A DNA stretch of 64,000 nucleotides, taken from the IMG/VR virus record IMGVR_UViG_3300025141_000018. The stretch is one strand, 5' to 3'. Both the position numbers and the translations under genes were made by a program. Positions 1 to 64,000 of the stretch are shown here, piece after piece. The notes below the pieces were generated by a model that saw only the letters and a program-made list of their open reading frames with translations, ran no database searches and was not told the DNA's origin. Source of the DNA: a virus. Taxonomy: Duplodnaviria; Caudoviricetes. How positions within the stretch are numbered: the first letter of the stretch is position 1; each line of letters begins with the position of its first letter.

Positions 1-7723: not shown

Positions 7724-9499
7724 TTATTCTAATACGAAGTCCTTTGTTACCTCGTATGTTGTAAATCCGTTTTCTTTTGTTACTTGTAATATATCTGTAA
7801 CCCTGCTTTGTAATTCGTCCTTATGACTTACAAGAAATACGTTTTTATTGCGTTCTCTTGACATTTTCTTTAATACTGCCATACTTGCTTCTACACCCAT
7901 TGTATCCATTCCACTATCAATAAGTTCGTCTATACATAACAAATTAATAGGATGATTTAGATTTTCAAACACATCTCTAAATGCCCAACTTAAACCTAGT
8001 ATAAGTCTATTACGTTCTCCTCGCGATAAGTTATCAAAGTCTAAATCACGTCCTAGCTCTGTAATTTCTACATCTAAATCGTTTTTAAACTTAACATTAT
8101 GTGGTAGTCCTAGATCTAACAAGTATTTTTGTAATTTACTATTTAGATATTTTAAATTTTGTTCAACAATAAGTTTACGTATATACGAATCGGGTTTTGT
8201 TAGCATATCCTTTAAAAATTCCCTATGAGTTAAATCATCAGTTAACTCGTTAAGTTTTTTAAAAGATACGTCAGTCCATGCCGAATCTTTTAAATTTTCA
8301 ATCTGTTCAGCATACGGATCAGTTTCCTTTTGTTTTGTTTCTAATTTTTCTTTTAGATTTTCTAAGTTACTTTTATGTTCATATGCATGTTGTATATTTC
8401 CATAACTTACATGTGGCTTTTCCATATGATTTCCTAAAACTACACTTGCCGCCGTAGCAGATTCGTGATCGCTTTGTGCTTTATCTACTTGTTCGTTGGC
8501 GTCTTTTAATTGTTTTTCTTTTTGCTTAATTAAAGTGCCATGACCATTTGAATGTAAATCTTGTTTACAGAGAGGACAACTTTTATTCTTTAGTTGTTCA
8601 AGGTCACTTAAAATAGAAGTACGAACATTGTCGGAATGTTTCAATGCTTTTTCTGCAAGGGATAGCTCTTTTTTCGTGGCAGTTTTTGCAGTGATCCATG
8701 CATTAAACTCATCTAGTAATTCGTGTTGTTTTAGTTCTTTTTCAATATCTATTTTGCTTAAACGGTCAATTCCTAATTGTAGATCGCTAATTTCTTTATC
8801 TTGATTTTTATTCCAAATAGTTGTACGACGTTCTAAATCTGCTATTGTTTTTTCTATTTTTGCATTTGCTTCTTGTTGTGCTTTAACTTTAAATTCTTCT
8901 TCTTTAATATTTGACTTTACTTCTTTGATAGTTTCTTTTAAAACATCAGCCTTTTCACTAAGTTGAGTAACACCTAAAATAAGCTCAATCATTTCTCTTT
9001 GTTCATGAGCTCGCAATGCAAGAAATGGTTCTGTATATGTATTAAGTGCAATTAGATGTTTAAAAAGTGTTCCGTTAATACCAAGTACTTTGTTTATTTC
9101 TGCTTGTGTATTACGTCCTTCACCTTGCATTTCATCTGTAGTGCCATTGTCAGTTTCATGTGCATCAACAATAAATTTAAAAATATTAGGTTTTCTACCA
9201 CGCTCAATTTTATAAAGGTGTCCGTCCTTTTCAAACTCAACGGCACACATCATACCTTTGGCATTTGTTTTGTTTATTAAGTTGTCCTTTTTAATACTTG
9301 TTAAAGGAACACCAAATAAAGCATAACTCAAAGCATTAATAATTGTAGTTTTGCCTGTACCATTACGAGATTCGTTTGAACCCAAATCTAAATTATTACC
9401 TAATACTAAGGTTAGCATTGAGTCATCAAATGTAACCGCTTGGGTTACATTACCTATACTCATAAAGTTTTTTACAGATAATGTTTTTATATTAAGCAT
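7724..9499 (-). CDS. gp46: Recombination endonuclease ATPase subunit (T4 gp46 / SbcC / Rad50)
   Basis: Walker A NGTGKTT, coiled coil with CPLC zinc hook, LSRGE signature, IDE Walker B, SH loop. Start taken at ATG 9499 (MLNIKTL). Confidence 0.95.
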   Translation of the reverse strand: MLNIKTLSVKNFMSIGNVTQAVTFDDSMLTLVLGNNLDLGSNESRNGTGKTTIINALSYALFGVPLTSIKKDNLINKTNAKGMMCAVEFEKDGHLYKIERGRKPNIFKFIVDAHETDNGTTDEMQGEGRNTQAEINKVLGINGTLFKHLIALNTYTEPFLALRAHEQREMIELILGVTQLSEKADVLKETIKEVKSNIKEEEFKVKAQQEANAKIEKTIADLERRTTIWNKNQDKEISDLQLGIDRLSKIDIEKELKQHELLDEFNAWITAKTATKKELSLAEKALKHSDNVRTSILSDLEQLKNKSCPLCKQDLHSNGHGTLIKQKEKQLKDANEQVDKAQSDHESATAASVVLGNHMEKPHVSYGNIQHAYEHKSNLENLKEKLETKQKETDPYAEQIENLKDSAWTDVSFKKLNELTDDLTHREFLKDMLTKPDSYIRKLIVEQNLKYLNSKLQKYLLDLGLPHNVKFKNDLDVEITELGRDLDFDNLSRGERNRLILGLSWAFRDVFENLNHPINLLCIDELIDSGMDTMGVEASMAVLKKMSRERNKNVFLVSHKDELQSRVTDILQVTKENGFTTYEVTKDFVLE

Positions 9500-9578
9500 T
9501 AAGGAAAGATCTCCTGGCTTTAGTCGCAGACATATTATCAAGTGCTATGAACACTCGTTTAGTTTGGTGTTTGTTCAT
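9492..9578 (-). pseudogene. 28-codon ORF resembling the N-terminus of OMP decarboxylase (PyrF)
   Basis: MNKHQTKRVFIALDNMSATKARRSFLNA*. The xxIALD motif resembles the first strand of PyrF. It bridges the 68-aa ORF and the gp46 start. Confidence 0.25.
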
Positions 9579-9765
9579 TATGTATATCGTTATAAATTAT
9601 CGAAAATATATTATCTACTTCGTCTTCTTCAATAATGACAAAATCACCTAAAACATCCAAGAGTACGTATCCACCGCCTTCGCGGTACTTACGTATTTCA
9701 TAATCTCCGGTATGTCCAAGATGATCCGAGACATCTAAAATTTCCATATGTTTTCGTAAATTCAT
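9559..9765 (-). CDS. Hypothetical protein (68 aa)
   Basis: ATGA-coupled to the gp47 stop and co-oriented within the operon. Confidence 0.55.
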   Translation of the reverse strand: MNLRKHMEILDVSDHLGHTGDYEIRKYREGGGYVLLDVLGDFVIIEEDEVDNIFSIIYNDIHNEQTPN

Positions 9766-10781
9766 AACGAATTGTAGATGCTTACTAATTTGTCGACTTT
9801 AATTGTTTCGCTCTTAATACATTGTAACTGATTTAGTACCACTTTGTCAACCGTTTCAAACTCTAATTCACCATCGGTAGTTTGGTCTTCTGTATAATCA
9901 GTATTTGTATTTGGAATCATTGTTAGTTCACGAATAGGGTATTTTTCTAGGTATATTTCCCTAATTTGATTAGCCTCTTGATACGTTATATCTATATCTA
10001 AATTGACTTTTAAATGCGATTTAGATTTTAATATATCATCTGCATTATCCATTAATGTGCTAAGATCAAGTGTTTGATATCGTGGACAGTCTACCCAATT
10101 TATGTATTCAGGAACACCTCCCCATTCTAATATCATCATACCCCTATCATCATCCCACGCATCAGCAAAGTTGTGTGGGAAAGCATTACCTATGTAATGC
10201 ACATTTGATTTGTTTTGTCGCTTATGAAAATGTCCAGTAAACACATATTCTTGATTAGGAAAATGTCCCATACCTGGTCCTCCATGATCGGGCATTTCTA
10301 CCATAGCATTCATTTTAAAACCGCTAAGTTCTAAATGCCCAAACATATATGGTTGTTTAAATTTAACAACTTTTTTCCATTCATTTTCAACAAGCCACGG
10401 AACAATAGCAACATCACCATCTTGTACTATTTCATTTACAATTTCAATATTTTTCCATACCTTGCCAAATGGAAGCGAATTAATCTCACGTTTTTCTCTG
10501 TAATACAGATCATGATTACCCATAATCATGTACACCTTTTCAAACGCATTGCTTAGTCGTTCCAAATTGCTTATAGTATAATTTAATGTTGAAACATTTA
10601 TTTGTGCCCTATGGTGATGCCAATCTCCTAAAAATATAGCAGTTTCACAGTCCCTTGCTTGTGCTTCGGTTATAAACCATTTTATAAATTCTTCACAATC
10701 ATCGTTATGCAAACGACTATTGTTTCGCATTCCAAAATGTATATCTGTAAAACATGCAACTTTTTTAAACAAATTTTTCAT
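9762..10781 (-). CDS. gp47: Recombination endonuclease nuclease subunit (T4 gp47 / SbcD / Mre11)
   Basis: DIHFG, GDWHH, GNHD, GHLE, GHFH metallophosphoesterase motifs. Adjacent to gp46. Confidence 0.95.
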   Translation of the reverse strand: MKNLFKKVACFTDIHFGMRNNSRLHNDDCEEFIKWFITEAQARDCETAIFLGDWHHHRAQINVSTLNYTISNLERLSNAFEKVYMIMGNHDLYYREKREINSLPFGKVWKNIEIVNEIVQDGDVAIVPWLVENEWKKVVKFKQPYMFGHLELSGFKMNAMVEMPDHGGPGMGHFPNQEYVFTGHFHKRQNKSNVHYIGNAFPHNFADAWDDDRGMMILEWGGVPEYINWVDCPRYQTLDLSTLMDNADDILKSKSHLKVNLDIDITYQEANQIREIYLEKYPIRELTMIPNTNTDYTEDQTTDGELEFETVDKVVLNQLQCIKSETIKVDKLVSIYNSL

Positions 10782-11620
10782 TTTTCCGGAACCTCTAATG
10801 GTAAAATTGATTCATCAGTTCCCCATTTTTGTGCCGATGCTTTCTTAGCCTGGAGATAGTCATTTAACTGTCTAGTGTAACTAGGATTATATCCATGTTT
10901 CACAAGTAAGTCATCACGTATGTTTTGACTCTTTTTCTCTAGGTTTAATATACGTGTAAAAGAGTTAGTTATAGCGGCTGTATAATATGCAAAAGGATTT
11001 GCCGATTTACTTTCATCAAACTGTAAACCTATTTGACTAAGTTGTAATAATGCTTGTGATCGCATTTCATCAACATATGTATAACCACGCCAGTTAGATC
11101 GCATACTGTAACGATCACATAATAGCATAAAACCTTTTGCTAATTCATCAGTAATATATCCGTGTACTGACGAAAAATGTCCATCTCTTAAATTGCCTTT
11201 CCAATGACTTCGTCCAACTTCAGTAAGTTTATCGTTGATTAATGTCCAATGTTTAAATGCTGGAAAGTTAACTTTAACATGGTAATCTGCTTCTGTCTTT
11301 GGATTCTTTTTTAGTTTTTCTTTTGGAGGGATGTGATCGTAACATGTAACTCTATAAATTACATGATTTTTAAGTTCTTTATCGGGGACCTTTATTGGTG
11401 GTTCTTGTGCCTCTAGTTTAGCCCTACGTATGTCCTTTGCGGCCTTAGTTGTTCTTATATTAATCTTGTCTAACGATGGTAAAATTATATCATAGTCAGA
11501 AAACTTTTCATCCTTAAACCAACAATAGGTTTTTTTAGATAAGTGTATCTGAGCTAGAAGATTTTTATTCGTTAGGTACTTTTTCGCGGCTTTTTTGCCG
11601 GGTGCTACTATTTTTTGCAT
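10778..11620 (-). CDS. gp55: Late transcription sigma factor (T4 gp55-like)
   Basis: YLTNKNLL, NWRGYTYVDEM, FDESKSANPFAYYT..ITNSF motifs. Canonical gp55-gp47-gp46 gene order. Confidence 0.85.
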   Translation of the reverse strand: MQKIVAPGKKAAKKYLTNKNLLAQIHLSKKTYCWFKDEKFSDYDIILPSLDKINIRTTKAAKDIRRAKLEAQEPPIKVPDKELKNHVIYRVTCYDHIPPKEKLKKNPKTEADYHVKVNFPAFKHWTLINDKLTEVGRSHWKGNLRDGHFSSVHGYITDELAKGFMLLCDRYSMRSNWRGYTYVDEMRSQALLQLSQIGLQFDESKSANPFAYYTAAITNSFTRILNLEKKSQNIRDDLLVKHGYNPSYTRQLNDYLQAKKASAQKWGTDESILPLEVPEK

Positions 11621-11649
11621 ATCAATCTACCTAATTTTGTGTTATATAT

Positions 11650-11678
11650 ATTATACACTAAGATGTGGTGAAAATCAA
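11650..11678 (-). promoter_or_regulatory. Sigma70-type promoter for the gp55-gp47-gp46 operon
   Basis: TTGATT - 17 nt - TATAAT on the minus strand, with TAGTG directly before the -10 box. Confidence 0.7.
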
Positions 11679-11680
11679 CG

Positions 11681-11688
11681 GATAAATA
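11681..11688 (+). promoter_or_regulatory. Late promoter core heading the baseplate operon
   Basis: GATAAATA ~21 nt upstream of the 11710 ATG, back-to-back with the sigma70-type promoter. Confidence 0.55.
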
Positions 11689-11709
11689 TCTAAAAGAAGA
11701 GATTACTCT

Positions 11710-12327
11710 ATGCGTATTTTTGAAGTTATAAAATCGAATATTGATGTTGCCGTTTTTTACGGCGGAAGATTTCAGCCAATGCATAAAGGTCACTATGGGC
11801 TATATCAATCATTAGTTGAGAAGTTCGGCCCTAATAACGTATTTATCGCAACCACTTTTGGCAAAAAACAACAACAAGCACATGCCGTAATGGACTTCGA
11901 TGCAGATCCTTTTACGTTTGAAGAAAAGCAATTTATAATTAATACAATGTATAACATACCAAACGAACGCATTGTTAATACACAACCATATAGACCTGAT
12001 ATGAGTCTAGTAGGGTTAAACAAAGAAAAAAATGCATTAATGCTTGCTTTTAGTGATAAAGATGCAGGTCGTCTTAAACCCGGTAATGTATTACGTAATT
12101 ACGAACCTGGTATAAAATTAGAACCAAACTTCATTGACGGGAAAGAACATAGAGCATACATTTATACATCAGCATTATTTCATGGCGGAGCAAATGCATC
12201 AGACTTTAGAAGCGGTATGCGAAAATTAGAATCTGATGATGCTAAGAAACAATTATTTGCACATTATTTTGGTAAGATGAATGATGCAGTATATAACTTA
12301 ATTAATGAGAGATTAAATGGCAGGTGA
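11710..12327 (+). CDS. Cytidylyltransferase-like (HxGH) nucleotidyltransferase
   Basis: YGGRFQPMHKGH motif, PFTFEEK, and a NASDFR tail equivalent to the SxSxxR motif. Confidence 0.75.
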   Translation: MRIFEVIKSNIDVAVFYGGRFQPMHKGHYGLYQSLVEKFGPNNVFIATTFGKKQQQAHAVMDFDADPFTFEEKQFIINTMYNIPNERIVNTQPYRPDMSLVGLNKEKNALMLAFSDKDAGRLKPGNVLRNYEPGIKLEPNFIDGKEHRAYIYTSALFHGGANASDFRSGMRKLESDDAKKQLFAHYFGKMNDAVYNLINERLNGR

Positions 12328-12946
12328 CACAGACCAACGGGCGTATCTATTACCACCGGAACACATAGTATCGATAATGAAAGAAAGTCCTATTTTTGAA
12401 CCTATTGTAAAATCAGGGTTTAAAGTAATATTTCCTTTTACGCCAACTATACAAGGAATACATGCCGCAGATTGGGGACCTATGGGAGTGACCCATACAA
12501 ATTATCAATACTATTCCTATCAAGGATCACAATCACCGCAACTTAATTTAAGTGGTCCATTCTTTAACCAATCACAAGAGGAAGCAAAATATTATTTGGC
12601 GTGTGTACATTTTTTTAGAATGGTAACCAAAATGAGATTTGGAAGATCAGATCCATATAGAGGAGCACCTCCGCCTATATTAAAGTTTAACGCTTTTGGA
12701 GACTTAATGTTTAAAAACATACCTGTTATTATTCGAAGTTTTAACTTTGAAATGCCTCCAGCAGTTGACTTTATAGATATTGGTATTGGTAAGACTACCG
12801 GAGGATCAACATATTTTAAACAACGTGTACCAACACAATCTAATTTATTTGTAGATATGCAAACACAATACTTGCCAGGGGCTACACTTGATTGGAACTT
12901 AGAAAAATTCGCTAACGGAGATTTAGTTAGGAAAGGGTTTATTTAA
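12317..12946 (+). CDS. Baseplate / tail-tube junction protein (gp48/gp54-like)
   Basis: FPFTP, HTNY, ACVHFFRMVTKM, GAPPPILKFNAFG motifs typical of contractile-tail tube initiators. Lies upstream of gp53. Confidence 0.6.
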   Translation: MAGDTDQRAYLLPPEHIVSIMKESPIFEPIVKSGFKVIFPFTPTIQGIHAADWGPMGVTHTNYQYYSYQGSQSPQLNLSGPFFNQSQEEAKYYLACVHFFRMVTKMRFGRSDPYRGAPPPILKFNAFGDLMFKNIPVIIRSFNFEMPPAVDFIDIGIGKTTGGSTYFKQRVPTQSNLFVDMQTQYLPGATLDWNLEKFANGDLVRKGFI

Positions 12947-13233
12947 TGACAAAACCAACAAGCCACTATTCAACTACAACTTCTAATAACAAATACCTCG
13001 ATATCTGGAACCCCCCTTCGCTACTAACAAAAACAGGTAAAGAGCAAACAGTAACAATCGAATCAAAATATGCAAATCGTCCTGATTTGCTTGCTTCAGA
13101 TTTATATGGTTCTCCTAGATTATGGTGGACTTTTGCATACTTAAATGCAGATAAACTTGAAGATCCTATATGGGATTTTAAGGCGGGTCTGGACATTCTT
13201 ATATTCGATCCAACTGATATAAGAAGGGTATAA
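12946..13233 (+). CDS. gp53: Baseplate wedge protein (gp53 / LysM-like)
   Basis: RPDLLASDLYGSPRLWW motif. Confidence 0.8.
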   Translation: MTKPTSHYSTTTSNNKYLDIWNPPSLLTKTGKEQTVTIESKYANRPDLLASDLYGSPRLWWTFAYLNADKLEDPIWDFKAGLDILIFDPTDIRRV

Positions 13234-13234
13234 C

Positions 13235-15475
13235 ATGGCCACCACACATGATGATGATGCACGTTATAATAAGGCTATAGGCGTACAAGCCAGAGGATTA
13301 TCTGGCAAAGGCAAAGGAAAGTTTCTCCTCGGTAGTATGCTTGATCGCTTTAATTATACATATCATCTTAGATTTACAATGTTAAATCCAATAGAATCAA
13401 TAGATATGGATCCTTCTTTAGGAGTTGTAATGGTTGAATCTGCAACAACTTCTAGGTACATTATTGATAGTTTTGAACTTACACAAACTGTTGGATGGGA
13501 CAAAGTAACCCGAAGTGCTTTTGGCGGACGAGGTACTTTAGTAATTACTGAATCTGGTGGAGCATCATATTTAGATAGTATGTTACGTGCCGCAACTCTA
13601 CTTAAAATACCTGATTATAAAGAAGCAACATATTTAATGGAAGTATCTTTTCCGACCGAAAGTCCATCTGATCCTATGCTACCAACATATAAGTGGTTAT
13701 TTAAAATTACAGGAATGGCAGTAAATGTTTCCACCGCAGGAGCCCAATATTCTATACAAATAATAGATGTATCGCAACATGCTATTAGTAGTACAGTCGC
13801 AATAATTAACGATGTTTTAGTTTTAGATAAACTAGAAACATTTGGAGATTTTGTTGACACTTTAGAAAAAGAATTAAATGATGCCCAACAAAAGAAAGTT
13901 AAAGTAACACAAATGGTTGCCAATGAATACGAATTTATATATCCTAAAAGTTGGAAATCGTGGAAATTAGAAAACTTAGATGCACCAGATGAAAATGATC
14001 CGTTTATGCGATCAACAAACGATAATACTAAAATACAATGTAAAGTAACAAAAGGAACTAACATACTTGATTTAACGGGTTTTGCAGTAGGTAATACAGC
14101 GGAGTTTCAAGGTTGGGTTAGTGATAAAAGTTCTTCTGGTGAAGCAACAGATAGAGATAAAACGGACGAAACAAAGTTAGATACAATTAAAAAGTTTTAT
14201 AGAATACAAACAGATGTAGAATATTTAAAGTATGATGTTTTAAGAGGCGAATATGCCCAGAAACTTACATATAAAATAATGAGCTACTTGGAACCTAGAC
14301 TAGATGCAGGAATGGCAAAAACATATGTTCCAAATATTGGTAATGCTCAACAAGCAAAAACCCGAGTAGACAAAATGCGTAAAGCAGGATTGCTTAAAAA
14401 AGTTTATGCACACTCAGGAACAGGTATAAACACAAATGTTTTAAACTTTGATTGTACAATGAATCATTCTTACTATTCATTACAACCTGTTTTTAATTCT
14501 GCTAGTATAGCACAAATACCTGGATATAAATTTGAACAAGGCGGAAAACACAAACAAAACAAATTATTAGATGACATTAAAAAAATAGATTCAAAAATAG
14601 AAAAATTACAATCAGCGGCAAATGCAGAAAGTTCGCCAGGCGTAATAGGTAGTAGTATAGCAAAAAGCCAAGAAGACTCAGTTAAACAACGAAATCAAAA
14701 AATGGACGAATTAGTATCAACCCCTTCAGTAAATGATGAGCCCTCAGTTCCTGCACCAACAAGTAATAAAGGACGAATGACAGGATTAACGTATGCAGAA
14801 TCATTTCAGGATGAAGAAGAATACTTAAATCCAAATAGTTTTCCTATAAAATTTATAGAAGATGCAAATATGGCAACTAATATGGAAGCATTTCCGGGCG
14901 GATCACATCGCGGTAGGGCATTTTTTAACACAACATATTTAAATTTAAGTAACAATGCAGATTTTGCAAAAATAGATTTACATATTAAAGGTGATCCGTA
15001 TTGGTTTGGAAGTCCTAATAGTATACGAGATAATGATTGGCATGATGATGAAACCGGTTTATATGCTAACTATGAATTAGGAAGTTGTGCTTTCTTTTTT
15101 ACAATGAATTTTCCGTCAACATCATTAGCATCAAGAGATTCAAATTCTCAATACGGTAGTCCTTCAGAAACAAATATGGAAAGCCAAGGAGTTAGCAATC
15201 CAACTCATCAAGGAACGGCTTCTTCTATGCTAACTGGAAAGGCTATGGCAAATAACGATACTTCAAGTAAAGGATTAACAAGTCCAGAACCATGGGTACA
15301 AGAAGCAAACGGATTAGAGGCTGTTTATCTAGTTACAAATATTATAAGTAATTTTTCTAATGGACAATTTACACAACATTTATATGGATTGCGTGATTGC
15401 ACAATTAATATATCTTTAGTTTATGACGAGTTAAAAGGCGACATAGACTTAGTAAAACAACATCAAGATTTTTGA
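13235..15475 (+). CDS. Baseplate hub protein (gp27-like) with large insertions
   Basis: Lies between gp53 and gp5. C-terminal IKGDPYW and YLVTNIISNFSNGQFTQHL motifs. Confidence 0.55.
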   Translation: MATTHDDDARYNKAIGVQARGLSGKGKGKFLLGSMLDRFNYTYHLRFTMLNPIESIDMDPSLGVVMVESATTSRYIIDSFELTQTVGWDKVTRSAFGGRGTLVITESGGASYLDSMLRAATLLKIPDYKEATYLMEVSFPTESPSDPMLPTYKWLFKITGMAVNVSTAGAQYSIQIIDVSQHAISSTVAIINDVLVLDKLETFGDFVDTLEKELNDAQQKKVKVTQMVANEYEFIYPKSWKSWKLENLDAPDENDPFMRSTNDNTKIQCKVTKGTNILDLTGFAVGNTAEFQGWVSDKSSSGEATDRDKTDETKLDTIKKFYRIQTDVEYLKYDVLRGEYAQKLTYKIMSYLEPRLDAGMAKTYVPNIGNAQQAKTRVDKMRKAGLLKKVYAHSGTGINTNVLNFDCTMNHSYYSLQPVFNSASIAQIPGYKFEQGGKHKQNKLLDDIKKIDSKIEKLQSAANAESSPGVIGSSIAKSQEDSVKQRNQKMDELVSTPSVNDEPSVPAPTSNKGRMTGLTYAESFQDEEEYLNPNSFPIKFIEDANMATNMEAFPGGSHRGRAFFNTTYLNLSNNADFAKIDLHIKGDPYWFGSPNSIRDNDWHDDETGLYANYELGSCAFFFTMNFPSTSLASRDSNSQYGSPSETNMESQGVSNPTHQGTASSMLTGKAMANNDTSSKGLTSPEPWVQEANGLEAVYLVTNIISNFSNGQFTQHLYGLRDCTINISLVYDELKGDIDLVKQHQDF

Positions 15476-15490
15476 AATGGATAAGGAATA

Positions 15491-16630
15491 ATGTCAGGAT
15501 CAATAGAAAGTGGTATACCTAATCGCTATAAGACAGGTGCAGGATTATATAATAAAATGTCCGGCATCTATATTGGCAAAGTAAAAAAGAATGAAGATAA
15601 AGAAAACCACGGCAGAGTCTGGGTATGGATTGGCTCAACTGGATCTTCTGAAGATGATGAACGCTATTGGCTTCCTGTTGTTTATACTAGTCCATTTGCA
15701 GGAGCAACAGATCAATTAAAAGTATCACCAGGTAAAACTTATAAAGCCACACAAAAAAGTTACGGCTGGTGGGCAACGCCTCCAGATATTAATAACTATG
15801 TAATTTGTGCATTTCCTGAAGGTGTGCCGTGGGGTATATGGTTTTCTTGTTTATATCAAACCAGTACAAATCAAACAGTACCGGGTATTCCTTATGATAC
15901 TACTACTGCTGGAGAGTTTCCGGCGGCTAACAAAAATAGATTATCGCAAGGTAAAAAAGATACAACATTCCCGCCACATGATATAATAAAAGCCGGACTT
16001 ACTACCCAAGGACTAGAAAAAGATAAAGTACGTGGACTAACAACTAGTGGAGCAAGACGAGAAAGTCCGAGTAAAGTATTAGGCATACTAAGTCCAGGAC
16101 AACATCAGTTTGTTATAGACGACGAGGATCCTGATAGTGGTATACGATTGCGTACTGCTAATGGTGCCCAAATTTATATAAATGATACCAATAATTTTAT
16201 CTACATTATTAATAAAGATGGTAGCAGTTGGGTTGAAATGGACGGTGACGGCCAAATCAATATGTATGCAAAGAATAATATTAACATACATAGTGAAGCC
16301 AATGTTAACATACATGCTAATCAAGATATACGTATGCAAGCAGATAATATTGTAGGTATAAAAGCACTTGCCGATGTACATTTAGAAAGTGTTGGCAAAA
16401 TGAATATCCAATCAGGTGATAATTTAATGATAACAACGGATGCAGATGGCAATATAAAATGTGCAGGCGGATATAAAGAAACTGCAAGTAGAATTGACAT
16501 GAACGGGCCACCAGCGACTGCCGCAACTAAATTAACACCTAATTCGTTAGGCGAAAATAAAAATGTAACGTCTAGCATAGCAGTAAAAGTTCCAGAACAC
16601 GAGCCGTGGAAAGGACACATAAATCAATAA
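15491..16630 (+). CDS. gp5: Baseplate central spike (gp5 / VgrG-like OB-fold plus beta-helix), no lysozyme domain
   Basis: GRVWVWI, SPFAG, SYGWW..PPD..N.V, GHQF-like GQHQFVIDD, IRLRTANG, beta-helix repeats, terminal HEPW. Confidence 0.8.
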   Translation: MSGSIESGIPNRYKTGAGLYNKMSGIYIGKVKKNEDKENHGRVWVWIGSTGSSEDDERYWLPVVYTSPFAGATDQLKVSPGKTYKATQKSYGWWATPPDINNYVICAFPEGVPWGIWFSCLYQTSTNQTVPGIPYDTTTAGEFPAANKNRLSQGKKDTTFPPHDIIKAGLTTQGLEKDKVRGLTTSGARRESPSKVLGILSPGQHQFVIDDEDPDSGIRLRTANGAQIYINDTNNFIYIINKDGSSWVEMDGDGQINMYAKNNINIHSEANVNIHANQDIRMQADNIVGIKALADVHLESVGKMNIQSGDNLMITTDADGNIKCAGGYKETASRIDMNGPPATAATKLTPNSLGENKNVTSSIAVKVPEHEPWKGHINQ

Positions 16631-17940
16631 TGTGGATAGGCACAGACTGTCAACAAGACGAAGTGTTTGATAAAGACACTTACACGTGGCCAACAGGACA
16701 AAAATATACTGGCGAATTTACAAAAAATCCAAATACAAATAAAAATAATCCACCAATGATTCCGCACGGCAATGGTACATGTGAATATCCGGACGGAAGA
16801 AAATTTGTTGGTACATTTAATTTAGGACAACCTGTAAAAGGAGAATGGAATGTAGCAACAGATATAGTACAGGATAACAAAATGTATACTTCTGATGGCA
16901 GAGTATACGAAGGAAATTGGAAAGACGGTAATGCTAAGTTAACATTGCATACGGGTACAATATATGAAGGTGTCTTTAAAAACGGAAAAATAATTAAAGG
17001 AACAATGACATATCCTTCTGGAAGGAAATGGAATGGTAAATTTGATGAAGATATGCAACGATATATTCATGATCCAGTAAAAGAAACAATAGTACCTAGA
17101 GGTAAAAGAACATACTATGGAGAAGTTAATAAATTTGGCGAAGAAGATGGCATAGGATATTTTACTATCGAAGATGGTACACAAGGAGCAGGCGAATTTA
17201 CTAACGGATGGTTATCGGGCATTTCAGTTTTACAAAGAGCTTCAGGAGAAACATATGCTATTGATAGAAAAGGCAACAGTAAAGAAGGACACGGCATTTA
17301 TGTTTGGCCAGCAAAGAATGCATACGAAGAAGATACATGGTATATCGGAGAATTTAAAAACGCAAAACCAGAAGGGTTTGCAATATTCAAAACAAGTTAT
17401 GGATATACATGGATTGGCGAAGTTAATAGATCGTGGATGCCAGTAGAAGGCCGCGGAAATTGGTTTAATAGATATAATCAGCCTGTAAAATTGCCTATAT
17501 GGATTGGTGGTGAAAAAAAGTTTGAAGGCTTTGGTACAAATATTGCTTCAAACGGAGTATACTATCAAGGAGATTGGGTTAATGGACAACGACATGGCTG
17601 GGGTATTCATACTAAACCAGATGGATATAGATATGAAGGCGAATTTAAACACGATAAAAAACACGGCAAAGGAATATTTTTTAAGGCAAAACATAATAGT
17701 GTCTACGAAGGCGAGTTTGCTTATAACCTACCTAATGGTTACGGAATACGTTATAACCCAGAAGGCCCAGGCGGCCCAGTTATACATAGGGGAACATTTA
17801 AAAACGGGTTGTACTACGGAAAAGGAGAAATGCGATTTAGTGATTGCACATCCTTTTTTGGCACGTGGAACAACGGTAAATTAATTAAGGAGGATGTAAA
17901 ACGATATGAAGAACACACAGGAACACAATACCCAACTTGA
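16630..17940 (+). CDS. MORN-repeat protein
   Basis: Many Y-x-G-E-F/W...HGxG-x-Y repeats. Likely start is ATG 16630, overlapping the gp5 stop (TAATG). Confidence 0.85.
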   Translation: MWIGTDCQQDEVFDKDTYTWPTGQKYTGEFTKNPNTNKNNPPMIPHGNGTCEYPDGRKFVGTFNLGQPVKGEWNVATDIVQDNKMYTSDGRVYEGNWKDGNAKLTLHTGTIYEGVFKNGKIIKGTMTYPSGRKWNGKFDEDMQRYIHDPVKETIVPRGKRTYYGEVNKFGEEDGIGYFTIEDGTQGAGEFTNGWLSGISVLQRASGETYAIDRKGNSKEGHGIYVWPAKNAYEEDTWYIGEFKNAKPEGFAIFKTSYGYTWIGEVNRSWMPVEGRGNWFNRYNQPVKLPIWIGGEKKFEGFGTNIASNGVYYQGDWVNGQRHGWGIHTKPDGYRYEGEFKHDKKHGKGIFFKAKHNSVYEGEFAYNLPNGYGIRYNPEGPGGPVIHRGTFKNGLYYGKGEMRFSDCTSFFGTWNNGKLIKEDVKRYEEHTGTQYPT

Positions 17941-18253
17941 AGCAGGTAATCTTAATAACGGTATTGGCATCAAAAAGTATAAACTTAAAAAACATGCCGG
18001 AGTTTTTAAGCATAATATAGAAAACGGCGTAGGCATTACAGAATGGCCATCGGGTGCTAAACTATATGGTTATTTTAAAGATGGCACAATAAACAGTTTA
18101 GGACTTTTTATAACAAGTAATAAATTAAGATACTATGGTAAAATAAAAGATTTCAAGCCTGTTAATAATAAACATTGGTTTGATGATAACAACAATGCAG
18201 TTAATTTTACCTTGGAAGAGTCAGTCAATATATTTGCAAAAGAAATAAGTTAA
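17906..18253 (+). CDS. Short MORN-repeat protein
   Basis: GVGITEWPSGAKLYGYFKDG...GLFI...RYYG repeats. Overlaps the preceding MORN gene. Confidence 0.6.
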   Translation: MKNTQEHNTQLEAGNLNNGIGIKKYKLKKHAGVFKHNIENGVGITEWPSGAKLYGYFKDGTINSLGLFITSNKLRYYGKIKDFKPVNNKHWFDDNNNAVNFTLEESVNIFAKEIS

Positions 18254-18274
18254 ATATATGTAAGGAATATTTTA

Positions 18275-19039
18275 ATGATAACAGTAGCACCAACAGTTGA
18301 TTTTAGTATTTTTACAGCCTCAACGACTGTCGACACAACAACAAAGGCATTAATAACCAGTTTTTCATTAAGTACGGCCGGTAAATCGTTTATTTTATCG
18401 CAAACACGTTATCGCCCTGTAAGAATATATCAAAACGGATCATATCAACAAGGTTATTATAATACTACTCTTGATTTTGAATATGGGCTAACCTCAACAG
18501 AAGCATACAGAGTATACGAACAAGATGTTGCAGATGCCGCAATATTTGTTAAAAACTTTTATCCCGACACTACAACATGCACCCAAAATCAATTTGATGT
18601 GTTAGTTAGTTTATATTTCTTTGAAAGAAATTTACGAACATTTATAGGTAATTCAGGTACATACGATATACAAACTGCATTCTTATCTGGTACTGCTGAA
18701 AATTTTGCAAATATATTAATGGATACATCTGCTAACAGACAACGACATTTTAAGGAAGCAAAAATATATGCCTTAGGAGAGTATGGAGATGCGTTAACTA
18801 CGGCGTGGCTTCGCAATGAAGGTATACAGTATATGCGAGCTAATTATCCGGATAATTTTCCTAGTGCGGCGAGCAGTCCAACGACCGAGCAAAAAAGGCA
18901 AGCTCGGTTATCCTATTACCGTGAAGTTCAACTTTGGCTAACAGGAATGACCGAGCTTGAAAAGCAAGATACAACTAACTTATATGATCAAGTTGTTGCA
19001 GGAACAATTGATCCTTTAAAGGCATTAATTGTTAAATGA
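18275..19039 (+). CDS. GH24 lysozyme-like protein, catalytic residues apparently lost
   Basis: QNQFDVLVSL and RQRHFKEAKIY match the phage lysozyme scaffold. The EG..Y.D..TIGYG segment reads QTRYRPVRIYQNGSYQQGYY. TAAATA core at 18251-18256 and AAGGA RBS upstream. Confidence 0.55.
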   Translation: MITVAPTVDFSIFTASTTVDTTTKALITSFSLSTAGKSFILSQTRYRPVRIYQNGSYQQGYYNTTLDFEYGLTSTEAYRVYEQDVADAAIFVKNFYPDTTTCTQNQFDVLVSLYFFERNLRTFIGNSGTYDIQTAFLSGTAENFANILMDTSANRQRHFKEAKIYALGEYGDALTTAWLRNEGIQYMRANYPDNFPSAASSPTTEQKRQARLSYYREVQLWLTGMTELEKQDTTNLYDQVVAGTIDPLKALIVK

Positions 19040-20623
19040 AACTATTTTATTATTATTATTATCTTCCCAATTTACCATATAATCCCATTCAAAAATAGTA
19101 ACTTTACAATTACCAAATTCAGAAGTTCCAGGACCATCATTCCAAGTACCTAATTTTTTCTTTGGATTCTTATTTTTGAATATCATCTCTGCAAAATCTT
19201 CCCCAGAGCCATAATCATTTGGTCCATTTAGTGCCCAATTAGTAAAAAGCGGATTCGAATTATCAAACCATCTCCAATCACCTTCACTACTCAAATCAGT
19301 TAATCCTATTCTTAATGTATACCCTGATACTTTATTGATTTTATCATTCAATTGGTTATAAAAATAATTTGCAATAAATTCATTTTCTTCATTTCCTTCA
19401 ATTTTCACAGGATACGAATTGAATTCTTTTGATAGATTTTTAGCTATTGACCAAGTAACACACTTATTGGTTAATGCGTATGTATGGTTTTGATAAACCG
19501 TAAAATGTGAAAAGTGTTCATCAATATGTGGACGAGCCATCTCTAAGGATTCAGGCTTAGAAGGAATAACGGCCAGGATTTTCTTTTCGCCCCGAACACA
19601 ACGGACACTGTATTCTTTCGACTTATCCTTTGTTTCATCAGTCAAGGTCCAAAATTGTTCATAACGGCTATCATCCGGATAATCTCCTTTTTCAGGCAAA
19701 GTCCAATCATTGAATCCTTCGAGATCCAGATTTTTGCAATATTCAACAGCACCATACCAATTAAGGTGGTAATCAAATGCTTCTTTCTGCCACATCAGCC
19801 TGGTTGTTGGTTTATTAGTTGTTGGTTTATTATTAGAAACGAGTTTCTCGGGCGTTTTATTAACAACTTTTTTAGCAACAGACTTCCGTTTCTGTTTTTT
19901 ATTCTTAATTTGTTCAAAGAGCTTGTTAGATTGCACAACCTGATTCATAGCAAGTGTCTGATTGTTCCTCTCAACTACTTGAATTCTATTTTCAAGAGTT
20001 TCGTTTTTCTTAGATAATTTTGCTATTGTTTCAGATTGTTCTTCAATGTAGGTATTTGCAGTTTTCCTATTTGCTCTGCAAGTTTCCATTTCATCCCGTG
20101 GAACTTTTATTAATGTCGACACTACAAAAGAATGTCCCATAAAACTTCCACCATGAAAGTTACTGTATCGTTCTAAATAGCGATCCTCGGTTGTTACATT
20201 TCCCATATATAATTCTGCTCTCATTTTAGCAAACGAATTACCTTGGGTCAATGTATCAATTACACCGCCATTACCGCCAATACTAACATCTTTATGTTCT
20301 TCAATAACAGAAACATTAAGTCCACAGTAACGAGCAAACGCAATCATGGCATCATTAAATGATTCATTTTTTGCATCTTTACGTTCTGAACGTCTTGCTG
20401 ACATTCCAACAAAATAAAATGCATCACCTTCTTTTGGAGTTTTTCGCAACCAATCAGGTTCTATTGCAGGCTCAGTATGATCTAGTTGAGAATATCCTGA
20501 TATTTTTACTTTGTTTATTTCTTGAGATTTTGCTTTTGGAGTAGTAGCCGTCGCAGTTGAACAACTAATTATAAACGGAAGGAGTAAGTATAAAATCTTA
20601 TCCTTTATTGTTATATTTTTCAT
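19025..20623 (-). CDS. Lipoprotein with LPP20-like domain, coiled coil, DUF1566-like domain and C-type lectin domain
   Basis: Lipobox IISC. LMWQK...W..A.EYC.NL.L.GFNDW.LP...SVRCVR (DUF1566-like). TWSIAK...IGLTD..SEGDWRW.D.S...FTNW...GPND...ED...WND (CTLD). Confidence 0.75.
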   Translation of the reverse strand: MKNITIKDKILYLLLPFIISCSTATATTPKAKSQEINKVKISGYSQLDHTEPAIEPDWLRKTPKEGDAFYFVGMSARRSERKDAKNESFNDAMIAFARYCGLNVSVIEEHKDVSIGGNGGVIDTLTQGNSFAKMRAELYMGNVTTEDRYLERYSNFHGGSFMGHSFVVSTLIKVPRDEMETCRANRKTANTYIEEQSETIAKLSKKNETLENRIQVVERNNQTLAMNQVVQSNKLFEQIKNKKQKRKSVAKKVVNKTPEKLVSNNKPTTNKPTTRLMWQKEAFDYHLNWYGAVEYCKNLDLEGFNDWTLPEKGDYPDDSRYEQFWTLTDETKDKSKEYSVRCVRGEKKILAVIPSKPESLEMARPHIDEHFSHFTVYQNHTYALTNKCVTWSIAKNLSKEFNSYPVKIEGNEENEFIANYFYNQLNDKINKVSGYTLRIGLTDLSSEGDWRWFDNSNPLFTNWALNGPNDYGSGEDFAEMIFKNKNPKKKLGTWNDGPGTSEFGNCKVTIFEWDYMVNWEDNNNNKIVSFNN

Positions 20624-20644
20624 TTTGCCTTTATTTGCCTAAGT

Positions 20645-20675
20645 TTAAAAGAAAGGAGTGACCTAAGCCACTCCT
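20645..20675 (-). terminator. Rho-independent terminator between the two lipoprotein genes
   Basis: Minus strand AGGAGTGGC-TTAG-GTCACTCCT stem followed by TTCTTTT. Confidence 0.75.
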
Positions 20676-20683
20676 GAGTGAGT

Positions 20684-21400
20684 TTATTGAGTTACAGGTG
20701 CCTCAAGTGGGCTAACTTCAGTTTGAAAAAAGTCATCATCGTTGATGCCTTCTTTTTCAACTATTTCCCAGAACTTAAGACTATTGACTGCCTGCTCTTG
20801 AGCGGCCGCCGTTACTGCATTACTTGCTTCTTGCTTTGCTTTAAAAACATTATGCTTGGCAGTATTACCAAATGCCTCAATAAAATGTTTCTTTGGCATT
20901 GACACAAGTGCAAAATACTTGTATCCTGGGCGTCCGACCATGTCGGCTTCACGCTCAAAATACCACTTAGTAGTACGAGCACCTTTAAGTACATTCATAT
21001 GAACGAACTTATAATAGCCCCTTGAACCTATTGTTGGTGCAAGTGTAGCACCATCAAGACCGAAACCTAATTCGGCTTCTTCATACTTTGCTTTTGCTAC
21101 GGTACTCAAATACTCCATACCGGAGAACAACGCATCACGTTTCGCGGCACGTCTTGCCGATTTTTCAGTGGCGTAAAGTGAACTTACACCAGTAAAATAA
21201 ATCAGATCTCCATCAAGCAATGGTTCATTCATTACCCACTCAGGACGATCAGATTGGTCTGGATACGTGATTGGTTTTAGTTGCTGAACAGTAGTAGTAG
21301 CAATTAAACTATCACTAACTGACGAACTAATCGATGGCCTTTTGTCACTACATCCGACAGCCACCATTGCAATTACCATTGCAACGAGGATATTTTTCAT
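20684..21400 (-). CDS. Lipoprotein, LPP20-like
   Basis: MKNILVAMVIAMVAVGC signal peptide II. The RPEWV...DGDLIYFTGVS...ARRAAKRDA segment parallels the N-domain of the downstream lipoprotein. AAGGG RBS precedes ATG 21400. Confidence 0.75.
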   Translation of the reverse strand: MKNILVAMVIAMVAVGCSDKRPSISSSVSDSLIATTTVQQLKPITYPDQSDRPEWVMNEPLLDGDLIYFTGVSSLYATEKSARRAAKRDALFSGMEYLSTVAKAKYEEAELGFGLDGATLAPTIGSRGYYKFVHMNVLKGARTTKWYFEREADMVGRPGYKYFALVSMPKKHFIEAFGNTAKHNVFKAKQEASNAVTAAAQEQAVNSLKFWEIVEKEGINDDDFFQTEVSPLEAPVTQ

Positions 21401-21477
21401 AACATTCCCTTTCAATTAAGGATTAACAGTTAAATTATGTGTTTACACGATGCAAACACTTCTGACCTCATGCAATT

Positions 21478-21506
21478 ATTATACACTATGCACACTCTAG
21501 AGTCAA
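21478..21506 (-). promoter_or_regulatory. Sigma70-type promoter for the lipoprotein pair
   Basis: TTGACT - 17 nt - TATAAT, again with TAGTG before the -10 box. ATTATACACTA is identical to 11650-11660. Confidence 0.75.
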
Positions 21507-22193
21507 CCTCTTTTTTAATTTTTTTTCATAATAGAGCCATTTTTTTGCAAAATCGCACGATTTTGTTTCATTTGCCCAAGGGCCACCTAGTGTATAGTGA
21601 TAAATTTTTATATTTTTGATTGGATTGTATTCGCCTACGAGGAAATTATAGTGTATAGGCATTTTACCTATAAAGGGGGTTTCGGTCCATCTAAAGTGCA
21701 TTAAATCACTTGCTGGAGCATTATTAACATAAGATAATGTTAACTTTCTGCAATCAGGATGTCCGTTATTAAACAACATAAAACTTGCCCAATTCTTACG
21801 TGGAAAGGCTGAATTGTGTTCATCTTTAACGCCTGAAGCAATATATTTTGATTTAGTAGGAGTATAATTATGCTGAACTACACTAACCGCTTGCATATCA
21901 TTTATATAACGAAGCGTTTCCATTAGATTACATTCAACAATAAAGTCATCATCCATGAATATACTGTAACCTTCAAATTTACAAAAAGCAGGACACATAA
22001 ATCGAGCAATAGTGTGATCTGTATTTTGATCCGGTGCTCGTTTTCTAGTCCATCCTGCTAGGTGCTGAGGATGCATAGGAAAGATACGAGCCTCAGGATT
22101 ATATGTTAAAACGCTTTCTTTACACACATCCGACACATGAGGGCGTTCATGTGTGAGTCCTATGAAGATGTTTAATTTAGGTAGTTTTTTCAT
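21486..22193 (-). CDS. Glycosyltransferase (GT8-like, GT-A fold)
   Basis: ARFMCP, IFMDDDF (DxD), VSVVQH, PRKNWASFMLFN, HYTLGGPW motifs common in phage GTs. Confidence 0.8.
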   Translation of the reverse strand: MKKLPKLNIFIGLTHERPHVSDVCKESVLTYNPEARIFPMHPQHLAGWTRKRAPDQNTDHTIARFMCPAFCKFEGYSIFMDDDFIVECNLMETLRYINDMQAVSVVQHNYTPTKSKYIASGVKDEHNSAFPRKNWASFMLFNNGHPDCRKLTLSYVNNAPASDLMHFRWTETPFIGKMPIHYNFLVGEYNPIKNIKIYHYTLGGPWANETKSCDFAKKWLYYEKKLKKRLTLECA

Positions 22194-22194
22194 C

Positions 22195-22202
22195 GATAAA
22201 TA
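22195..22202 (+). promoter_or_regulatory. Late promoter core upstream of gp25-gp6
   Basis: GATAAATA ~23 nt before ATG 22225. Confidence 0.55.
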
Positions 22203-22224
22203 TATAAAATTGAAGGTACTTCGT

Positions 22225-22608
22225 ATGGCTAAGATTCTATTTAAAGGTTACTCAACAATCGATAAGAAGATTGGAAGTACGCAACTTTTTGATTTAAATT
22301 TAGCAAAACAAGATTTAATGAACCATTTTTACACCAGACGTGGTGAACGTGTAATGGAACCAACTTTCGGTAGTCTTATCCCTACATTGTTATTTAACCC
22401 GATTAATAACGATATGGATGATATAATTTTACAAGATGCTGAATCAATTATAGATACAGACCCACGTTTTGAATTAGTTACAGCAGATACCACAATTAAT
22501 GCAGATGCTAATTCAATTACATTAAACTTATTATTAAACTATACACCAGATGATAAACAAGTAACTATGGAGTTACAATTCGACGCAAGAGCTGAAGAGG
22601 CAGTATAA
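22225..22608 (+). CDS. gp25: Baseplate wedge subunit gp25
   Basis: FKGYST, DLMNHFYTRRGERVMEPTFG, DPR motifs. Start at ATG 22225. Confidence 0.9.
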   Translation: MAKILFKGYSTIDKKIGSTQLFDLNLAKQDLMNHFYTRRGERVMEPTFGSLIPTLLFNPINNDMDDIILQDAESIIDTDPRFELVTADTTINADANSITLNLLLNYTPDDKQVTMELQFDARAEEAV

Positions 22609-25600
22609 ATGGCAACAACATTACGACAGAAAAAACTTTTAGCCGCTGAAGATTTCACGGCTTTGTATGAATCATTTGCAAGTGCAAATTTTAAAGCATA
22701 CGATTATGATAGTATCAGAGAAGCATTAATTAACTATGTACAAGACAATTATGCTGAAGATTATAACGATTGGATTGAAAGTAGTGAATTTGTTGCTCTA
22801 GTAGATTTGTTTAGTTTCATTGGACATAGTATTGCATTTAGATTAGATTTAACAACTAGAGAAAATATTCTTGATACTGCAACTAAATCTTCAAGTGTTT
22901 TAAATCTTGCAAGATTTGTTGGATATAATCCAAGCAGATGTAATCCTGCAACAGGTTTATTAAAATTAAAAGCATTACGTACAACAGAAACCATATACGA
23001 TTTTAATGGGACTGATATAGGTAATACTGATATAATTTGGGGTGATGCAAGTAACACCGATTATTATGAACAATTTATTACAGTATTAAATAGGGCATTT
23101 CAAACTATTAATCAATTTGGAAATCCTTATAAAAAAGGAACAGTTGATAACATATCAACTGAAGTATATAAATTAAATTCTAATACAGAAAAAGCAGAGG
23201 TTACATATCCTTTTACTGCTATTGCTAATGGATCTTCTCATTCATTTGAAGTTGTTAATGGAACATTTAAAGATACTGAATATTTTTACGAAGACGATCC
23301 AGATCCAAGTGCCGCAATGAGTTTATATTATAGAAATGATGGAACAGGATTTTTAAGTAAGGATACTGGATTCTTTGTAATGTTTAAGCAAGGGTCATTG
23401 CAACATACAGATTATACATTAGATAAAGCAATAGAAAACAGAGTTATAGATATTGATACCGAAAATATTAATAATACTGACGTATGGGTACAAAATATTA
23501 GTGCCGATGGTACTGTAACAACCGCAAACAAATGGACTAAAGTAGATAGCACCGAAGGTAACAATGTAATATACAATTCATTAAACAAAAACATACGTAA
23601 GATTTTTTCTGTAATTTCAAGATTAAATGATACTATTAGTATTAAATTTGCTGATGGTAACTATGGTGAAATTCCACGTAACCTAATGAGAGTGTGGTAT
23701 AGAACTAGCAATGGCGACACATATGTTTTACGAAGTGCTGATGTACAAGATGTATCTATAACAATTCCATATATTGGAATTGATGGATTGTCATATGATT
23801 TAACATGCACATTTGATTTAGAGTATACTGTTAGAACTGCTACCGCAACCGAAAGTGTAGATAATATTAAACAAAATGCACCATTAGTTTATGCAAGTCA
23901 AAACAGAATGGTTTCAGCACAAGACTATACAGTATTTCCATATACTCAAAGTAGTGCCGTTAAAAAAGTAAAAGCAGTTAATAGAACCAATATTGGACAT
24001 AATAGATTTTTAACATTTAACGATCCAACCGGCGTATATACTAATCTTAACATTTTTGGATCAGATGGGTACATTTACAAAGATTCATTATTAAAACGAA
24101 AAATTATAACATTGCCTAGTACATATACAAATCAAGAAATAGCAGACGATTTAATGACTAACATGTTATTTGATGCTGATGTTATGAATTTTTATTACGA
24201 GAATTATCCTAAGATTACTGGAACACCTTATTTGGCATCTTCGGATTCAGCAGTAAAAATCTTTAGACAAGTGTCAAGTACGTCAACAACATCAACTGGA
24301 TATTTTAAAGTTGGTGGATCATTAACAACAGCGGCGGCAGTTGGCACTAGTTACACAACAGATACAATTTTAAAAGTTATTAAAAAAGATGCATTACTGG
24401 GGTTTGTAGAACCAGCAACTGGAGATACTGAAGAGTCAACATGGGCGTCAAGTACTGCACATACAATAACATGGGCAAAAGTTTTAAGTGTAACAGGCTC
24501 AGGGTTAGGTACATTTGATACTGATGGAAACTATACTGGTAAAGATACTGCTGGTGTCGGAACAATATCACTTAGTCAACGTATACCCGATAATGCTAGA
24601 ATTCGACATGCAGTACCACATTTTAGAAGGAAGTTTACACCATCTGAACGAGATTTAATTGTTGAACAATTATCTTTAAAAAATAGTTTTGGTATAGGAT
24701 ACGACGAAGGACTAGATTTATGGTGGATCGTAGACGAAGATAACATCAGTGAACCATCAACTACATTTGTAAGAAATGTTGTTCAAGATAATACAAATAC
24801 TAATCCAAGTTGGATTATACGTGCTGAAGTTAAAAATAATAAAATAGAATTCTTAATTAGACATTCTAGGTATATTTTTAGTAGTGATAAAGAAGTACGT
24901 TTTTATAATCCAAATATTAAACGATCAATTGATGTAGACACAAATAAACCTGTTGTTGACCAGATTAGTGTATTAGGTACTAATACTAAACCTGGAGAAA
25001 CAACATTAATAGGGTCTGATATTAAATTTAATCCTGTCGGAACAGTAACATATAATGATGGATACAGCGATCCAACTAAATTAATTATTTCTCCAGCAGA
25101 TGAGAACTTAGATTTAGTACCAGATTTTCCAGATTCATTTGAACAGATTGTAGGTGCCGATACAAACAAAATATATTTTAATAAAGTAACTGAGGGTGGA
25201 TACGAATATGAACGTTATACTCCTAATACTACAACTACAACAAAAACAGGACGAGCGACATTAAAATTTCAATGGAAGCATTATGCAACTGATGAAAGAA
25301 AAATCGATCCATCAGCAAGTAACATTATTGATATATTTGTATTAACAGAAAATTATGACAACGAATTTAGAGAATGGTTAGCGGCAAACGGATCGGTTAG
25401 TACAAAACCAGCCGAACCAACACAAACAGATCTTAATACATTATTAAGTGGTATAAAAGATTATAAAATGAGTTCGGACGAAATTGTCTTTAAACCAGTA
25501 AAGTATAAAATATTATTTGGACAGAAAGCAGATTTAGAAATGCAGGCTAGATTTAAAGTTATTAAAGCACCGGGCATAAACCTAACAGACAACGAAATAA

Positions 25601-25956
25601 AAAGTAAAGTAATTACCGCAATAGATGCGTATTTTAATGTTGAAAATTGGGATTTTGGTGAAACATTCTATTTTACAGAATTATCAGCATACATACACCA
25701 ATCATTAGCAGGTATTGTAAGTTCTGTTGTTATTGTTCCTGTAAGTCAAGCAAGTGTATTTGGTGATTTATTTCAAATTACACCAAACTTAGATGAAGTG
25801 TTTATTAGCTCAGCACACATAACAGATGTTGAAATTGTTTCAGCATTAACAGATACTAATTTAAGAACAACTGCAACAACTGCAACAGAATCAAGTACAG
25901 AAGAAATTGTTACCACATCGTTTGTAGGTGGTAGTACATCAACAGGGTCGTATTAA
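22609..25956 (+). CDS. gp6: Baseplate wedge subunit gp6-like (1115 aa)
   Basis: YDYDSIREALINY, NDWIESSE, ENILDTA..SSVLNLA, FADG, QNRMVSAQDY motifs. Follows gp25. Confidence 0.85.
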   Translation: MATTLRQKKLLAAEDFTALYESFASANFKAYDYDSIREALINYVQDNYAEDYNDWIESSEFVALVDLFSFIGHSIAFRLDLTTRENILDTATKSSSVLNLARFVGYNPSRCNPATGLLKLKALRTTETIYDFNGTDIGNTDIIWGDASNTDYYEQFITVLNRAFQTINQFGNPYKKGTVDNISTEVYKLNSNTEKAEVTYPFTAIANGSSHSFEVVNGTFKDTEYFYEDDPDPSAAMSLYYRNDGTGFLSKDTGFFVMFKQGSLQHTDYTLDKAIENRVIDIDTENINNTDVWVQNISADGTVTTANKWTKVDSTEGNNVIYNSLNKNIRKIFSVISRLNDTISIKFADGNYGEIPRNLMRVWYRTSNGDTYVLRSADVQDVSITIPYIGIDGLSYDLTCTFDLEYTVRTATATESVDNIKQNAPLVYASQNRMVSAQDYTVFPYTQSSAVKKVKAVNRTNIGHNRFLTFNDPTGVYTNLNIFGSDGYIYKDSLLKRKIITLPSTYTNQEIADDLMTNMLFDADVMNFYYENYPKITGTPYLASSDSAVKIFRQVSSTSTTSTGYFKVGGSLTTAAAVGTSYTTDTILKVIKKDALLGFVEPATGDTEESTWASSTAHTITWAKVLSVTGSGLGTFDTDGNYTGKDTAGVGTISLSQRIPDNARIRHAVPHFRRKFTPSERDLIVEQLSLKNSFGIGYDEGLDLWWIVDEDNISEPSTTFVRNVVQDNTNTNPSWIIRAEVKNNKIEFLIRHSRYIFSSDKEVRFYNPNIKRSIDVDTNKPVVDQISVLGTNTKPGETTLIGSDIKFNPVGTVTYNDGYSDPTKLIISPADENLDLVPDFPDSFEQIVGADTNKIYFNKVTEGGYEYERYTPNTTTTTKTGRATLKFQWKHYATDERKIDPSASNIIDIFVLTENYDNEFREWLAANGSVSTKPAEPTQTDLNTLLSGIKDYKMSSDEIVFKPVKYKILFGQKADLEMQARFKVIKAPGINLTDNEIKSKVITAIDAYFNVENWDFGETFYFTELSAYIHQSLAGIVSSVVIVPVSQASVFGDLFQITPNLDEVFISSAHITDVEIVSALTDTNLRTTATTATESSTEEIVTTSFVGGSTSTGSY

Positions 25957-28900
25957 TGGCAGATATACCTCATGTTCCTAAGGTAATAAAAGACACTACT
26001 AAACCAGGAACTAATAAAGCAGTCGAACGTAAAGAGTTTTCTAACCTATTACCTTCCTATCTTCGAACAGATACTAATAAAAAAGTTTTATCAACTATAC
26101 TAGACTTTTTAATGAGTAATGGTAATACAAGACAATATAGCCAATATTACGGAAGAGCAAAAGGTGGATATCATACAGCCACACAAGACGAAATAGCAAA
26201 TCTACTTAACGAGTGGCAAAAGAATTATAGTTTTAGTCCCGGTTGGTTTAGTCAAGATCCGGGAACAAAAGAAATACAGTTAAGTCTAACACAAGATGAT
26301 GCATATACAGAACTTAAACGACACGGAGTAAATGATAAAGATTGGAATGATGTTTTTGAGCATTCGGCATATTCATGGAGTCCTCCTATTGACCATGATA
26401 AGTTTATTAACTATGAACAATATTATTGGATTAATTGGGCGTTAGTTCTTGATGTACCAACACTTGGTAGTGGAGGTTCTGTTATTAACGAAATAACTGC
26501 AAATGTTACAACCCGAGAGGGCGTGTCTGTTGCATTAGAAACTGGAATGGGACTTAAAAATCTTGGTAACTTCCATTTTAAAGTATCCGGTGTTGGCGAT
26601 AGCATAAGACTTGACGAAAGACAAGCCGCAGATATAATAACACGAATAGGTACTACACGAGAACAACACGAAGCAGATTATATTACTATTGGCCTTGGTG
26701 CAACTAACGGAAATCCTTGGAGTAGAAGTAATTATTGGATGCACGAAGATACTCTTAAAGCAATGGAAATAGGGTGTGCTTGGAGTGCTTCAGTAACATA
26801 TGCCGCCGACGATATTGTTAGTCGCGATGGAGAATTTCGCATAGCAAAACAGATAGGAGGTAATATAAATCAAGATCCGTTATCTGATAATACATTAACA
26901 TATTGGGGTCCTGGTATTAAAGTATTAGATCCGGGTGCTCGAGCTACACGACCTATTATAGAATTTAATAAAGACATAGAAATATATAATCATGGTTTCG
27001 ATCATGCGGCAGAAGTTGGCCACATTACATCTGCTAGTATCGCTGATATTGTAGGTAAATCAAGTTATTCATATAAATCTGGTGCAGACGATGTATCTTT
27101 TGGTAATGGACAATCAGTACTGTTTATAAATTCGACTACAGATATTAATAATAAAATGTATACAATTGGTGGAGTTGGTTCTGCAATTACATTAACAGGC
27201 GAAAAAACATTTACAACTGGACAATCAGTACTCACACACAAGCGGGACACTGGCACCTCGGCAACAAAAATCTATATGGGTTCTCGTTATCACTTTAATG
27301 GAACGACCTTTGTTACTTCCCAACAAAAGACTGCAAGAGGACAAGCACCTTTATTTAATTTGTATGATAAAGATAATGTATTGTTAGATAATACAACAAA
27401 ATACCCAGATAGCAACTTTGCTGGTAGTAACGTTTTTACATATGCAACAGATACAACCGGTACTACTGATACAGAATTAAATTTTAATCCTGTTATTGAA
27501 ACAATCGGATTACAGGTAGCAGATTTATACGCAAGTAATAATGATTATGTATTTGATTGGGATCAGTCTAAAAAAGAATATCAGTATAAATCAAATAATG
27601 TAGTAACTGAAATAGCAGGAATATATTATACTAAAATTGGTTCTCAATATCAAAGTGGCTGGCATGAAAGTAATTACGAAGCATACACTCCTGTCATACA
27701 AGACATTGAAGTAGGTTCGACAACAAGCGATACTCGATATTCTGGATGTGTAACAGGAACAGTAGGATTAAATGGAAAATATGAAATTGATACAGGAACT
27801 AATACTCCGTATTATTCACGAGAATTTTATGTACATTTTGAAGGGAATAAATTTTCATGGTTTGTTAAAAAAAATGGACGGTATCATCAAATTCCAGCAG
27901 AGCCAAATGAAACTAATCCTAAATTATATTTTCCATCTGGTAAAGATATAACAATTAATTATTATAGTGAAATCGAAGGATTTAAAATTACTGATCCAAC
28001 CGGTACCGTTCCCGCCTCTGGAATTACTAATAATAATGCAACATCAGGTACAATAACAATTAATATTGATAAAGCAACATACCCGGTATTACGTTATAAC
28101 GCATATCCAACAAGTACTGTTTACGGAGAGATATACCTATTTGATGAAAAACAAGAACATGGAAGACCTTTAGTATATAGAAACGGAATTATACAAAAAG
28201 AAGGAACACAGGTACAAGCAGAAGCTCAAACTGCTGATTGGTATTTAAGTGGATCAAAAATTACATTTCCATTTTTTACAACAGAAGGCAGCCAGGGTAG
28301 AACTGTAACATTTGATTCAGTAACAGGTGATTATATTATACCAAGTGAAACTAGTAATGAACTATTAGAAGTAACTACAATACAAGAAAAAGATGTTATT
28401 AATATTGAATATTATATTGATGAACCGCGAGCTACTGATGTATGGGATGATTGTGCACCATTAACTAAAAATCCTAATTGGGAAAATCCTGCCAGTTTAA
28501 GTTATGGTAAGTTATATAAACATTTTACTACATGCTTACGAAAGCAACCATTACTTGAAGGAGCATCTTCGGGTAAGAATAATTCTAGAAATATTAGATC
28601 ATTTAACACAATACCGGGTACAATATTACAATATAAAAATCCGGCATTAATAAGTGGGTTGATTTTAGATAATCCTTTTGCACCAATTATGCAAAGTATT
28701 TTTTGGTATGCACAACAATATGAAGTGTTTAAATTTAAGTTACTTAATGCATTTGATAACGCAATGCTAGGTAAGGATTATACATTATTATCTCATAGAG
28801 AATTACTTGATGATGCACTAATTGCATTAACTAAAGGAAAGACTAAAGGATTCTCCTTTAGTTTAACAAATCATGTTGCATATAAAGGGTATACTGAAAA

Positions 28901-31900
28901 ATCATACGTAGGGGATGGCACTACAACGGCTTTTGCGTTACCAACCGGATGCACATATGGCACAACGCCAACAAGTCAAAATATTGAAATATATGTTAAC
29001 GACACAATACAATTACTTGGTACTCAAGCAGGTTACAACTATACTATTAGTTCTAACACAATTAACTTTAGACCCGATTCAATACCAGCAAATGAAAAAA
29101 TAATTTTAATTAGATATGCTGATGCAATTGAAGATAATTTTATACCACATACACCAGCAAGTTTAGGTATTAATAGATTATTTAAACCTTGTGTACGTAA
29201 TTTTACAAGTACAAATAAATCTGTTGTTACTCATGCACTTAAAATGCAAGCACTTAATAATGGGCCTCGTACAATTAAAATTCATGATGGATTTAATTAT
29301 TTTATACAAGGACATGATGGTAGTATGTATCCTGTAAGTGATCAAAATAATTTAACAAAATCGGAAAATGCACTATTAGAATTTGAACGAAGAATTTATA
29401 ATCAAGTACAAAAATATAATACATTTGATACAAACGGAATATATCATCTTTCTATTACTAAAGACTTACGACAAACTGCTCCTAAGTTAATTAGAAAAGA
29501 ATCAGGTGCTATTTGGCAAAAATTATTTAATATAGATCCATTTGAATTTACGTTTGATGTAACTGATAAATTTAGAGTAAATTATAATGATCTCAATAAT
29601 TCCGGTCATGCATTAGGACTTATTAAAGAAAAATTTGGAACTTCTCGACCAGACATTGAACCATGGAGAATACTTGGATATCAAAAATATCCTGAATGGT
29701 GGGAAACTTATTATACGTGGAAAGATACTGCTAATGGTGGTGACGATACAAAACGTGCAAATCTTATAACGGCTATTCAAGCAGGACATTATAATAGTCC
29801 GGGCGATTCAACTAAAAACTTTGATTCACGTTATGCAATTGATTCCACAATAGTAGGTAATATTGTTTCTGTTACAGGTGAATTACAAGATCCTGTTACT
29901 GCAGGTATTATTTCCCCAGCAAGTTTTAATACATTATCAAAAGGACAATTAGTAAAAAATTATGTATGGAATGATTACGGTCCAGTACAAAATGCATATG
30001 ATCATAGTAGTTTTGCTCGCTTTGTAGAAGTATTAGAGTTTTATGTTGGGTTTGCTAATGAATATGCATTTAGATATTTTGATTCACAGAAATTTAATAC
30101 GTCTGGTACTAATATAACAGACATAGATGGCGGAAGAACTACGTTTACAAATTATATAACAAATGGCGAGGTAACGTCAACCGGAACAGTAACGAAACAA
30201 ATTGGAATACAAAATTTATTGTTTGAGTTTATGTTATCACAAGGCAAAGATAATACATTATTTGGAAAAACACTACGGAACTTACAACCACATATCTTAT
30301 GTAAAACAAATAACTTTATTATTGATAATAGAACTGCTATAAAATTACCTATAAGTTTTAATTTACAATCAGGTAATACATTACCAGAAGAAAACCAGCA
30401 CATATTTTTATATGAAAGTCCGGCAACTGAAAGGTTTGTATACAGTCAAATAAAAGTAACAAAAGTTGCAACAGGCTTTAAATTAAGCACATATGATACT
30501 ATTGGTAGAGAAATAAAGTATTATGCTCCAAAGCCAGCAGTAATATCAACAGATGTTGTTAGTGCTAGTAAAATTCAAAAGAAACGATATACTACAACTG
30601 AAACTATATTAGATACACAAGTAGTTTTAAAAAATAATCAAGAAGTAGTCGATGTGCTAAGAGGAATATACAATTGGTATGAAGCCAGCGGCATAGCGAT
30701 GGACAAGTCATCAGATGCGGTTGTAAAACAATATATTGTTTGGGGCGAAGTAACACAAGCAATAGATAATAATGTTACAGTAAGTTTTTCGACAAGTAAA
30801 ATAACAGTTACTAAAACATCAGGTACAGTATTGTTAGATAGAGAGTTAGGTTATCAACATATTAATGGTTTTAAAACCACAGGTGGTATTATAAAAGATA
30901 ATGATGTAGAAGTATTTCGTACAGGACATGATTTTGAAATAACACATACAGCAGATGTTGGTTGTTTATATTTTAAAATATGTACATATGAACACGTAAT
31001 AGCAGTTGATAATACTACCCAATTTAATGATATTGTGTACAGTCCGTTATTAGGTATTAAACAGCCACGAGTTAGAATATCAACAATAGGTTTATTAGAC
31101 TGGACAGGACGACTTACCGAGCCAGGATACATGATTAAAAGTAATACTATTGAGCCTAATATTGAAACAAGTGTTAAGCAAATTAGTACTGATTACTTTG
31201 CAGTTGAACAAGGCATTGCTAATGAAGAATTATCTAAAGCATTGCGTTACAACATTGGTTATTCAGAAAAAGAATTTTTACGTAATATAAACACAGATAA
31301 TGATGTAAGTTTTGAATTTTATAGAGGGTATATCCAAAATAAAGGTACTAACGAAAACTTTAATCGTTTACAAAGAAACAAAAATACACTATACAATGAT
31401 AGCAATAGTGTAACATCTATTAACGAAGAATGGATGATTAAAGAAGATGATTTTGGTGCTACACGTGAAAATGAAACATTAGAATTTGTTGTACAACCCA
31501 GAGATTTTAATCAGGAACGACAATTAATAGAATTTTCTAAGTATCGAGATCCTTCAAACAAAGATCTTAAAGCAGATACTAAAATTGAAATACTTGCTAA
31601 TGATGCAAGATGGGTATGGAAACCAACTGATTTAAGTACGGGTGCTGAAAATTGGTGGGATGATTATACATCTGAAATTTTTAGAGTTACAGTTTCAAAA
31701 ATTGGACTTAAAAATGTATTTCAACTTGATGGAGTAGTTCGTCCAATACTTGTTTTAAATAAAGGCAAAAAATATAGATTTGATAGTACCGATTCTTCTG
31801 TTGACAACGATGCATTGCTATTTTCAACTACACCAAATGGTACACATAATAGCGGAACCACTTATAGTACAACAGTAAAATACTTTTTAGAAGGCGTTGA

Positions 31901-34900
31901 AAAAAATAAAGCAGATTATCTTGCAGGACATTCAACTGCTACTTCACGATACATAGAAGTAGTGCCTACATCAGATACTGGTGATAGATTATATTATTAT
32001 AGTAATAGTAATTCTGATATGGGTATGACACTAATCATAACGAATAATGAATATGGTTTTAATACAGATATATTTTATGATCGGGCCATGTATACGTGGA
32101 ATATGGCTGAAGCAGAAAGACGACAATATACCCGATGGCAAAAAACAGAAGATCCAGAGGGTGATCTTCCGTATTCAGGCTATGCATTATTAAGTGAAGC
32201 AGATCATTATGTACAAAAATTAACTGATATACCAGATTTATATAGTAAGTTAAGTCTTACATCATATACAGAATGGTCGGCGGCAAGTAATTATAATAAA
32301 GGCGACAAAGTACGTTATAAAGGTAAACTGTGGGAAGCACAACTCGGAATGACAAGTTATGATGGTAAAAGTTGTGCAGTAAAAGGAGCAGATCAAAGCG
32401 GTGATACAATTACTGTTGATGGATTAACACAAAAGCCATTAATAGGTACGTTATTAACATGGGTAGGTGCTGATGTTGATGAAACTGTTCCAACGCAAAC
32501 ACATCATGTAGAAGAAGTAGAAAACTGGGATGCAACTGCTGGATCAGCAGACTTAGTTATATACCCACAGAAAGTAACAAAATCATCAGATAATGCTTCA
32601 ATTACATTAAATGTACCAACACCAGCATTATGGATAATAGACGGAACAGGATACGAAGGATTTTATTTAGATGAACCTAACTGGTTAGCAGTCGAAGATA
32701 CACTTGGTAATTCAAGAATTTGGGTTAATCAATATGATGATAAGGGCTGGAATATTTTACAGTTAATGGATTATGATAATACTACATTTACAAGCCAAAC
32801 AACAACAGCAACATTAGAACCTACAAATGCTATTATAGAAATTTGTAAAGGAGTTGTTACTGGAGATGAAGCACAAATACAAACTAAAGGCAATCATAAT
32901 CTTAAAAAAGGTGATTATGTAGTAATTACCGGAGTTGCAACTGCTAATACAAATGTAAACGGCATACACAAAGTTATTGGATTTCCAACTGGAAGTAACA
33001 ACGATGGCTCGTTAAGAGCAACAGACCACTTTTTAATTGACGAATATGCTTCGGAAACATCAACAATAACAGAAGGTAAGATGTTTGCATTTAAACCAAC
33101 ACGTTTTCAAACAACTGCACAATTAACAGCCACCACATCAAATGCAGAATACTTTTGGAGAGATGGTGCTATTGCATATGTTGATTATGATGCTACGTAT
33201 AGAGGATGGGCAGTATATCAACATAATAGGCTACATGCATTAACTGTATTCTTAAAATATAATGCAGATAATTATCAAGAGGCAGTTAATAAATGTTACG
33301 GGTGGGGACCATTATCTGATTCCACACTAGGACAACCTGTTATTAGATATCAACAGTCAAAAATTGATGAAAGAAATATTGATAGAGTTATTTTATATAA
33401 TGGTGACACAAATAAAAAACTTGCTGAATGCGAATTGTATGACCCATTTAAAGGTATTATACCAGGCGAAGCAGATAAAAATATAGATTATAAGAGCCTA
33501 TGGGATCCTGCAAATTATAGTAATTCAACAGATACAACGTATACAGGTGATGATACAACTCACTGGGCAACTGAAAAAGAAGGTTTAATTTGGTGGGACC
33601 TTAATAATGTAGGTTATATTGAATATGAACAATCTACTTTAACTTATAGAAATAATTATTGGGGCAAAGAATTTCCGGCTTCAAGCATTGATGTGTACGA
33701 ATGGACAAAAAGTTCTATAGATCCAGAAGCATGGTCGACTACCGCCGAAGGTACAGTTAAAGATGATATAGAAGTAAGCGGAACACCATATTCTATAACA
33801 GTTGAAAATAACACACATTATTATTATACAGTAGAAGACGAAATAGATGCAAATGGTGATTTAAAAACTTATTATTACTTCTGGGTAAAAAATAAAACAT
33901 ATGCAATAAATGCTAATAAATCATTAAGCACATTTGATATTGCTCGATACATAAAAGATCCAACTAATATGGGAGTTAAGTGGTGTGCCCCTATTGCTCC
34001 TAATGCATTAACAATAGCAAACGTTGAAGATTTAATTGAGACTAATACAGTCGTACAAGTTAGATTTAATATTAGTGAAAAATCTACACATGATGAATGG
34101 CAGACTATATACGAAAATGATAGCAGTGAAAAATTACCAGAAAAATATAAAGCAAGATTACTAGATAACTTAATAGGATTTTCTTCAGATTATTCAACAC
34201 ATTTAATTTGGACTTTACGAACAGATTATAGTGCATTATACAAGTATAATAGTGGTGATGTTGTAATGGCTAATAATCAATACTGGGAAGTATTGATTGA
34301 TCATATGGGCGGTAACATTAGTACTGCATTATCTGCAAATAAAGTAAAATTATTACAAGAAGCAGATTCTAACGGCACATTCAATAAAGGTGATACAGTT
34401 TTATATAGTGCTAATTATTATGAGTGTTTTAAAACTCATAATTTAGGTGAAGATCCGGGCTTACCAGGATCAGGAATAACAGGATCAGAACTACCGGAAG
34501 GTGTTTGGTATCCATGGACAACCATAAATGCTAGTACAAATTTTGCAAGTTATGTTGCTCCGGCAACTACTTCGTTTGCGTTTCAACCTTGGAAAATTGT
34601 ATATGATTTAGAAGATACCGACGTTGAAGTAATTACTGCATCCGCTAATACAAATTACAAAAAACGTAATAAACGATTAGAATTACCTGACACCGCTTTA
34701 CATCCGTATGCTAGATATGGAAATGAAATACGGCCTAGACAAAGTTGGTTTAAAAATAGAGCCGCCGCTAAAAGAGAATTTATTGACGGTGCTAATGTAA
34801 TATTAAAAGAAATTAACATAGTTGATAATGTTGGTTATTGGAGAACAACTGGTACTATTGTTTTGGATATGCAAAAGACAACATATACAAAAGGACTACA

Positions 34901-36734
34901 TACATATAACCCAACAACATATTGGCAGTATATTGATTGGCAGGATTCTTCTGTAACAGTCGAATCAAGCTCGGAAATTGTTGCTGACGAAGCAACATTT
35001 GCAGAATTAGATGCTACAACATATACAATAAACAGTATAATTGAAATTAGTGATGACGGGTCCGGCAGGAGAGAATGGTTCCAGGTACAAAAAATTGGTG
35101 ATACACAGAAGTTTGTATTAGTTAAAAAAGAAAATGCAACAATAGAAATATTAGATACATTATGGCAAACATCTAGTACAGGATACGACAGCGATATATT
35201 TGATTTTTATGGATTTGATAATGATGCTGAAGTAGAATTTGAAATTATTGCAAATGACTTATTACTAAAAATATTTTCAAAGGCATACGAATCTCGATTC
35301 AATACTATGTTTTTTAATATGTTGCGTTATGTATTACAAGAACAAAATTTTGTTCCTTGGATGCAAAAAACTAGTGAAAATAAATTTAGGCTTGTAAGTA
35401 AAGGCGACATACAACCTGGTAGTTATAATGTTGAAAATACACAAAATACAATAGATTATTATAATGAAACAAAGCCTTATCACTCTAAGTTAGATAAAGA
35501 GTTATTTTCTAAACATATGTTTGATATGCAAAATATAACACTATCTGAGATAGATGGTAGAGCTGGAACATATGGAAATGCATTAACACATGTTGCAAAT
35601 ATACAAATTATGCATGGTGAAGTTGATTCATACGTATATGAATATACTATGGTAGAAGATTTACATCCAAGTCGTCCGGGTAGAGATTTAGATTATGTTA
35701 AAATTCCTTGGAATGATTTTACATCAACTATGGGCGGTACAACAATATCGTGGAATCCAGGAAGTGCAATTATTGCAGTATATGTAAATGGCACACTACG
35801 TGATGCATCAACATACGAAGATATGTATATGGTTGATGGTCGTGTTGTAAACTTTAATTCTAAATTAACTGCTGGTGATAAAGTTAATATTTTATTTAAT
35901 ATAACCAAAAAATATTCAGAAGGTAATTTACACCCCGAAGGTGTAGATATATCTACTAATAGTATTGGCGGTGATTACATAGGATATGCAAATGCCTCAT
36001 TTACAGAAGCAGAACCAGCCACAATATTCGATGGAGATGCATTTACTACACTAACCGATCCTACTGATATTATAGATGCTAGTGGATTTTATACTGCAAC
36101 AGCATGGAATAATTGGAATAACGAAATGATACCAAGTTTCTTACGTGAAACAGTAGAAATAAGAGTACAAAGTAATCATTCAGGTAGTACTGTTATAACA
36201 GGATCAACATGGAGTGCTACACGATCTTGGAAAAATATAATACAGGATAGAGAAAATCATCAAAGATTTATGATTATAGAAGATAAAGGTATTACATTAA
36301 GTGGTAATATAACTGCTGATGCAACAGAATTAATAGTAAGTTCGACAACAGGCATTGTAGGCCCAACAATTGACGAGCAGGGTGGTGTTGATAATGTATT
36401 TTATTTAGATTACTTTCCTGGAAGAATATGGATTGACAATGAATGTATAGAATTTGATAAAATGATTGGATCAACGTTTTATAATTTAAGGCGCGGAATG
36501 CTAGGCACAAGTGCAGTAGCTCATACATCCGGTGCCAAAGTAAAAGATGCAAATAAATTAAAAGAAATAAATGTAAATAGATGGGAAAGTACAAATCCAT
36601 TAATATCTGCTCCTAACCAACGTAACTTAGGATTTCCACGTATACCACAATGGAATGATTTAGGAGCAAGAATAAACAATAGTACGAATGATTTAGCAAT
36701 AAAGCTCAAGGGCTATCATGGTACGATAACTTGA
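25956..36734 (+). CDS. Giant baseplate wedge / fibre structural protein (gp7/VrlC-like, 3592 aa)
   Basis: LLPSYLRTDTNKK start, WSPPIDHDKFINYEQYYW, NPWSRSNYW and KPYHSK motifs. Follows gp6. Contains several short W/Y-rich carbohydrate-binding-like modules. Confidence 0.7.
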   Translation: MADIPHVPKVIKDTTKPGTNKAVERKEFSNLLPSYLRTDTNKKVLSTILDFLMSNGNTRQYSQYYGRAKGGYHTATQDEIANLLNEWQKNYSFSPGWFSQDPGTKEIQLSLTQDDAYTELKRHGVNDKDWNDVFEHSAYSWSPPIDHDKFINYEQYYWINWALVLDVPTLGSGGSVINEITANVTTREGVSVALETGMGLKNLGNFHFKVSGVGDSIRLDERQAADIITRIGTTREQHEADYITIGLGATNGNPWSRSNYWMHEDTLKAMEIGCAWSASVTYAADDIVSRDGEFRIAKQIGGNINQDPLSDNTLTYWGPGIKVLDPGARATRPIIEFNKDIEIYNHGFDHAAEVGHITSASIADIVGKSSYSYKSGADDVSFGNGQSVLFINSTTDINNKMYTIGGVGSAITLTGEKTFTTGQSVLTHKRDTGTSATKIYMGSRYHFNGTTFVTSQQKTARGQAPLFNLYDKDNVLLDNTTKYPDSNFAGSNVFTYATDTTGTTDTELNFNPVIETIGLQVADLYASNNDYVFDWDQSKKEYQYKSNNVVTEIAGIYYTKIGSQYQSGWHESNYEAYTPVIQDIEVGSTTSDTRYSGCVTGTVGLNGKYEIDTGTNTPYYSREFYVHFEGNKFSWFVKKNGRYHQIPAEPNETNPKLYFPSGKDITINYYSEIEGFKITDPTGTVPASGITNNNATSGTITINIDKATYPVLRYNAYPTSTVYGEIYLFDEKQEHGRPLVYRNGIIQKEGTQVQAEAQTADWYLSGSKITFPFFTTEGSQGRTVTFDSVTGDYIIPSETSNELLEVTTIQEKDVINIEYYIDEPRATDVWDDCAPLTKNPNWENPASLSYGKLYKHFTTCLRKQPLLEGASSGKNNSRNIRSFNTIPGTILQYKNPALISGLILDNPFAPIMQSIFWYAQQYEVFKFKLLNAFDNAMLGKDYTLLSHRELLDDALIALTKGKTKGFSFSLTNHVAYKGYTEKSYVGDGTTTAFALPTGCTYGTTPTSQNIEIYVNDTIQLLGTQAGYNYTISSNTINFRPDSIPANEKIILIRYADAIEDNFIPHTPASLGINRLFKPCVRNFTSTNKSVVTHALKMQALNNGPRTIKIHDGFNYFIQGHDGSMYPVSDQNNLTKSENALLEFERRIYNQVQKYNTFDTNGIYHLSITKDLRQTAPKLIRKESGAIWQKLFNIDPFEFTFDVTDKFRVNYNDLNNSGHALGLIKEKFGTSRPDIEPWRILGYQKYPEWWETYYTWKDTANGGDDTKRANLITAIQAGHYNSPGDSTKNFDSRYAIDSTIVGNIVSVTGELQDPVTAGIISPASFNTLSKGQLVKNYVWNDYGPVQNAYDHSSFARFVEVLEFYVGFANEYAFRYFDSQKFNTSGTNITDIDGGRTTFTNYITNGEVTSTGTVTKQIGIQNLLFEFMLSQGKDNTLFGKTLRNLQPHILCKTNNFIIDNRTAIKLPISFNLQSGNTLPEENQHIFLYESPATERFVYSQIKVTKVATGFKLSTYDTIGREIKYYAPKPAVISTDVVSASKIQKKRYTTTETILDTQVVLKNNQEVVDVLRGIYNWYEASGIAMDKSSDAVVKQYIVWGEVTQAIDNNVTVSFSTSKITVTKTSGTVLLDRELGYQHINGFKTTGGIIKDNDVEVFRTGHDFEITHTADVGCLYFKICTYEHVIAVDNTTQFNDIVYSPLLGIKQPRVRISTIGLLDWTGRLTEPGYMIKSNTIEPNIETSVKQISTDYFAVEQGIANEELSKALRYNIGYSEKEFLRNINTDNDVSFEFYRGYIQNKGTNENFNRLQRNKNTLYNDSNSVTSINEEWMIKEDDFGATRENETLEFVVQPRDFNQERQLIEFSKYRDPSNKDLKADTKIEILANDARWVWKPTDLSTGAENWWDDYTSEIFRVTVSKIGLKNVFQLDGVVRPILVLNKGKKYRFDSTDSSVDNDALLFSTTPNGTHNSGTTYSTTVKYFLEGVEKNKADYLAGHSTATSRYIEVVPTSDTGDRLYYYSNSNSDMGMTLIITNNEYGFNTDIFYDRAMYTWNMAEAERRQYTRWQKTEDPEGDLPYSGYALLSEADHYVQKLTDIPDLYSKLSLTSYTEWSAASNYNKGDKVRYKGKLWEAQLGMTSYDGKSCAVKGADQSGDTITVDGLTQKPLIGTLLTWVGADVDETVPTQTHHVEEVENWDATAGSADLVIYPQKVTKSSDNASITLNVPTPALWIIDGTGYEGFYLDEPNWLAVEDTLGNSRIWVNQYDDKGWNILQLMDYDNTTFTSQTTTATLEPTNAIIEICKGVVTGDEAQIQTKGNHNLKKGDYVVITGVATANTNVNGIHKVIGFPTGSNNDGSLRATDHFLIDEYASETSTITEGKMFAFKPTRFQTTAQLTATTSNAEYFWRDGAIAYVDYDATYRGWAVYQHNRLHALTVFLKYNADNYQEAVNKCYGWGPLSDSTLGQPVIRYQQSKIDERNIDRVILYNGDTNKKLAECELYDPFKGIIPGEADKNIDYKSLWDPANYSNSTDTTYTGDDTTHWATEKEGLIWWDLNNVGYIEYEQSTLTYRNNYWGKEFPASSIDVYEWTKSSIDPEAWSTTAEGTVKDDIEVSGTPYSITVENNTHYYYTVEDEIDANGDLKTYYYFWVKNKTYAINANKSLSTFDIARYIKDPTNMGVKWCAPIAPNALTIANVEDLIETNTVVQVRFNISEKSTHDEWQTIYENDSSEKLPEKYKARLLDNLIGFSSDYSTHLIWTLRTDYSALYKYNSGDVVMANNQYWEVLIDHMGGNISTALSANKVKLLQEADSNGTFNKGDTVLYSANYYECFKTHNLGEDPGLPGSGITGSELPEGVWYPWTTINASTNFASYVAPATTSFAFQPWKIVYDLEDTDVEVITASANTNYKKRNKRLELPDTALHPYARYGNEIRPRQSWFKNRAAAKREFIDGANVILKEINIVDNVGYWRTTGTIVLDMQKTTYTKGLHTYNPTTYWQYIDWQDSSVTVESSSEIVADEATFAELDATTYTINSIIEISDDGSGRREWFQVQKIGDTQKFVLVKKENATIEILDTLWQTSSTGYDSDIFDFYGFDNDAEVEFEIIANDLLLKIFSKAYESRFNTMFFNMLRYVLQEQNFVPWMQKTSENKFRLVSKGDIQPGSYNVENTQNTIDYYNETKPYHSKLDKELFSKHMFDMQNITLSEIDGRAGTYGNALTHVANIQIMHGEVDSYVYEYTMVEDLHPSRPGRDLDYVKIPWNDFTSTMGGTTISWNPGSAIIAVYVNGTLRDASTYEDMYMVDGRVVNFNSKLTAGDKVNILFNITKKYSEGNLHPEGVDISTNSIGGDYIGYANASFTEAEPATIFDGDAFTTLTDPTDIIDASGFYTATAWNNWNNEMIPSFLRETVEIRVQSNHSGSTVITGSTWSATRSWKNIIQDRENHQRFMIIEDKGITLSGNITADATELIVSSTTGIVGPTIDEQGGVDNVFYLDYFPGRIWIDNECIEFDKMIGSTFYNLRRGMLGTSAVAHTSGAKVKDANKLKEINVNRWESTNPLISAPNQRNLGFPRIPQWNDLGARINNSTNDLAIKLKGYHGTIT

Positions 36735-36737
36735 TGC

Positions 36738-36743
36738 TAAATA
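36738..36743 (+). promoter_or_regulatory. Late promoter core
   Basis: TAAATA ~19 nt before ATG 36763, with AAGGA RBS between. Confidence 0.45.
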
Positions 36744-36762
36744 TTAATAACAAGGACGAATA

Positions 36763-37389
36763 ATGTTTTTAGATACAGTAACTCCGCTAGTAGAAGGACA
36801 CATACTCATAAAGGATCTCGACTCTGGTCGTGTTCTCGTTAATAAACGAAATAAAATTAATTTCGAGAATATGAGTATTACCTTAGCAAATGCGGCCGCA
36901 AATAAAGGGCAATCTATTTGGGAAATGCACTTTGGAAATGGTGGAACCAACGTTGATTCTGCAGGAGCAATAACATATAAATCTACAAATACTGATACTG
37001 CATCGGGTAGTTTGTATAATGGAAAGTTTTATAAAGTTATAGATGCAACAGACAGTAATAACACTGATTCAAGTGCGAATTATTTAACAGTAAATCACAC
37101 TAACGGCCAAAATTATACAGATATTGTTGCTACATGCACAATGGCTTATGGAGAACCGGTAGCATCCGATACAACATTTAATTTAGCAGGAGTTGATCAA
37201 GGAACATTAGATAATAATGCAAGTGTTAGTGGTACATTTGTATTTGATGAACTGGGTTTAAGGGCAAGACATACAGGCGGTACATTAGGTGCAGGAAATT
37301 TACTTAGTCATGTTGTGTTTCATCCAGTTGAAAAGTCATCAAATAGAATTATACAAACAATTTATACAATAAGAATAAGGTGCGGTTGA
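36763..37389 (+). CDS. Virion structural protein (baseplate/fibre-associated)
   Basis: EGHILIKD, MHFGNGGT, FVFDELGL, HVVFHPVEKSSNR motifs. Located in the tail module. Confidence 0.6.
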   Translation: MFLDTVTPLVEGHILIKDLDSGRVLVNKRNKINFENMSITLANAAANKGQSIWEMHFGNGGTNVDSAGAITYKSTNTDTASGSLYNGKFYKVIDATDSNNTDSSANYLTVNHTNGQNYTDIVATCTMAYGEPVASDTTFNLAGVDQGTLDNNASVSGTFVFDELGLRARHTGGTLGAGNLLSHVVFHPVEKSSNRIIQTIYTIRIRCG

Positions 37390-37390
37390 T

Positions 37391-38467
37391 ATGGCATACA
37401 CAATAACAGGAGCAGATGGTTCAGTAGTTGCAACTATCTCTGATGGTACAACAGATACGACGTCTACGCCATTAACTCTTGTAGGAAAAAATAGTACAAA
37501 CTATGGGTTACATCTTAATACGAACATGGTTTCGTTATTAAATAACTTCTCAAGTTCAACAAATCCTACAAATGCAATAATTGGCCAAATGTGGTTTGAT
37601 AGTGGTAATAATCGATTAAAATACCTAGATACTGGTCGCAATTGGAGAATTACACCAAACTTAGTTGTTTCGGGCACACAACCAACTAACCAGCAACAAG
37701 GTGATTTTTGGCTCGATTCAACAGATAATGTTCTTAAAGTATATTCAGGATCGACATATAGTTCAATGGGATTAGGATCAAGTAGTGCTGGTTCTGTTGT
37801 TGCTAAAACAATAAATGATAGCACGGGTTCAGCAAAAGCAATTATGGAATTTATTGCTAGTAATAAAACTATGTTTATAATGACCTCCGAGAATCAGTTT
37901 ACTCCATCATCTACTGCTACACAAGCCGACGGCACTTTGTATACTGCAAATTTTCCAATAATTAAACCAGGAATAAATTTACGGCAAGATACAACAATGA
38001 ATCCAAGGTATTGGGGAATAGCAAGTAGTTCTGAATATGCTGATTTGGCAGAAAGATATGAAGCCGATGCCAATTACGAGCCTGGTACTGTAATGATGCT
38101 AGGAGGTACAAAAGAAGTTACGCAAACTACTGCCAAAGGCCAGCTAAATGTTATAGGAGTTGTGTCAACTGCACCAGCATACTTAATGAATTCAGAAGCA
38201 GGAACAGATGCGACGCATCCTCAAATAGCAATGATGGGAAGAATTCCATGCAAAGTAGTAGGAAAAATTAACAAATTTGACGTAATGGTAACCAGTAATA
38301 CACCAGGAGTTGCAACATCAATAAGTGGACTAATGACCCGTGAAGCATATACTAAGTATAGTAGTCAAATTGATTCAGAATTTAAAATTGGTTTTGCTAA
38401 AGCATTAGAAAGTTATGATAGTACCAGCGTTGGATCAATTGAAGTAATGATTATGCGATCGTTTTAA
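37391..38467 (+). CDS. Tail fibre-like protein
   Basis: MAYTI..DG, LTLVGKN...YG...N.N...LL.NF, GQMWFD N-terminus. C-terminal YADLAERYEADANYEPGTV module. Confidence 0.7.
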   Translation: MAYTITGADGSVVATISDGTTDTTSTPLTLVGKNSTNYGLHLNTNMVSLLNNFSSSTNPTNAIIGQMWFDSGNNRLKYLDTGRNWRITPNLVVSGTQPTNQQQGDFWLDSTDNVLKVYSGSTYSSMGLGSSSAGSVVAKTINDSTGSAKAIMEFIASNKTMFIMTSENQFTPSSTATQADGTLYTANFPIIKPGINLRQDTTMNPRYWGIASSSEYADLAERYEADANYEPGTVMMLGGTKEVTQTTAKGQLNVIGVVSTAPAYLMNSEAGTDATHPQIAMMGRIPCKVVGKINKFDVMVTSNTPGVATSISGLMTREAYTKYSSQIDSEFKIGFAKALESYDSTSVGSIEVMIMRSF

Positions 38468-38479
38468 AAGGAAAATTTC

Positions 38480-39553
38480 GTGGCACACTATGATGTTATC
38501 GCTGGAACAGATACCGTTTCACAAGCACAATTTACTGAAATTTATAACAGTATAAACAAAGTATTTGGAGATCTCTATCCAGGTGCTGTGTCAACATTAC
38601 TCGGTGCTAATTGTGTTAATTACAAATTCGGTTGGGGAAACAGAAACTCAAAACAACATTCCGCGAAAATAACACATTTAGATTGGAATCAATTAATTGC
38701 TCGCTTAAATATAATTTTGGAACATACTGGTTATACCTTGACAGCAGGCGGAAATTCTGTTACACTTGTAACACGTGGCGAAACAATTAAAGCCACACAC
38801 TATAATGCTATTGCTGATGGCATTAATGAGCTTTTAACAAAGACTGTAACCATTAATGCAGGTAAGGTTTATACAAGAAATTACTATAATTATGTTTCGG
38901 CTTCACAAGCAGAACTATTAAATTTTACAACTATAACTAGAGAAGATGCATGGACAAATGCAATAGTATCTGAAATAAAACTTAGTTTTAGTGATTTTGA
39001 TGATGTACGTTATTGGCATAATAGCGGAGCCGATGTAAGGATTACACCAACAACAGCAGGCTCAACCACAACGGCCGGAACAACATGGGCTGGTATTGTA
39101 TCAAAAATAGGCACTTATTATTGGACCATCGACGGAGCCAATTATACCGGAACAGGTGGAACAATATATGGTCTTAATTTTTGCAACTTAACAACTGATT
39201 ATAAACTATCATTTGTTAGTGGAGCATCATCGGGTTATAGCGGATATTCAGGATATTCCGGGTATAGTGGATATAGCGGATATTCAGGATACAGTGGATA
39301 TAGCGGTAGCGGATATTCAGGATACAGTGGTTACTCTGCTGATAGGGTAAAAATATATGTCAAATTAATAGATAACGAATTATATTTTAAAGTACAATAT
39401 ATAAGTTCCATGGGAGCTCCGATAGACGGAACCCAATCAATACAATGGCAATGTCGTGCAGGAGCAGACATAGCAAGCCGTGGTATTAAACATCATACAA
39501 CAAAGCCAAGTTATAGTATTATAAATACCATGACAAGTTCCGACGATTCGTAA
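38480..39553 (+). CDS. Virion structural / fibre protein with Ser-Gly-Tyr repeat tract
   Basis: GTG start with AAGGA RBS. FSDFDDVRYWHNSGADVRIT motif. (SGY)8-SG-(SGY)3 tract. Confidence 0.65.
   Translation: MAHYDVIAGTDTVSQAQFTEIYNSINKVFGDLYPGAVSTLLGANCVNYKFGWGNRNSKQHSAKITHLDWNQLIARLNIILEHTGYTLTAGGNSVTLVTRGETIKATHYNAIADGINELLTKTVTINAGKVYTRNYYNYVSASQAELLNFTTITREDAWTNAIVSEIKLSFSDFDDVRYWHNSGADVRITPTTAGSTTTAGTTWAGIVSKIGTYYWTIDGANYTGTGGTIYGLNFCNLTTDYKLSFVSGASSGYSGYSGYSGYSGYSGYSGYSGYSGSGYSGYSGYSADRVKIYVKLIDNELYFKVQYISSMGAPIDGTQSIQWQCRAGADIASRGIKHHTTKPSYSIINTMTSSDDS
39230..39337 (+). repeat. Coding 9-nt tandem repeat, (SGY)8 SG (SGY)3 S
   Basis: Eleven TCN/AGY-GGN-TAY units. All six Ser codons occur in the tract. 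Confidence 0.95.
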
Positions 39554-39562
39554 AAAGGAAAT

Positions 39563-39916
39563 ATGGATGAAAGATTACAAAAAGCATTAGACTTCACAAA
39601 CTACAGATTAGTGCTAGAAAATCAAAAAAATAACCTTAAACTTGCTTCAGATCAAAATCTCCATGTCATACATTCAGGACAAAAAATTAAAATAACGCAC
39701 TCACTTATTAGTTTTCTTGGTACATTAAAACAAGAAAAACAAAAGGAAACTACACTTATTGATGCCTATGATAATCCTGTAAAAATTGACAATATAGATG
39801 AGTTATTAAAATCATGTATTGAAAAATATAACTCAACAATGAATGACTGGAATATACAATTTAGTAAGATTAAAAAAGCAAGAAATATGGAAAAATTATT
39901 AGATGCCTCAAAATAA
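39563..39916 (+). CDS. Hypothetical protein (117 aa)
   Basis: MDERLQKALDFTNYR start with AAGGA RBS. Links the tail module to the glycan island. Confidence 0.7.
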   Translation: MDERLQKALDFTNYRLVLENQKNNLKLASDQNLHVIHSGQKIKITHSLISFLGTLKQEKQKETTLIDAYDNPVKIDNIDELLKSCIEKYNSTMNDWNIQFSKIKKARNMEKLLDASK

Positions 39917-40811
39917 TGGATTATGTGCCTTTGCATATAATAATGATGAAATCAACTATGTTGAAATGGCATATATTTGTGCATTACACGCAAAAGCATA
40001 TTTAAAAAATAATAACTTTTGTTTAATTACTGACGAGGGTTCCCTCTCGTATATGAAACAATTATACAAGCCTAAAATATTAGAAAAAGTTATCGACGTT
40101 GTAATGGTAACAGAAAATCCCCTTGAAGATATGGGGGAAAATAAAAATATACGGAATCATTTTGATAGTCCGTGGACTGAATTTAGAGCCCCATTTATTA
40201 ATAGCAATAAACACGAAGTGTATCAAATTACTCCGTATGATAAAACTATTTTAATAGATTTAGATTACCTTGTGATGTCAAACATGTTAGATAGTTATTT
40301 TGAAATGAATTCGCCAATAGGTATGTTTGTTAATGCAAAAAACATTCGTGGAAATAACCCATTATGGAAAGAAATATGGTTACATAATGCAGGTATAAAA
40401 ATGAAATGGTCGACTGTTATTGCATTTGATAAAAGTGACGAGGCAAAAATATTTTTTGATATGTGGGAATATGTTAAGGATAATTATAATTACTTTAAAT
40501 TTTTATATAACTTTCCACAAGGACTATACAGGACTGATTATTGTGTAAGTATTGCTTCGCATATTATGTCTGATTCAAAAGAATCAGACTGGTATAATTT
40601 TAACGAAAGAATGTACTTTAGTGATCAGAAAGATGAGATATATGATTTTAATGACGGGATATATAGCATTATGGCTAATGATCAAAAAGAAAACTGGAAA
40701 GACATTCCAGTGACATGGAGAGATGTAGATATTCATATGATGAATAAACGATCAATTAGTAGAATAGCACCTAAGGTAATAGAATATTATGAAAAAGAGC
40801 TCAACTTATAA
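39903..40811 (+). CDS. Nucleotide-diphospho-sugar transferase-like (GT-A)
   Basis: TPYDKTILIDLD (DxD), NSNKHEVY, YRTDY motifs. Confidence 0.65.
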   Translation: MPQNNGLCAFAYNNDEINYVEMAYICALHAKAYLKNNNFCLITDEGSLSYMKQLYKPKILEKVIDVVMVTENPLEDMGENKNIRNHFDSPWTEFRAPFINSNKHEVYQITPYDKTILIDLDYLVMSNMLDSYFEMNSPIGMFVNAKNIRGNNPLWKEIWLHNAGIKMKWSTVIAFDKSDEAKIFFDMWEYVKDNYNYFKFLYNFPQGLYRTDYCVSIASHIMSDSKESDWYNFNERMYFSDQKDEIYDFNDGIYSIMANDQKENWKDIPVTWRDVDIHMMNKRSISRIAPKVIEYYEKELNL

Positions 40812-41652
40812 AAAATGGAAGATAACGCCAATAGAAGCAGACTTTGGTATTACATTGTTATTAGATAAAAATAGTGATCCAGTACAAAAAGACTGTTTGT
40901 TTGTATGTGTTAAAAGTATTAAAAAATCATATCCTGATGTTCCTATTGCAGTAATAACAGATCAAAAGTTAAACATGAAAGAAATTGATTATCTTATTCC
41001 GCAGGAAATTGCTATTGATAGTTATTGGACTGATAAGAAAATTAATCTTTGCACTTTGTATTGGCTAACCCCATTTAAAGTTACGTTATTTCTTGATAAT
41101 GATTTTATAATAACCGACAATCAAAATTTTAATCAGTACTATATTGAATTAATTAAAACAATAACTTTTCCGCAAACTGTTTTAAGTTTTAGAGGATACA
41201 AGTTACCATATAATCATAGAGTACTAGAAGAAAACAATATTCAAACTATTCTTCCTCATACTTTTGCATTTAAAAGAGATGACGAAACTACGTTAGAGTT
41301 TTTTAATTTATGGTATCAAGTTTGTCAATATTGGCAATCATTTTTTCCATATGTTAACAAGACTATTAAATTTAAAAACTTTGATTCAACAATAGCATTA
41401 TCATTGACTGCTCATATATTGGGCATAACTAAAGAAATTAAAAGTAATGTATACACATATGTACATATGAATCCGTTCTTAGAAAGAACATTTCCTGGAA
41501 TTAGAAATCCAGCATGGTCATCCTTCTTAAAAATATGGCCTTCTGACGATGGAATAGCAATAGAAAATTATAAAGTAAATAAGTTACTACATTACAAAGA
41601 TAAAAAAGTTATCTCAATATATAAGAAGCAATTACATGAGTGGTTACGTTGA
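40789..41652 (+). CDS. GT-A-like paralogue
   Basis: SIKKSYPDVPIAVITD and TPFKVTLFLDND (DxD). Similar to the preceding gene. Confidence 0.6.
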   Translation: MKKSSTYKKWKITPIEADFGITLLLDKNSDPVQKDCLFVCVKSIKKSYPDVPIAVITDQKLNMKEIDYLIPQEIAIDSYWTDKKINLCTLYWLTPFKVTLFLDNDFIITDNQNFNQYYIELIKTITFPQTVLSFRGYKLPYNHRVLEENNIQTILPHTFAFKRDDETTLEFFNLWYQVCQYWQSFFPYVNKTIKFKNFDSTIALSLTAHILGITKEIKSNVYTYVHMNPFLERTFPGIRNPAWSSFLKIWPSDDGIAIENYKVNKLLHYKDKKVISIYKKQLHEWLR

Positions 41653-42631
41653 AACAGTTGACAGGAATCATAAATTGTGGGTTTATAGTAACAAATATAC
41701 TGGTGCGGTTTTAGAGTTTAGACATAGACCAAGCGAAACGTATGATACAGAAAATATACGTGAAACATTGCACCAAACAGAAGACGTTAAAGGATACTTA
41801 GAAGAAGATGTTAATTATAATAAACTTCAAGTACACTATAATCCCGACATTCGTGATTACGATATAAAACTTAAAGATAATAAAATTAACATTCGTGTTG
41901 ATGAACAATCCTTATTTCAAGTTCCTGAATTTGAGTGGGATAATACGTATGGCGACATTAATGTAATCATTGATAAAGATAATGATGTTTTATATTTCAA
42001 AGTAGGACAACAAATATATGACGAATTACTAAACTTAGAATTAAGTAATCAAGTTAATATTACAACTAATCAAAACGTTTTAGAATTTTGGATTACAAAG
42101 AAGAACCAGCCACACATTTTGTTAGATACTTTAAAATTAAACACAAAACAATTTTTAGCAGATGGACAATATACATTTGATATTTCTGATATTAAAACTC
42201 ACGTAAATTATAATGAACTAAGTATTTTTACACAACGTCTTTTCTCAGATTATAAGATGTTTTATAAAAACCAATTTTCAGCAATACTTGAAAACCAAGA
42301 AAAATTTCATACAATTCAAGTAGCAATGCATGAAAAATATTCAGACTTAGCAATTTGGCAAGAACAAGTAGAACTAGATTATAAAACTAACACATATTCA
42401 AAACGTTATGCTTGTATGTCGTCTATTAAAAACTTTGCAAAGTACGATATTTTAGATGACTATATACAATTATATTGTGTAAACAAAAACAATACAAACG
42501 ATTTAATCGACGTTATACGAATACCTATATTAGAAATAAAAAACGAACGAGTATATAACTTTTGGATTAATACAAATGAAGAAGTAAACTTTCTTCATAA
42601 TCACCAAAAAATCTTAATGGGCATACAATGA
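41636..42631 (+). CDS. Hypothetical protein (331 aa)
   Basis: Long ORF overlapping both neighbours. No motif recognised. Confidence 0.7.
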   Translation: MSGYVETVDRNHKLWVYSNKYTGAVLEFRHRPSETYDTENIRETLHQTEDVKGYLEEDVNYNKLQVHYNPDIRDYDIKLKDNKINIRVDEQSLFQVPEFEWDNTYGDINVIIDKDNDVLYFKVGQQIYDELLNLELSNQVNITTNQNVLEFWITKKNQPHILLDTLKLNTKQFLADGQYTFDISDIKTHVNYNELSIFTQRLFSDYKMFYKNQFSAILENQEKFHTIQVAMHEKYSDLAIWQEQVELDYKTNTYSKRYACMSSIKNFAKYDILDDYIQLYCVNKNNTNDLIDVIRIPILEIKNERVYNFWINTNEEVNFLHNHQKILMGIQ

Positions 42632-43599
42632 GAATACCAATTACAGAATACGATGTTGTATTCATTAGTTATGATGAGCCTAATGCTGATGATAATTATG
42701 CAGATTTACTTAATAAAATTCCATGGGCTAAACGTTCGCACGGAATATGGGGAAGCGATGCCGCACATAAGGCGGCCGCGGAAATAGCCGAAACTGATAG
42801 ATTTATTGGTATTGATGCTGATAATATTATTGATCCTGAATTTTTAAATATCGAATTAGATGATACAAAAATTGATATGTCTGTTGATGTTATTAGCTGG
42901 AGTGCTAAAAATCAAGTAAACGGTTTAGTATATGGCAATGGAGGAATTAAATGTTGGCCTAAAGCCGTAGTTGAAAACATGATGACACATGAGAATTCCA
43001 ATTCTAAAGAAGGACAAGTAGACTTTTGTTGGGACATACATTATGTGCAAATGAATAATATTTATAGTACAATTTTTAATAATGCAACTCCATATCAAGC
43101 ATATAGAGCAGGCTTTCGCGAAGGTTGTAAGATGAGTTTAGATATGGGAGATGTTGTACCTGCAGACCAATTTAAAGCACGAGTACACTATAAAAATTAT
43201 AAACGATTATTAGTATGGATGTCTGTTGGTGCAGATACATTAAATGGTTGGTGGTGTATGTATGGTGCTCGCTTAGGATGTTGGATGACAAACTTTGAAC
43301 GAGATAATTGGAATTGGGTTGATGTACGTGATTTTGAATGGCATACACGTTACTGGAAAGAGAATATTGCTCCACAATTTGAAAGTGAAGTAAATGCTGG
43401 GGTAACCTGTACTTATACAGGTTGGACATATGACTTTGATAAATTAATATCTGAGACATGTAGAATAGGCGAAGATTTAAGATCAGAATTAAACTTAGAA
43501 ATTGCCGATCTTGATGATTTAGGTAGTAAATTCTTTAAAGAAACTTACACAAATCCGCCACGAACCGCTCCATTAATTAGAGAGGATCAAATAATATGA
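42628..43599 (+). CDS. Glycosyltransferase family 2-like
   Basis: DVVFISYDEP, AHKAAA, FIGIDADN (DxD), YGNGGIKCW, AYRAGFREGCK motifs. Confidence 0.7.
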   Translation: MRIPITEYDVVFISYDEPNADDNYADLLNKIPWAKRSHGIWGSDAAHKAAAEIAETDRFIGIDADNIIDPEFLNIELDDTKIDMSVDVISWSAKNQVNGLVYGNGGIKCWPKAVVENMMTHENSNSKEGQVDFCWDIHYVQMNNIYSTIFNNATPYQAYRAGFREGCKMSLDMGDVVPADQFKARVHYKNYKRLLVWMSVGADTLNGWWCMYGARLGCWMTNFERDNWNWVDVRDFEWHTRYWKENIAPQFESEVNAGVTCTYTGWTYDFDKLISETCRIGEDLRSELNLEIADLDDLGSKFFKETYTNPPRTAPLIREDQII

Positions 43600-43650
43600 G
43601 TATATTAAATGAAAATTGGGAAATATGAGTATATTAAATGAAAATTGGGA
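43593..43650 (+). repeat. Perfect 29-bp tandem duplication spanning a stop/start junction
   Basis: AATATGAGTATATTAAATGAAAATTGGGA at 43593-43621 and again at 43622-43650. Confidence 0.9.
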
Positions 43651-45133
43651 AAAAAGAGGTAATTATATAGTTCATTCGTCGCATAATTTTGAATTAATGA
43701 AAAACAAACAAGACGAAATAGGTCCTGGGTTTTGTATAGCAAAGTGGAATCAAGTTTCGTTACATTTAGAAACAGGATTAACACATAGTTGTCATCATCC
43801 AACAGCTCATGAAATACCGTTAGCAGAATTAGAAAAAAATCCTTCTGCATTACACAATACAGAGTTTAAAAAACAACAAAGAAAACTCATGCTTGAAGGT
43901 AATAGGCCTAAAGAATGCGATTATTGTTGGCGTATTGAAGATCAAAATCAGTATAGCGATCGGCAAATGAAAACTATCGAGCCTTGGGCATTAAAAGATT
44001 TTGATGAAATAAGTTTAATGACCGGTGATGAAAATGTTCCTCCAAAATATTTAGAAGTTAGTTTTACTAATGCATGTAATCAAAAATGTATATATTGTGG
44101 GCCTGAATTTAGTACGGCTTGGATAGAAGAATTGAAGGAACACGGACCAGTAGTAGTTCTAAAAGAATATAATAACTATAAACGTATAGAGCAAGGATGG
44201 CAAAATTTAGATGATCTTTATTATAAAAAAAATCAAACCAATCCTTATATAGATGCATTTTGGAAATGGTTTCCAGAAATTTATGATAAATTAGAAATAT
44301 ACAGAATAACAGGAGGCGAACCTTTATTAAGCAAAGATACTTTTAAAAGTATGGAGTTTTTTTTAAAAAATCCCAATCCTAATTTAGCATTAGCAATTAA
44401 TAGTAACCTTAGTGTACCTGAAAAAGTATGGTCAAAATTTATAAATTTATGTAAAAATCTCATTACTTCAAAAGCAATAAGTAAATTAACAATATTTACA
44501 AGTATAGAAAGTTGGGGCGAACAAGCAAATTATGCTAGATATGGTTTAGATTTTGATGTTTATAGACAACGTATAGAAGAAATTGCAAATATAAATGATT
44601 TAAGATGTGTTTTTATGTCTACTTATAATATTTTGAGTGTACCTTCTTTTTATAAAATATTAGAATGGCAATTAGAGCTAAAGAAAAAATACAATACAAT
44701 AAATTTAGATAAAGAAAAACCATCACATTCTTGGTTGATGGGTATAGATATTCCGTACCTTAGACATCCTCAATATTTAGATGTAGGTATTCTCACAGAT
44801 GATATAAAAGAAAAATATATGTTACCTTGTTTAGATTTCATGAAAAACAATATTTCGTCAGACCATACTGGATTTGAAGAATACGAAATGATTAAGTTTC
44901 AACGTATTATCGAATCATTTGATGTTCCTAAAAACAATAAAACAAAATTAAGTATACGTAGAGCAAAATTTTATGATGTAATAAATGAAATGGACAAAAG
45001 ACGAGGTACAAATTTTTTAAAGACTTTTCCTGAATTAAAAGAATTTTATTTTGAATGTGAAAAAAATAGGAATATGATAAAATATGCAGTAAATGTAGTA
45101 GTTGATAGAGAAGCATATGAGTACGGTCCATAA
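43625..45133 (+). CDS. Radical SAM protein with N-terminal Cys/His auxiliary domain
   Basis: FCIAKW, HSCHH, ECDYCW, then CNQKCIYC (CxxxCxxC) and ITGGEP. Confidence 0.85.
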   Translation: MSILNENWEKRGNYIVHSSHNFELMKNKQDEIGPGFCIAKWNQVSLHLETGLTHSCHHPTAHEIPLAELEKNPSALHNTEFKKQQRKLMLEGNRPKECDYCWRIEDQNQYSDRQMKTIEPWALKDFDEISLMTGDENVPPKYLEVSFTNACNQKCIYCGPEFSTAWIEELKEHGPVVVLKEYNNYKRIEQGWQNLDDLYYKKNQTNPYIDAFWKWFPEIYDKLEIYRITGGEPLLSKDTFKSMEFFLKNPNPNLALAINSNLSVPEKVWSKFINLCKNLITSKAISKLTIFTSIESWGEQANYARYGLDFDVYRQRIEEIANINDLRCVFMSTYNILSVPSFYKILEWQLELKKKYNTINLDKEKPSHSWLMGIDIPYLRHPQYLDVGILTDDIKEKYMLPCLDFMKNNISSDHTGFEEYEMIKFQRIIESFDVPKNNKTKLSIRRAKFYDVINEMDKRRGTNFLKTFPELKEFYFECEKNRNMIKYAVNVVVDREAYEYGP

Positions 45134-46592
45134 AGCATTTTTAGAGCCTACTGTTAACTATATTAAACGAGTTCTCAATTCAAAAAGTAAATCATTTTGC
45201 GGAGCAAAATGGTATAATGCAACTATATGGTTAGGACAAGGAGTTAATTCTAGTTGTCATCATCCGCCTCCGCATCCTATAGACCAAAATGAGATTAAAA
45301 CTAATTATAAAGCAATTCATAATACAAAATATAAAAAATTAGTTCGTAAACAAATGTTAGAAGGAATCCGGCCTTCTGAATGCGAATATTGTTGGAAAAT
45401 AGAAGATAATAATATTAATAATATAAGTGATAGATTTCATAAAAGTGTAGTATATACAGAAAAAGAATTGCGAGATATTACTAAATTCAAATGGAATGAA
45501 GATGTAGATTTATTAACATTGGAAATTGCATTTGATAATAATTGTAATTTTGCATGTAGTTATTGTAATCCTACGTGCTCCGCTACATGGAGTAAAGATA
45601 TAAGAACACATGGTGCATATAATAGTTTACAAGGAGCAGATGATGTCGGTTTAACATTTGCTCAAACCGGAGAATGGGCGTTACCATATGGATCAAAAAA
45701 TGAGAATAATCCTTATGTAGAAGCATTTTGGAAATGGTGGGGTGCCGATTTATGTATTACATTAAAAGAATTGCGGGTAACTGGTGGTGAACCAACTGTT
45801 AGTAATAATTTTTGGAAATTACTAGATTGGTGGAAAGAGCATAAAGAATGCCAAGTAATATTAGCAATTAATTCTAATTTGGGTTTTAAATTTGAAATAT
45901 GCGATAAATTAGTTAAAGCTAGCCATTATATAAACACATGTCATATTTACACAAGTAACGAAAGTTATGGCAAACATGCAGAATATATTAGAGATGGATT
46001 AGTTTGGGACCAATGGACTGATAATTTAAATATTATAGCAAAACATAGTAGAATAAAATTAATACATATAATGTTTACGGTTAATGCATTGTGTTTAGCA
46101 AGCATTACAAAATTAATAGAATATATTTTTACTTTTCAAGAAACATATAAAGATATTAAAATAGATATGAGTTTTAATATCTTGCGGTGGCCTAGTTTTC
46201 AAAGTATTACAACATTACCTAAATATTTGGTTGAACAAAAAATTAAAGAATTGGAAGAATTTATAGAACATAATAGTCAGCCACCATATTTTAAGGAAGG
46301 TTTAAAAAGTCATCAAGTAGATAGATTAATTACTTTAATAAATTATTTAAAAAACGAAGTTGAAGGATTTGATGGTGCAACCGATTTAACCAAAAGACAA
46401 CAAAATTTTAAAGCATTTTATACTCAATACGATCAACGCAGAAATAAATCTTTTATTGATACATTTGCTGATTGGCCGGAATTAGTTGAATGGTATAATT
46501 CTTTAGATTATAAATTTGTACCTCAAGAACGAACTAGCGGTGTTCAACCTAAAAATGATCATTATAAAAGAGTGTTAGATGATAAAATATGA
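45102..46592 (+). CDS. Radical SAM protein, paralogue of the preceding gene
   Basis: FCGAKW, SSCHH, ECEYCW, CNFACSYC, VTGGEP. Confidence 0.85.
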   Translation: MIEKHMSTVHKAFLEPTVNYIKRVLNSKSKSFCGAKWYNATIWLGQGVNSSCHHPPPHPIDQNEIKTNYKAIHNTKYKKLVRKQMLEGIRPSECEYCWKIEDNNINNISDRFHKSVVYTEKELRDITKFKWNEDVDLLTLEIAFDNNCNFACSYCNPTCSATWSKDIRTHGAYNSLQGADDVGLTFAQTGEWALPYGSKNENNPYVEAFWKWWGADLCITLKELRVTGGEPTVSNNFWKLLDWWKEHKECQVILAINSNLGFKFEICDKLVKASHYINTCHIYTSNESYGKHAEYIRDGLVWDQWTDNLNIIAKHSRIKLIHIMFTVNALCLASITKLIEYIFTFQETYKDIKIDMSFNILRWPSFQSITTLPKYLVEQKIKELEEFIEHNSQPPYFKEGLKSHQVDRLITLINYLKNEVEGFDGATDLTKRQQNFKAFYTQYDQRRNKSFIDTFADWPELVEWYNSLDYKFVPQERTSGVQPKNDHYKRVLDDKI

Positions 46593-47736
46593 AGATATTA
46601 AAAAAATTCACGTTGAATTAAGTTCAAAATGTAATGCTAATTGCCCTGGATGTCCTCGAAATGTTCAAGGAGGATATGAGCTCCCCTCATTAAAAAAAGC
46701 AGAATTAAGTATAGATGATTTTAAAAAACTTTTTTTAAAAGATTTTTTAAAACAAATAGATTCGATTTTATTTTGCGGTAATTATGGCGATCCTATTACT
46801 TGCAACGACATTATTCCTATATTAACTTATATTAAATCATGTAGTGACGCAAATATAAGAATTCATACTAATGGTAGTCTTAGAACACCCGAATTTTGGA
46901 AAAACATTGCAACTATTCTTTCGCCATCTGATACGATTATATGGAGTATAGATGGATTAAGCGACACGAATCATTTATATAGACGAGGTACTGATTGGAA
47001 TAAAATTATAGATAATGCAACTTCATTTATAGAAGCAGGAGGTATCGCAACTTGGGAATATTTAATTTTTAAGCATAACGAGCATCAAATAAACGAAGCA
47101 CGTGAATTATCAAAAAAATTAGGATTTCAATATTTCGCTCCTAAAAAAGCATTTGGGTTCGAATCAGACAATTATGCAGTTAAAGCAATGCAAGTTGTTA
47201 ATAAAAATGGTGATCATGATTATTTTATACATCCCCCCAGTGAGAAAAATAGAAATATAGATGTTTTAAAAGCAAAGCAAAATAAAAACGAAAAACTATA
47301 TCCTCATTCCTATAATCGTAATAAATTTATTGAAGATTATAATATAAAGTGTAAAGAATTAAATAAACTAGTTTCAGAAGGTTATTTTGATTATTTAGAT
47401 GATGTAGAAGTAAGTTGTAGTACCATAAACAATTCTGAGATATTTATAGATAGTTTCGGAGGAGTTCATCCGTGTTGTTACTTAGGACATGTATCACAAG
47501 AAGCCGATTCACATGTAGAAATTCAATATGCTAATTTTATAAATATGCTAGGAACATCGTATAATTTTAATGGTATTACACATGGTGTTCGTTATATAGT
47601 AGAAAATTCATATTTTAATCTAATAAAAGAAACTTGGTCAAAGACTCATAGAAATGGCCGAATAGCACAATGCTCTAGAATGTGTTCAAAAAACGATAAC
47701 ATTATAGATAGTTTATATAATAAAGAAAATGCATAA
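46579..47736 (+). CDS. Radical SAM protein with C-terminal SPASM/twitch domain
   Basis: CNANCPGC, GNYGDP, HTNG, SIDG, and C-terminal SC...IDSFGGVHPCC...CSRMC. Confidence 0.85.
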   Translation: MIKYEDIKKIHVELSSKCNANCPGCPRNVQGGYELPSLKKAELSIDDFKKLFLKDFLKQIDSILFCGNYGDPITCNDIIPILTYIKSCSDANIRIHTNGSLRTPEFWKNIATILSPSDTIIWSIDGLSDTNHLYRRGTDWNKIIDNATSFIEAGGIATWEYLIFKHNEHQINEARELSKKLGFQYFAPKKAFGFESDNYAVKAMQVVNKNGDHDYFIHPPSEKNRNIDVLKAKQNKNEKLYPHSYNRNKFIEDYNIKCKELNKLVSEGYFDYLDDVEVSCSTINNSEIFIDSFGGVHPCCYLGHVSQEADSHVEIQYANFINMLGTSYNFNGITHGVRYIVENSYFNLIKETWSKTHRNGRIAQCSRMCSKNDNIIDSLYNKENA

Positions 47737-49369
47737 TTATAATTTTGTTTTTGAAAAAGACGATGTTGGTAATTTTTTAAAAAATAATCCTTTTGTTTTT
47801 AGCGTAGAAAATAACCAGGTTAATTACATAAAAAGAGCAACTGAGGTATTTTTTTATAAAATTAATTATGGAGCATATAGAAATCATAAAAATTACAATA
47901 CTATTAAAAATATTACTCACCATCATATAAATTTTAATATAACAGATTTAGAAGATTTACCAGAAAAAGATTATTGTTATTATTATATATCTTTTAATGT
48001 AATGTATGGTATGTTTCTACCACAAGGCTATGCTTCTAATAAAAGTAATGTAGAAAAAACAAGTAAAGAAGAAATTTTATCAACTTTGGAGAATAATTGT
48101 AAGTTTATTCTTCCAGATAAAATTAAAAAATTATTAGATAAAGATAAATGTAAAATTATTTTAGATACTTCCAAAGAAGGGGTCGGACATATCTTACAAT
48201 GGGATAAATTTTTTAAACTTACAAATTTAACACCTAATCAAGTTATACATACAACTGGAGATGTTTTATTAGGAAGTAACATTAGTATTCCGACTACATT
48301 TTATAATCAATGGGAAAGAAGCGTTGCAACATTATCATTTTCAAGACACCAGGAAGTAATACATAAATTAAAAGAATTAATATTAACTAAAGAGAAACGA
48401 AAATGGTATGGTTTATGTCTAAACAGAGTTACAAAACCCCACAGAATAGAAATTTGTAAATTTGCTGCCGAAAATTTACCAAATAAAATAGATTATAGTT
48501 TTGGTTTGTTTAGTTGGAATACTTCGTTTGAACGAGATAAACAAACCGACAAGCCGTTAGATACCGCATTGTTTCAAGAATGGAAATATCGTATAGCCAA
48601 TGATACTGCTAGTTATTTTGCAACTCCAGCCGATGTTAAAGAATATTTTACATGGTTATCTGAACACGACGAAAAATCCAGTGATTTAGAACCCAACATA
48701 CCATTTAGTCGTAATATGGTAACTTTTTTTAATCATAATTCATATTATAATTCTTATTTTAGTATTGTATGTGAAACATTTTATGAACAACAAGGTGCCT
48801 TGTTTGTATCTGAAAAAATTTTTAAACCTATAGCATATTTACAACCATTTATTGTAATTGGCCAAGCATATGTTATAGAATATATGAGGCATTTAGGGTA
48901 TGATGTATTTGATGATATAATAGATCATTCATATGATAAAATAGTAAATCCTAGACATAGAATGGATAAAATAAAAGAAGAATTAATTAGACTATGTCGT
49001 ATATCATTAGACCAATGGTCTGATATTTTACATCATATATTTCCTAGATTATATAGCAATTATCATCATTTAAATTTAGCATTTTATAGAGATGATAAAT
49101 TTCATATGCCTGTTCATGTAAATGAACCAAAATATTACGAACCAATACATTCTTTTGAAACAAAAGAAAAGTATAGAAAATTATCTAGTTTGCTTAATTC
49201 TAAAGTAGAACTATCTAACTCATTTTATTCGTCGTTGTATTCTAATATGGAATATGCCAATTCGACAGCCAGGACATACACTAATGAAATATATAATTAT
49301 CTTTCATTAAATAAAAACATAACTAATTCTTATTATAATAAAAACTATAATTATGATAGAACAACATAA
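47729..49369 (+). CDS. GT10-like glycosyltransferase, paralogue 1
   Basis: C-terminal YFSIVCET...SEKIFKPIAYLQPFIVIG...DVFDDIIDHSYD block shared with three other genes. E-x-TEK resembles the GT10 donor-binding motif. Confidence 0.55.
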   Translation: MHNYNFVFEKDDVGNFLKNNPFVFSVENNQVNYIKRATEVFFYKINYGAYRNHKNYNTIKNITHHHINFNITDLEDLPEKDYCYYYISFNVMYGMFLPQGYASNKSNVEKTSKEEILSTLENNCKFILPDKIKKLLDKDKCKIILDTSKEGVGHILQWDKFFKLTNLTPNQVIHTTGDVLLGSNISIPTTFYNQWERSVATLSFSRHQEVIHKLKELILTKEKRKWYGLCLNRVTKPHRIEICKFAAENLPNKIDYSFGLFSWNTSFERDKQTDKPLDTALFQEWKYRIANDTASYFATPADVKEYFTWLSEHDEKSSDLEPNIPFSRNMVTFFNHNSYYNSYFSIVCETFYEQQGALFVSEKIFKPIAYLQPFIVIGQAYVIEYMRHLGYDVFDDIIDHSYDKIVNPRHRMDKIKEELIRLCRISLDQWSDILHHIFPRLYSNYHHLNLAFYRDDKFHMPVHVNEPKYYEPIHSFETKEKYRKLSSLLNSKVELSNSFYSSLYSNMEYANSTARTYTNEIYNYLSLNKNITNSYYNKNYNYDRTT

Positions 49370-49850
49370 ATGTTTAATTATTATTGATCCGTGGGCTCGG
49401 CATGGTCCTGGAGAAACATATACAAAAATAATTTTATTATTAGAAAAAATAAAATATCCTGTTGTTATGGTTAATTATGACGAACCGCCTTATACATATA
49501 TAGAACGAGCATGTAGAAATGGTACTAATCAAATGCCATATAATAACGGGGTTGATAGTTATAATTATAGCAATAGAATAACAACAAATGATGAGTCAAT
49601 TTTTTTGCGTTTTTTAATGCATAATAATATAACAGAATTATACTATTGTGGTGTTAGTTTTCCTGGTTGTGTTTGGCATCGACAATTAGGTATGCAATAC
49701 ATGAAAGATAAATTTAAATGTAATGTTGTAATTGATTTATGTGATAATAATTATACGCAAGGATCAACTGTTGATAAAATACATGCCCAATATAAATTTG
49801 CCAAATTTAGGAATATTCCTGTAAAACATTCAAATGAAATATATTCATAA
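49353..49850 (+). CDS. Isochorismatase/nicotinamidase-superfamily cysteine hydrolase
   Basis: LIIIDPW (catalytic Asp) and LYYCGVSFPGCV (catalytic Cys) pattern. Confidence 0.55.
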   Translation: MIEQHKCLIIIDPWARHGPGETYTKIILLLEKIKYPVVMVNYDEPPYTYIERACRNGTNQMPYNNGVDSYNYSNRITTNDESIFLRFLMHNNITELYYCGVSFPGCVWHRQLGMQYMKDKFKCNVVIDLCDNNYTQGSTVDKIHAQYKFAKFRNIPVKHSNEIYS

Positions 49851-51090
49851 TAAATTTTATTATTATTTTAAGAAATCAACAACAAATTATAATATTTTAG
49901 GACGTGGATATTTCGGAAATCCTATTCAAGAATCTTTTTATTATGATGCAATTCCTCAATATCAAATACCTAAAGATAAGTATTCTTTAATGTTTTGCAT
50001 AAATCATAAAAAAATAAATGAATGGATAGATAATAAATTTAAAAAAATATCGTTATCAAATAATATTATTGATGACGTTAATAATGATAAATGTAACATT
50101 TTATTAAATCATAGCCACGAACCTTTTAATAATTTGCCTTTTGATCAAATAAAAAATCAATTTATAAATGTAAAGCAAGATAATTTAATATGGATAACAG
50201 GCGATAGTAATTTAAATATGTCTAATGAAATATCATCAACTTGGACAAATATTTTTGAAAGATTAACATATATGTTATTTCAAGGAAGTAACATAGCTAG
50301 AGAAGATTGGGTAGAATTGTTAGTGCAACAACATAACCGAATAACAAATAGAACTAATAGAAAACATAAATTATTATTATATATGCGTCGTCCTAAACCA
50401 TGGAGGATTGCATTAATGAGTAAAATGTTTGAAAATAGTCTTGTTGAATCACAAGAAACAATCATATCCTGGGGAGGATCTTCTGGTAGCGGGTATAAAG
50501 AAACAACAAAATCTTCATGGGCTACATCATTAGATAGTATTAGAAATATTAATACTACTTGTTCCCAACAAGTATTGGATAAAATTTTAGATATTCAACA
50601 TCCAATAAAATTAATAGGAAAAGAAAAAGTATTTCCTGACTTTACTATAGGTAAAAATCATAATTATCTTGTTTCGTCTATAGCAACTCCTTCACCGACA
50701 TTAGATATAAACGATGTTGTTAATACATATTTTCAAATAGTATCTGAGGCCAGAATAGATAATAATATAGGTTTTATAACAGAAAAAATATATAAAACAA
50801 TAGCAAGTATGCAACCATTTGTAATTTTTGGACCACCTAATACAGTAACATTTTTAGAAAATCAAGGATATAAAATTAAAAATAATTTTATAGATCATAG
50901 TTACGATAAAATAGAAACAACAGAAAAAAGATTTAATGCATTATGGGCTGAAATCGAAAGATTAATGAAATTATCTCATAAGGAATGGGCAGATATTTTA
51001 TATAATTTGTTACCAGACTTACTATACAATATTAATAATTTTCAGAAATGTTTTCATAGATTATATAATGAAAAATATATTGCAGAATAA
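49834..51090 (+). CDS. GT10-like glycosyltransferase, paralogue 2
   Basis: YFQIVSE...ITEKIYK.I...QPFVIFG...IDHSYD block. Confidence 0.55.
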   Translation: MKYIHNKFYYYFKKSTTNYNILGRGYFGNPIQESFYYDAIPQYQIPKDKYSLMFCINHKKINEWIDNKFKKISLSNNIIDDVNNDKCNILLNHSHEPFNNLPFDQIKNQFINVKQDNLIWITGDSNLNMSNEISSTWTNIFERLTYMLFQGSNIAREDWVELLVQQHNRITNRTNRKHKLLLYMRRPKPWRIALMSKMFENSLVESQETIISWGGSSGSGYKETTKSSWATSLDSIRNINTTCSQQVLDKILDIQHPIKLIGKEKVFPDFTIGKNHNYLVSSIATPSPTLDINDVVNTYFQIVSEARIDNNIGFITEKIYKTIASMQPFVIFGPPNTVTFLENQGYKIKNNFIDHSYDKIETTEKRFNALWAEIERLMKLSHKEWADILYNLLPDLLYNINNFQKCFHRLYNEKYIAE

Positions 51091-51829
51091 TACAATCGTT
51101 TTAACACAAATCCGTTCCGGAGGTACTGTTTTAGACTCGTTATTATCTCTCATTCATAAGAAAAAAAATATAGAATTTCATAATTTTTGGCAATATGTTC
51201 CTGATGCAGGTTCGCCTAAAGAATTGGAACAGCAATTTGAAAAAATATATGATAAAATTGCATTATTAAATGTAAAATGGAATATTCGATTAATAATACC
51301 AGAATTAATAAATTTAAATAATGAAGGATATATTACAACGCCAGTGATATCAAAATTATTTAAAAAATTAATAACACCAGCAGTAAAAATTTTTTTATAT
51401 AGACAAGATATTGAGGATTGGTTTTTAAGTTATATAATTGCCGAAAAAACACAAGTATTTCATGTTAATGATATTAATAATAATTTAAATTTAGATAAAT
51501 CTTTTGATGTAAATGAAAACGAAATAATAAAATTTTTAGATACATTATTATTAACAAAAAATGTTTTTAATTTAATTGAAGATGATAAAACAGTATATAT
51601 AGAATATAATGATCTATTAAATAAAAAAATATTTTGTGAAGAATTAGGTATAACATTTACTGATAATGATAACACGTTTTTAGAAACAGATAATAATGGA
51701 TATCCAGTTAAAAAATTATATAGTAAAAATGAAAAAATAAATAGAATTAACAACTGGTCTAAAATTTCAAAAATTTTACATAATTATTGTAATTACCTCG
51801 GTTTTAACAATTCTTTTTTTTATGATTAA
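51068..51829 (+). CDS. Sulfotransferase (Stf0-like)
   Basis: IVLTQIRSGGT 5-prime-phosphosulfate-binding-like loop, and IFLYRQDIEDWFLSYIIA motif. Confidence 0.6.
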   Translation: MKNILQNNTIVLTQIRSGGTVLDSLLSLIHKKKNIEFHNFWQYVPDAGSPKELEQQFEKIYDKIALLNVKWNIRLIIPELINLNNEGYITTPVISKLFKKLITPAVKIFLYRQDIEDWFLSYIIAEKTQVFHVNDINNNLNLDKSFDVNENEIIKFLDTLLLTKNVFNLIEDDKTVYIEYNDLLNKKIFCEELGITFTDNDNTFLETDNNGYPVKKLYSKNEKINRINNWSKISKILHNYCNYLGFNNSFFYD

Positions 51830-52643
51830 AAATTGGCAAGAGCTATCATTTACTATAAAAGAACAACCTCGTTTTTATTCAGATTTTGATTTTGATTTTA
51901 CAGTAGAAAATGATATAATGAATATTAACATAAAAGCGAATCCTAGATGGGAAAATGTATTATCTGGTGATTTAAAAAATACATGGCAACCTTTGGAAAT
52001 ATTTGAAAATGCCGTTAGCTATGGTTATGTTCCTTCCTTTGGTCATGTTGGTCGTATAATTAGGTTAGATTCTAATATAGGTTGGATTAATATACCAAAA
52101 AATGCAAGCACTTCAATACGTAAAATAACAAACAGTTTTCGAACAGAAGGAATAGAAACAAAAGTTGAATGGCTTTTAAAATATAAAGATTATAAATTAT
52201 TTGCAGTATTACGAGATCCAATAGATAGGTTAAAATCAGGATTCAAACAATATATTGTAGAAAATCAATTTTTAATTCATAATATGAATCATTTTAAGAA
52301 AAATATTGATAAAATTTTTTCTTATCCGAGAGATCCCCACATGCTCCCAAATTTTGTTTTTTTTAATAAATTAAAATTAAATGATATACATTTTATAATT
52401 GGTTTAGATAATGTTGATGTTAAAGTAATCAGTTGGTTAAAAAAACAAAACTTAGAAGTAGACAAAACAATATTTGAAAAAGTGTATGAAAACAACGCAA
52501 TAAATAACAATAGAAAATCTGATTTTAAACCAATTATTGATAATTATATTGATACATTGGATGACAGTAGCGTATTAGCAAAGTTAATAAAAAAAGATTA
52601 CGAATTTTTAAATATTATTAAAGAAAAATATTATGATTCTTAA
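51822..52643 (+). CDS. Sulfotransferase family 2-like
   Basis: WINIPKNASTSIR (PSB loop) and FAVLRDPIDRLKSG (PB motif). Confidence 0.75.
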   Translation: MIKNWQELSFTIKEQPRFYSDFDFDFTVENDIMNINIKANPRWENVLSGDLKNTWQPLEIFENAVSYGYVPSFGHVGRIIRLDSNIGWINIPKNASTSIRKITNSFRTEGIETKVEWLLKYKDYKLFAVLRDPIDRLKSGFKQYIVENQFLIHNMNHFKKNIDKIFSYPRDPHMLPNFVFFNKLKLNDIHFIIGLDNVDVKVISWLKKQNLEVDKTIFEKVYENNAINNNRKSDFKPIIDNYIDTLDDSSVLAKLIKKDYEFLNIIKEKYYDS

Positions 52644-53313
52644 AACTTTCGGTTGTAGCCACACATTTGGTTCTGAATTAACAGATCCAAGTAAAACCTC
52701 ATGGCCAATTTTATTAGGTAAAAAATTAAATTTACCTGTAGAAAACCGGGGCGCCCCAGGGAATGCTAACGAGCATATAATTCATAATGCTATAACAGAA
52801 TCTCCTGCTGATAAACAAGCAACAATTATTATATTAACAAGTCATGCACGTAGAGTTTATTGGCCAGAAACAGAACTAGAATGTCTAAAACTGAAGCCAC
52901 GCAAAAATGGAGAAAAAGAATATAGATCTTATTACGCAGAACCCAATCGAGTACTAGATAGCAGTTGGCAAAATTTTTTAGCTCGACGCAAAAATGGAGA
53001 GAAAGAATGGAACTATGGGTCAACACGGACCGAAGTATATCCGTTATGGCTTAAATATCATTATGATATATCGGCTGTGATAAAATACCATCGATTTTTA
53101 TTTAATTCATGTATAGAGTTACTAAAAGCTAGAGGGCATATTGTATATATTTTTAATGCGGGTAGTCGTATAGTTGAAAATGAATATAATAGCCTCTTGT
53201 TCACGCAAATGGGACGACAAAATAATTTTCCTAGGGGACCAGGCAAGCATTATTTGGAAGAACTGCATGAGGCTTGGTCCGATCATGTTTATGAAATTAT
53301 AAATGAAAAATAA
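52633..53313 (+). CDS. SGNH/GDSL hydrolase-like protein
   Basis: FGCSHTFG block I, NRGAPGNAN block II, C-terminal His (GKHY). Confidence 0.6.
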   Translation: MILKTFGCSHTFGSELTDPSKTSWPILLGKKLNLPVENRGAPGNANEHIIHNAITESPADKQATIIILTSHARRVYWPETELECLKLKPRKNGEKEYRSYYAEPNRVLDSSWQNFLARRKNGEKEWNYGSTRTEVYPLWLKYHYDISAVIKYHRFLFNSCIELLKARGHIVYIFNAGSRIVENEYNSLLFTQMGRQNNFPRGPGKHYLEELHEAWSDHVYEIINEK

Positions 53314-54037
53314 AAATATAATTATATTAACATATCCTAGAACAGGAGGAAATCTTTTAGATAGTTTGTTATTATCTAATGTTTATTTAAATGACCAATC
53401 AATACATTATCATACTGAATTTAATGTAAAAACTAGAGGTTTTTCGAAAACACATTGGGAGAAATATATTAGTACTAATAAAAAAAGTAATTTTTTGTGT
53501 AGAATACATTACCCAAACAAACATTTTTTTTCTGTGAAAAATTCTTTTTTTATATTATTATATAGAACGGATATATTAGATTGGTTTCTGAGTAAAATAA
53601 TAGCTGGAAGAACAGGAGTATTTCAATATAGAAATAAACATAAAATACCAGACGATATCCTTGTTGATCCTACAGAAAATGATATACGCAGAGAAATAAC
53701 TAGATTGAGGGATTTTTCAAAATTTTATAAAAAAAATAAAGAAAAAATAGATTTAATAATAGATTATGATACACATTTAAAAACAGATAAATGTAAATTT
53801 GAATTTTTTAAAAAATCTATTTTTTGGCAAAAAGAACAAATAAATTATGATAATGAATTTAAAAAAATGTTAGAACTTGCAACCTCAGGAACTAGCAGGA
53901 ACGATAATCGCCCATTACTTAAATATCTTTCTTTTGAAGAAAAAAAGAAAAAAATATTAAATTGGGATGAGTTTATATCCAAATTTACTAAAATTGCTTT
54001 TGATTTTGGTTTTTCTAATTTAAAATTTAATTTATAG
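53303..54037 (+). CDS. Sulfotransferase (Stf0-like), paralogue of 51068
   Basis: IILTYPRTGGNLLDSLL and LLYRTDILDWFLSKIIA motifs. Confidence 0.6.
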   Translation: MKNKNIIILTYPRTGGNLLDSLLLSNVYLNDQSIHYHTEFNVKTRGFSKTHWEKYISTNKKSNFLCRIHYPNKHFFSVKNSFFILLYRTDILDWFLSKIIAGRTGVFQYRNKHKIPDDILVDPTENDIRREITRLRDFSKFYKKNKEKIDLIIDYDTHLKTDKCKFEFFKKSIFWQKEQINYDNEFKKMLELATSGTSRNDNRPLLKYLSFEEKKKKILNWDEFISKFTKIAFDFGFSNLKFNL

Positions 54038-54046
54038 AAAAATGTA

Positions 54047-55390
54047 ATGCTTGTAACTTACCCTAATTTTTTTAAAATTTATATAGATAAACAACTAAGT
54101 GGTTCTACCTTAGATTTTTATAAAAAAATACTGTTATCGTATAGTTATGCTAATCCCTTAGATAAAAATGTTCCGCAACCAGGCATTATTTTTAAAGATA
54201 TTGATGATAATTTTTTAATATTTGATCTTCTTAATACTTCTGGGACTACAGATGTTACTCTAGATAAAAAAATTAACGAAAATCCTTTTAAATTTTTTTA
54301 TATTGATTTTTCTAGACTCATGATGCTTTTTCATTTTAGATCATCTAATACAATGAACCCTTTTTTAGAATGTTTAAGATTTGAGGTAACAGACGAAGTA
54401 AAAACTATATTAAACAATAATACAGGAAAAATTTTAATAGATACCTCGACAGAGTGTATAAGAATGAAATATTTTAATTGGAAGTATTTTTTTAATCTTA
54501 CTAAATTAAAACCTGAAAATTTTATTCTTATATCAGGTAACGCATCTAATCAAGTTGTAGCCAACACGATTATTCCTACAATATACAGAAATACTTGGGA
54601 ACGGCGTACATTACATAATCATGGTTTGTATGATTTTGAAGTTGAAGTAAAAGTTGAACATATAATACATAGAAAACTTCCTAGATGGCATGCATTATGT
54701 TTAAATAGGATAACTAAAATTCATAGAATTTATATATCTAACTTTATTAGTAAACATGGAAATTTAAGAAATAAAATAAATTATAGTTTTGGTTTAATTA
54801 AACCAGGAGAACATGAACATATTAAAAGCAAACCAGAAATTGATTCAGAAAAATGGAATCCGTGGATCAAAAATATAGAACATGAATGGTCTAATGTGTT
54901 TTCTGAACCGTTCGATGAAATAGAAAAATGGATGGTGTACCATCAAGAAAAATACCCAGAAGGTGATACTTTGGCTAATCATTCAATTAATATGAATACT
55001 CAAATGTGTGCAGAAAACTATTATGATTCTGTTTTTAATATTGTTACTGAATCATTTATATCAGCTGGCGAAGTTTTTTTAACAGAGAAAATATTTAAAC
55101 CTATAATATGGCATCAACCTTTTATAATTATAGGAAATCCAGGATCTATTGAATTTTTAAGAACAGACGGATTTGATGTATTTGATGATATAATCGACCA
55201 TTCATATGATAATATAATAGAAGTACCAGAAAGATTTGAATATATTAAAAAAGAGATAATTCGATTATGTGATATACCAATAAGTGACTGGGTTGAGATT
55301 CTTTATCGTATACTACCTAGACTTAGAAAAAATTACAGTTTATTTAGAAGTGCTTCATCAAGACATAACATAGGAAATGAAATGTTATGA
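54047..55390 (+). CDS. GT10-like glycosyltransferase, paralogue 3
   Basis: WHALCLNRITKIHR...FNIVTE...LTEKIFKPIIWHQPFIIIG...DVFDDIIDHSYD. Confidence 0.55.
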   Translation: MLVTYPNFFKIYIDKQLSGSTLDFYKKILLSYSYANPLDKNVPQPGIIFKDIDDNFLIFDLLNTSGTTDVTLDKKINENPFKFFYIDFSRLMMLFHFRSSNTMNPFLECLRFEVTDEVKTILNNNTGKILIDTSTECIRMKYFNWKYFFNLTKLKPENFILISGNASNQVVANTIIPTIYRNTWERRTLHNHGLYDFEVEVKVEHIIHRKLPRWHALCLNRITKIHRIYISNFISKHGNLRNKINYSFGLIKPGEHEHIKSKPEIDSEKWNPWIKNIEHEWSNVFSEPFDEIEKWMVYHQEKYPEGDTLANHSINMNTQMCAENYYDSVFNIVTESFISAGEVFLTEKIFKPIIWHQPFIIIGNPGSIEFLRTDGFDVFDDIIDHSYDNIIEVPERFEYIKKEIIRLCDIPISDWVEILYRILPRLRKNYSLFRSASSRHNIGNEML

Positions 55391-56136
55391 ACCATAAATT
55401 TGTGTATATTGGTCCAAGTTGGGCTAAATTGAGCTATGACACTAGGCACGGCGATGAAAAGACTTCAACTAATTTATTAAAATTATGGAAATTAACTAAT
55501 AACGCCGTTGATTTAACAAGGAAAAGCGCCGGTCCAACCGGTGCATTAAAATTATTACAAACAAGTCCGGCGTGCCGCCCCCAACTGCAAGAGTTAAAAT
55601 TACCTATTATATATGTAACTTGTGAACCATTAACAGATATGGAGAGAGTCGATCTGTTTAAAAAAAATAAACACAGAAAACATTATAAGGTCGATCATAA
55701 TTATGATTATATAGCACACGAAAAAGATATAATGAAATTTAGAAAACAATTATTAAAATCAGTATACAAAGAATTAAATTTGCTTGGTGTTAGAATAGGA
55801 ATAATAGGCGCTCATACTGATTGTGAAAATGAAGAAAATATTTATGAAAATATAACAGTACTAGATAGAAGTTGGCAAAATTTTTTAGCTCGAGAAGCAG
55901 GTATATCTGAACGTAAATACAATTGGGGTGCAGAAGTATTTCATAGGCATATACATCATAGTAGCAATAATCCCATTGATCGTCAAACAGTAATTGATGT
56001 AAGTAATCAATTTAAATTTTGGCGTGAATTAGAAGATGCTAAATTGATGTGTTGGTGCCATCCAACAACATTAGGTAATAAACTTTATGCAGAATATACA
56101 TATAATAAGGTAATAGATTTTATAAACGAATATTAA
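55387..56136 (+). CDS. Divergent SGNH-like protein
   Basis: YIGPSWA block-I-like motif and C-terminal CHPTTLGN. Confidence 0.45.
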   Translation: MNHKFVYIGPSWAKLSYDTRHGDEKTSTNLLKLWKLTNNAVDLTRKSAGPTGALKLLQTSPACRPQLQELKLPIIYVTCEPLTDMERVDLFKKNKHRKHYKVDHNYDYIAHEKDIMKFRKQLLKSVYKELNLLGVRIGIIGAHTDCENEENIYENITVLDRSWQNFLAREAGISERKYNWGAEVFHRHIHHSSNNPIDRQTVIDVSNQFKFWRELEDAKLMCWCHPTTLGNKLYAEYTYNKVIDFINEY

Positions 56137-56138
56137 AT

Positions 56139-56687
56139 ATGGCCAAACATCAAGGATTAGTAGTAGTAGATGCATGGGATTATGATGCTTATATTAAAAA
56201 ACGTAATGAAATACCGTATTCCCCTGAATGTGCTAAAGATGGTACCGAGTTTTCTATTTTTTTAAATAGAGTTTGTGAAAAAGAAAGAGCAAACGGCACA
56301 ACAATAATTTTTGATATGGGATTTAATAAACTAACAGATAAAATTACTGTTGATGAAAAAACAGATTTAATATTACCATACATGTATGAAAATAATTATA
56401 TGAATATAATACAAAAACGAGGAATTGACGAATTATATTTTTGTGGATTTCATTTTGGATTATGTATACATGATAAAATTGCCAACGTAAGTGAATTGAC
56501 TGATTATAACGGTAAATTAGGCGTTATTATAAATTTAAGTATGTTATTACCAGTCGATACATTTAAAAGAAAGTTTGAGCGTTTTCATAAACCTAATAAA
56601 CCCAGATATAAACCAAATCATGCATGGGATTATTATTTATGGACACCAAAATGTGAATTTGAAAAAATAGATATAAGTTTTCCATGA
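56139..56687 (+). CDS. Isochorismatase-superfamily cysteine hydrolase, paralogue
   Basis: LVVVDAW and LYFCGFHFGLCI. Confidence 0.55.
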   Translation: MAKHQGLVVVDAWDYDAYIKKRNEIPYSPECAKDGTEFSIFLNRVCEKERANGTTIIFDMGFNKLTDKITVDEKTDLILPYMYENNYMNIIQKRGIDELYFCGFHFGLCIHDKIANVSELTDYNGKLGVIINLSMLLPVDTFKRKFERFHKPNKPRYKPNHAWDYYLWTPKCEFEKIDISFP

Positions 56688-56691
56688 CAAT

Positions 56692-57450
56692 ATGAAAAAT
56701 ATATTTTTATATGCTAATGGGTGTAGTCGTACCTGGGGCGGCGAATTATTTCACTCATTATTTGACAAAAATGATAATTTATTGGATTGTTATAATCCAT
56801 CACCAATTAACAAAGCACGATTACAAGTTACTTGGCCTGGCATTCTATCAAAAAAATTAGGAGGGGACGGAACGACCGCCAGTTTTATAAATAATGCAAT
56901 GGGATGCGGTAGTAATGAACGTATACTTAGAACAACAACAAACTTTTTTTTAAAGAATAAACCAGATAATCCTCTTGCAATTATTCAATTTACAGATCCT
57001 ATTCGAGGAGAATATTATGATGAAGATTTAGAAAAATGGTATCCATGGAAGGATAACTGTCTTGTTCTACCGCGTAAACTTAAAAATAAACATGGTAAAT
57101 TATATAAGTGTATAGAAGAATATATGGTTCTTGTTAAATATTCAAAACAATATTACGTTCTCTATCAACAAATGTTAGCCCTACATAATTTTTTCAAATC
57201 TAATAATATACCTTATATTTTTATGAGCATTTATTTTGATCGCATAATAATTGAGGTTGAAAAAATGTGTAAAAAGGAAAAACTACCCATGGATATTTTT
57301 AATTTTATTAAAGAACCACACGGAACTATTAAACTGGATAAAGAGTATGTCTTTCCCTCAAACCATCCTAATGAAAAAGGACATATTAAAATTGCAGATA
57401 TTTTATATAATGAAATACAACTATTGGCCAAATACTGGCAGTATCATTGA
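56692..57450 (+). CDS. SGNH/GDSL hydrolase-like protein
   Basis: ANGCSRTWG, NNAMGCGSNERILR, SNHPNEKGHIKIAD. Confidence 0.7.
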   Translation: MKNIFLYANGCSRTWGGELFHSLFDKNDNLLDCYNPSPINKARLQVTWPGILSKKLGGDGTTASFINNAMGCGSNERILRTTTNFFLKNKPDNPLAIIQFTDPIRGEYYDEDLEKWYPWKDNCLVLPRKLKNKHGKLYKCIEEYMVLVKYSKQYYVLYQQMLALHNFFKSNNIPYIFMSIYFDRIIIEVEKMCKKEKLPMDIFNFIKEPHGTIKLDKEYVFPSNHPNEKGHIKIADILYNEIQLLAKYWQYH

Positions 57451-57511
57451 TTTATGTAATAATAATTATACGCAAGAATTAACTGAAAAGATAAAAATAT
57501 ATAAAGGATAA
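57446..57511 (+). pseudogene. Remnant copy of the 3-prime part of the 49353 cysteine hydrolase gene
   Basis: 57446-57485 matches 49731-49770 at 37 of 40 nt (IDLCNNNYTQ vs IDLCDNNYTQ). Confidence 0.65.
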
Positions 57512-57514
57512 ATT

Positions 57515-58795
57515 ATGAATATAGGATTTATAGGATTAGGTAAACTAGGTCTTGAATGTGCCGAGGCAATGGCAGGTACTCATTATTACCAAGACTCAAC
57601 GTTTAACATGTCGGTAACTGGTTATGATATAGTAAAAAGAACTAGTAATAAGATTACTATTACAGACGATATAAAAAATACAGTAATAGATAAAGATTTT
57701 GTTTTTATTGCCGTACAAACACCCCACAACCCAAAATATGATGGTAGTATTCCTACATCGCATTTAGAAAACAAAGAGTTTGATTATTCTTATGTCGAAG
57801 ATGTATTACATAAAATTAAAAATTATATAACTAAAGATCAAAATATAATTCTTATTAGTACTGTATTACCAGGAACGTGTCGCGAACGATTTATTCCAAT
57901 AATCGAAAATACAAATTGTAATTTTATATATAATCCGTACTTAATTGCAATGGGTACAACTGCATGGGACATGTTAAATCCTGAAATGGTTATTATAGGC
58001 AATGCCGACGGAACCCGAGAATTGGATTCTCCGACAAGCAAATTAATACAGTTTTATAAAATAATAATGCAAAAGCATGATACAAGATTTGAAGTAGGTA
58101 CATGGGACGAAGCAGAATGTATTAAAATTTTTTATAATACATTTATATCAGCAAAAGTTGGACTTGTTAATATGATACAAGATGTTGCTGAACGCAGTGG
58201 TAATATAAATTGTGATATTGTTGCTAATGCTATTGCCAAATGTACACAACGTATTATGGGTAAAGCATATATGAAACCAGGTATGGGCGATGGTGGGCCT
58301 TGTCATCCTAGAGACAATATTGCATTACGATATCTAGCAGAAAAATTAGATTTAGGGTATGATTTATTTGATGCTATAATGACCGCAAGAGAAGTTCAAG
58401 CAAAGCGTATGGCTGAAAAACTTATTAGTTTTAACATGCCGATTGTTATTTTAGGAAAATCATTTAAACCTGATGTTGAATTTACAGATGGCAGTAGTAG
58501 TATGTTAGTAGGTCATTATGTAAAAGAACTTGCCCCACATTTAGATTTATATTACGACGAAAACCCACAAAATACATTTGAACCTATTACAGAAGAAATA
58601 CACGATATACCTTGTGTATATTTGTTAGGGCATAGAGGCAAACACCATAATTTTACCTTTAATTGGGATAGTATTATTGTAGATCCATGGCGAGAGTTTA
58701 CAACAGATAATCATCACAATTCACTTATAGGAATTAAAAAAGTAATACATTATGGAAATACACGATCATTTGATTACAAGTGGTTGCAGTTTTAG
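57515..58795 (+). CDS. UDP-glucose/GDP-mannose dehydrogenase family
   Basis: IGFIGLGKLG Rossmann motif, AVQTP, STVLPGT, YNP, K..YNTF, GMGDGGPCHPRD (catalytic Cys), GKSFKP. Confidence 0.9.
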   Translation: MNIGFIGLGKLGLECAEAMAGTHYYQDSTFNMSVTGYDIVKRTSNKITITDDIKNTVIDKDFVFIAVQTPHNPKYDGSIPTSHLENKEFDYSYVEDVLHKIKNYITKDQNIILISTVLPGTCRERFIPIIENTNCNFIYNPYLIAMGTTAWDMLNPEMVIIGNADGTRELDSPTSKLIQFYKIIMQKHDTRFEVGTWDEAECIKIFYNTFISAKVGLVNMIQDVAERSGNINCDIVANAIAKCTQRIMGKAYMKPGMGDGGPCHPRDNIALRYLAEKLDLGYDLFDAIMTAREVQAKRMAEKLISFNMPIVILGKSFKPDVEFTDGSSSMLVGHYVKELAPHLDLYYDENPQNTFEPITEEIHDIPCVYLLGHRGKHHNFTFNWDSIIVDPWREFTTDNHHNSLIGIKKVIHYGNTRSFDYKWLQF

Positions 58796-59516
58796 TGAGG
58801 TCAGAGATCTCAACACTTGGCCTTATTACATACAGCAACATTACAATATTAGTGCAAATCATTATGGTATGGGCAGTCAAGGTAATGGATTGATATCAAG
58901 GAAAGCACATTGGGCAATAGAAAAATACAAAGACAGATCTCTTTTAGTTATGGTCATGTGGAGTCATCCAGGTAGACATGAATTTTATGATAGCAATCAG
59001 TCTGATCTAACTTACAATAAGTATAGTGTTAATTTTATACCAGGTGTTGCAAGTGGTAGTTGGGGAATAATAAACTATAACTGGGACAGCCATAAAAATA
59101 AAGATATAAAATGGCTTGCTCCACATGATACAGCAACTATAGAAAAGTGTAAAGCATTTTACAATAGTATCTACAATGATGTGTATATGCAAATTCTAAC
59201 ATTAGAACATATACTAAGATTACAAACATATCTAAAATTTAACAAAATAAATTATGTATTTATGAAGTATACTGACGAAGTTTTTGCTTTTGAGGATAAC
59301 CCAGAATGTTCATGGTTATACCGACAATTGGACTTTGATAATTTTATTGAACAGTCTTGCTTTGAATGGTGTAGAGATTATAGTGGTATTGATATGCCTA
59401 AAACGTATTATACAAAAGATAATAAACATCGGGCAGTTTGGTTTGAACATCCTAATACACAACAACACGAAAGATATGCACATGATGTGATAGTGCCGCA
59501 TTTGGCGAGAGTTTAG
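58752..59516 (+). CDS. SGNH/GDSL hydrolase-like protein
   Basis: TSGCSFSE, GMGSQGNGLI, VMWS, EHPNTQQH. Confidence 0.65.
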   Translation: MEIHDHLITSGCSFSEVRDLNTWPYYIQQHYNISANHYGMGSQGNGLISRKAHWAIEKYKDRSLLVMVMWSHPGRHEFYDSNQSDLTYNKYSVNFIPGVASGSWGIINYNWDSHKNKDIKWLAPHDTATIEKCKAFYNSIYNDVYMQILTLEHILRLQTYLKFNKINYVFMKYTDEVFAFEDNPECSWLYRQLDFDNFIEQSCFEWCRDYSGIDMPKTYYTKDNKHRAVWFEHPNTQQHERYAHDVIVPHLARV

Positions 59517-59538
59517 AACAGAATGGAGATACACAAAA

Positions 59539-61026
59539 ATGATACTTAAAAACATTAATAAAAATGAGGGGGAAAACCCTGTGCTACTCGAATGGATACC
59601 TACTCTTTTTAAATTACACATATCAGAAACATATTATAAAGATAAAAATCAATGGAATAAATTATTATCATTTATTGATTTTAATGTAAAAGATCATAAA
59701 ATGAGTATCGAAGATACGATATATGATGAGAATGGCGCAAAGATTATAATTATAAATCTTCTATGCAAAAATCTTCTTAGTGACTGTCGTTATTTCCATC
59801 CAAGAACAACCTTCAACGCGACATTGCTTCCTTTATATAAACATAATTTATATAGGGGATTCCGCAATATGAAACATATAACACCAGAAAAAGAATATTA
59901 TTACTATTTTATAAATTTTGGTGACATATTGTTTTCTTATTTGTATAAGAACAGGCCTGATTCGTATAATTTAAAAGATAAAATAAAATTTACTATTAAT
60001 GATATTTTAAAAACAAAGTTAGATGAAGGCAATACAAAAATATTATTAAACACATCTAACGAATGTGTTGTTCCTGAATTAGTGGAATGGGATTATTTTT
60101 ATGATATGGTTCAACGACCTCCGACTGATTTTATTCATTTAACAGGCGATGCAAGATTACAAACTTCTGATTATATACCTACAATATATCATAATTGTTG
60201 GGAAAGAGCGGTATGTACATATAAAATGCACTACGCCGAACATATAATGAAAAAAATAGAAAATATTAAAAAGAAAAAAGAAGTTAAATGGCATGGGTTA
60301 TGTTTAAACAGAATTACTAAACCTCATCGAATTATAATGTGTAAATTTTTTGATGAACACTTAAAAGATAAAATAAATTACAGTTTTGGTATTCAGACTT
60401 TAACTTTTCATGAACTACATCCCGGATTTAAAGGTGGGGATCACGAAAAGTTAAAGACGATTGATAAGATTTTGATAGGCAACGAATGGTTTTATGGAAC
60501 AGATAATTTTAAAGAAAAGCGAGACGATACACAAATTTGGATTAAAAATCATGGAGAAAAAAATGCCGACAATGATTATTGTGATATGGGTTATAACATG
60601 AATAGTGAAATGCATGAAGATTCATATCATAACTCATATTTTAATATTGTTACTGAATCAGCTTGCCATGAATGGGAGGAGTCTACAACATTTCTTACTG
60701 AAAAAATTTTTAAACCAATATTATGGTATCAACCATTTATAATAGTTGGCCAGCCATATTCAATAGACTTTTTAAGGAAGTGTCATTATGATGTTTTTGA
60801 TGATATAATAGATCATTCATATGACGAGGTGTCACCTTTTGTAGAAAGAATTGATCTAATTAAGAAGGAAATAAAACGCCTTTGTGAAATATCTAAGAAA
60901 GAATGGGCCGATATTCTTTACAATATTTTACCTAGATTAAGTATAAATCATAAAACATTAGAAAAAGCCTTTTTAAAATTTAATGAATTAGACAGACCTT
61001 TATACAAAGGAGAATATTTAACTTAA
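59539..61026 (+). CDS. GT10-like glycosyltransferase, paralogue 4
   Basis: WHGLCLNRITKPHR...YFNIVTE...LTEKIFKPILWYQPFIIVG...DVFDDIIDHSYD. Confidence 0.55.
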   Translation: MILKNINKNEGENPVLLEWIPTLFKLHISETYYKDKNQWNKLLSFIDFNVKDHKMSIEDTIYDENGAKIIIINLLCKNLLSDCRYFHPRTTFNATLLPLYKHNLYRGFRNMKHITPEKEYYYYFINFGDILFSYLYKNRPDSYNLKDKIKFTINDILKTKLDEGNTKILLNTSNECVVPELVEWDYFYDMVQRPPTDFIHLTGDARLQTSDYIPTIYHNCWERAVCTYKMHYAEHIMKKIENIKKKKEVKWHGLCLNRITKPHRIIMCKFFDEHLKDKINYSFGIQTLTFHELHPGFKGGDHEKLKTIDKILIGNEWFYGTDNFKEKRDDTQIWIKNHGEKNADNDYCDMGYNMNSEMHEDSYHNSYFNIVTESACHEWEESTTFLTEKIFKPILWYQPFIIVGQPYSIDFLRKCHYDVFDDIIDHSYDEVSPFVERIDLIKKEIKRLCEISKKEWADILYNILPRLSINHKTLEKAFLKFNELDRPLYKGEYLT

Positions 61027-61748
61027 TGAATAAAATAAATTACATAGTCGAATGGATTAAAAAATATGCTGTTGATAATAATTTTTCTAATCTAGTTATA
61101 GGAATTTCTGGCGGTATAGATTCTGCTTTAACAAGTACTCTTTGTTGTATGACAGAATTAAATGTACACGCACTAAACATGCCAATACATTCTGCAGATA
61201 AAAATACTCAAAATTCAAGAACCCATTGTAACTGGTTAGAAAATAAATTTAATAATGTGACAGTTTATGAAATAGACCTATCACAAGTATATGACGGTTT
61301 TAAAAATACAATGTCTAATTTTGAAAATGAACTAGGGTTTGCAAATTCGAAAGCCAGGTTACGTATGACTACTCTGTATCAAGTTGCTTCGAGTGTTAAA
61401 GGTTTGGTGGTAGGTACCGGTAATAAAGTAGAAGATTTTGGTGTTGGGTTTTATACAAAATACGGTGACGGTGGTGTAGATATTTCTCCTATTGCAGATT
61501 TATATAAAACTGAGGTATATAAATGTGCGGAACAGTTAGATATACACGAAGATATTTTAAATGCGCCACCAACAGATGGCCTATGGGAAGACAACAGAAC
61601 TGACCAAGATCAATTAGGTTTGTCATATGAAATATTAGAACAATGTATGGAAAATAAAGCAAGTGACGAGCATCAAAAAATATATAATAAAATCCGGAAA
61701 CCAAATTTACATAAAATAATTCCTATTCCAATTTGTAGACTAACCTAG
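61026..61748 (+). CDS. nadE: NH3-dependent NAD+ synthetase
   Basis: IGISGGIDS PP-loop, NSKARLRM, VVGTGNKVE..VGFYTKYGDGGVDISPIADLYKTEV, APPTDGLW..RTDQDQLG..Y. Confidence 0.9.
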   Translation: MNKINYIVEWIKKYAVDNNFSNLVIGISGGIDSALTSTLCCMTELNVHALNMPIHSADKNTQNSRTHCNWLENKFNNVTVYEIDLSQVYDGFKNTMSNFENELGFANSKARLRMTTLYQVASSVKGLVVGTGNKVEDFGVGFYTKYGDGGVDISPIADLYKTEVYKCAEQLDIHEDILNAPPTDGLWEDNRTDQDQLGLSYEILEQCMENKASDEHQKIYNKIRKPNLHKIIPIPICRLT

Positions 61749-61750
61749 AT

Positions 61751-62362
61751 ATGAAACTTACATTAAGTTATATTTGTGCTAACATACTTATATATGATAC
61801 TGTAAAAACATTAAAAGACAAGTACGACATTGGGATTCATATAGATTTAATGGATGGGCATTTTGTACCACGACTTGGTGTACAACCGGAATTAATTGAT
61901 CTTTTAAAAAACGAATGTAATGTACCTGTTGATGTACATTGTATGATTACTGCTAATAACCACGCCTGGAAAGATGTGTTAAATAGTAATGCAGACGTAA
62001 TTTATGCACACTACGAAGCATTTCACAGTAAAGAACACACACTAAAATTTTTAAAGCAAGACAGCCGACTACAACTAGCATTTAAACCGCAATGGACTAT
62101 TCAACAAATAAATGAAATTTGTAATGAAATGGGCGTCGATGATTACTTACTAATGGCATACAATCCTGGTATAACAAAACAAGATTCATTTTATGATTTA
62201 AAAAAGATAGCAAATACTACTCGTAAAGTAACAGTAGATGGCGGAGTTGATTTTGGAGTGTTAGAAGATTTTATAAGTAACAATAAAGTTAACCTAGTAG
62301 CAGGTAGCAAATTAATATTCAATTCAGAATATAAACAAAACGTAGAAAGATTATTATGTTAA
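61751..62362 (+). CDS. rpe: Ribulose-phosphate 3-epimerase family protein
   Basis: HIDLMDGHFVP, DVHCM, VDGGV, VAGS motifs. Confidence 0.8.
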   Translation: MKLTLSYICANILIYDTVKTLKDKYDIGIHIDLMDGHFVPRLGVQPELIDLLKNECNVPVDVHCMITANNHAWKDVLNSNADVIYAHYEAFHSKEHTLKFLKQDSRLQLAFKPQWTIQQINEICNEMGVDDYLLMAYNPGITKQDSFYDLKKIANTTRKVTVDGGVDFGVLEDFISNNKVNLVAGSKLIFNSEYKQNVERLLC

Positions 62363-62721
62363 AAGGAACAGAATTAATTAGTATAGCAAAACAATATTTT
62401 GATGCGTGGAATAACCAAAATACAAATGCATTAGATTTTTTATTTACTGAAGACGTTACACTAACAGATTGGGAAATAAGTGAAAATGGAAAAGAAAAAG
62501 TGTTACAAGCAAATCAAAATATATTTAATAGCGTTAACGACATAGAAGCACAAGTGCAAGACATAGGCTATAATGATAATAAAGTTTATGCAGAATTAAT
62601 TATAGAAGTACTCACGTTGGATGCAACAAACGAGGCCGAACGTGAAAAAATAAAAGTACTCGATGTAATAACAATCGAAGACGATAGTCGAATTTCGAGT
62701 ATTAGTGCATATAAACAATGA
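62356..62721 (+). CDS. SnoaL / NTF2-like protein
   Basis: YFDAWN...LFTEDVTL.DW...GKEKV...DVIT...I..I.AY pattern. Confidence 0.7.
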   Translation: MLKGTELISIAKQYFDAWNNQNTNALDFLFTEDVTLTDWEISENGKEKVLQANQNIFNSVNDIEAQVQDIGYNDNKVYAELIIEVLTLDATNEAEREKIKVLDVITIEDDSRISSISAYKQ

Positions 62722-64000
62722 ATTTATTAATCCCTTGTTCCGGTCCAGGCACAAGATCAAACAGTTACGCAAAATTTCATAAAGCATTGGTGCGAATAGG
62801 TGATAAAGCAGTATTATCGCACATCATAGATTCGTACGAAAATATAGATACAATTTATATCTTATTAGGCTCGCAAGCCGAGTACATAAAGCAATATATT
62901 GATCATTGTAATTATACTAATATAGAGTTTATAGAAATTGAAAACTGGAATGATTCACAGTTTACAAGTTTTAAACAAATACCTAAGCATGTATTTGACA
63001 AGCCATTCTATTATAATGCCTGTGATAATTGGACTCCGCATGTACCGGTTGTTGAAGAAAATACTATTTTTAATTATAACTCACCACATAAAGAATTATA
63101 TGATAGTTGGAACGAAGCCTCACCAGATAGTTTTTATGCAGGTATAAGTCATGTTAAAGATACTACAAGGTTTTATAATATTTTACACAACTCTAACGAA
63201 ACACGCAACGATTTAAACATATATCATGAGTTTGATGAAGTAAATGAAGTTATGTTAAAAGAATGGTATGATGTAGGTAATGTTGAAGCCTACATGGCGG
63301 CAACTGCATTTTTTAAAAGTAATTATGACTTATTAGATAAATCCAATCAAGAAATTTATTACGTTAATAATAGAGTTATAAAACTATTTAAAAATACAGT
63401 TGAGGAGTTGCAACAATCGCTAGAGTCAAATCATTGCTTCCCTCATCCAAGTCCTTTACACGGAACTAACAATGGTATTAGTTATGATTTTGTCGAAGGT
63501 AAAGTTAATTTAGATGTAGATTATGATTACTTATTAGACAATCTTTGTAAGTTATGGGACTTTACTTTAGCAAATAATAAAACAATTACTAATAAAGCAA
63601 TTTGGCAAGATAAGACCTGGCAACGTTTTGAAATGATATGTGACAAGTATCCTGAATATGCTGATACAGTAACAATAAATCAAATACAAATAGATCCTTT
63701 TAGAACACTAGAAAAAATTAATTGGACTATATTAAACAACGGAGTAGAAGGCCCATGTCATGGCGACTTAGTACTAGACAATATTATTATTAATCATAAT
63801 AAAATTAATTATATTGATCATCGCGAAGGTAACGTGGGTGATATTTTTTACGATATATGTAAATTTTATCATAGTTTATACTTGCACAATATAAACTTAC
63901 AACGTACAGAGTATTCAATTGAATCTGTTAACCTACCATTAACTGAGGTAGATCTAGAACGTATAAATAAATTTAAACAAACAACTTTATATCAAACATA
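62718..64000 (+). CDS. Sugar-nucleotidyltransferase fused to APH/choline-kinase-like domain, partial
   Basis: Manual translation from ATG 62718 is open to the window end: LIPCSGPGTRS...HKALVRIG (NTP_transferase), WYDVGN, then HGDLVLDN and YID (kinase Brenner motifs). Confidence 0.8.
   Translation, partial: MNLLIPCSGPGTRSNSYAKFHKALVRIGDKAVLSHIIDSYENIDTIYILLGSQAEYIKQYIDHCNYTNIEFIEIENWNDSQFTSFKQIPKHVFDKPFYYNACDNWTPHVPVVEENTIFNYNSPHKELYDSWNEASPDSFYAGISHVKDTTRFYNILHNSNETRNDLNIYHEFDEVNEVMLKEWYDVGNVEAYMAATAFFKSNYDLLDKSNQEIYYVNNRVIKLFKNTVEELQQSLESNHCFPHPSPLHGTNNGISYDFVEGKVNLDVDYDYLLDNLCKLWDFTLANNKTITNKAIWQDKTWQRFEMICDKYPEYADTVTINQIQIDPFRTLEKINWTILNNGVEGPCHGDLVLDNIIINHNKINYIDHREGNVGDIFYDICKFYHSLYLHNINLQRTEYSIESVNLPLTEVDLERINKFKQTTLYQT

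Follow-up and report, generated by a model that had tools for sequence, protein, structure and literature searches.

The 3' part of the window, by which we mean the whole 64,000-nucleotide stretch analyzed here from an uncultured marine giant phage, appears to be a glycan island in which genes for sugar activation, transfer, and tailoring are assembled on a conserved core. We assign this reading a probability of about 0.85, irrespective of the target to which the glycan is attached. Among virion, host surface, and phage DNA, our leading guess for the acceptor is a virion protein, which we hold tentatively and at somewhat less than even odds. New here are the conserved core, the variable insert within it, the reach of the cluster past the window, and a two-gene cassette that differs between strains.

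Every long open reading frame across 22153-64000 lies on the + strand, and the 25 ORFs of 39903-64000 all share this orientation. Counted from o00 (39563-39916) onward, 17 of 25 junctions overlap, by 1 to 44 nt, and the others leave gaps of 2 to 22 nt with the sole exception of 64 nt ahead of the o19 dehydrogenase gene. The last fiber-like gene is separated from o00 by 9 nt. A hairpin scan of the + strand found no intergenic terminator in the island, and the sole terminator-like hairpin on that strand (49006-49024) falls within a coding region. The initial annotation, which described more than 20 co-oriented and mostly overlapping genes without a terminator, was therefore accurate on this point. 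Its list of enzyme families was also essentially confirmed, with HMM, fold, or motif evidence backing a family label for 24 of the 25 ORFs: three GT-A and four GT-B (GT10-like) glycosyltransferases, three radical SAM enzymes, three sulfotransferase-like proteins, four SGNH/DUF6071-like proteins, two isochorismatase-like proteins (a weak label), a UDP-sugar dehydrogenase, NadE, Rpe, SnoaL, and an NTP-transferase/kinase. The gene cluster extends more than 30 kb beyond the window to a total of at least 60 kb, of which 39563-64000 is the first 24 kb. The structural genes and the start of the core are arranged as follows.

22609-25956, + strand: baseplate-wedge homolog (1115 aa) that opens the + strand structural run into the island; homology to RsoM2USA ORF362, E 4e-94
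25956-36734, + strand: giant virion structural protein (3592 aa), with homologs in 93 jumbo-phage records
36763-39553, + strand: three short fiber-like genes (208, 358, and 357 aa), with matches to phrog_11259 and virion-structural PHROGs
39520-39527, + strand: TATAAATA, an element of T4 late-promoter type, 36 nt 5' of the o00 start codon
39563-39916, + strand: o00, small helical protein, always first in the conserved core
39903-41652, + strand: o01 and o02, GT8-like (glycogenin/LgtC-type) GT-A glycosyltransferases, by profile and LDTD (DxD) motif
41636-42631, + strand: o03 (331 aa), in a variable slot between the GT8-like pair and the GT-A gene
42628-43599, + strand: o04, core GT2-like GT-A glycosyltransferase, by fold and a conserved V/IDADN
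43616-46592, + strand: o05 and o06, N-terminal-twitch radical SAM enzymes (NF033640, E 5e-94 and 7e-86, both above cut-off)

The upstream neighbors had been called tail fiber genes; more precisely, they comprise the baseplate-wedge homolog, the giant virion protein, and the three short fiber-like genes. In RsoM2USA, ORF362 is a baseplate wedge in its authors' annotation, and ORF361, the homolog of the 3592-aa protein, was assigned by mass spectrometry to a virion gel band above 288 kDa (PMC8504454). Several of the 93 jumbo-phage homologs are annotated as virion structural proteins, and residues 2106-2138 of the 3592-aa protein match a CBM_5_12 carbohydrate-binding module (Pfam, E 3e-12). Serine and threonine make up 19-24% of the three fiber-like proteins, the last of which (357 aa) contains a run of Ser-Gly-Tyr repeats.

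Support for glycan chemistry comes from fold or profile evidence for the seven glycosyltransferases of the window. The paralogs o01 and o02 gave nothing in a Pfam search, but all 19 PDB matches of their family profile were glycogenins (GT8, E 0.003). The AF2 model of o04 (pLDDT 86.8) had only GT-A glycosyltransferases as top PDB/AFDB matches, namely hyaluronan synthase, TarS/TarP, PBCV-1 A64R, and SunS, and the model of o15 has a GT-B fold with GT10 fucosyltransferase (Z 10.9) and T4 BGT (Z 10.7) as its best matches. The small protein o00 is without a PHROG and had only a sub-threshold Pfam match (PF20753), and o03 had no Pfam or PHROG match at all. Both o05 and o06 carry CxxxCxxC and four N-terminal cysteines; in the three radical SAM proteins of the window, CxxxCxxC lies at residues 154, 148, and 18.

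To examine synteny, 80 IMG/VR loci were anchored on o04, of which 64 were testable for core order. The order o00-GT8-GT8-GT-A was intact in all 64, with o00 5' of the GT-A anchor each time, and was likewise kept in freshwater contigs and in the Ralstonia phage RsoM2USA, the sole cultured phage with this core. Phages with marine, freshwater, and soil hosts carry the core; o00 is 31-38% identical across marine, freshwater, and RsoM2USA loci, o04 is 42.5% identical to RsoM2USA ORF350, and at least 579 IMG/VR stretches encode o04 relatives. RsoM2USA ORF349 is 38% identical to the o05/o06-type radical SAM enzymes. The slot of o03 is filled in relatives by other proteins, of 445, 184, or 113 aa. What is strictly conserved amounts to four glycosyltransferases; the core as a whole runs from o00 through the two GT8-like genes and the GT2-like GT-A gene to, often, an N-terminal-twitch radical SAM gene, and ends with another GT-A and a domain resembling a methyltransferase. 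Of 70 loci, only 36 have the radical SAM gene no more than 2.5 kb 3' of the GT-A gene. The core is mostly found 3' of homologous fiber-like genes, with homologs of the 208-, 358-, and 357-aa proteins preceding it in 41, 58, and 32 of the 80 loci, respectively. It follows the wedge homolog, giant virion protein, sheath, and a fiber-like gene in RsoM2USA, and a 6498-aa ORF in freshwater contigs.

The core of this phage is interrupted by a variable stretch of sugar genes about 22 kb in length.

46579-47736, + strand: o07, maturase-like radical SAM enzyme (Pfam PF04055, 33.6 bits, above cut-off)
47729-51090, + strand: o08 (GT-B), o09 (isochorismatase-like, weak), and o10 (GT-B), by paralogy with o15 and family fold
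51068-54037, + strand: o11, o12, and o14, sulfotransferase-like; o13, SGNH/DUF6071-like
54047-57450, + strand: o15 (GT-B, modeled), o16 (SGNH-like), o17 (isochorismatase-like, weak), and o18 (DUF6071)
57515-58795, + strand: o19, nucleotide-sugar (UDP-glucose/ManNAc-type) dehydrogenase, PF03721 and PF00984 above cut-off
58767-61029, + strand: o20 (SGNH/DUF6071-like) and o21 (GT-B), a two-gene cassette
61026-64000, + strand: module starting with o22 (NadE), o23 (Rpe-family epimerase), and o24 (SnoaL-like), by clear matches
within 61026-64000, + strand: o25, NTP-transferase and kinase-like (468 aa, weak matches), running past the window edge

The family labels in this insert vary in strength. The GT-B proteins o08, o10, o15, and o21 are paralogs (blastp 1e-21 to 1e-79), and the best NCBIfam matches of o07 are SPASM-type maturases, every one under its cut-off. 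For o12, PF03567 (Sulfotransfer_2) scored 22.8 bits against a cut-off of 22, and o11 and o14 were recognized by eye only, from PAPS-loop motifs. Atlas features place o13 at 0.96-0.97 to DUF6071 clusters, with a TM of 0.61 to a GDSL cluster; o18 is above and o20 below the DUF6071 cut-off, and a motif is the sole basis for o16. The isochorismatase-like label is weak (Pfam E 0.15, Atlas 0.81) for o09 and o17, which resemble each other, with D...C motifs seen by eye in o09. The dehydrogenase o19 scored 150 bits with TIGR03026, under its cut-off, and 35 of the first 85 loci retrieved carry a homolog of it. We infer that the glycan is 'sulfated' and 'acylated' solely from such family membership. The insert also varies between close relatives: o20 and o21 are cleanly absent from two otherwise identical strains (L003 and L004), in which the proteins on either side show 100% identity and the breakpoints were located with blastn, and a 90%-identical relative lacks o13 and o14. 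In the same slot, relatives encode RmlC, three NDP-sugar epimerases/dehydratases, an NDP-hexose C-methyltransferase, and a cytidylyltransferase-cupin fusion. Together with the transferases and sugar-activation enzymes, these agree with the original description of a sugar synthesis and tailoring island. Downstream of o25, a PHI-like SIS isomerase, a HAD phosphatase, and a NodU-like carbamoyltransferase continue the nucleotide-sugar module. The whole cluster contains 12 radical SAM genes, several of SPASM or twitch type, and beyond the window an Asp/Arg hydroxylase and a 2OG oxygenase, the latter with a weak cyclophane-maturase match. A 45-codon ORF is also present inside the cluster.

The initial annotation further held that the island is directly coupled to the tail fiber genes. 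Adjacency does recur clade-wide, but a near-consensus sigma-70 promoter (TTGACA-N17-TATAAT) precedes o00 in 29 of 39 distinct relatives (about 75%, against a background of 3.6%), and therefore the core is a separate unit in most of the clade. Among 167 strong sigma-70 sites in the relatives' loci, 42 precede o00 and only 2 precede a fiber gene, and TATAAATA stands in relatives before fiber genes but never before o00. Judged from these motifs, the core module is probably an early unit in most of the clade. Early, tail-independent transcription had been named beforehand as counting against the proposal; the relatives' promoters point that way, whereas this window has no sigma-70 site ahead of o00 and carries TATAAATA in that spot. 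The element is depleted in the window (7 observed versus 21.6 expected). Here, transcription of the island would be driven by TATAAATA at 39520 or would result from read-through out of the fiber genes.

No membrane segment was found in the 25 window ORFs or in any of 34 proteins examined, and no flippase, polymerase, ligase, exporter, or initiating phosphoglycosyl transferase was recognized among the proteins examined, which fits a cytoplasmic protein acceptor. The capsid glycosyltransferase A64R of PBCV-1 is one of the best structural matches of o04. The position of the core beside structural genes favors a virion acceptor, but this adjacency may reflect common descent alone, and the end of a tail module is a common site for accessory islands. 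Precedent exists in the glycosylation of mycobacteriophage capsids and tail tubes, as outlined in a summary within PMC12619734.

It is unlikely, in our judgment, that the soluble transferases instead act on lipid-linked or lipid A-core intermediates of the infected cell, such that altered LPS or capsule blocks superinfecting phages or keeps progeny off debris. Envelope remodeling is the usual view of 'LPS gene clusters' in large marine T4-like cyanophages. Transferases that build LPS cores and O-antigens typically belong to GT8, GT10, and GT2, and NodU-like carbamoyltransferases and sulfotransferases modify glycans that are secreted or displayed at the surface, which suits a surface target. 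Precedents are P-SSM2, with 24 'LPS' genes (PMC1079782), and S-SCSM2R, with 13 glycosyltransferases, sugar genes, and a radical SAM gene (PMC12801897). Strain variation by cassette recalls O-antigen loci, and the relatives' sigma-70 promoter suits early, tail-independent expression. However, the module in this window is headed by a late-type rather than an early motif, and the absence of membrane segments and of initiating, flipping, polymerizing, ligating, or exporting functions argues against an envelope product. Moreover, the core is kept across phages of marine, freshwater, and soil hosts, and hence an acceptor common to very different hosts would be required.

Hypermodification of phage DNA, in which core transferases would glycosylate a hydroxymethylated pyrimidine and variable genes would extend the sugar in an arms race against restriction systems, strikes us as quite improbable. 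Radical SAM enzymes take part in thymidine hypermodification pathways, and their presence here would be in keeping with this. The second ThyA-family gene of RsoM2USA has T4 dCMP hydroxymethylase (83.6 bits) and CMP hydroxymethylase as best solved relatives, versus about 44 bits to thymidylate synthases, and its phage homologs include an SP-10 gene annotated as dUMP hydroxymethylase, which keeps DNA glycosylation alive as a rival. The early-type promoter in most relatives and the near tie of the GT-B model between GT10 and T4 beta-glucosyltransferase also favor it, and known DNA-modifying phage glycosyltransferases yield the same A64R/TarP (GT-A) and T4 BGT (GT-B) matches (bioRxiv 10.1101/2023.12.21.572611). 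Yet none of nine marine relatives' records, which are partial, contains a hydroxymethylase-like gene, and two have a true ThyA (344-350 bits), adjoining DHFR in L006. Base-modification genes, such as those for a dNMP kinase, a dCTPase, or a methyltransferase-dioxygenase pair, were not found in the window or in the 30 kb downstream, and the late-type motif again heads the module. The strong acidity of o04 (31 K+R versus 51 D+E, net charge about -20) speaks weakly against its acting on DNA. To our knowledge, DNA glycans comprise one to three sugars, far exceeded by at least eight transferases plus sulfation, carbamoylation, and ester chemistry.

Twelve radical SAM enzymes with 2OG and Asp/Arg hydroxylases are an unusual complement for a pathway concerned with glycans only. 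An earlier study recorded 12 radical SAM genes, without function, in a T4-like marine viral genome (PMC5332604). The twitch family has more than 6359 metagenome homologs, with about 50% identity among thousands of sequences. In favor of a virion acceptor, two twitch radical SAM and five GT2 genes in one cultured Bdellovibrio locus adjoin a 1965-aa fiber protein bearing an endosialidase-chaperone domain, but this link is not general: only 4 of 79 loci have S74-type fibers close to the radical SAM gene, the neighbors are heterogeneous, and glycan context in Bdellovibrionota is inconsistent. That inconsistency, the oxidative and radical enzymes, the earlier marine genome, and the 45-codon ORF would suit a post-translational or natural-product pathway on a peptide, virion protein side chain, or small molecule, with radical SAM/SPASM enzymes, hydroxylases, and methyltransferases doing the modifying and glycosylation merely one tailoring step, but we consider this very improbable given that 7 of 25 window genes are glycosyltransferases and about five more make or activate sugars, that the strictly conserved core is glycosyltransferases with a radical SAM gene nearby in only about half of loci, and that no precursor peptide, leader-recognition domain, or protease was recognized.

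Under the glycan-island reading, soluble cytoplasmic enzymes would jointly build a complex, strain-variable glycan. The core would place a conserved primer on a conserved acceptor, and the variable genes would lengthen it and decorate it with sulfate and carbamoyl groups, by adding or removing esters, and by radical chemistry. The variable genes include a private nucleotide-sugar route comprising the epimerase, PHI-like isomerase, kinase/nucleotidyltransferase, and HAD phosphatase. If the acceptor is a virion protein of the neighboring fiber/baseplate module, it would be glycosylated in the cytoplasm, ahead of assembly.

The window derives from a large T4-like phage and codes for a baseplate hub, an SbcC-like nuclease and virion structural proteins; every long ORF from 22153 to the window end lies on the + strand. 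The genes leading into the island (39903-64000, 25 + strand ORFs named o01 to o25) are as follows:

22609-25956, + strand: baseplate-wedge homologue, by homology to Ralstonia jumbo phage RsoM2USA
25956-36734, + strand: giant virion protein of 3592 aa, by homology to RsoM2USA
36763-39553, + strand: three short Ser/Thr-rich fibre-like genes
39563-39916, + strand: o00, a small gene starting 9 nt after the last fibre-like gene

Mass spectrometry placed the RsoM2USA homologue of the giant protein in a virion gel band (PMC8504454). The window's version has a CBM_5_12 (chitin-binding type) module at residues 2106-2138. Homologues were found in 93 jumbo-phage records, among them PA5oct, Atu_ph07 and SCTP-2, and almost none of these phages has the glycan core described below. 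The last structural protein before the island (38480-39553) contains a run of Ser-Gly-Tyr repeats. We rejected this tract as a conserved acceptor, given that it is absent from the homologous proteins of relatives, and it is at most a lineage-specific one. Structural proteins beside the island contain 0.2-1.0% Cys, so a link to Cys-directed radical SAM chemistry or S-glycosylation was dropped for this stretch.

The initial annotation described a co-oriented, mostly overlapping gene run that continues from the fibre genes with no obvious terminator. Both points were borne out: the run is on the + strand throughout, 17 of the 25 junctions from o00 to the last ORF overlap, the biggest gap is 64 nt, and the sole + strand terminator-like hairpin lies within a gene. 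GC content is 0.24-0.31 across most of the island (40001-58000) versus 0.32-0.37 in the upstream structural genes. No RNA dataset was listed as matching the 10-kb junction. Two metatranscriptome runs from one study held exact contigs of 225 nt and 151 nt at 39749-39991, spanning the o00/o01 junction, and matches elsewhere in 34000-53999 were limited to short low-identity pieces. These matches are too few for claims about expression or timing, and DNA carry-over is possible.

Pfam and NCBIfam assigned only part of the island gene set, and a PHROG search with ten island families returned one weak radical SAM match and nothing else. All-against-all blastp gave the paralogue groups o01/o02, o05/o06, o08/o10/o15/o21, o09/o17, o11/o14, o13/o16 and o18/o20. 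For o08, o10, o15 and o21 there was no Pfam match, including to the GT10 profile PF00852 (E up to 0.01), and none of 79 metagenome homologues carried a Pfam domain. Searches of the PDB by phmmer or profile with o15, o05, the alignment of this family (A1) and one that includes o04-type rows (A2) were empty (as for the A1 profile) or meaningless; the Atlas gave a lead at 0.80 for this family. An AF2 model built from the 40 sequences of A1 reached a pLDDT of 79 and a pTM of 0.83, and all of its top 50 Foldseek rows were GT-B enzymes. Its best VIA Z was 10.9, to the H. pylori alpha-1,3-fucosyltransferase of family GT10 (rmsd 5.2 over 258 residues), with T4 beta-glucosyltransferase (BGT) practically level at 10.7. 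As modelled, these four proteins are predicted to be GT-B fold glycosyltransferases closest to solved GT10 enzymes. The C-terminal consensus of A1 is SYxNIVTES...LTEKIFKPI, in which E335, E347 and K348 are invariant; by reading of the alignment, this Glu-Lys motif is a candidate equivalent of the YxTEK-type nucleotide-sugar motif of GT10.

Neither o01 nor o02 matched Pfam GT8 (PF01501), and their family profile found 19 PDB entries, all glycogenins (GT8), with a best E of 0.003 over positions 8-115, ending at an LDTD motif (DxD). No Pfam GT2 profile matched o04, or d05, a second GT-A located downstream of the window end, at E up to 10. The model of o04 (pLDDT 86.8) has a GT-A fold with a DxD motif, V/IDADN being the consensus of the o04-type rows in A2. 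Its top PDB matches were hyaluronan synthase, TarS/TarP, the PBCV-1 capsid glycosyltransferase A64R, Mimivirus R699, RmlT and SunS, and the matching AFDB rows bear the name Glycosyltransferase 2-like. From this model, o04 is predicted to be a GT-A enzyme.

Three radical SAM enzymes are encoded in the window, two of which (o05 and o06) belong to the N-terminal-twitch subfamily NF033640, scoring 315.7 and 288.8 bits where the cut-off is 170 (E = 5e-94 and 7e-86). Their CxxxCxxC motifs start at residues 154 and 148, and four N-terminal Cys are invariant across the family alignment. The family has more than 6359 metagenome members. It is also common in Bdellovibrionota genomes, often as multi-copy arrays whose neighbouring genes are heterogeneous, none being conserved. 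At one such locus, positions 1962-20590 of a contig of the cultured Bdellovibrio sp. HCB2-146 (L111; NZ_JBLEQP010000001.1), two twitch radical SAM and five GT2 genes come after the gene of a 1965-aa fibre protein that has a Peptidase_S74 (endosialidase-chaperone) domain; this is an anecdote rather than a pattern.

Among the remaining enzymes, clear Pfam or NCBIfam matches were obtained for the nucleotide-sugar dehydrogenase, NadE, the Rpe-family epimerase and the SnoaL-like protein, and weak ones for the NTP-transferase plus kinase-like protein. The sulfotransferase-like o12 matched PF03567 (Sulfotransfer_2) marginally, in a single stretch with 22.8 bits at a cut-off of 22; o11 and o14 had no HMM match, and PAPS-loop-like motifs were recognized in them by eye (RSGGT/PRTGGN and YRxDxxDWFLS). 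Of the SGNH-like group, in which block I is GCS rather than GDS, o18 matched DUF6071 (PF19547) with 34.5 bits (cut-off 27), o20 fell under the cut-off with 24.3 bits, o13 had Atlas feature scores of 0.96-0.97 to DUF6071 clusters and a TM of 0.61 to a bacterial GDSL cluster, and o16 owes its label to the motif alone. We found no mention of DUF6071 in the literature. The isochorismatase-like label of o09 and o17 is weak (Pfam E 0.15, Atlas 0.81). The list of glycosyltransferases, radical SAM enzymes, sulfotransferases, SGNH proteins and sugar enzymes drawn up beforehand was thus essentially right by HMM, fold or motif, with o03 carrying no family label.

The region past the window was read along identical metagenome contigs. 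It continues with a PHI-like SIS isomerase, a HAD phosphatase and a NodU-like carbamoyltransferase, then a 45-codon ORF, a methyltransferase-like protein and d05. About 30 kb further encode nine more radical SAM enzymes, bringing the total to 12, along with a 2OG oxygenase, an SDR and an Asp/Arg hydroxylase. The whole cluster spans at least 60 kb and is larger than the island first described. The 45-codon ORF, at 14063-14200 of contig L002 (~66.4 kb in window numbering) between the carbamoyltransferase and methyltransferase-like genes, is kept in four contigs and possibly encodes a small peptide.

Roughly 22 kb of variable genes lie between o05 and d05, which splits the core in the window. Within this variable part, one interval differs between near-identical strains:

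58767-61029, + strand: clean 2263-bp cassette holding o20 (SGNH/DUF6071-like) and o21 (GT-B), absent from two related contigs, L003 and L004

In L003 and L004, the flanking proteins are 100% identical to those of the window and exactly this interval is missing. DNA identity steps from 99.8% on the left side to 95.5% on the right, which suggests a recombination tract. A 90%-identical relative is without o13, o14 and o20-o22 and has one additional gene. The NadE gene (61026-61748) is strain-variable as well, being absent from that relative and reaching 96-97% identity in places where the neighbouring genes reach 100%. Relatives carry an NDP-hexose C-methyltransferase and a cytidylyltransferase-cupin fusion in their variable slot, and once a pair of DHFR and thymidylate synthase. 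This pair (L006:3021-4339, in a marine relative) separates the core GT-A gene from the one that follows it and is missing from the near relative L007. The island looks like a hot spot for insertions. We considered and rejected the in-island ThyA of L006 as a hydroxymethylase, as the pair consists of DHFR and a true thymidylate synthase. The variable part changes rapidly, with clean cassettes distinguishing strains that are identical elsewhere, which points to strong diversifying selection on its product.

In a first set of loci, fetched via the GT-B family, one gene order recurred directly behind fibre-like genes: o00, two GT8-like genes, a variable gene, the GT-A gene and the twitch radical SAM gene. 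A second, independent scan of IMG/VR, anchored on o04, found at least 579 stretches with a relative, several of them from jumbo phages, and 80 loci were kept. The o00 and GT8-like genes stood upstream of the GT-A gene in all 64 testable loci, and a radical SAM gene lay no more than 2.5 kb further on in 36 of 70. Of the 80 loci, 58 held a homologue of the window's 358-aa fibre-like protein, 41 one of the 208-aa protein and 32 one of the 357-aa protein. In one locus (L074:3479-4006), a 175-aa protein resembling by eye a 2OG-Fe(II) oxygenase of the prolyl-hydroxylase type is encoded between the fibre gene and o00. In freshwater contigs, the same core comes after a 6498-aa ORF and is followed by DUF6071 and GT-B genes, RmlC and three NDP-sugar epimerases/dehydratases.

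RsoM2USA is the only cultured phage with the core genes (ORF354-347; MG752970), in the order o00, two GT8-like genes, a 184-aa gene, GT-A, twitch radical SAM, second GT-A and methyltransferase-like. This block is placed after the wedge, the giant virion protein, the sheath and one fibre-like gene, so that the homologous structural genes precede the core in both phages. It is minimal, being without GT-B, sulfotransferase and sugar-nucleotide genes, and its eight genes, all with hypothetical annotations, are unstudied. An APS kinase was discarded as a candidate because it was found in RsoM2USA only, remote from the core. Against 50,697 phage records, megablast with the 24-kb island and tblastn with o15 gave no match. 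The synteny comparison called for by the initial annotation showed the core order to be kept in marine, freshwater and RsoM2USA loci. We read the cluster as a glycan pathway whose primer module is conserved and whose extension is hypervariable, and consider this reading well supported, with a probability of roughly 0.85.

Transcription signals bear on whether the island is directly coupled to the tail-fibre genes, as had been proposed. In the window, TATAAATA, a T4-late-type motif, occurs 36 nt before o00 and is depleted overall (7 found versus 21.6 expected). Promoters were examined in relatives' loci L007-L017, L074 and L173-L252. A near-consensus TTGACA-N17-TATAAT (at least 10 of 12 matches) lay about 50-60 nt upstream of o00 in 29 of 39 distinct relatives, compared with 3.6% of background windows. 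Of 167 distinct strong sigma-70-type sites in these loci, 42 were before o00 and only 2 before a fibre gene, whereas TATAAATA preceded fibre genes in 14 of 51 sites and o00 never. This distribution implies that the core is a separate transcription unit in most of the clade, with a promoter that is host-type and, judging by sequence, probably early. The exceptions with late-type motifs are the window phage and the freshwater contigs, and RsoM2USA has a stem-loop instead of a promoter-like motif before ORF354. Several of the o00 sigma-70-type promoters contain ATAAATA in the spacer, and early and late signals may overlap there. Coupling to the fibre genes consequently holds as recurrent adjacency and, in the window, as a 9-nt junction with a late-type motif, but not as shared transcription in most relatives, where the separate promoter speaks against it.

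What the glycan is attached to can be argued from these observations. Decoration of the virion is our leading hypothesis, although a tentative one. It draws on the recurring position beside fibre-like genes, on the late-type motif and close junction before o00 in the window, on precedents in mycobacteriophages and giant viruses, and on a set of soluble enzymes from which the membrane machinery for surface polysaccharides is absent. No credible transmembrane segment was found in 34 proteins examined, which had two isolated hydrophobic windows, and no Pfam or NCBIfam family for an initiating phosphoglycosyl transferase, flippase/polymerase or ABC exporter was found in the 25 island and 9 further proteins. 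The predicted sigma-70-type core promoters of relatives, whose fibre genes have TATAAATA, count against a virion acceptor. Under virion decoration, the primer module (o00, two GT8-like, GT2-like, N-twitch radical SAM and methyltransferase-like proteins) would glycosylate a conserved fibre or baseplate protein. The hypervariable extension (here at least 60 kb long and including 12 radical SAM enzymes, sulfotransferases, SGNH proteins and a carbamoyltransferase) would then write a strain-specific sulfated, acylated coat on the particle. Swapping of cassettes would drive the evolution of such a serotype locus, as it does in bacterial O-antigen loci, and the N-twitch radical SAM family, expanded in predatory Bdellovibrionota too, would then represent a novel type of enzyme acting on glycans or glycoproteins. 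That many environmental myoviruses and one soil phage share a fibre-linked serotype locus of this design, with a virion-glycosylating primer and strain-specific extension, is doubtful as a complete proposal.

Remodelling of the host surface is the traditional reading of such clusters (PMC1079782, PMC12801897) and is compatible with an early promoter. It is rather unlikely, however, and requires one acceptor common to hosts as dissimilar as Ralstonia and marine plankton. The cyanophages P-SSM2, S-SCSM1 and S-SCSM2R, large marine T4-like phages with "LPS" or cell-wall-synthesis clusters (PMC1079782, PMC12801897), are among the closest comparisons. Like the window phage, they are lytic, marine and T4-like, and carry many glycosyltransferases (of families such as GT2, GT10, GT11 and GT25) together with enzymes of nucleotide-sugar metabolism and, now and then, a radical SAM gene; their target was never experimentally shown. 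No sequence relation to them was detected, as tblastn of o01, o04, o05 and o15 on the 50,697 phage records returned RsoM2USA only or nothing. The cluster here is also larger, with at least 60 kb, 12 radical SAM and 3 sulfotransferase-like genes, and has a strictly syntenic core downstream of fibre-like genes that is common to freshwater and soil phages.

DNA hypermodification is still less probable, even though one gene of RsoM2USA favors it:

MG752970.1 7607-8443 (L253:2608-3444), minus strand: ORF10, annotated as hypothetical or "putative thymidylate synthase"

The best solved relatives of ORF10 are T4 dCMP hydroxymethylase (84 bits) and CMP hydroxymethylase (75), versus ~44 for thymidylate synthases. 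Because RsoM2USA has this hydroxymethylase-like gene besides a canonical Td, its DNA may contain a hydroxymethylated pyrimidine, but the gene is ~210 kb from the core. Known DNA-modifying phage transferases, including the T4 alpha- and beta-glucosyltransferases and those of metavirome pathways (Pyle et al., bioRxiv 10.1101/2023.12.21.572611), are GT-A and GT-B enzymes sharing the structural neighbours of o04 and o15 (A64R/TarP and BGT). Sugar epimerases and kinases are sometimes present in phage DNA sugar-hypermodification clusters (bioRxiv 10.1101/2023.12.21.572611). Unlike in those clusters, no hydroxymethylase, dioxygenase or cytosine methyltransferase was found in or near the island or in sampled marine relatives. 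Specifically, neither a ThyA-family hydroxymethylase nor a methyltransferase/5mYOX pair occurred in the window or 30 kb downstream, and the marine relatives sampled had true ThyA only, once with DHFR. No hydroxymethylase-like gene appeared in the records of nine marine relatives, one of which is 91% complete and without the o00 core. The acidity of o04 and the scale and chemistry of the cluster also argue against a DNA target. To our knowledge, the number of transferases and the tailoring chemistry here go far beyond known DNA glycans. Finally, a tailoring pathway whose product is not a glycan is improbable.

Returning to virion decoration, mycobacteriophages (Freeman et al. 2023, as cited in PMC12619734), chloroviruses and mimiviruses use their own soluble glycosyltransferases to decorate their own structural proteins, the role proposed for the present enzymes. 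The presence of PBCV-1 A64R and Mimivirus R699 among the best structural matches of o04 adds to the likeness. The present gene set differs in being far larger, with sulfotransferases, SGNH proteins and radical SAM enzymes, and in the core promoter, which in most relatives is of host sigma-70 type and not the late type of fibre genes. Moraphages (PMC12619734) were set aside as a separate lineage. The T4-like marine viral genome TARA_ERS488813_N000010 has 12 radical SAM genes, which Nishimura et al. 2017 (PMC5332604) treat solely as Fe-S-cluster consumers, with no functional reading. The radical SAM count equals that of this cluster, in a genome of the same T4-like marine type.

Sugar clusters in marine T4-like phages have been known since 2005, and their target was never settled. 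New here are the strictly syntenic core, the cassette dynamics and a cultured carrier in which the question of the target can be settled. Since the core is present in hundreds of marine and freshwater phage contigs and one soil isolate, the question reduces to eight genes rather than sixty, and the culture of RsoM2USA lets virion, host-surface and DNA targets be told apart. Whatever the target of the island, the uncharacterised N-terminal-twitch radical SAM family is worth biochemical study. Should the glycan be placed on the virion, large and variable sugar coats would be a feature of tailed phages that infect Gram-negative hosts, with consequences for adsorption, grazing, defence evasion and the stickiness of particles at sea.
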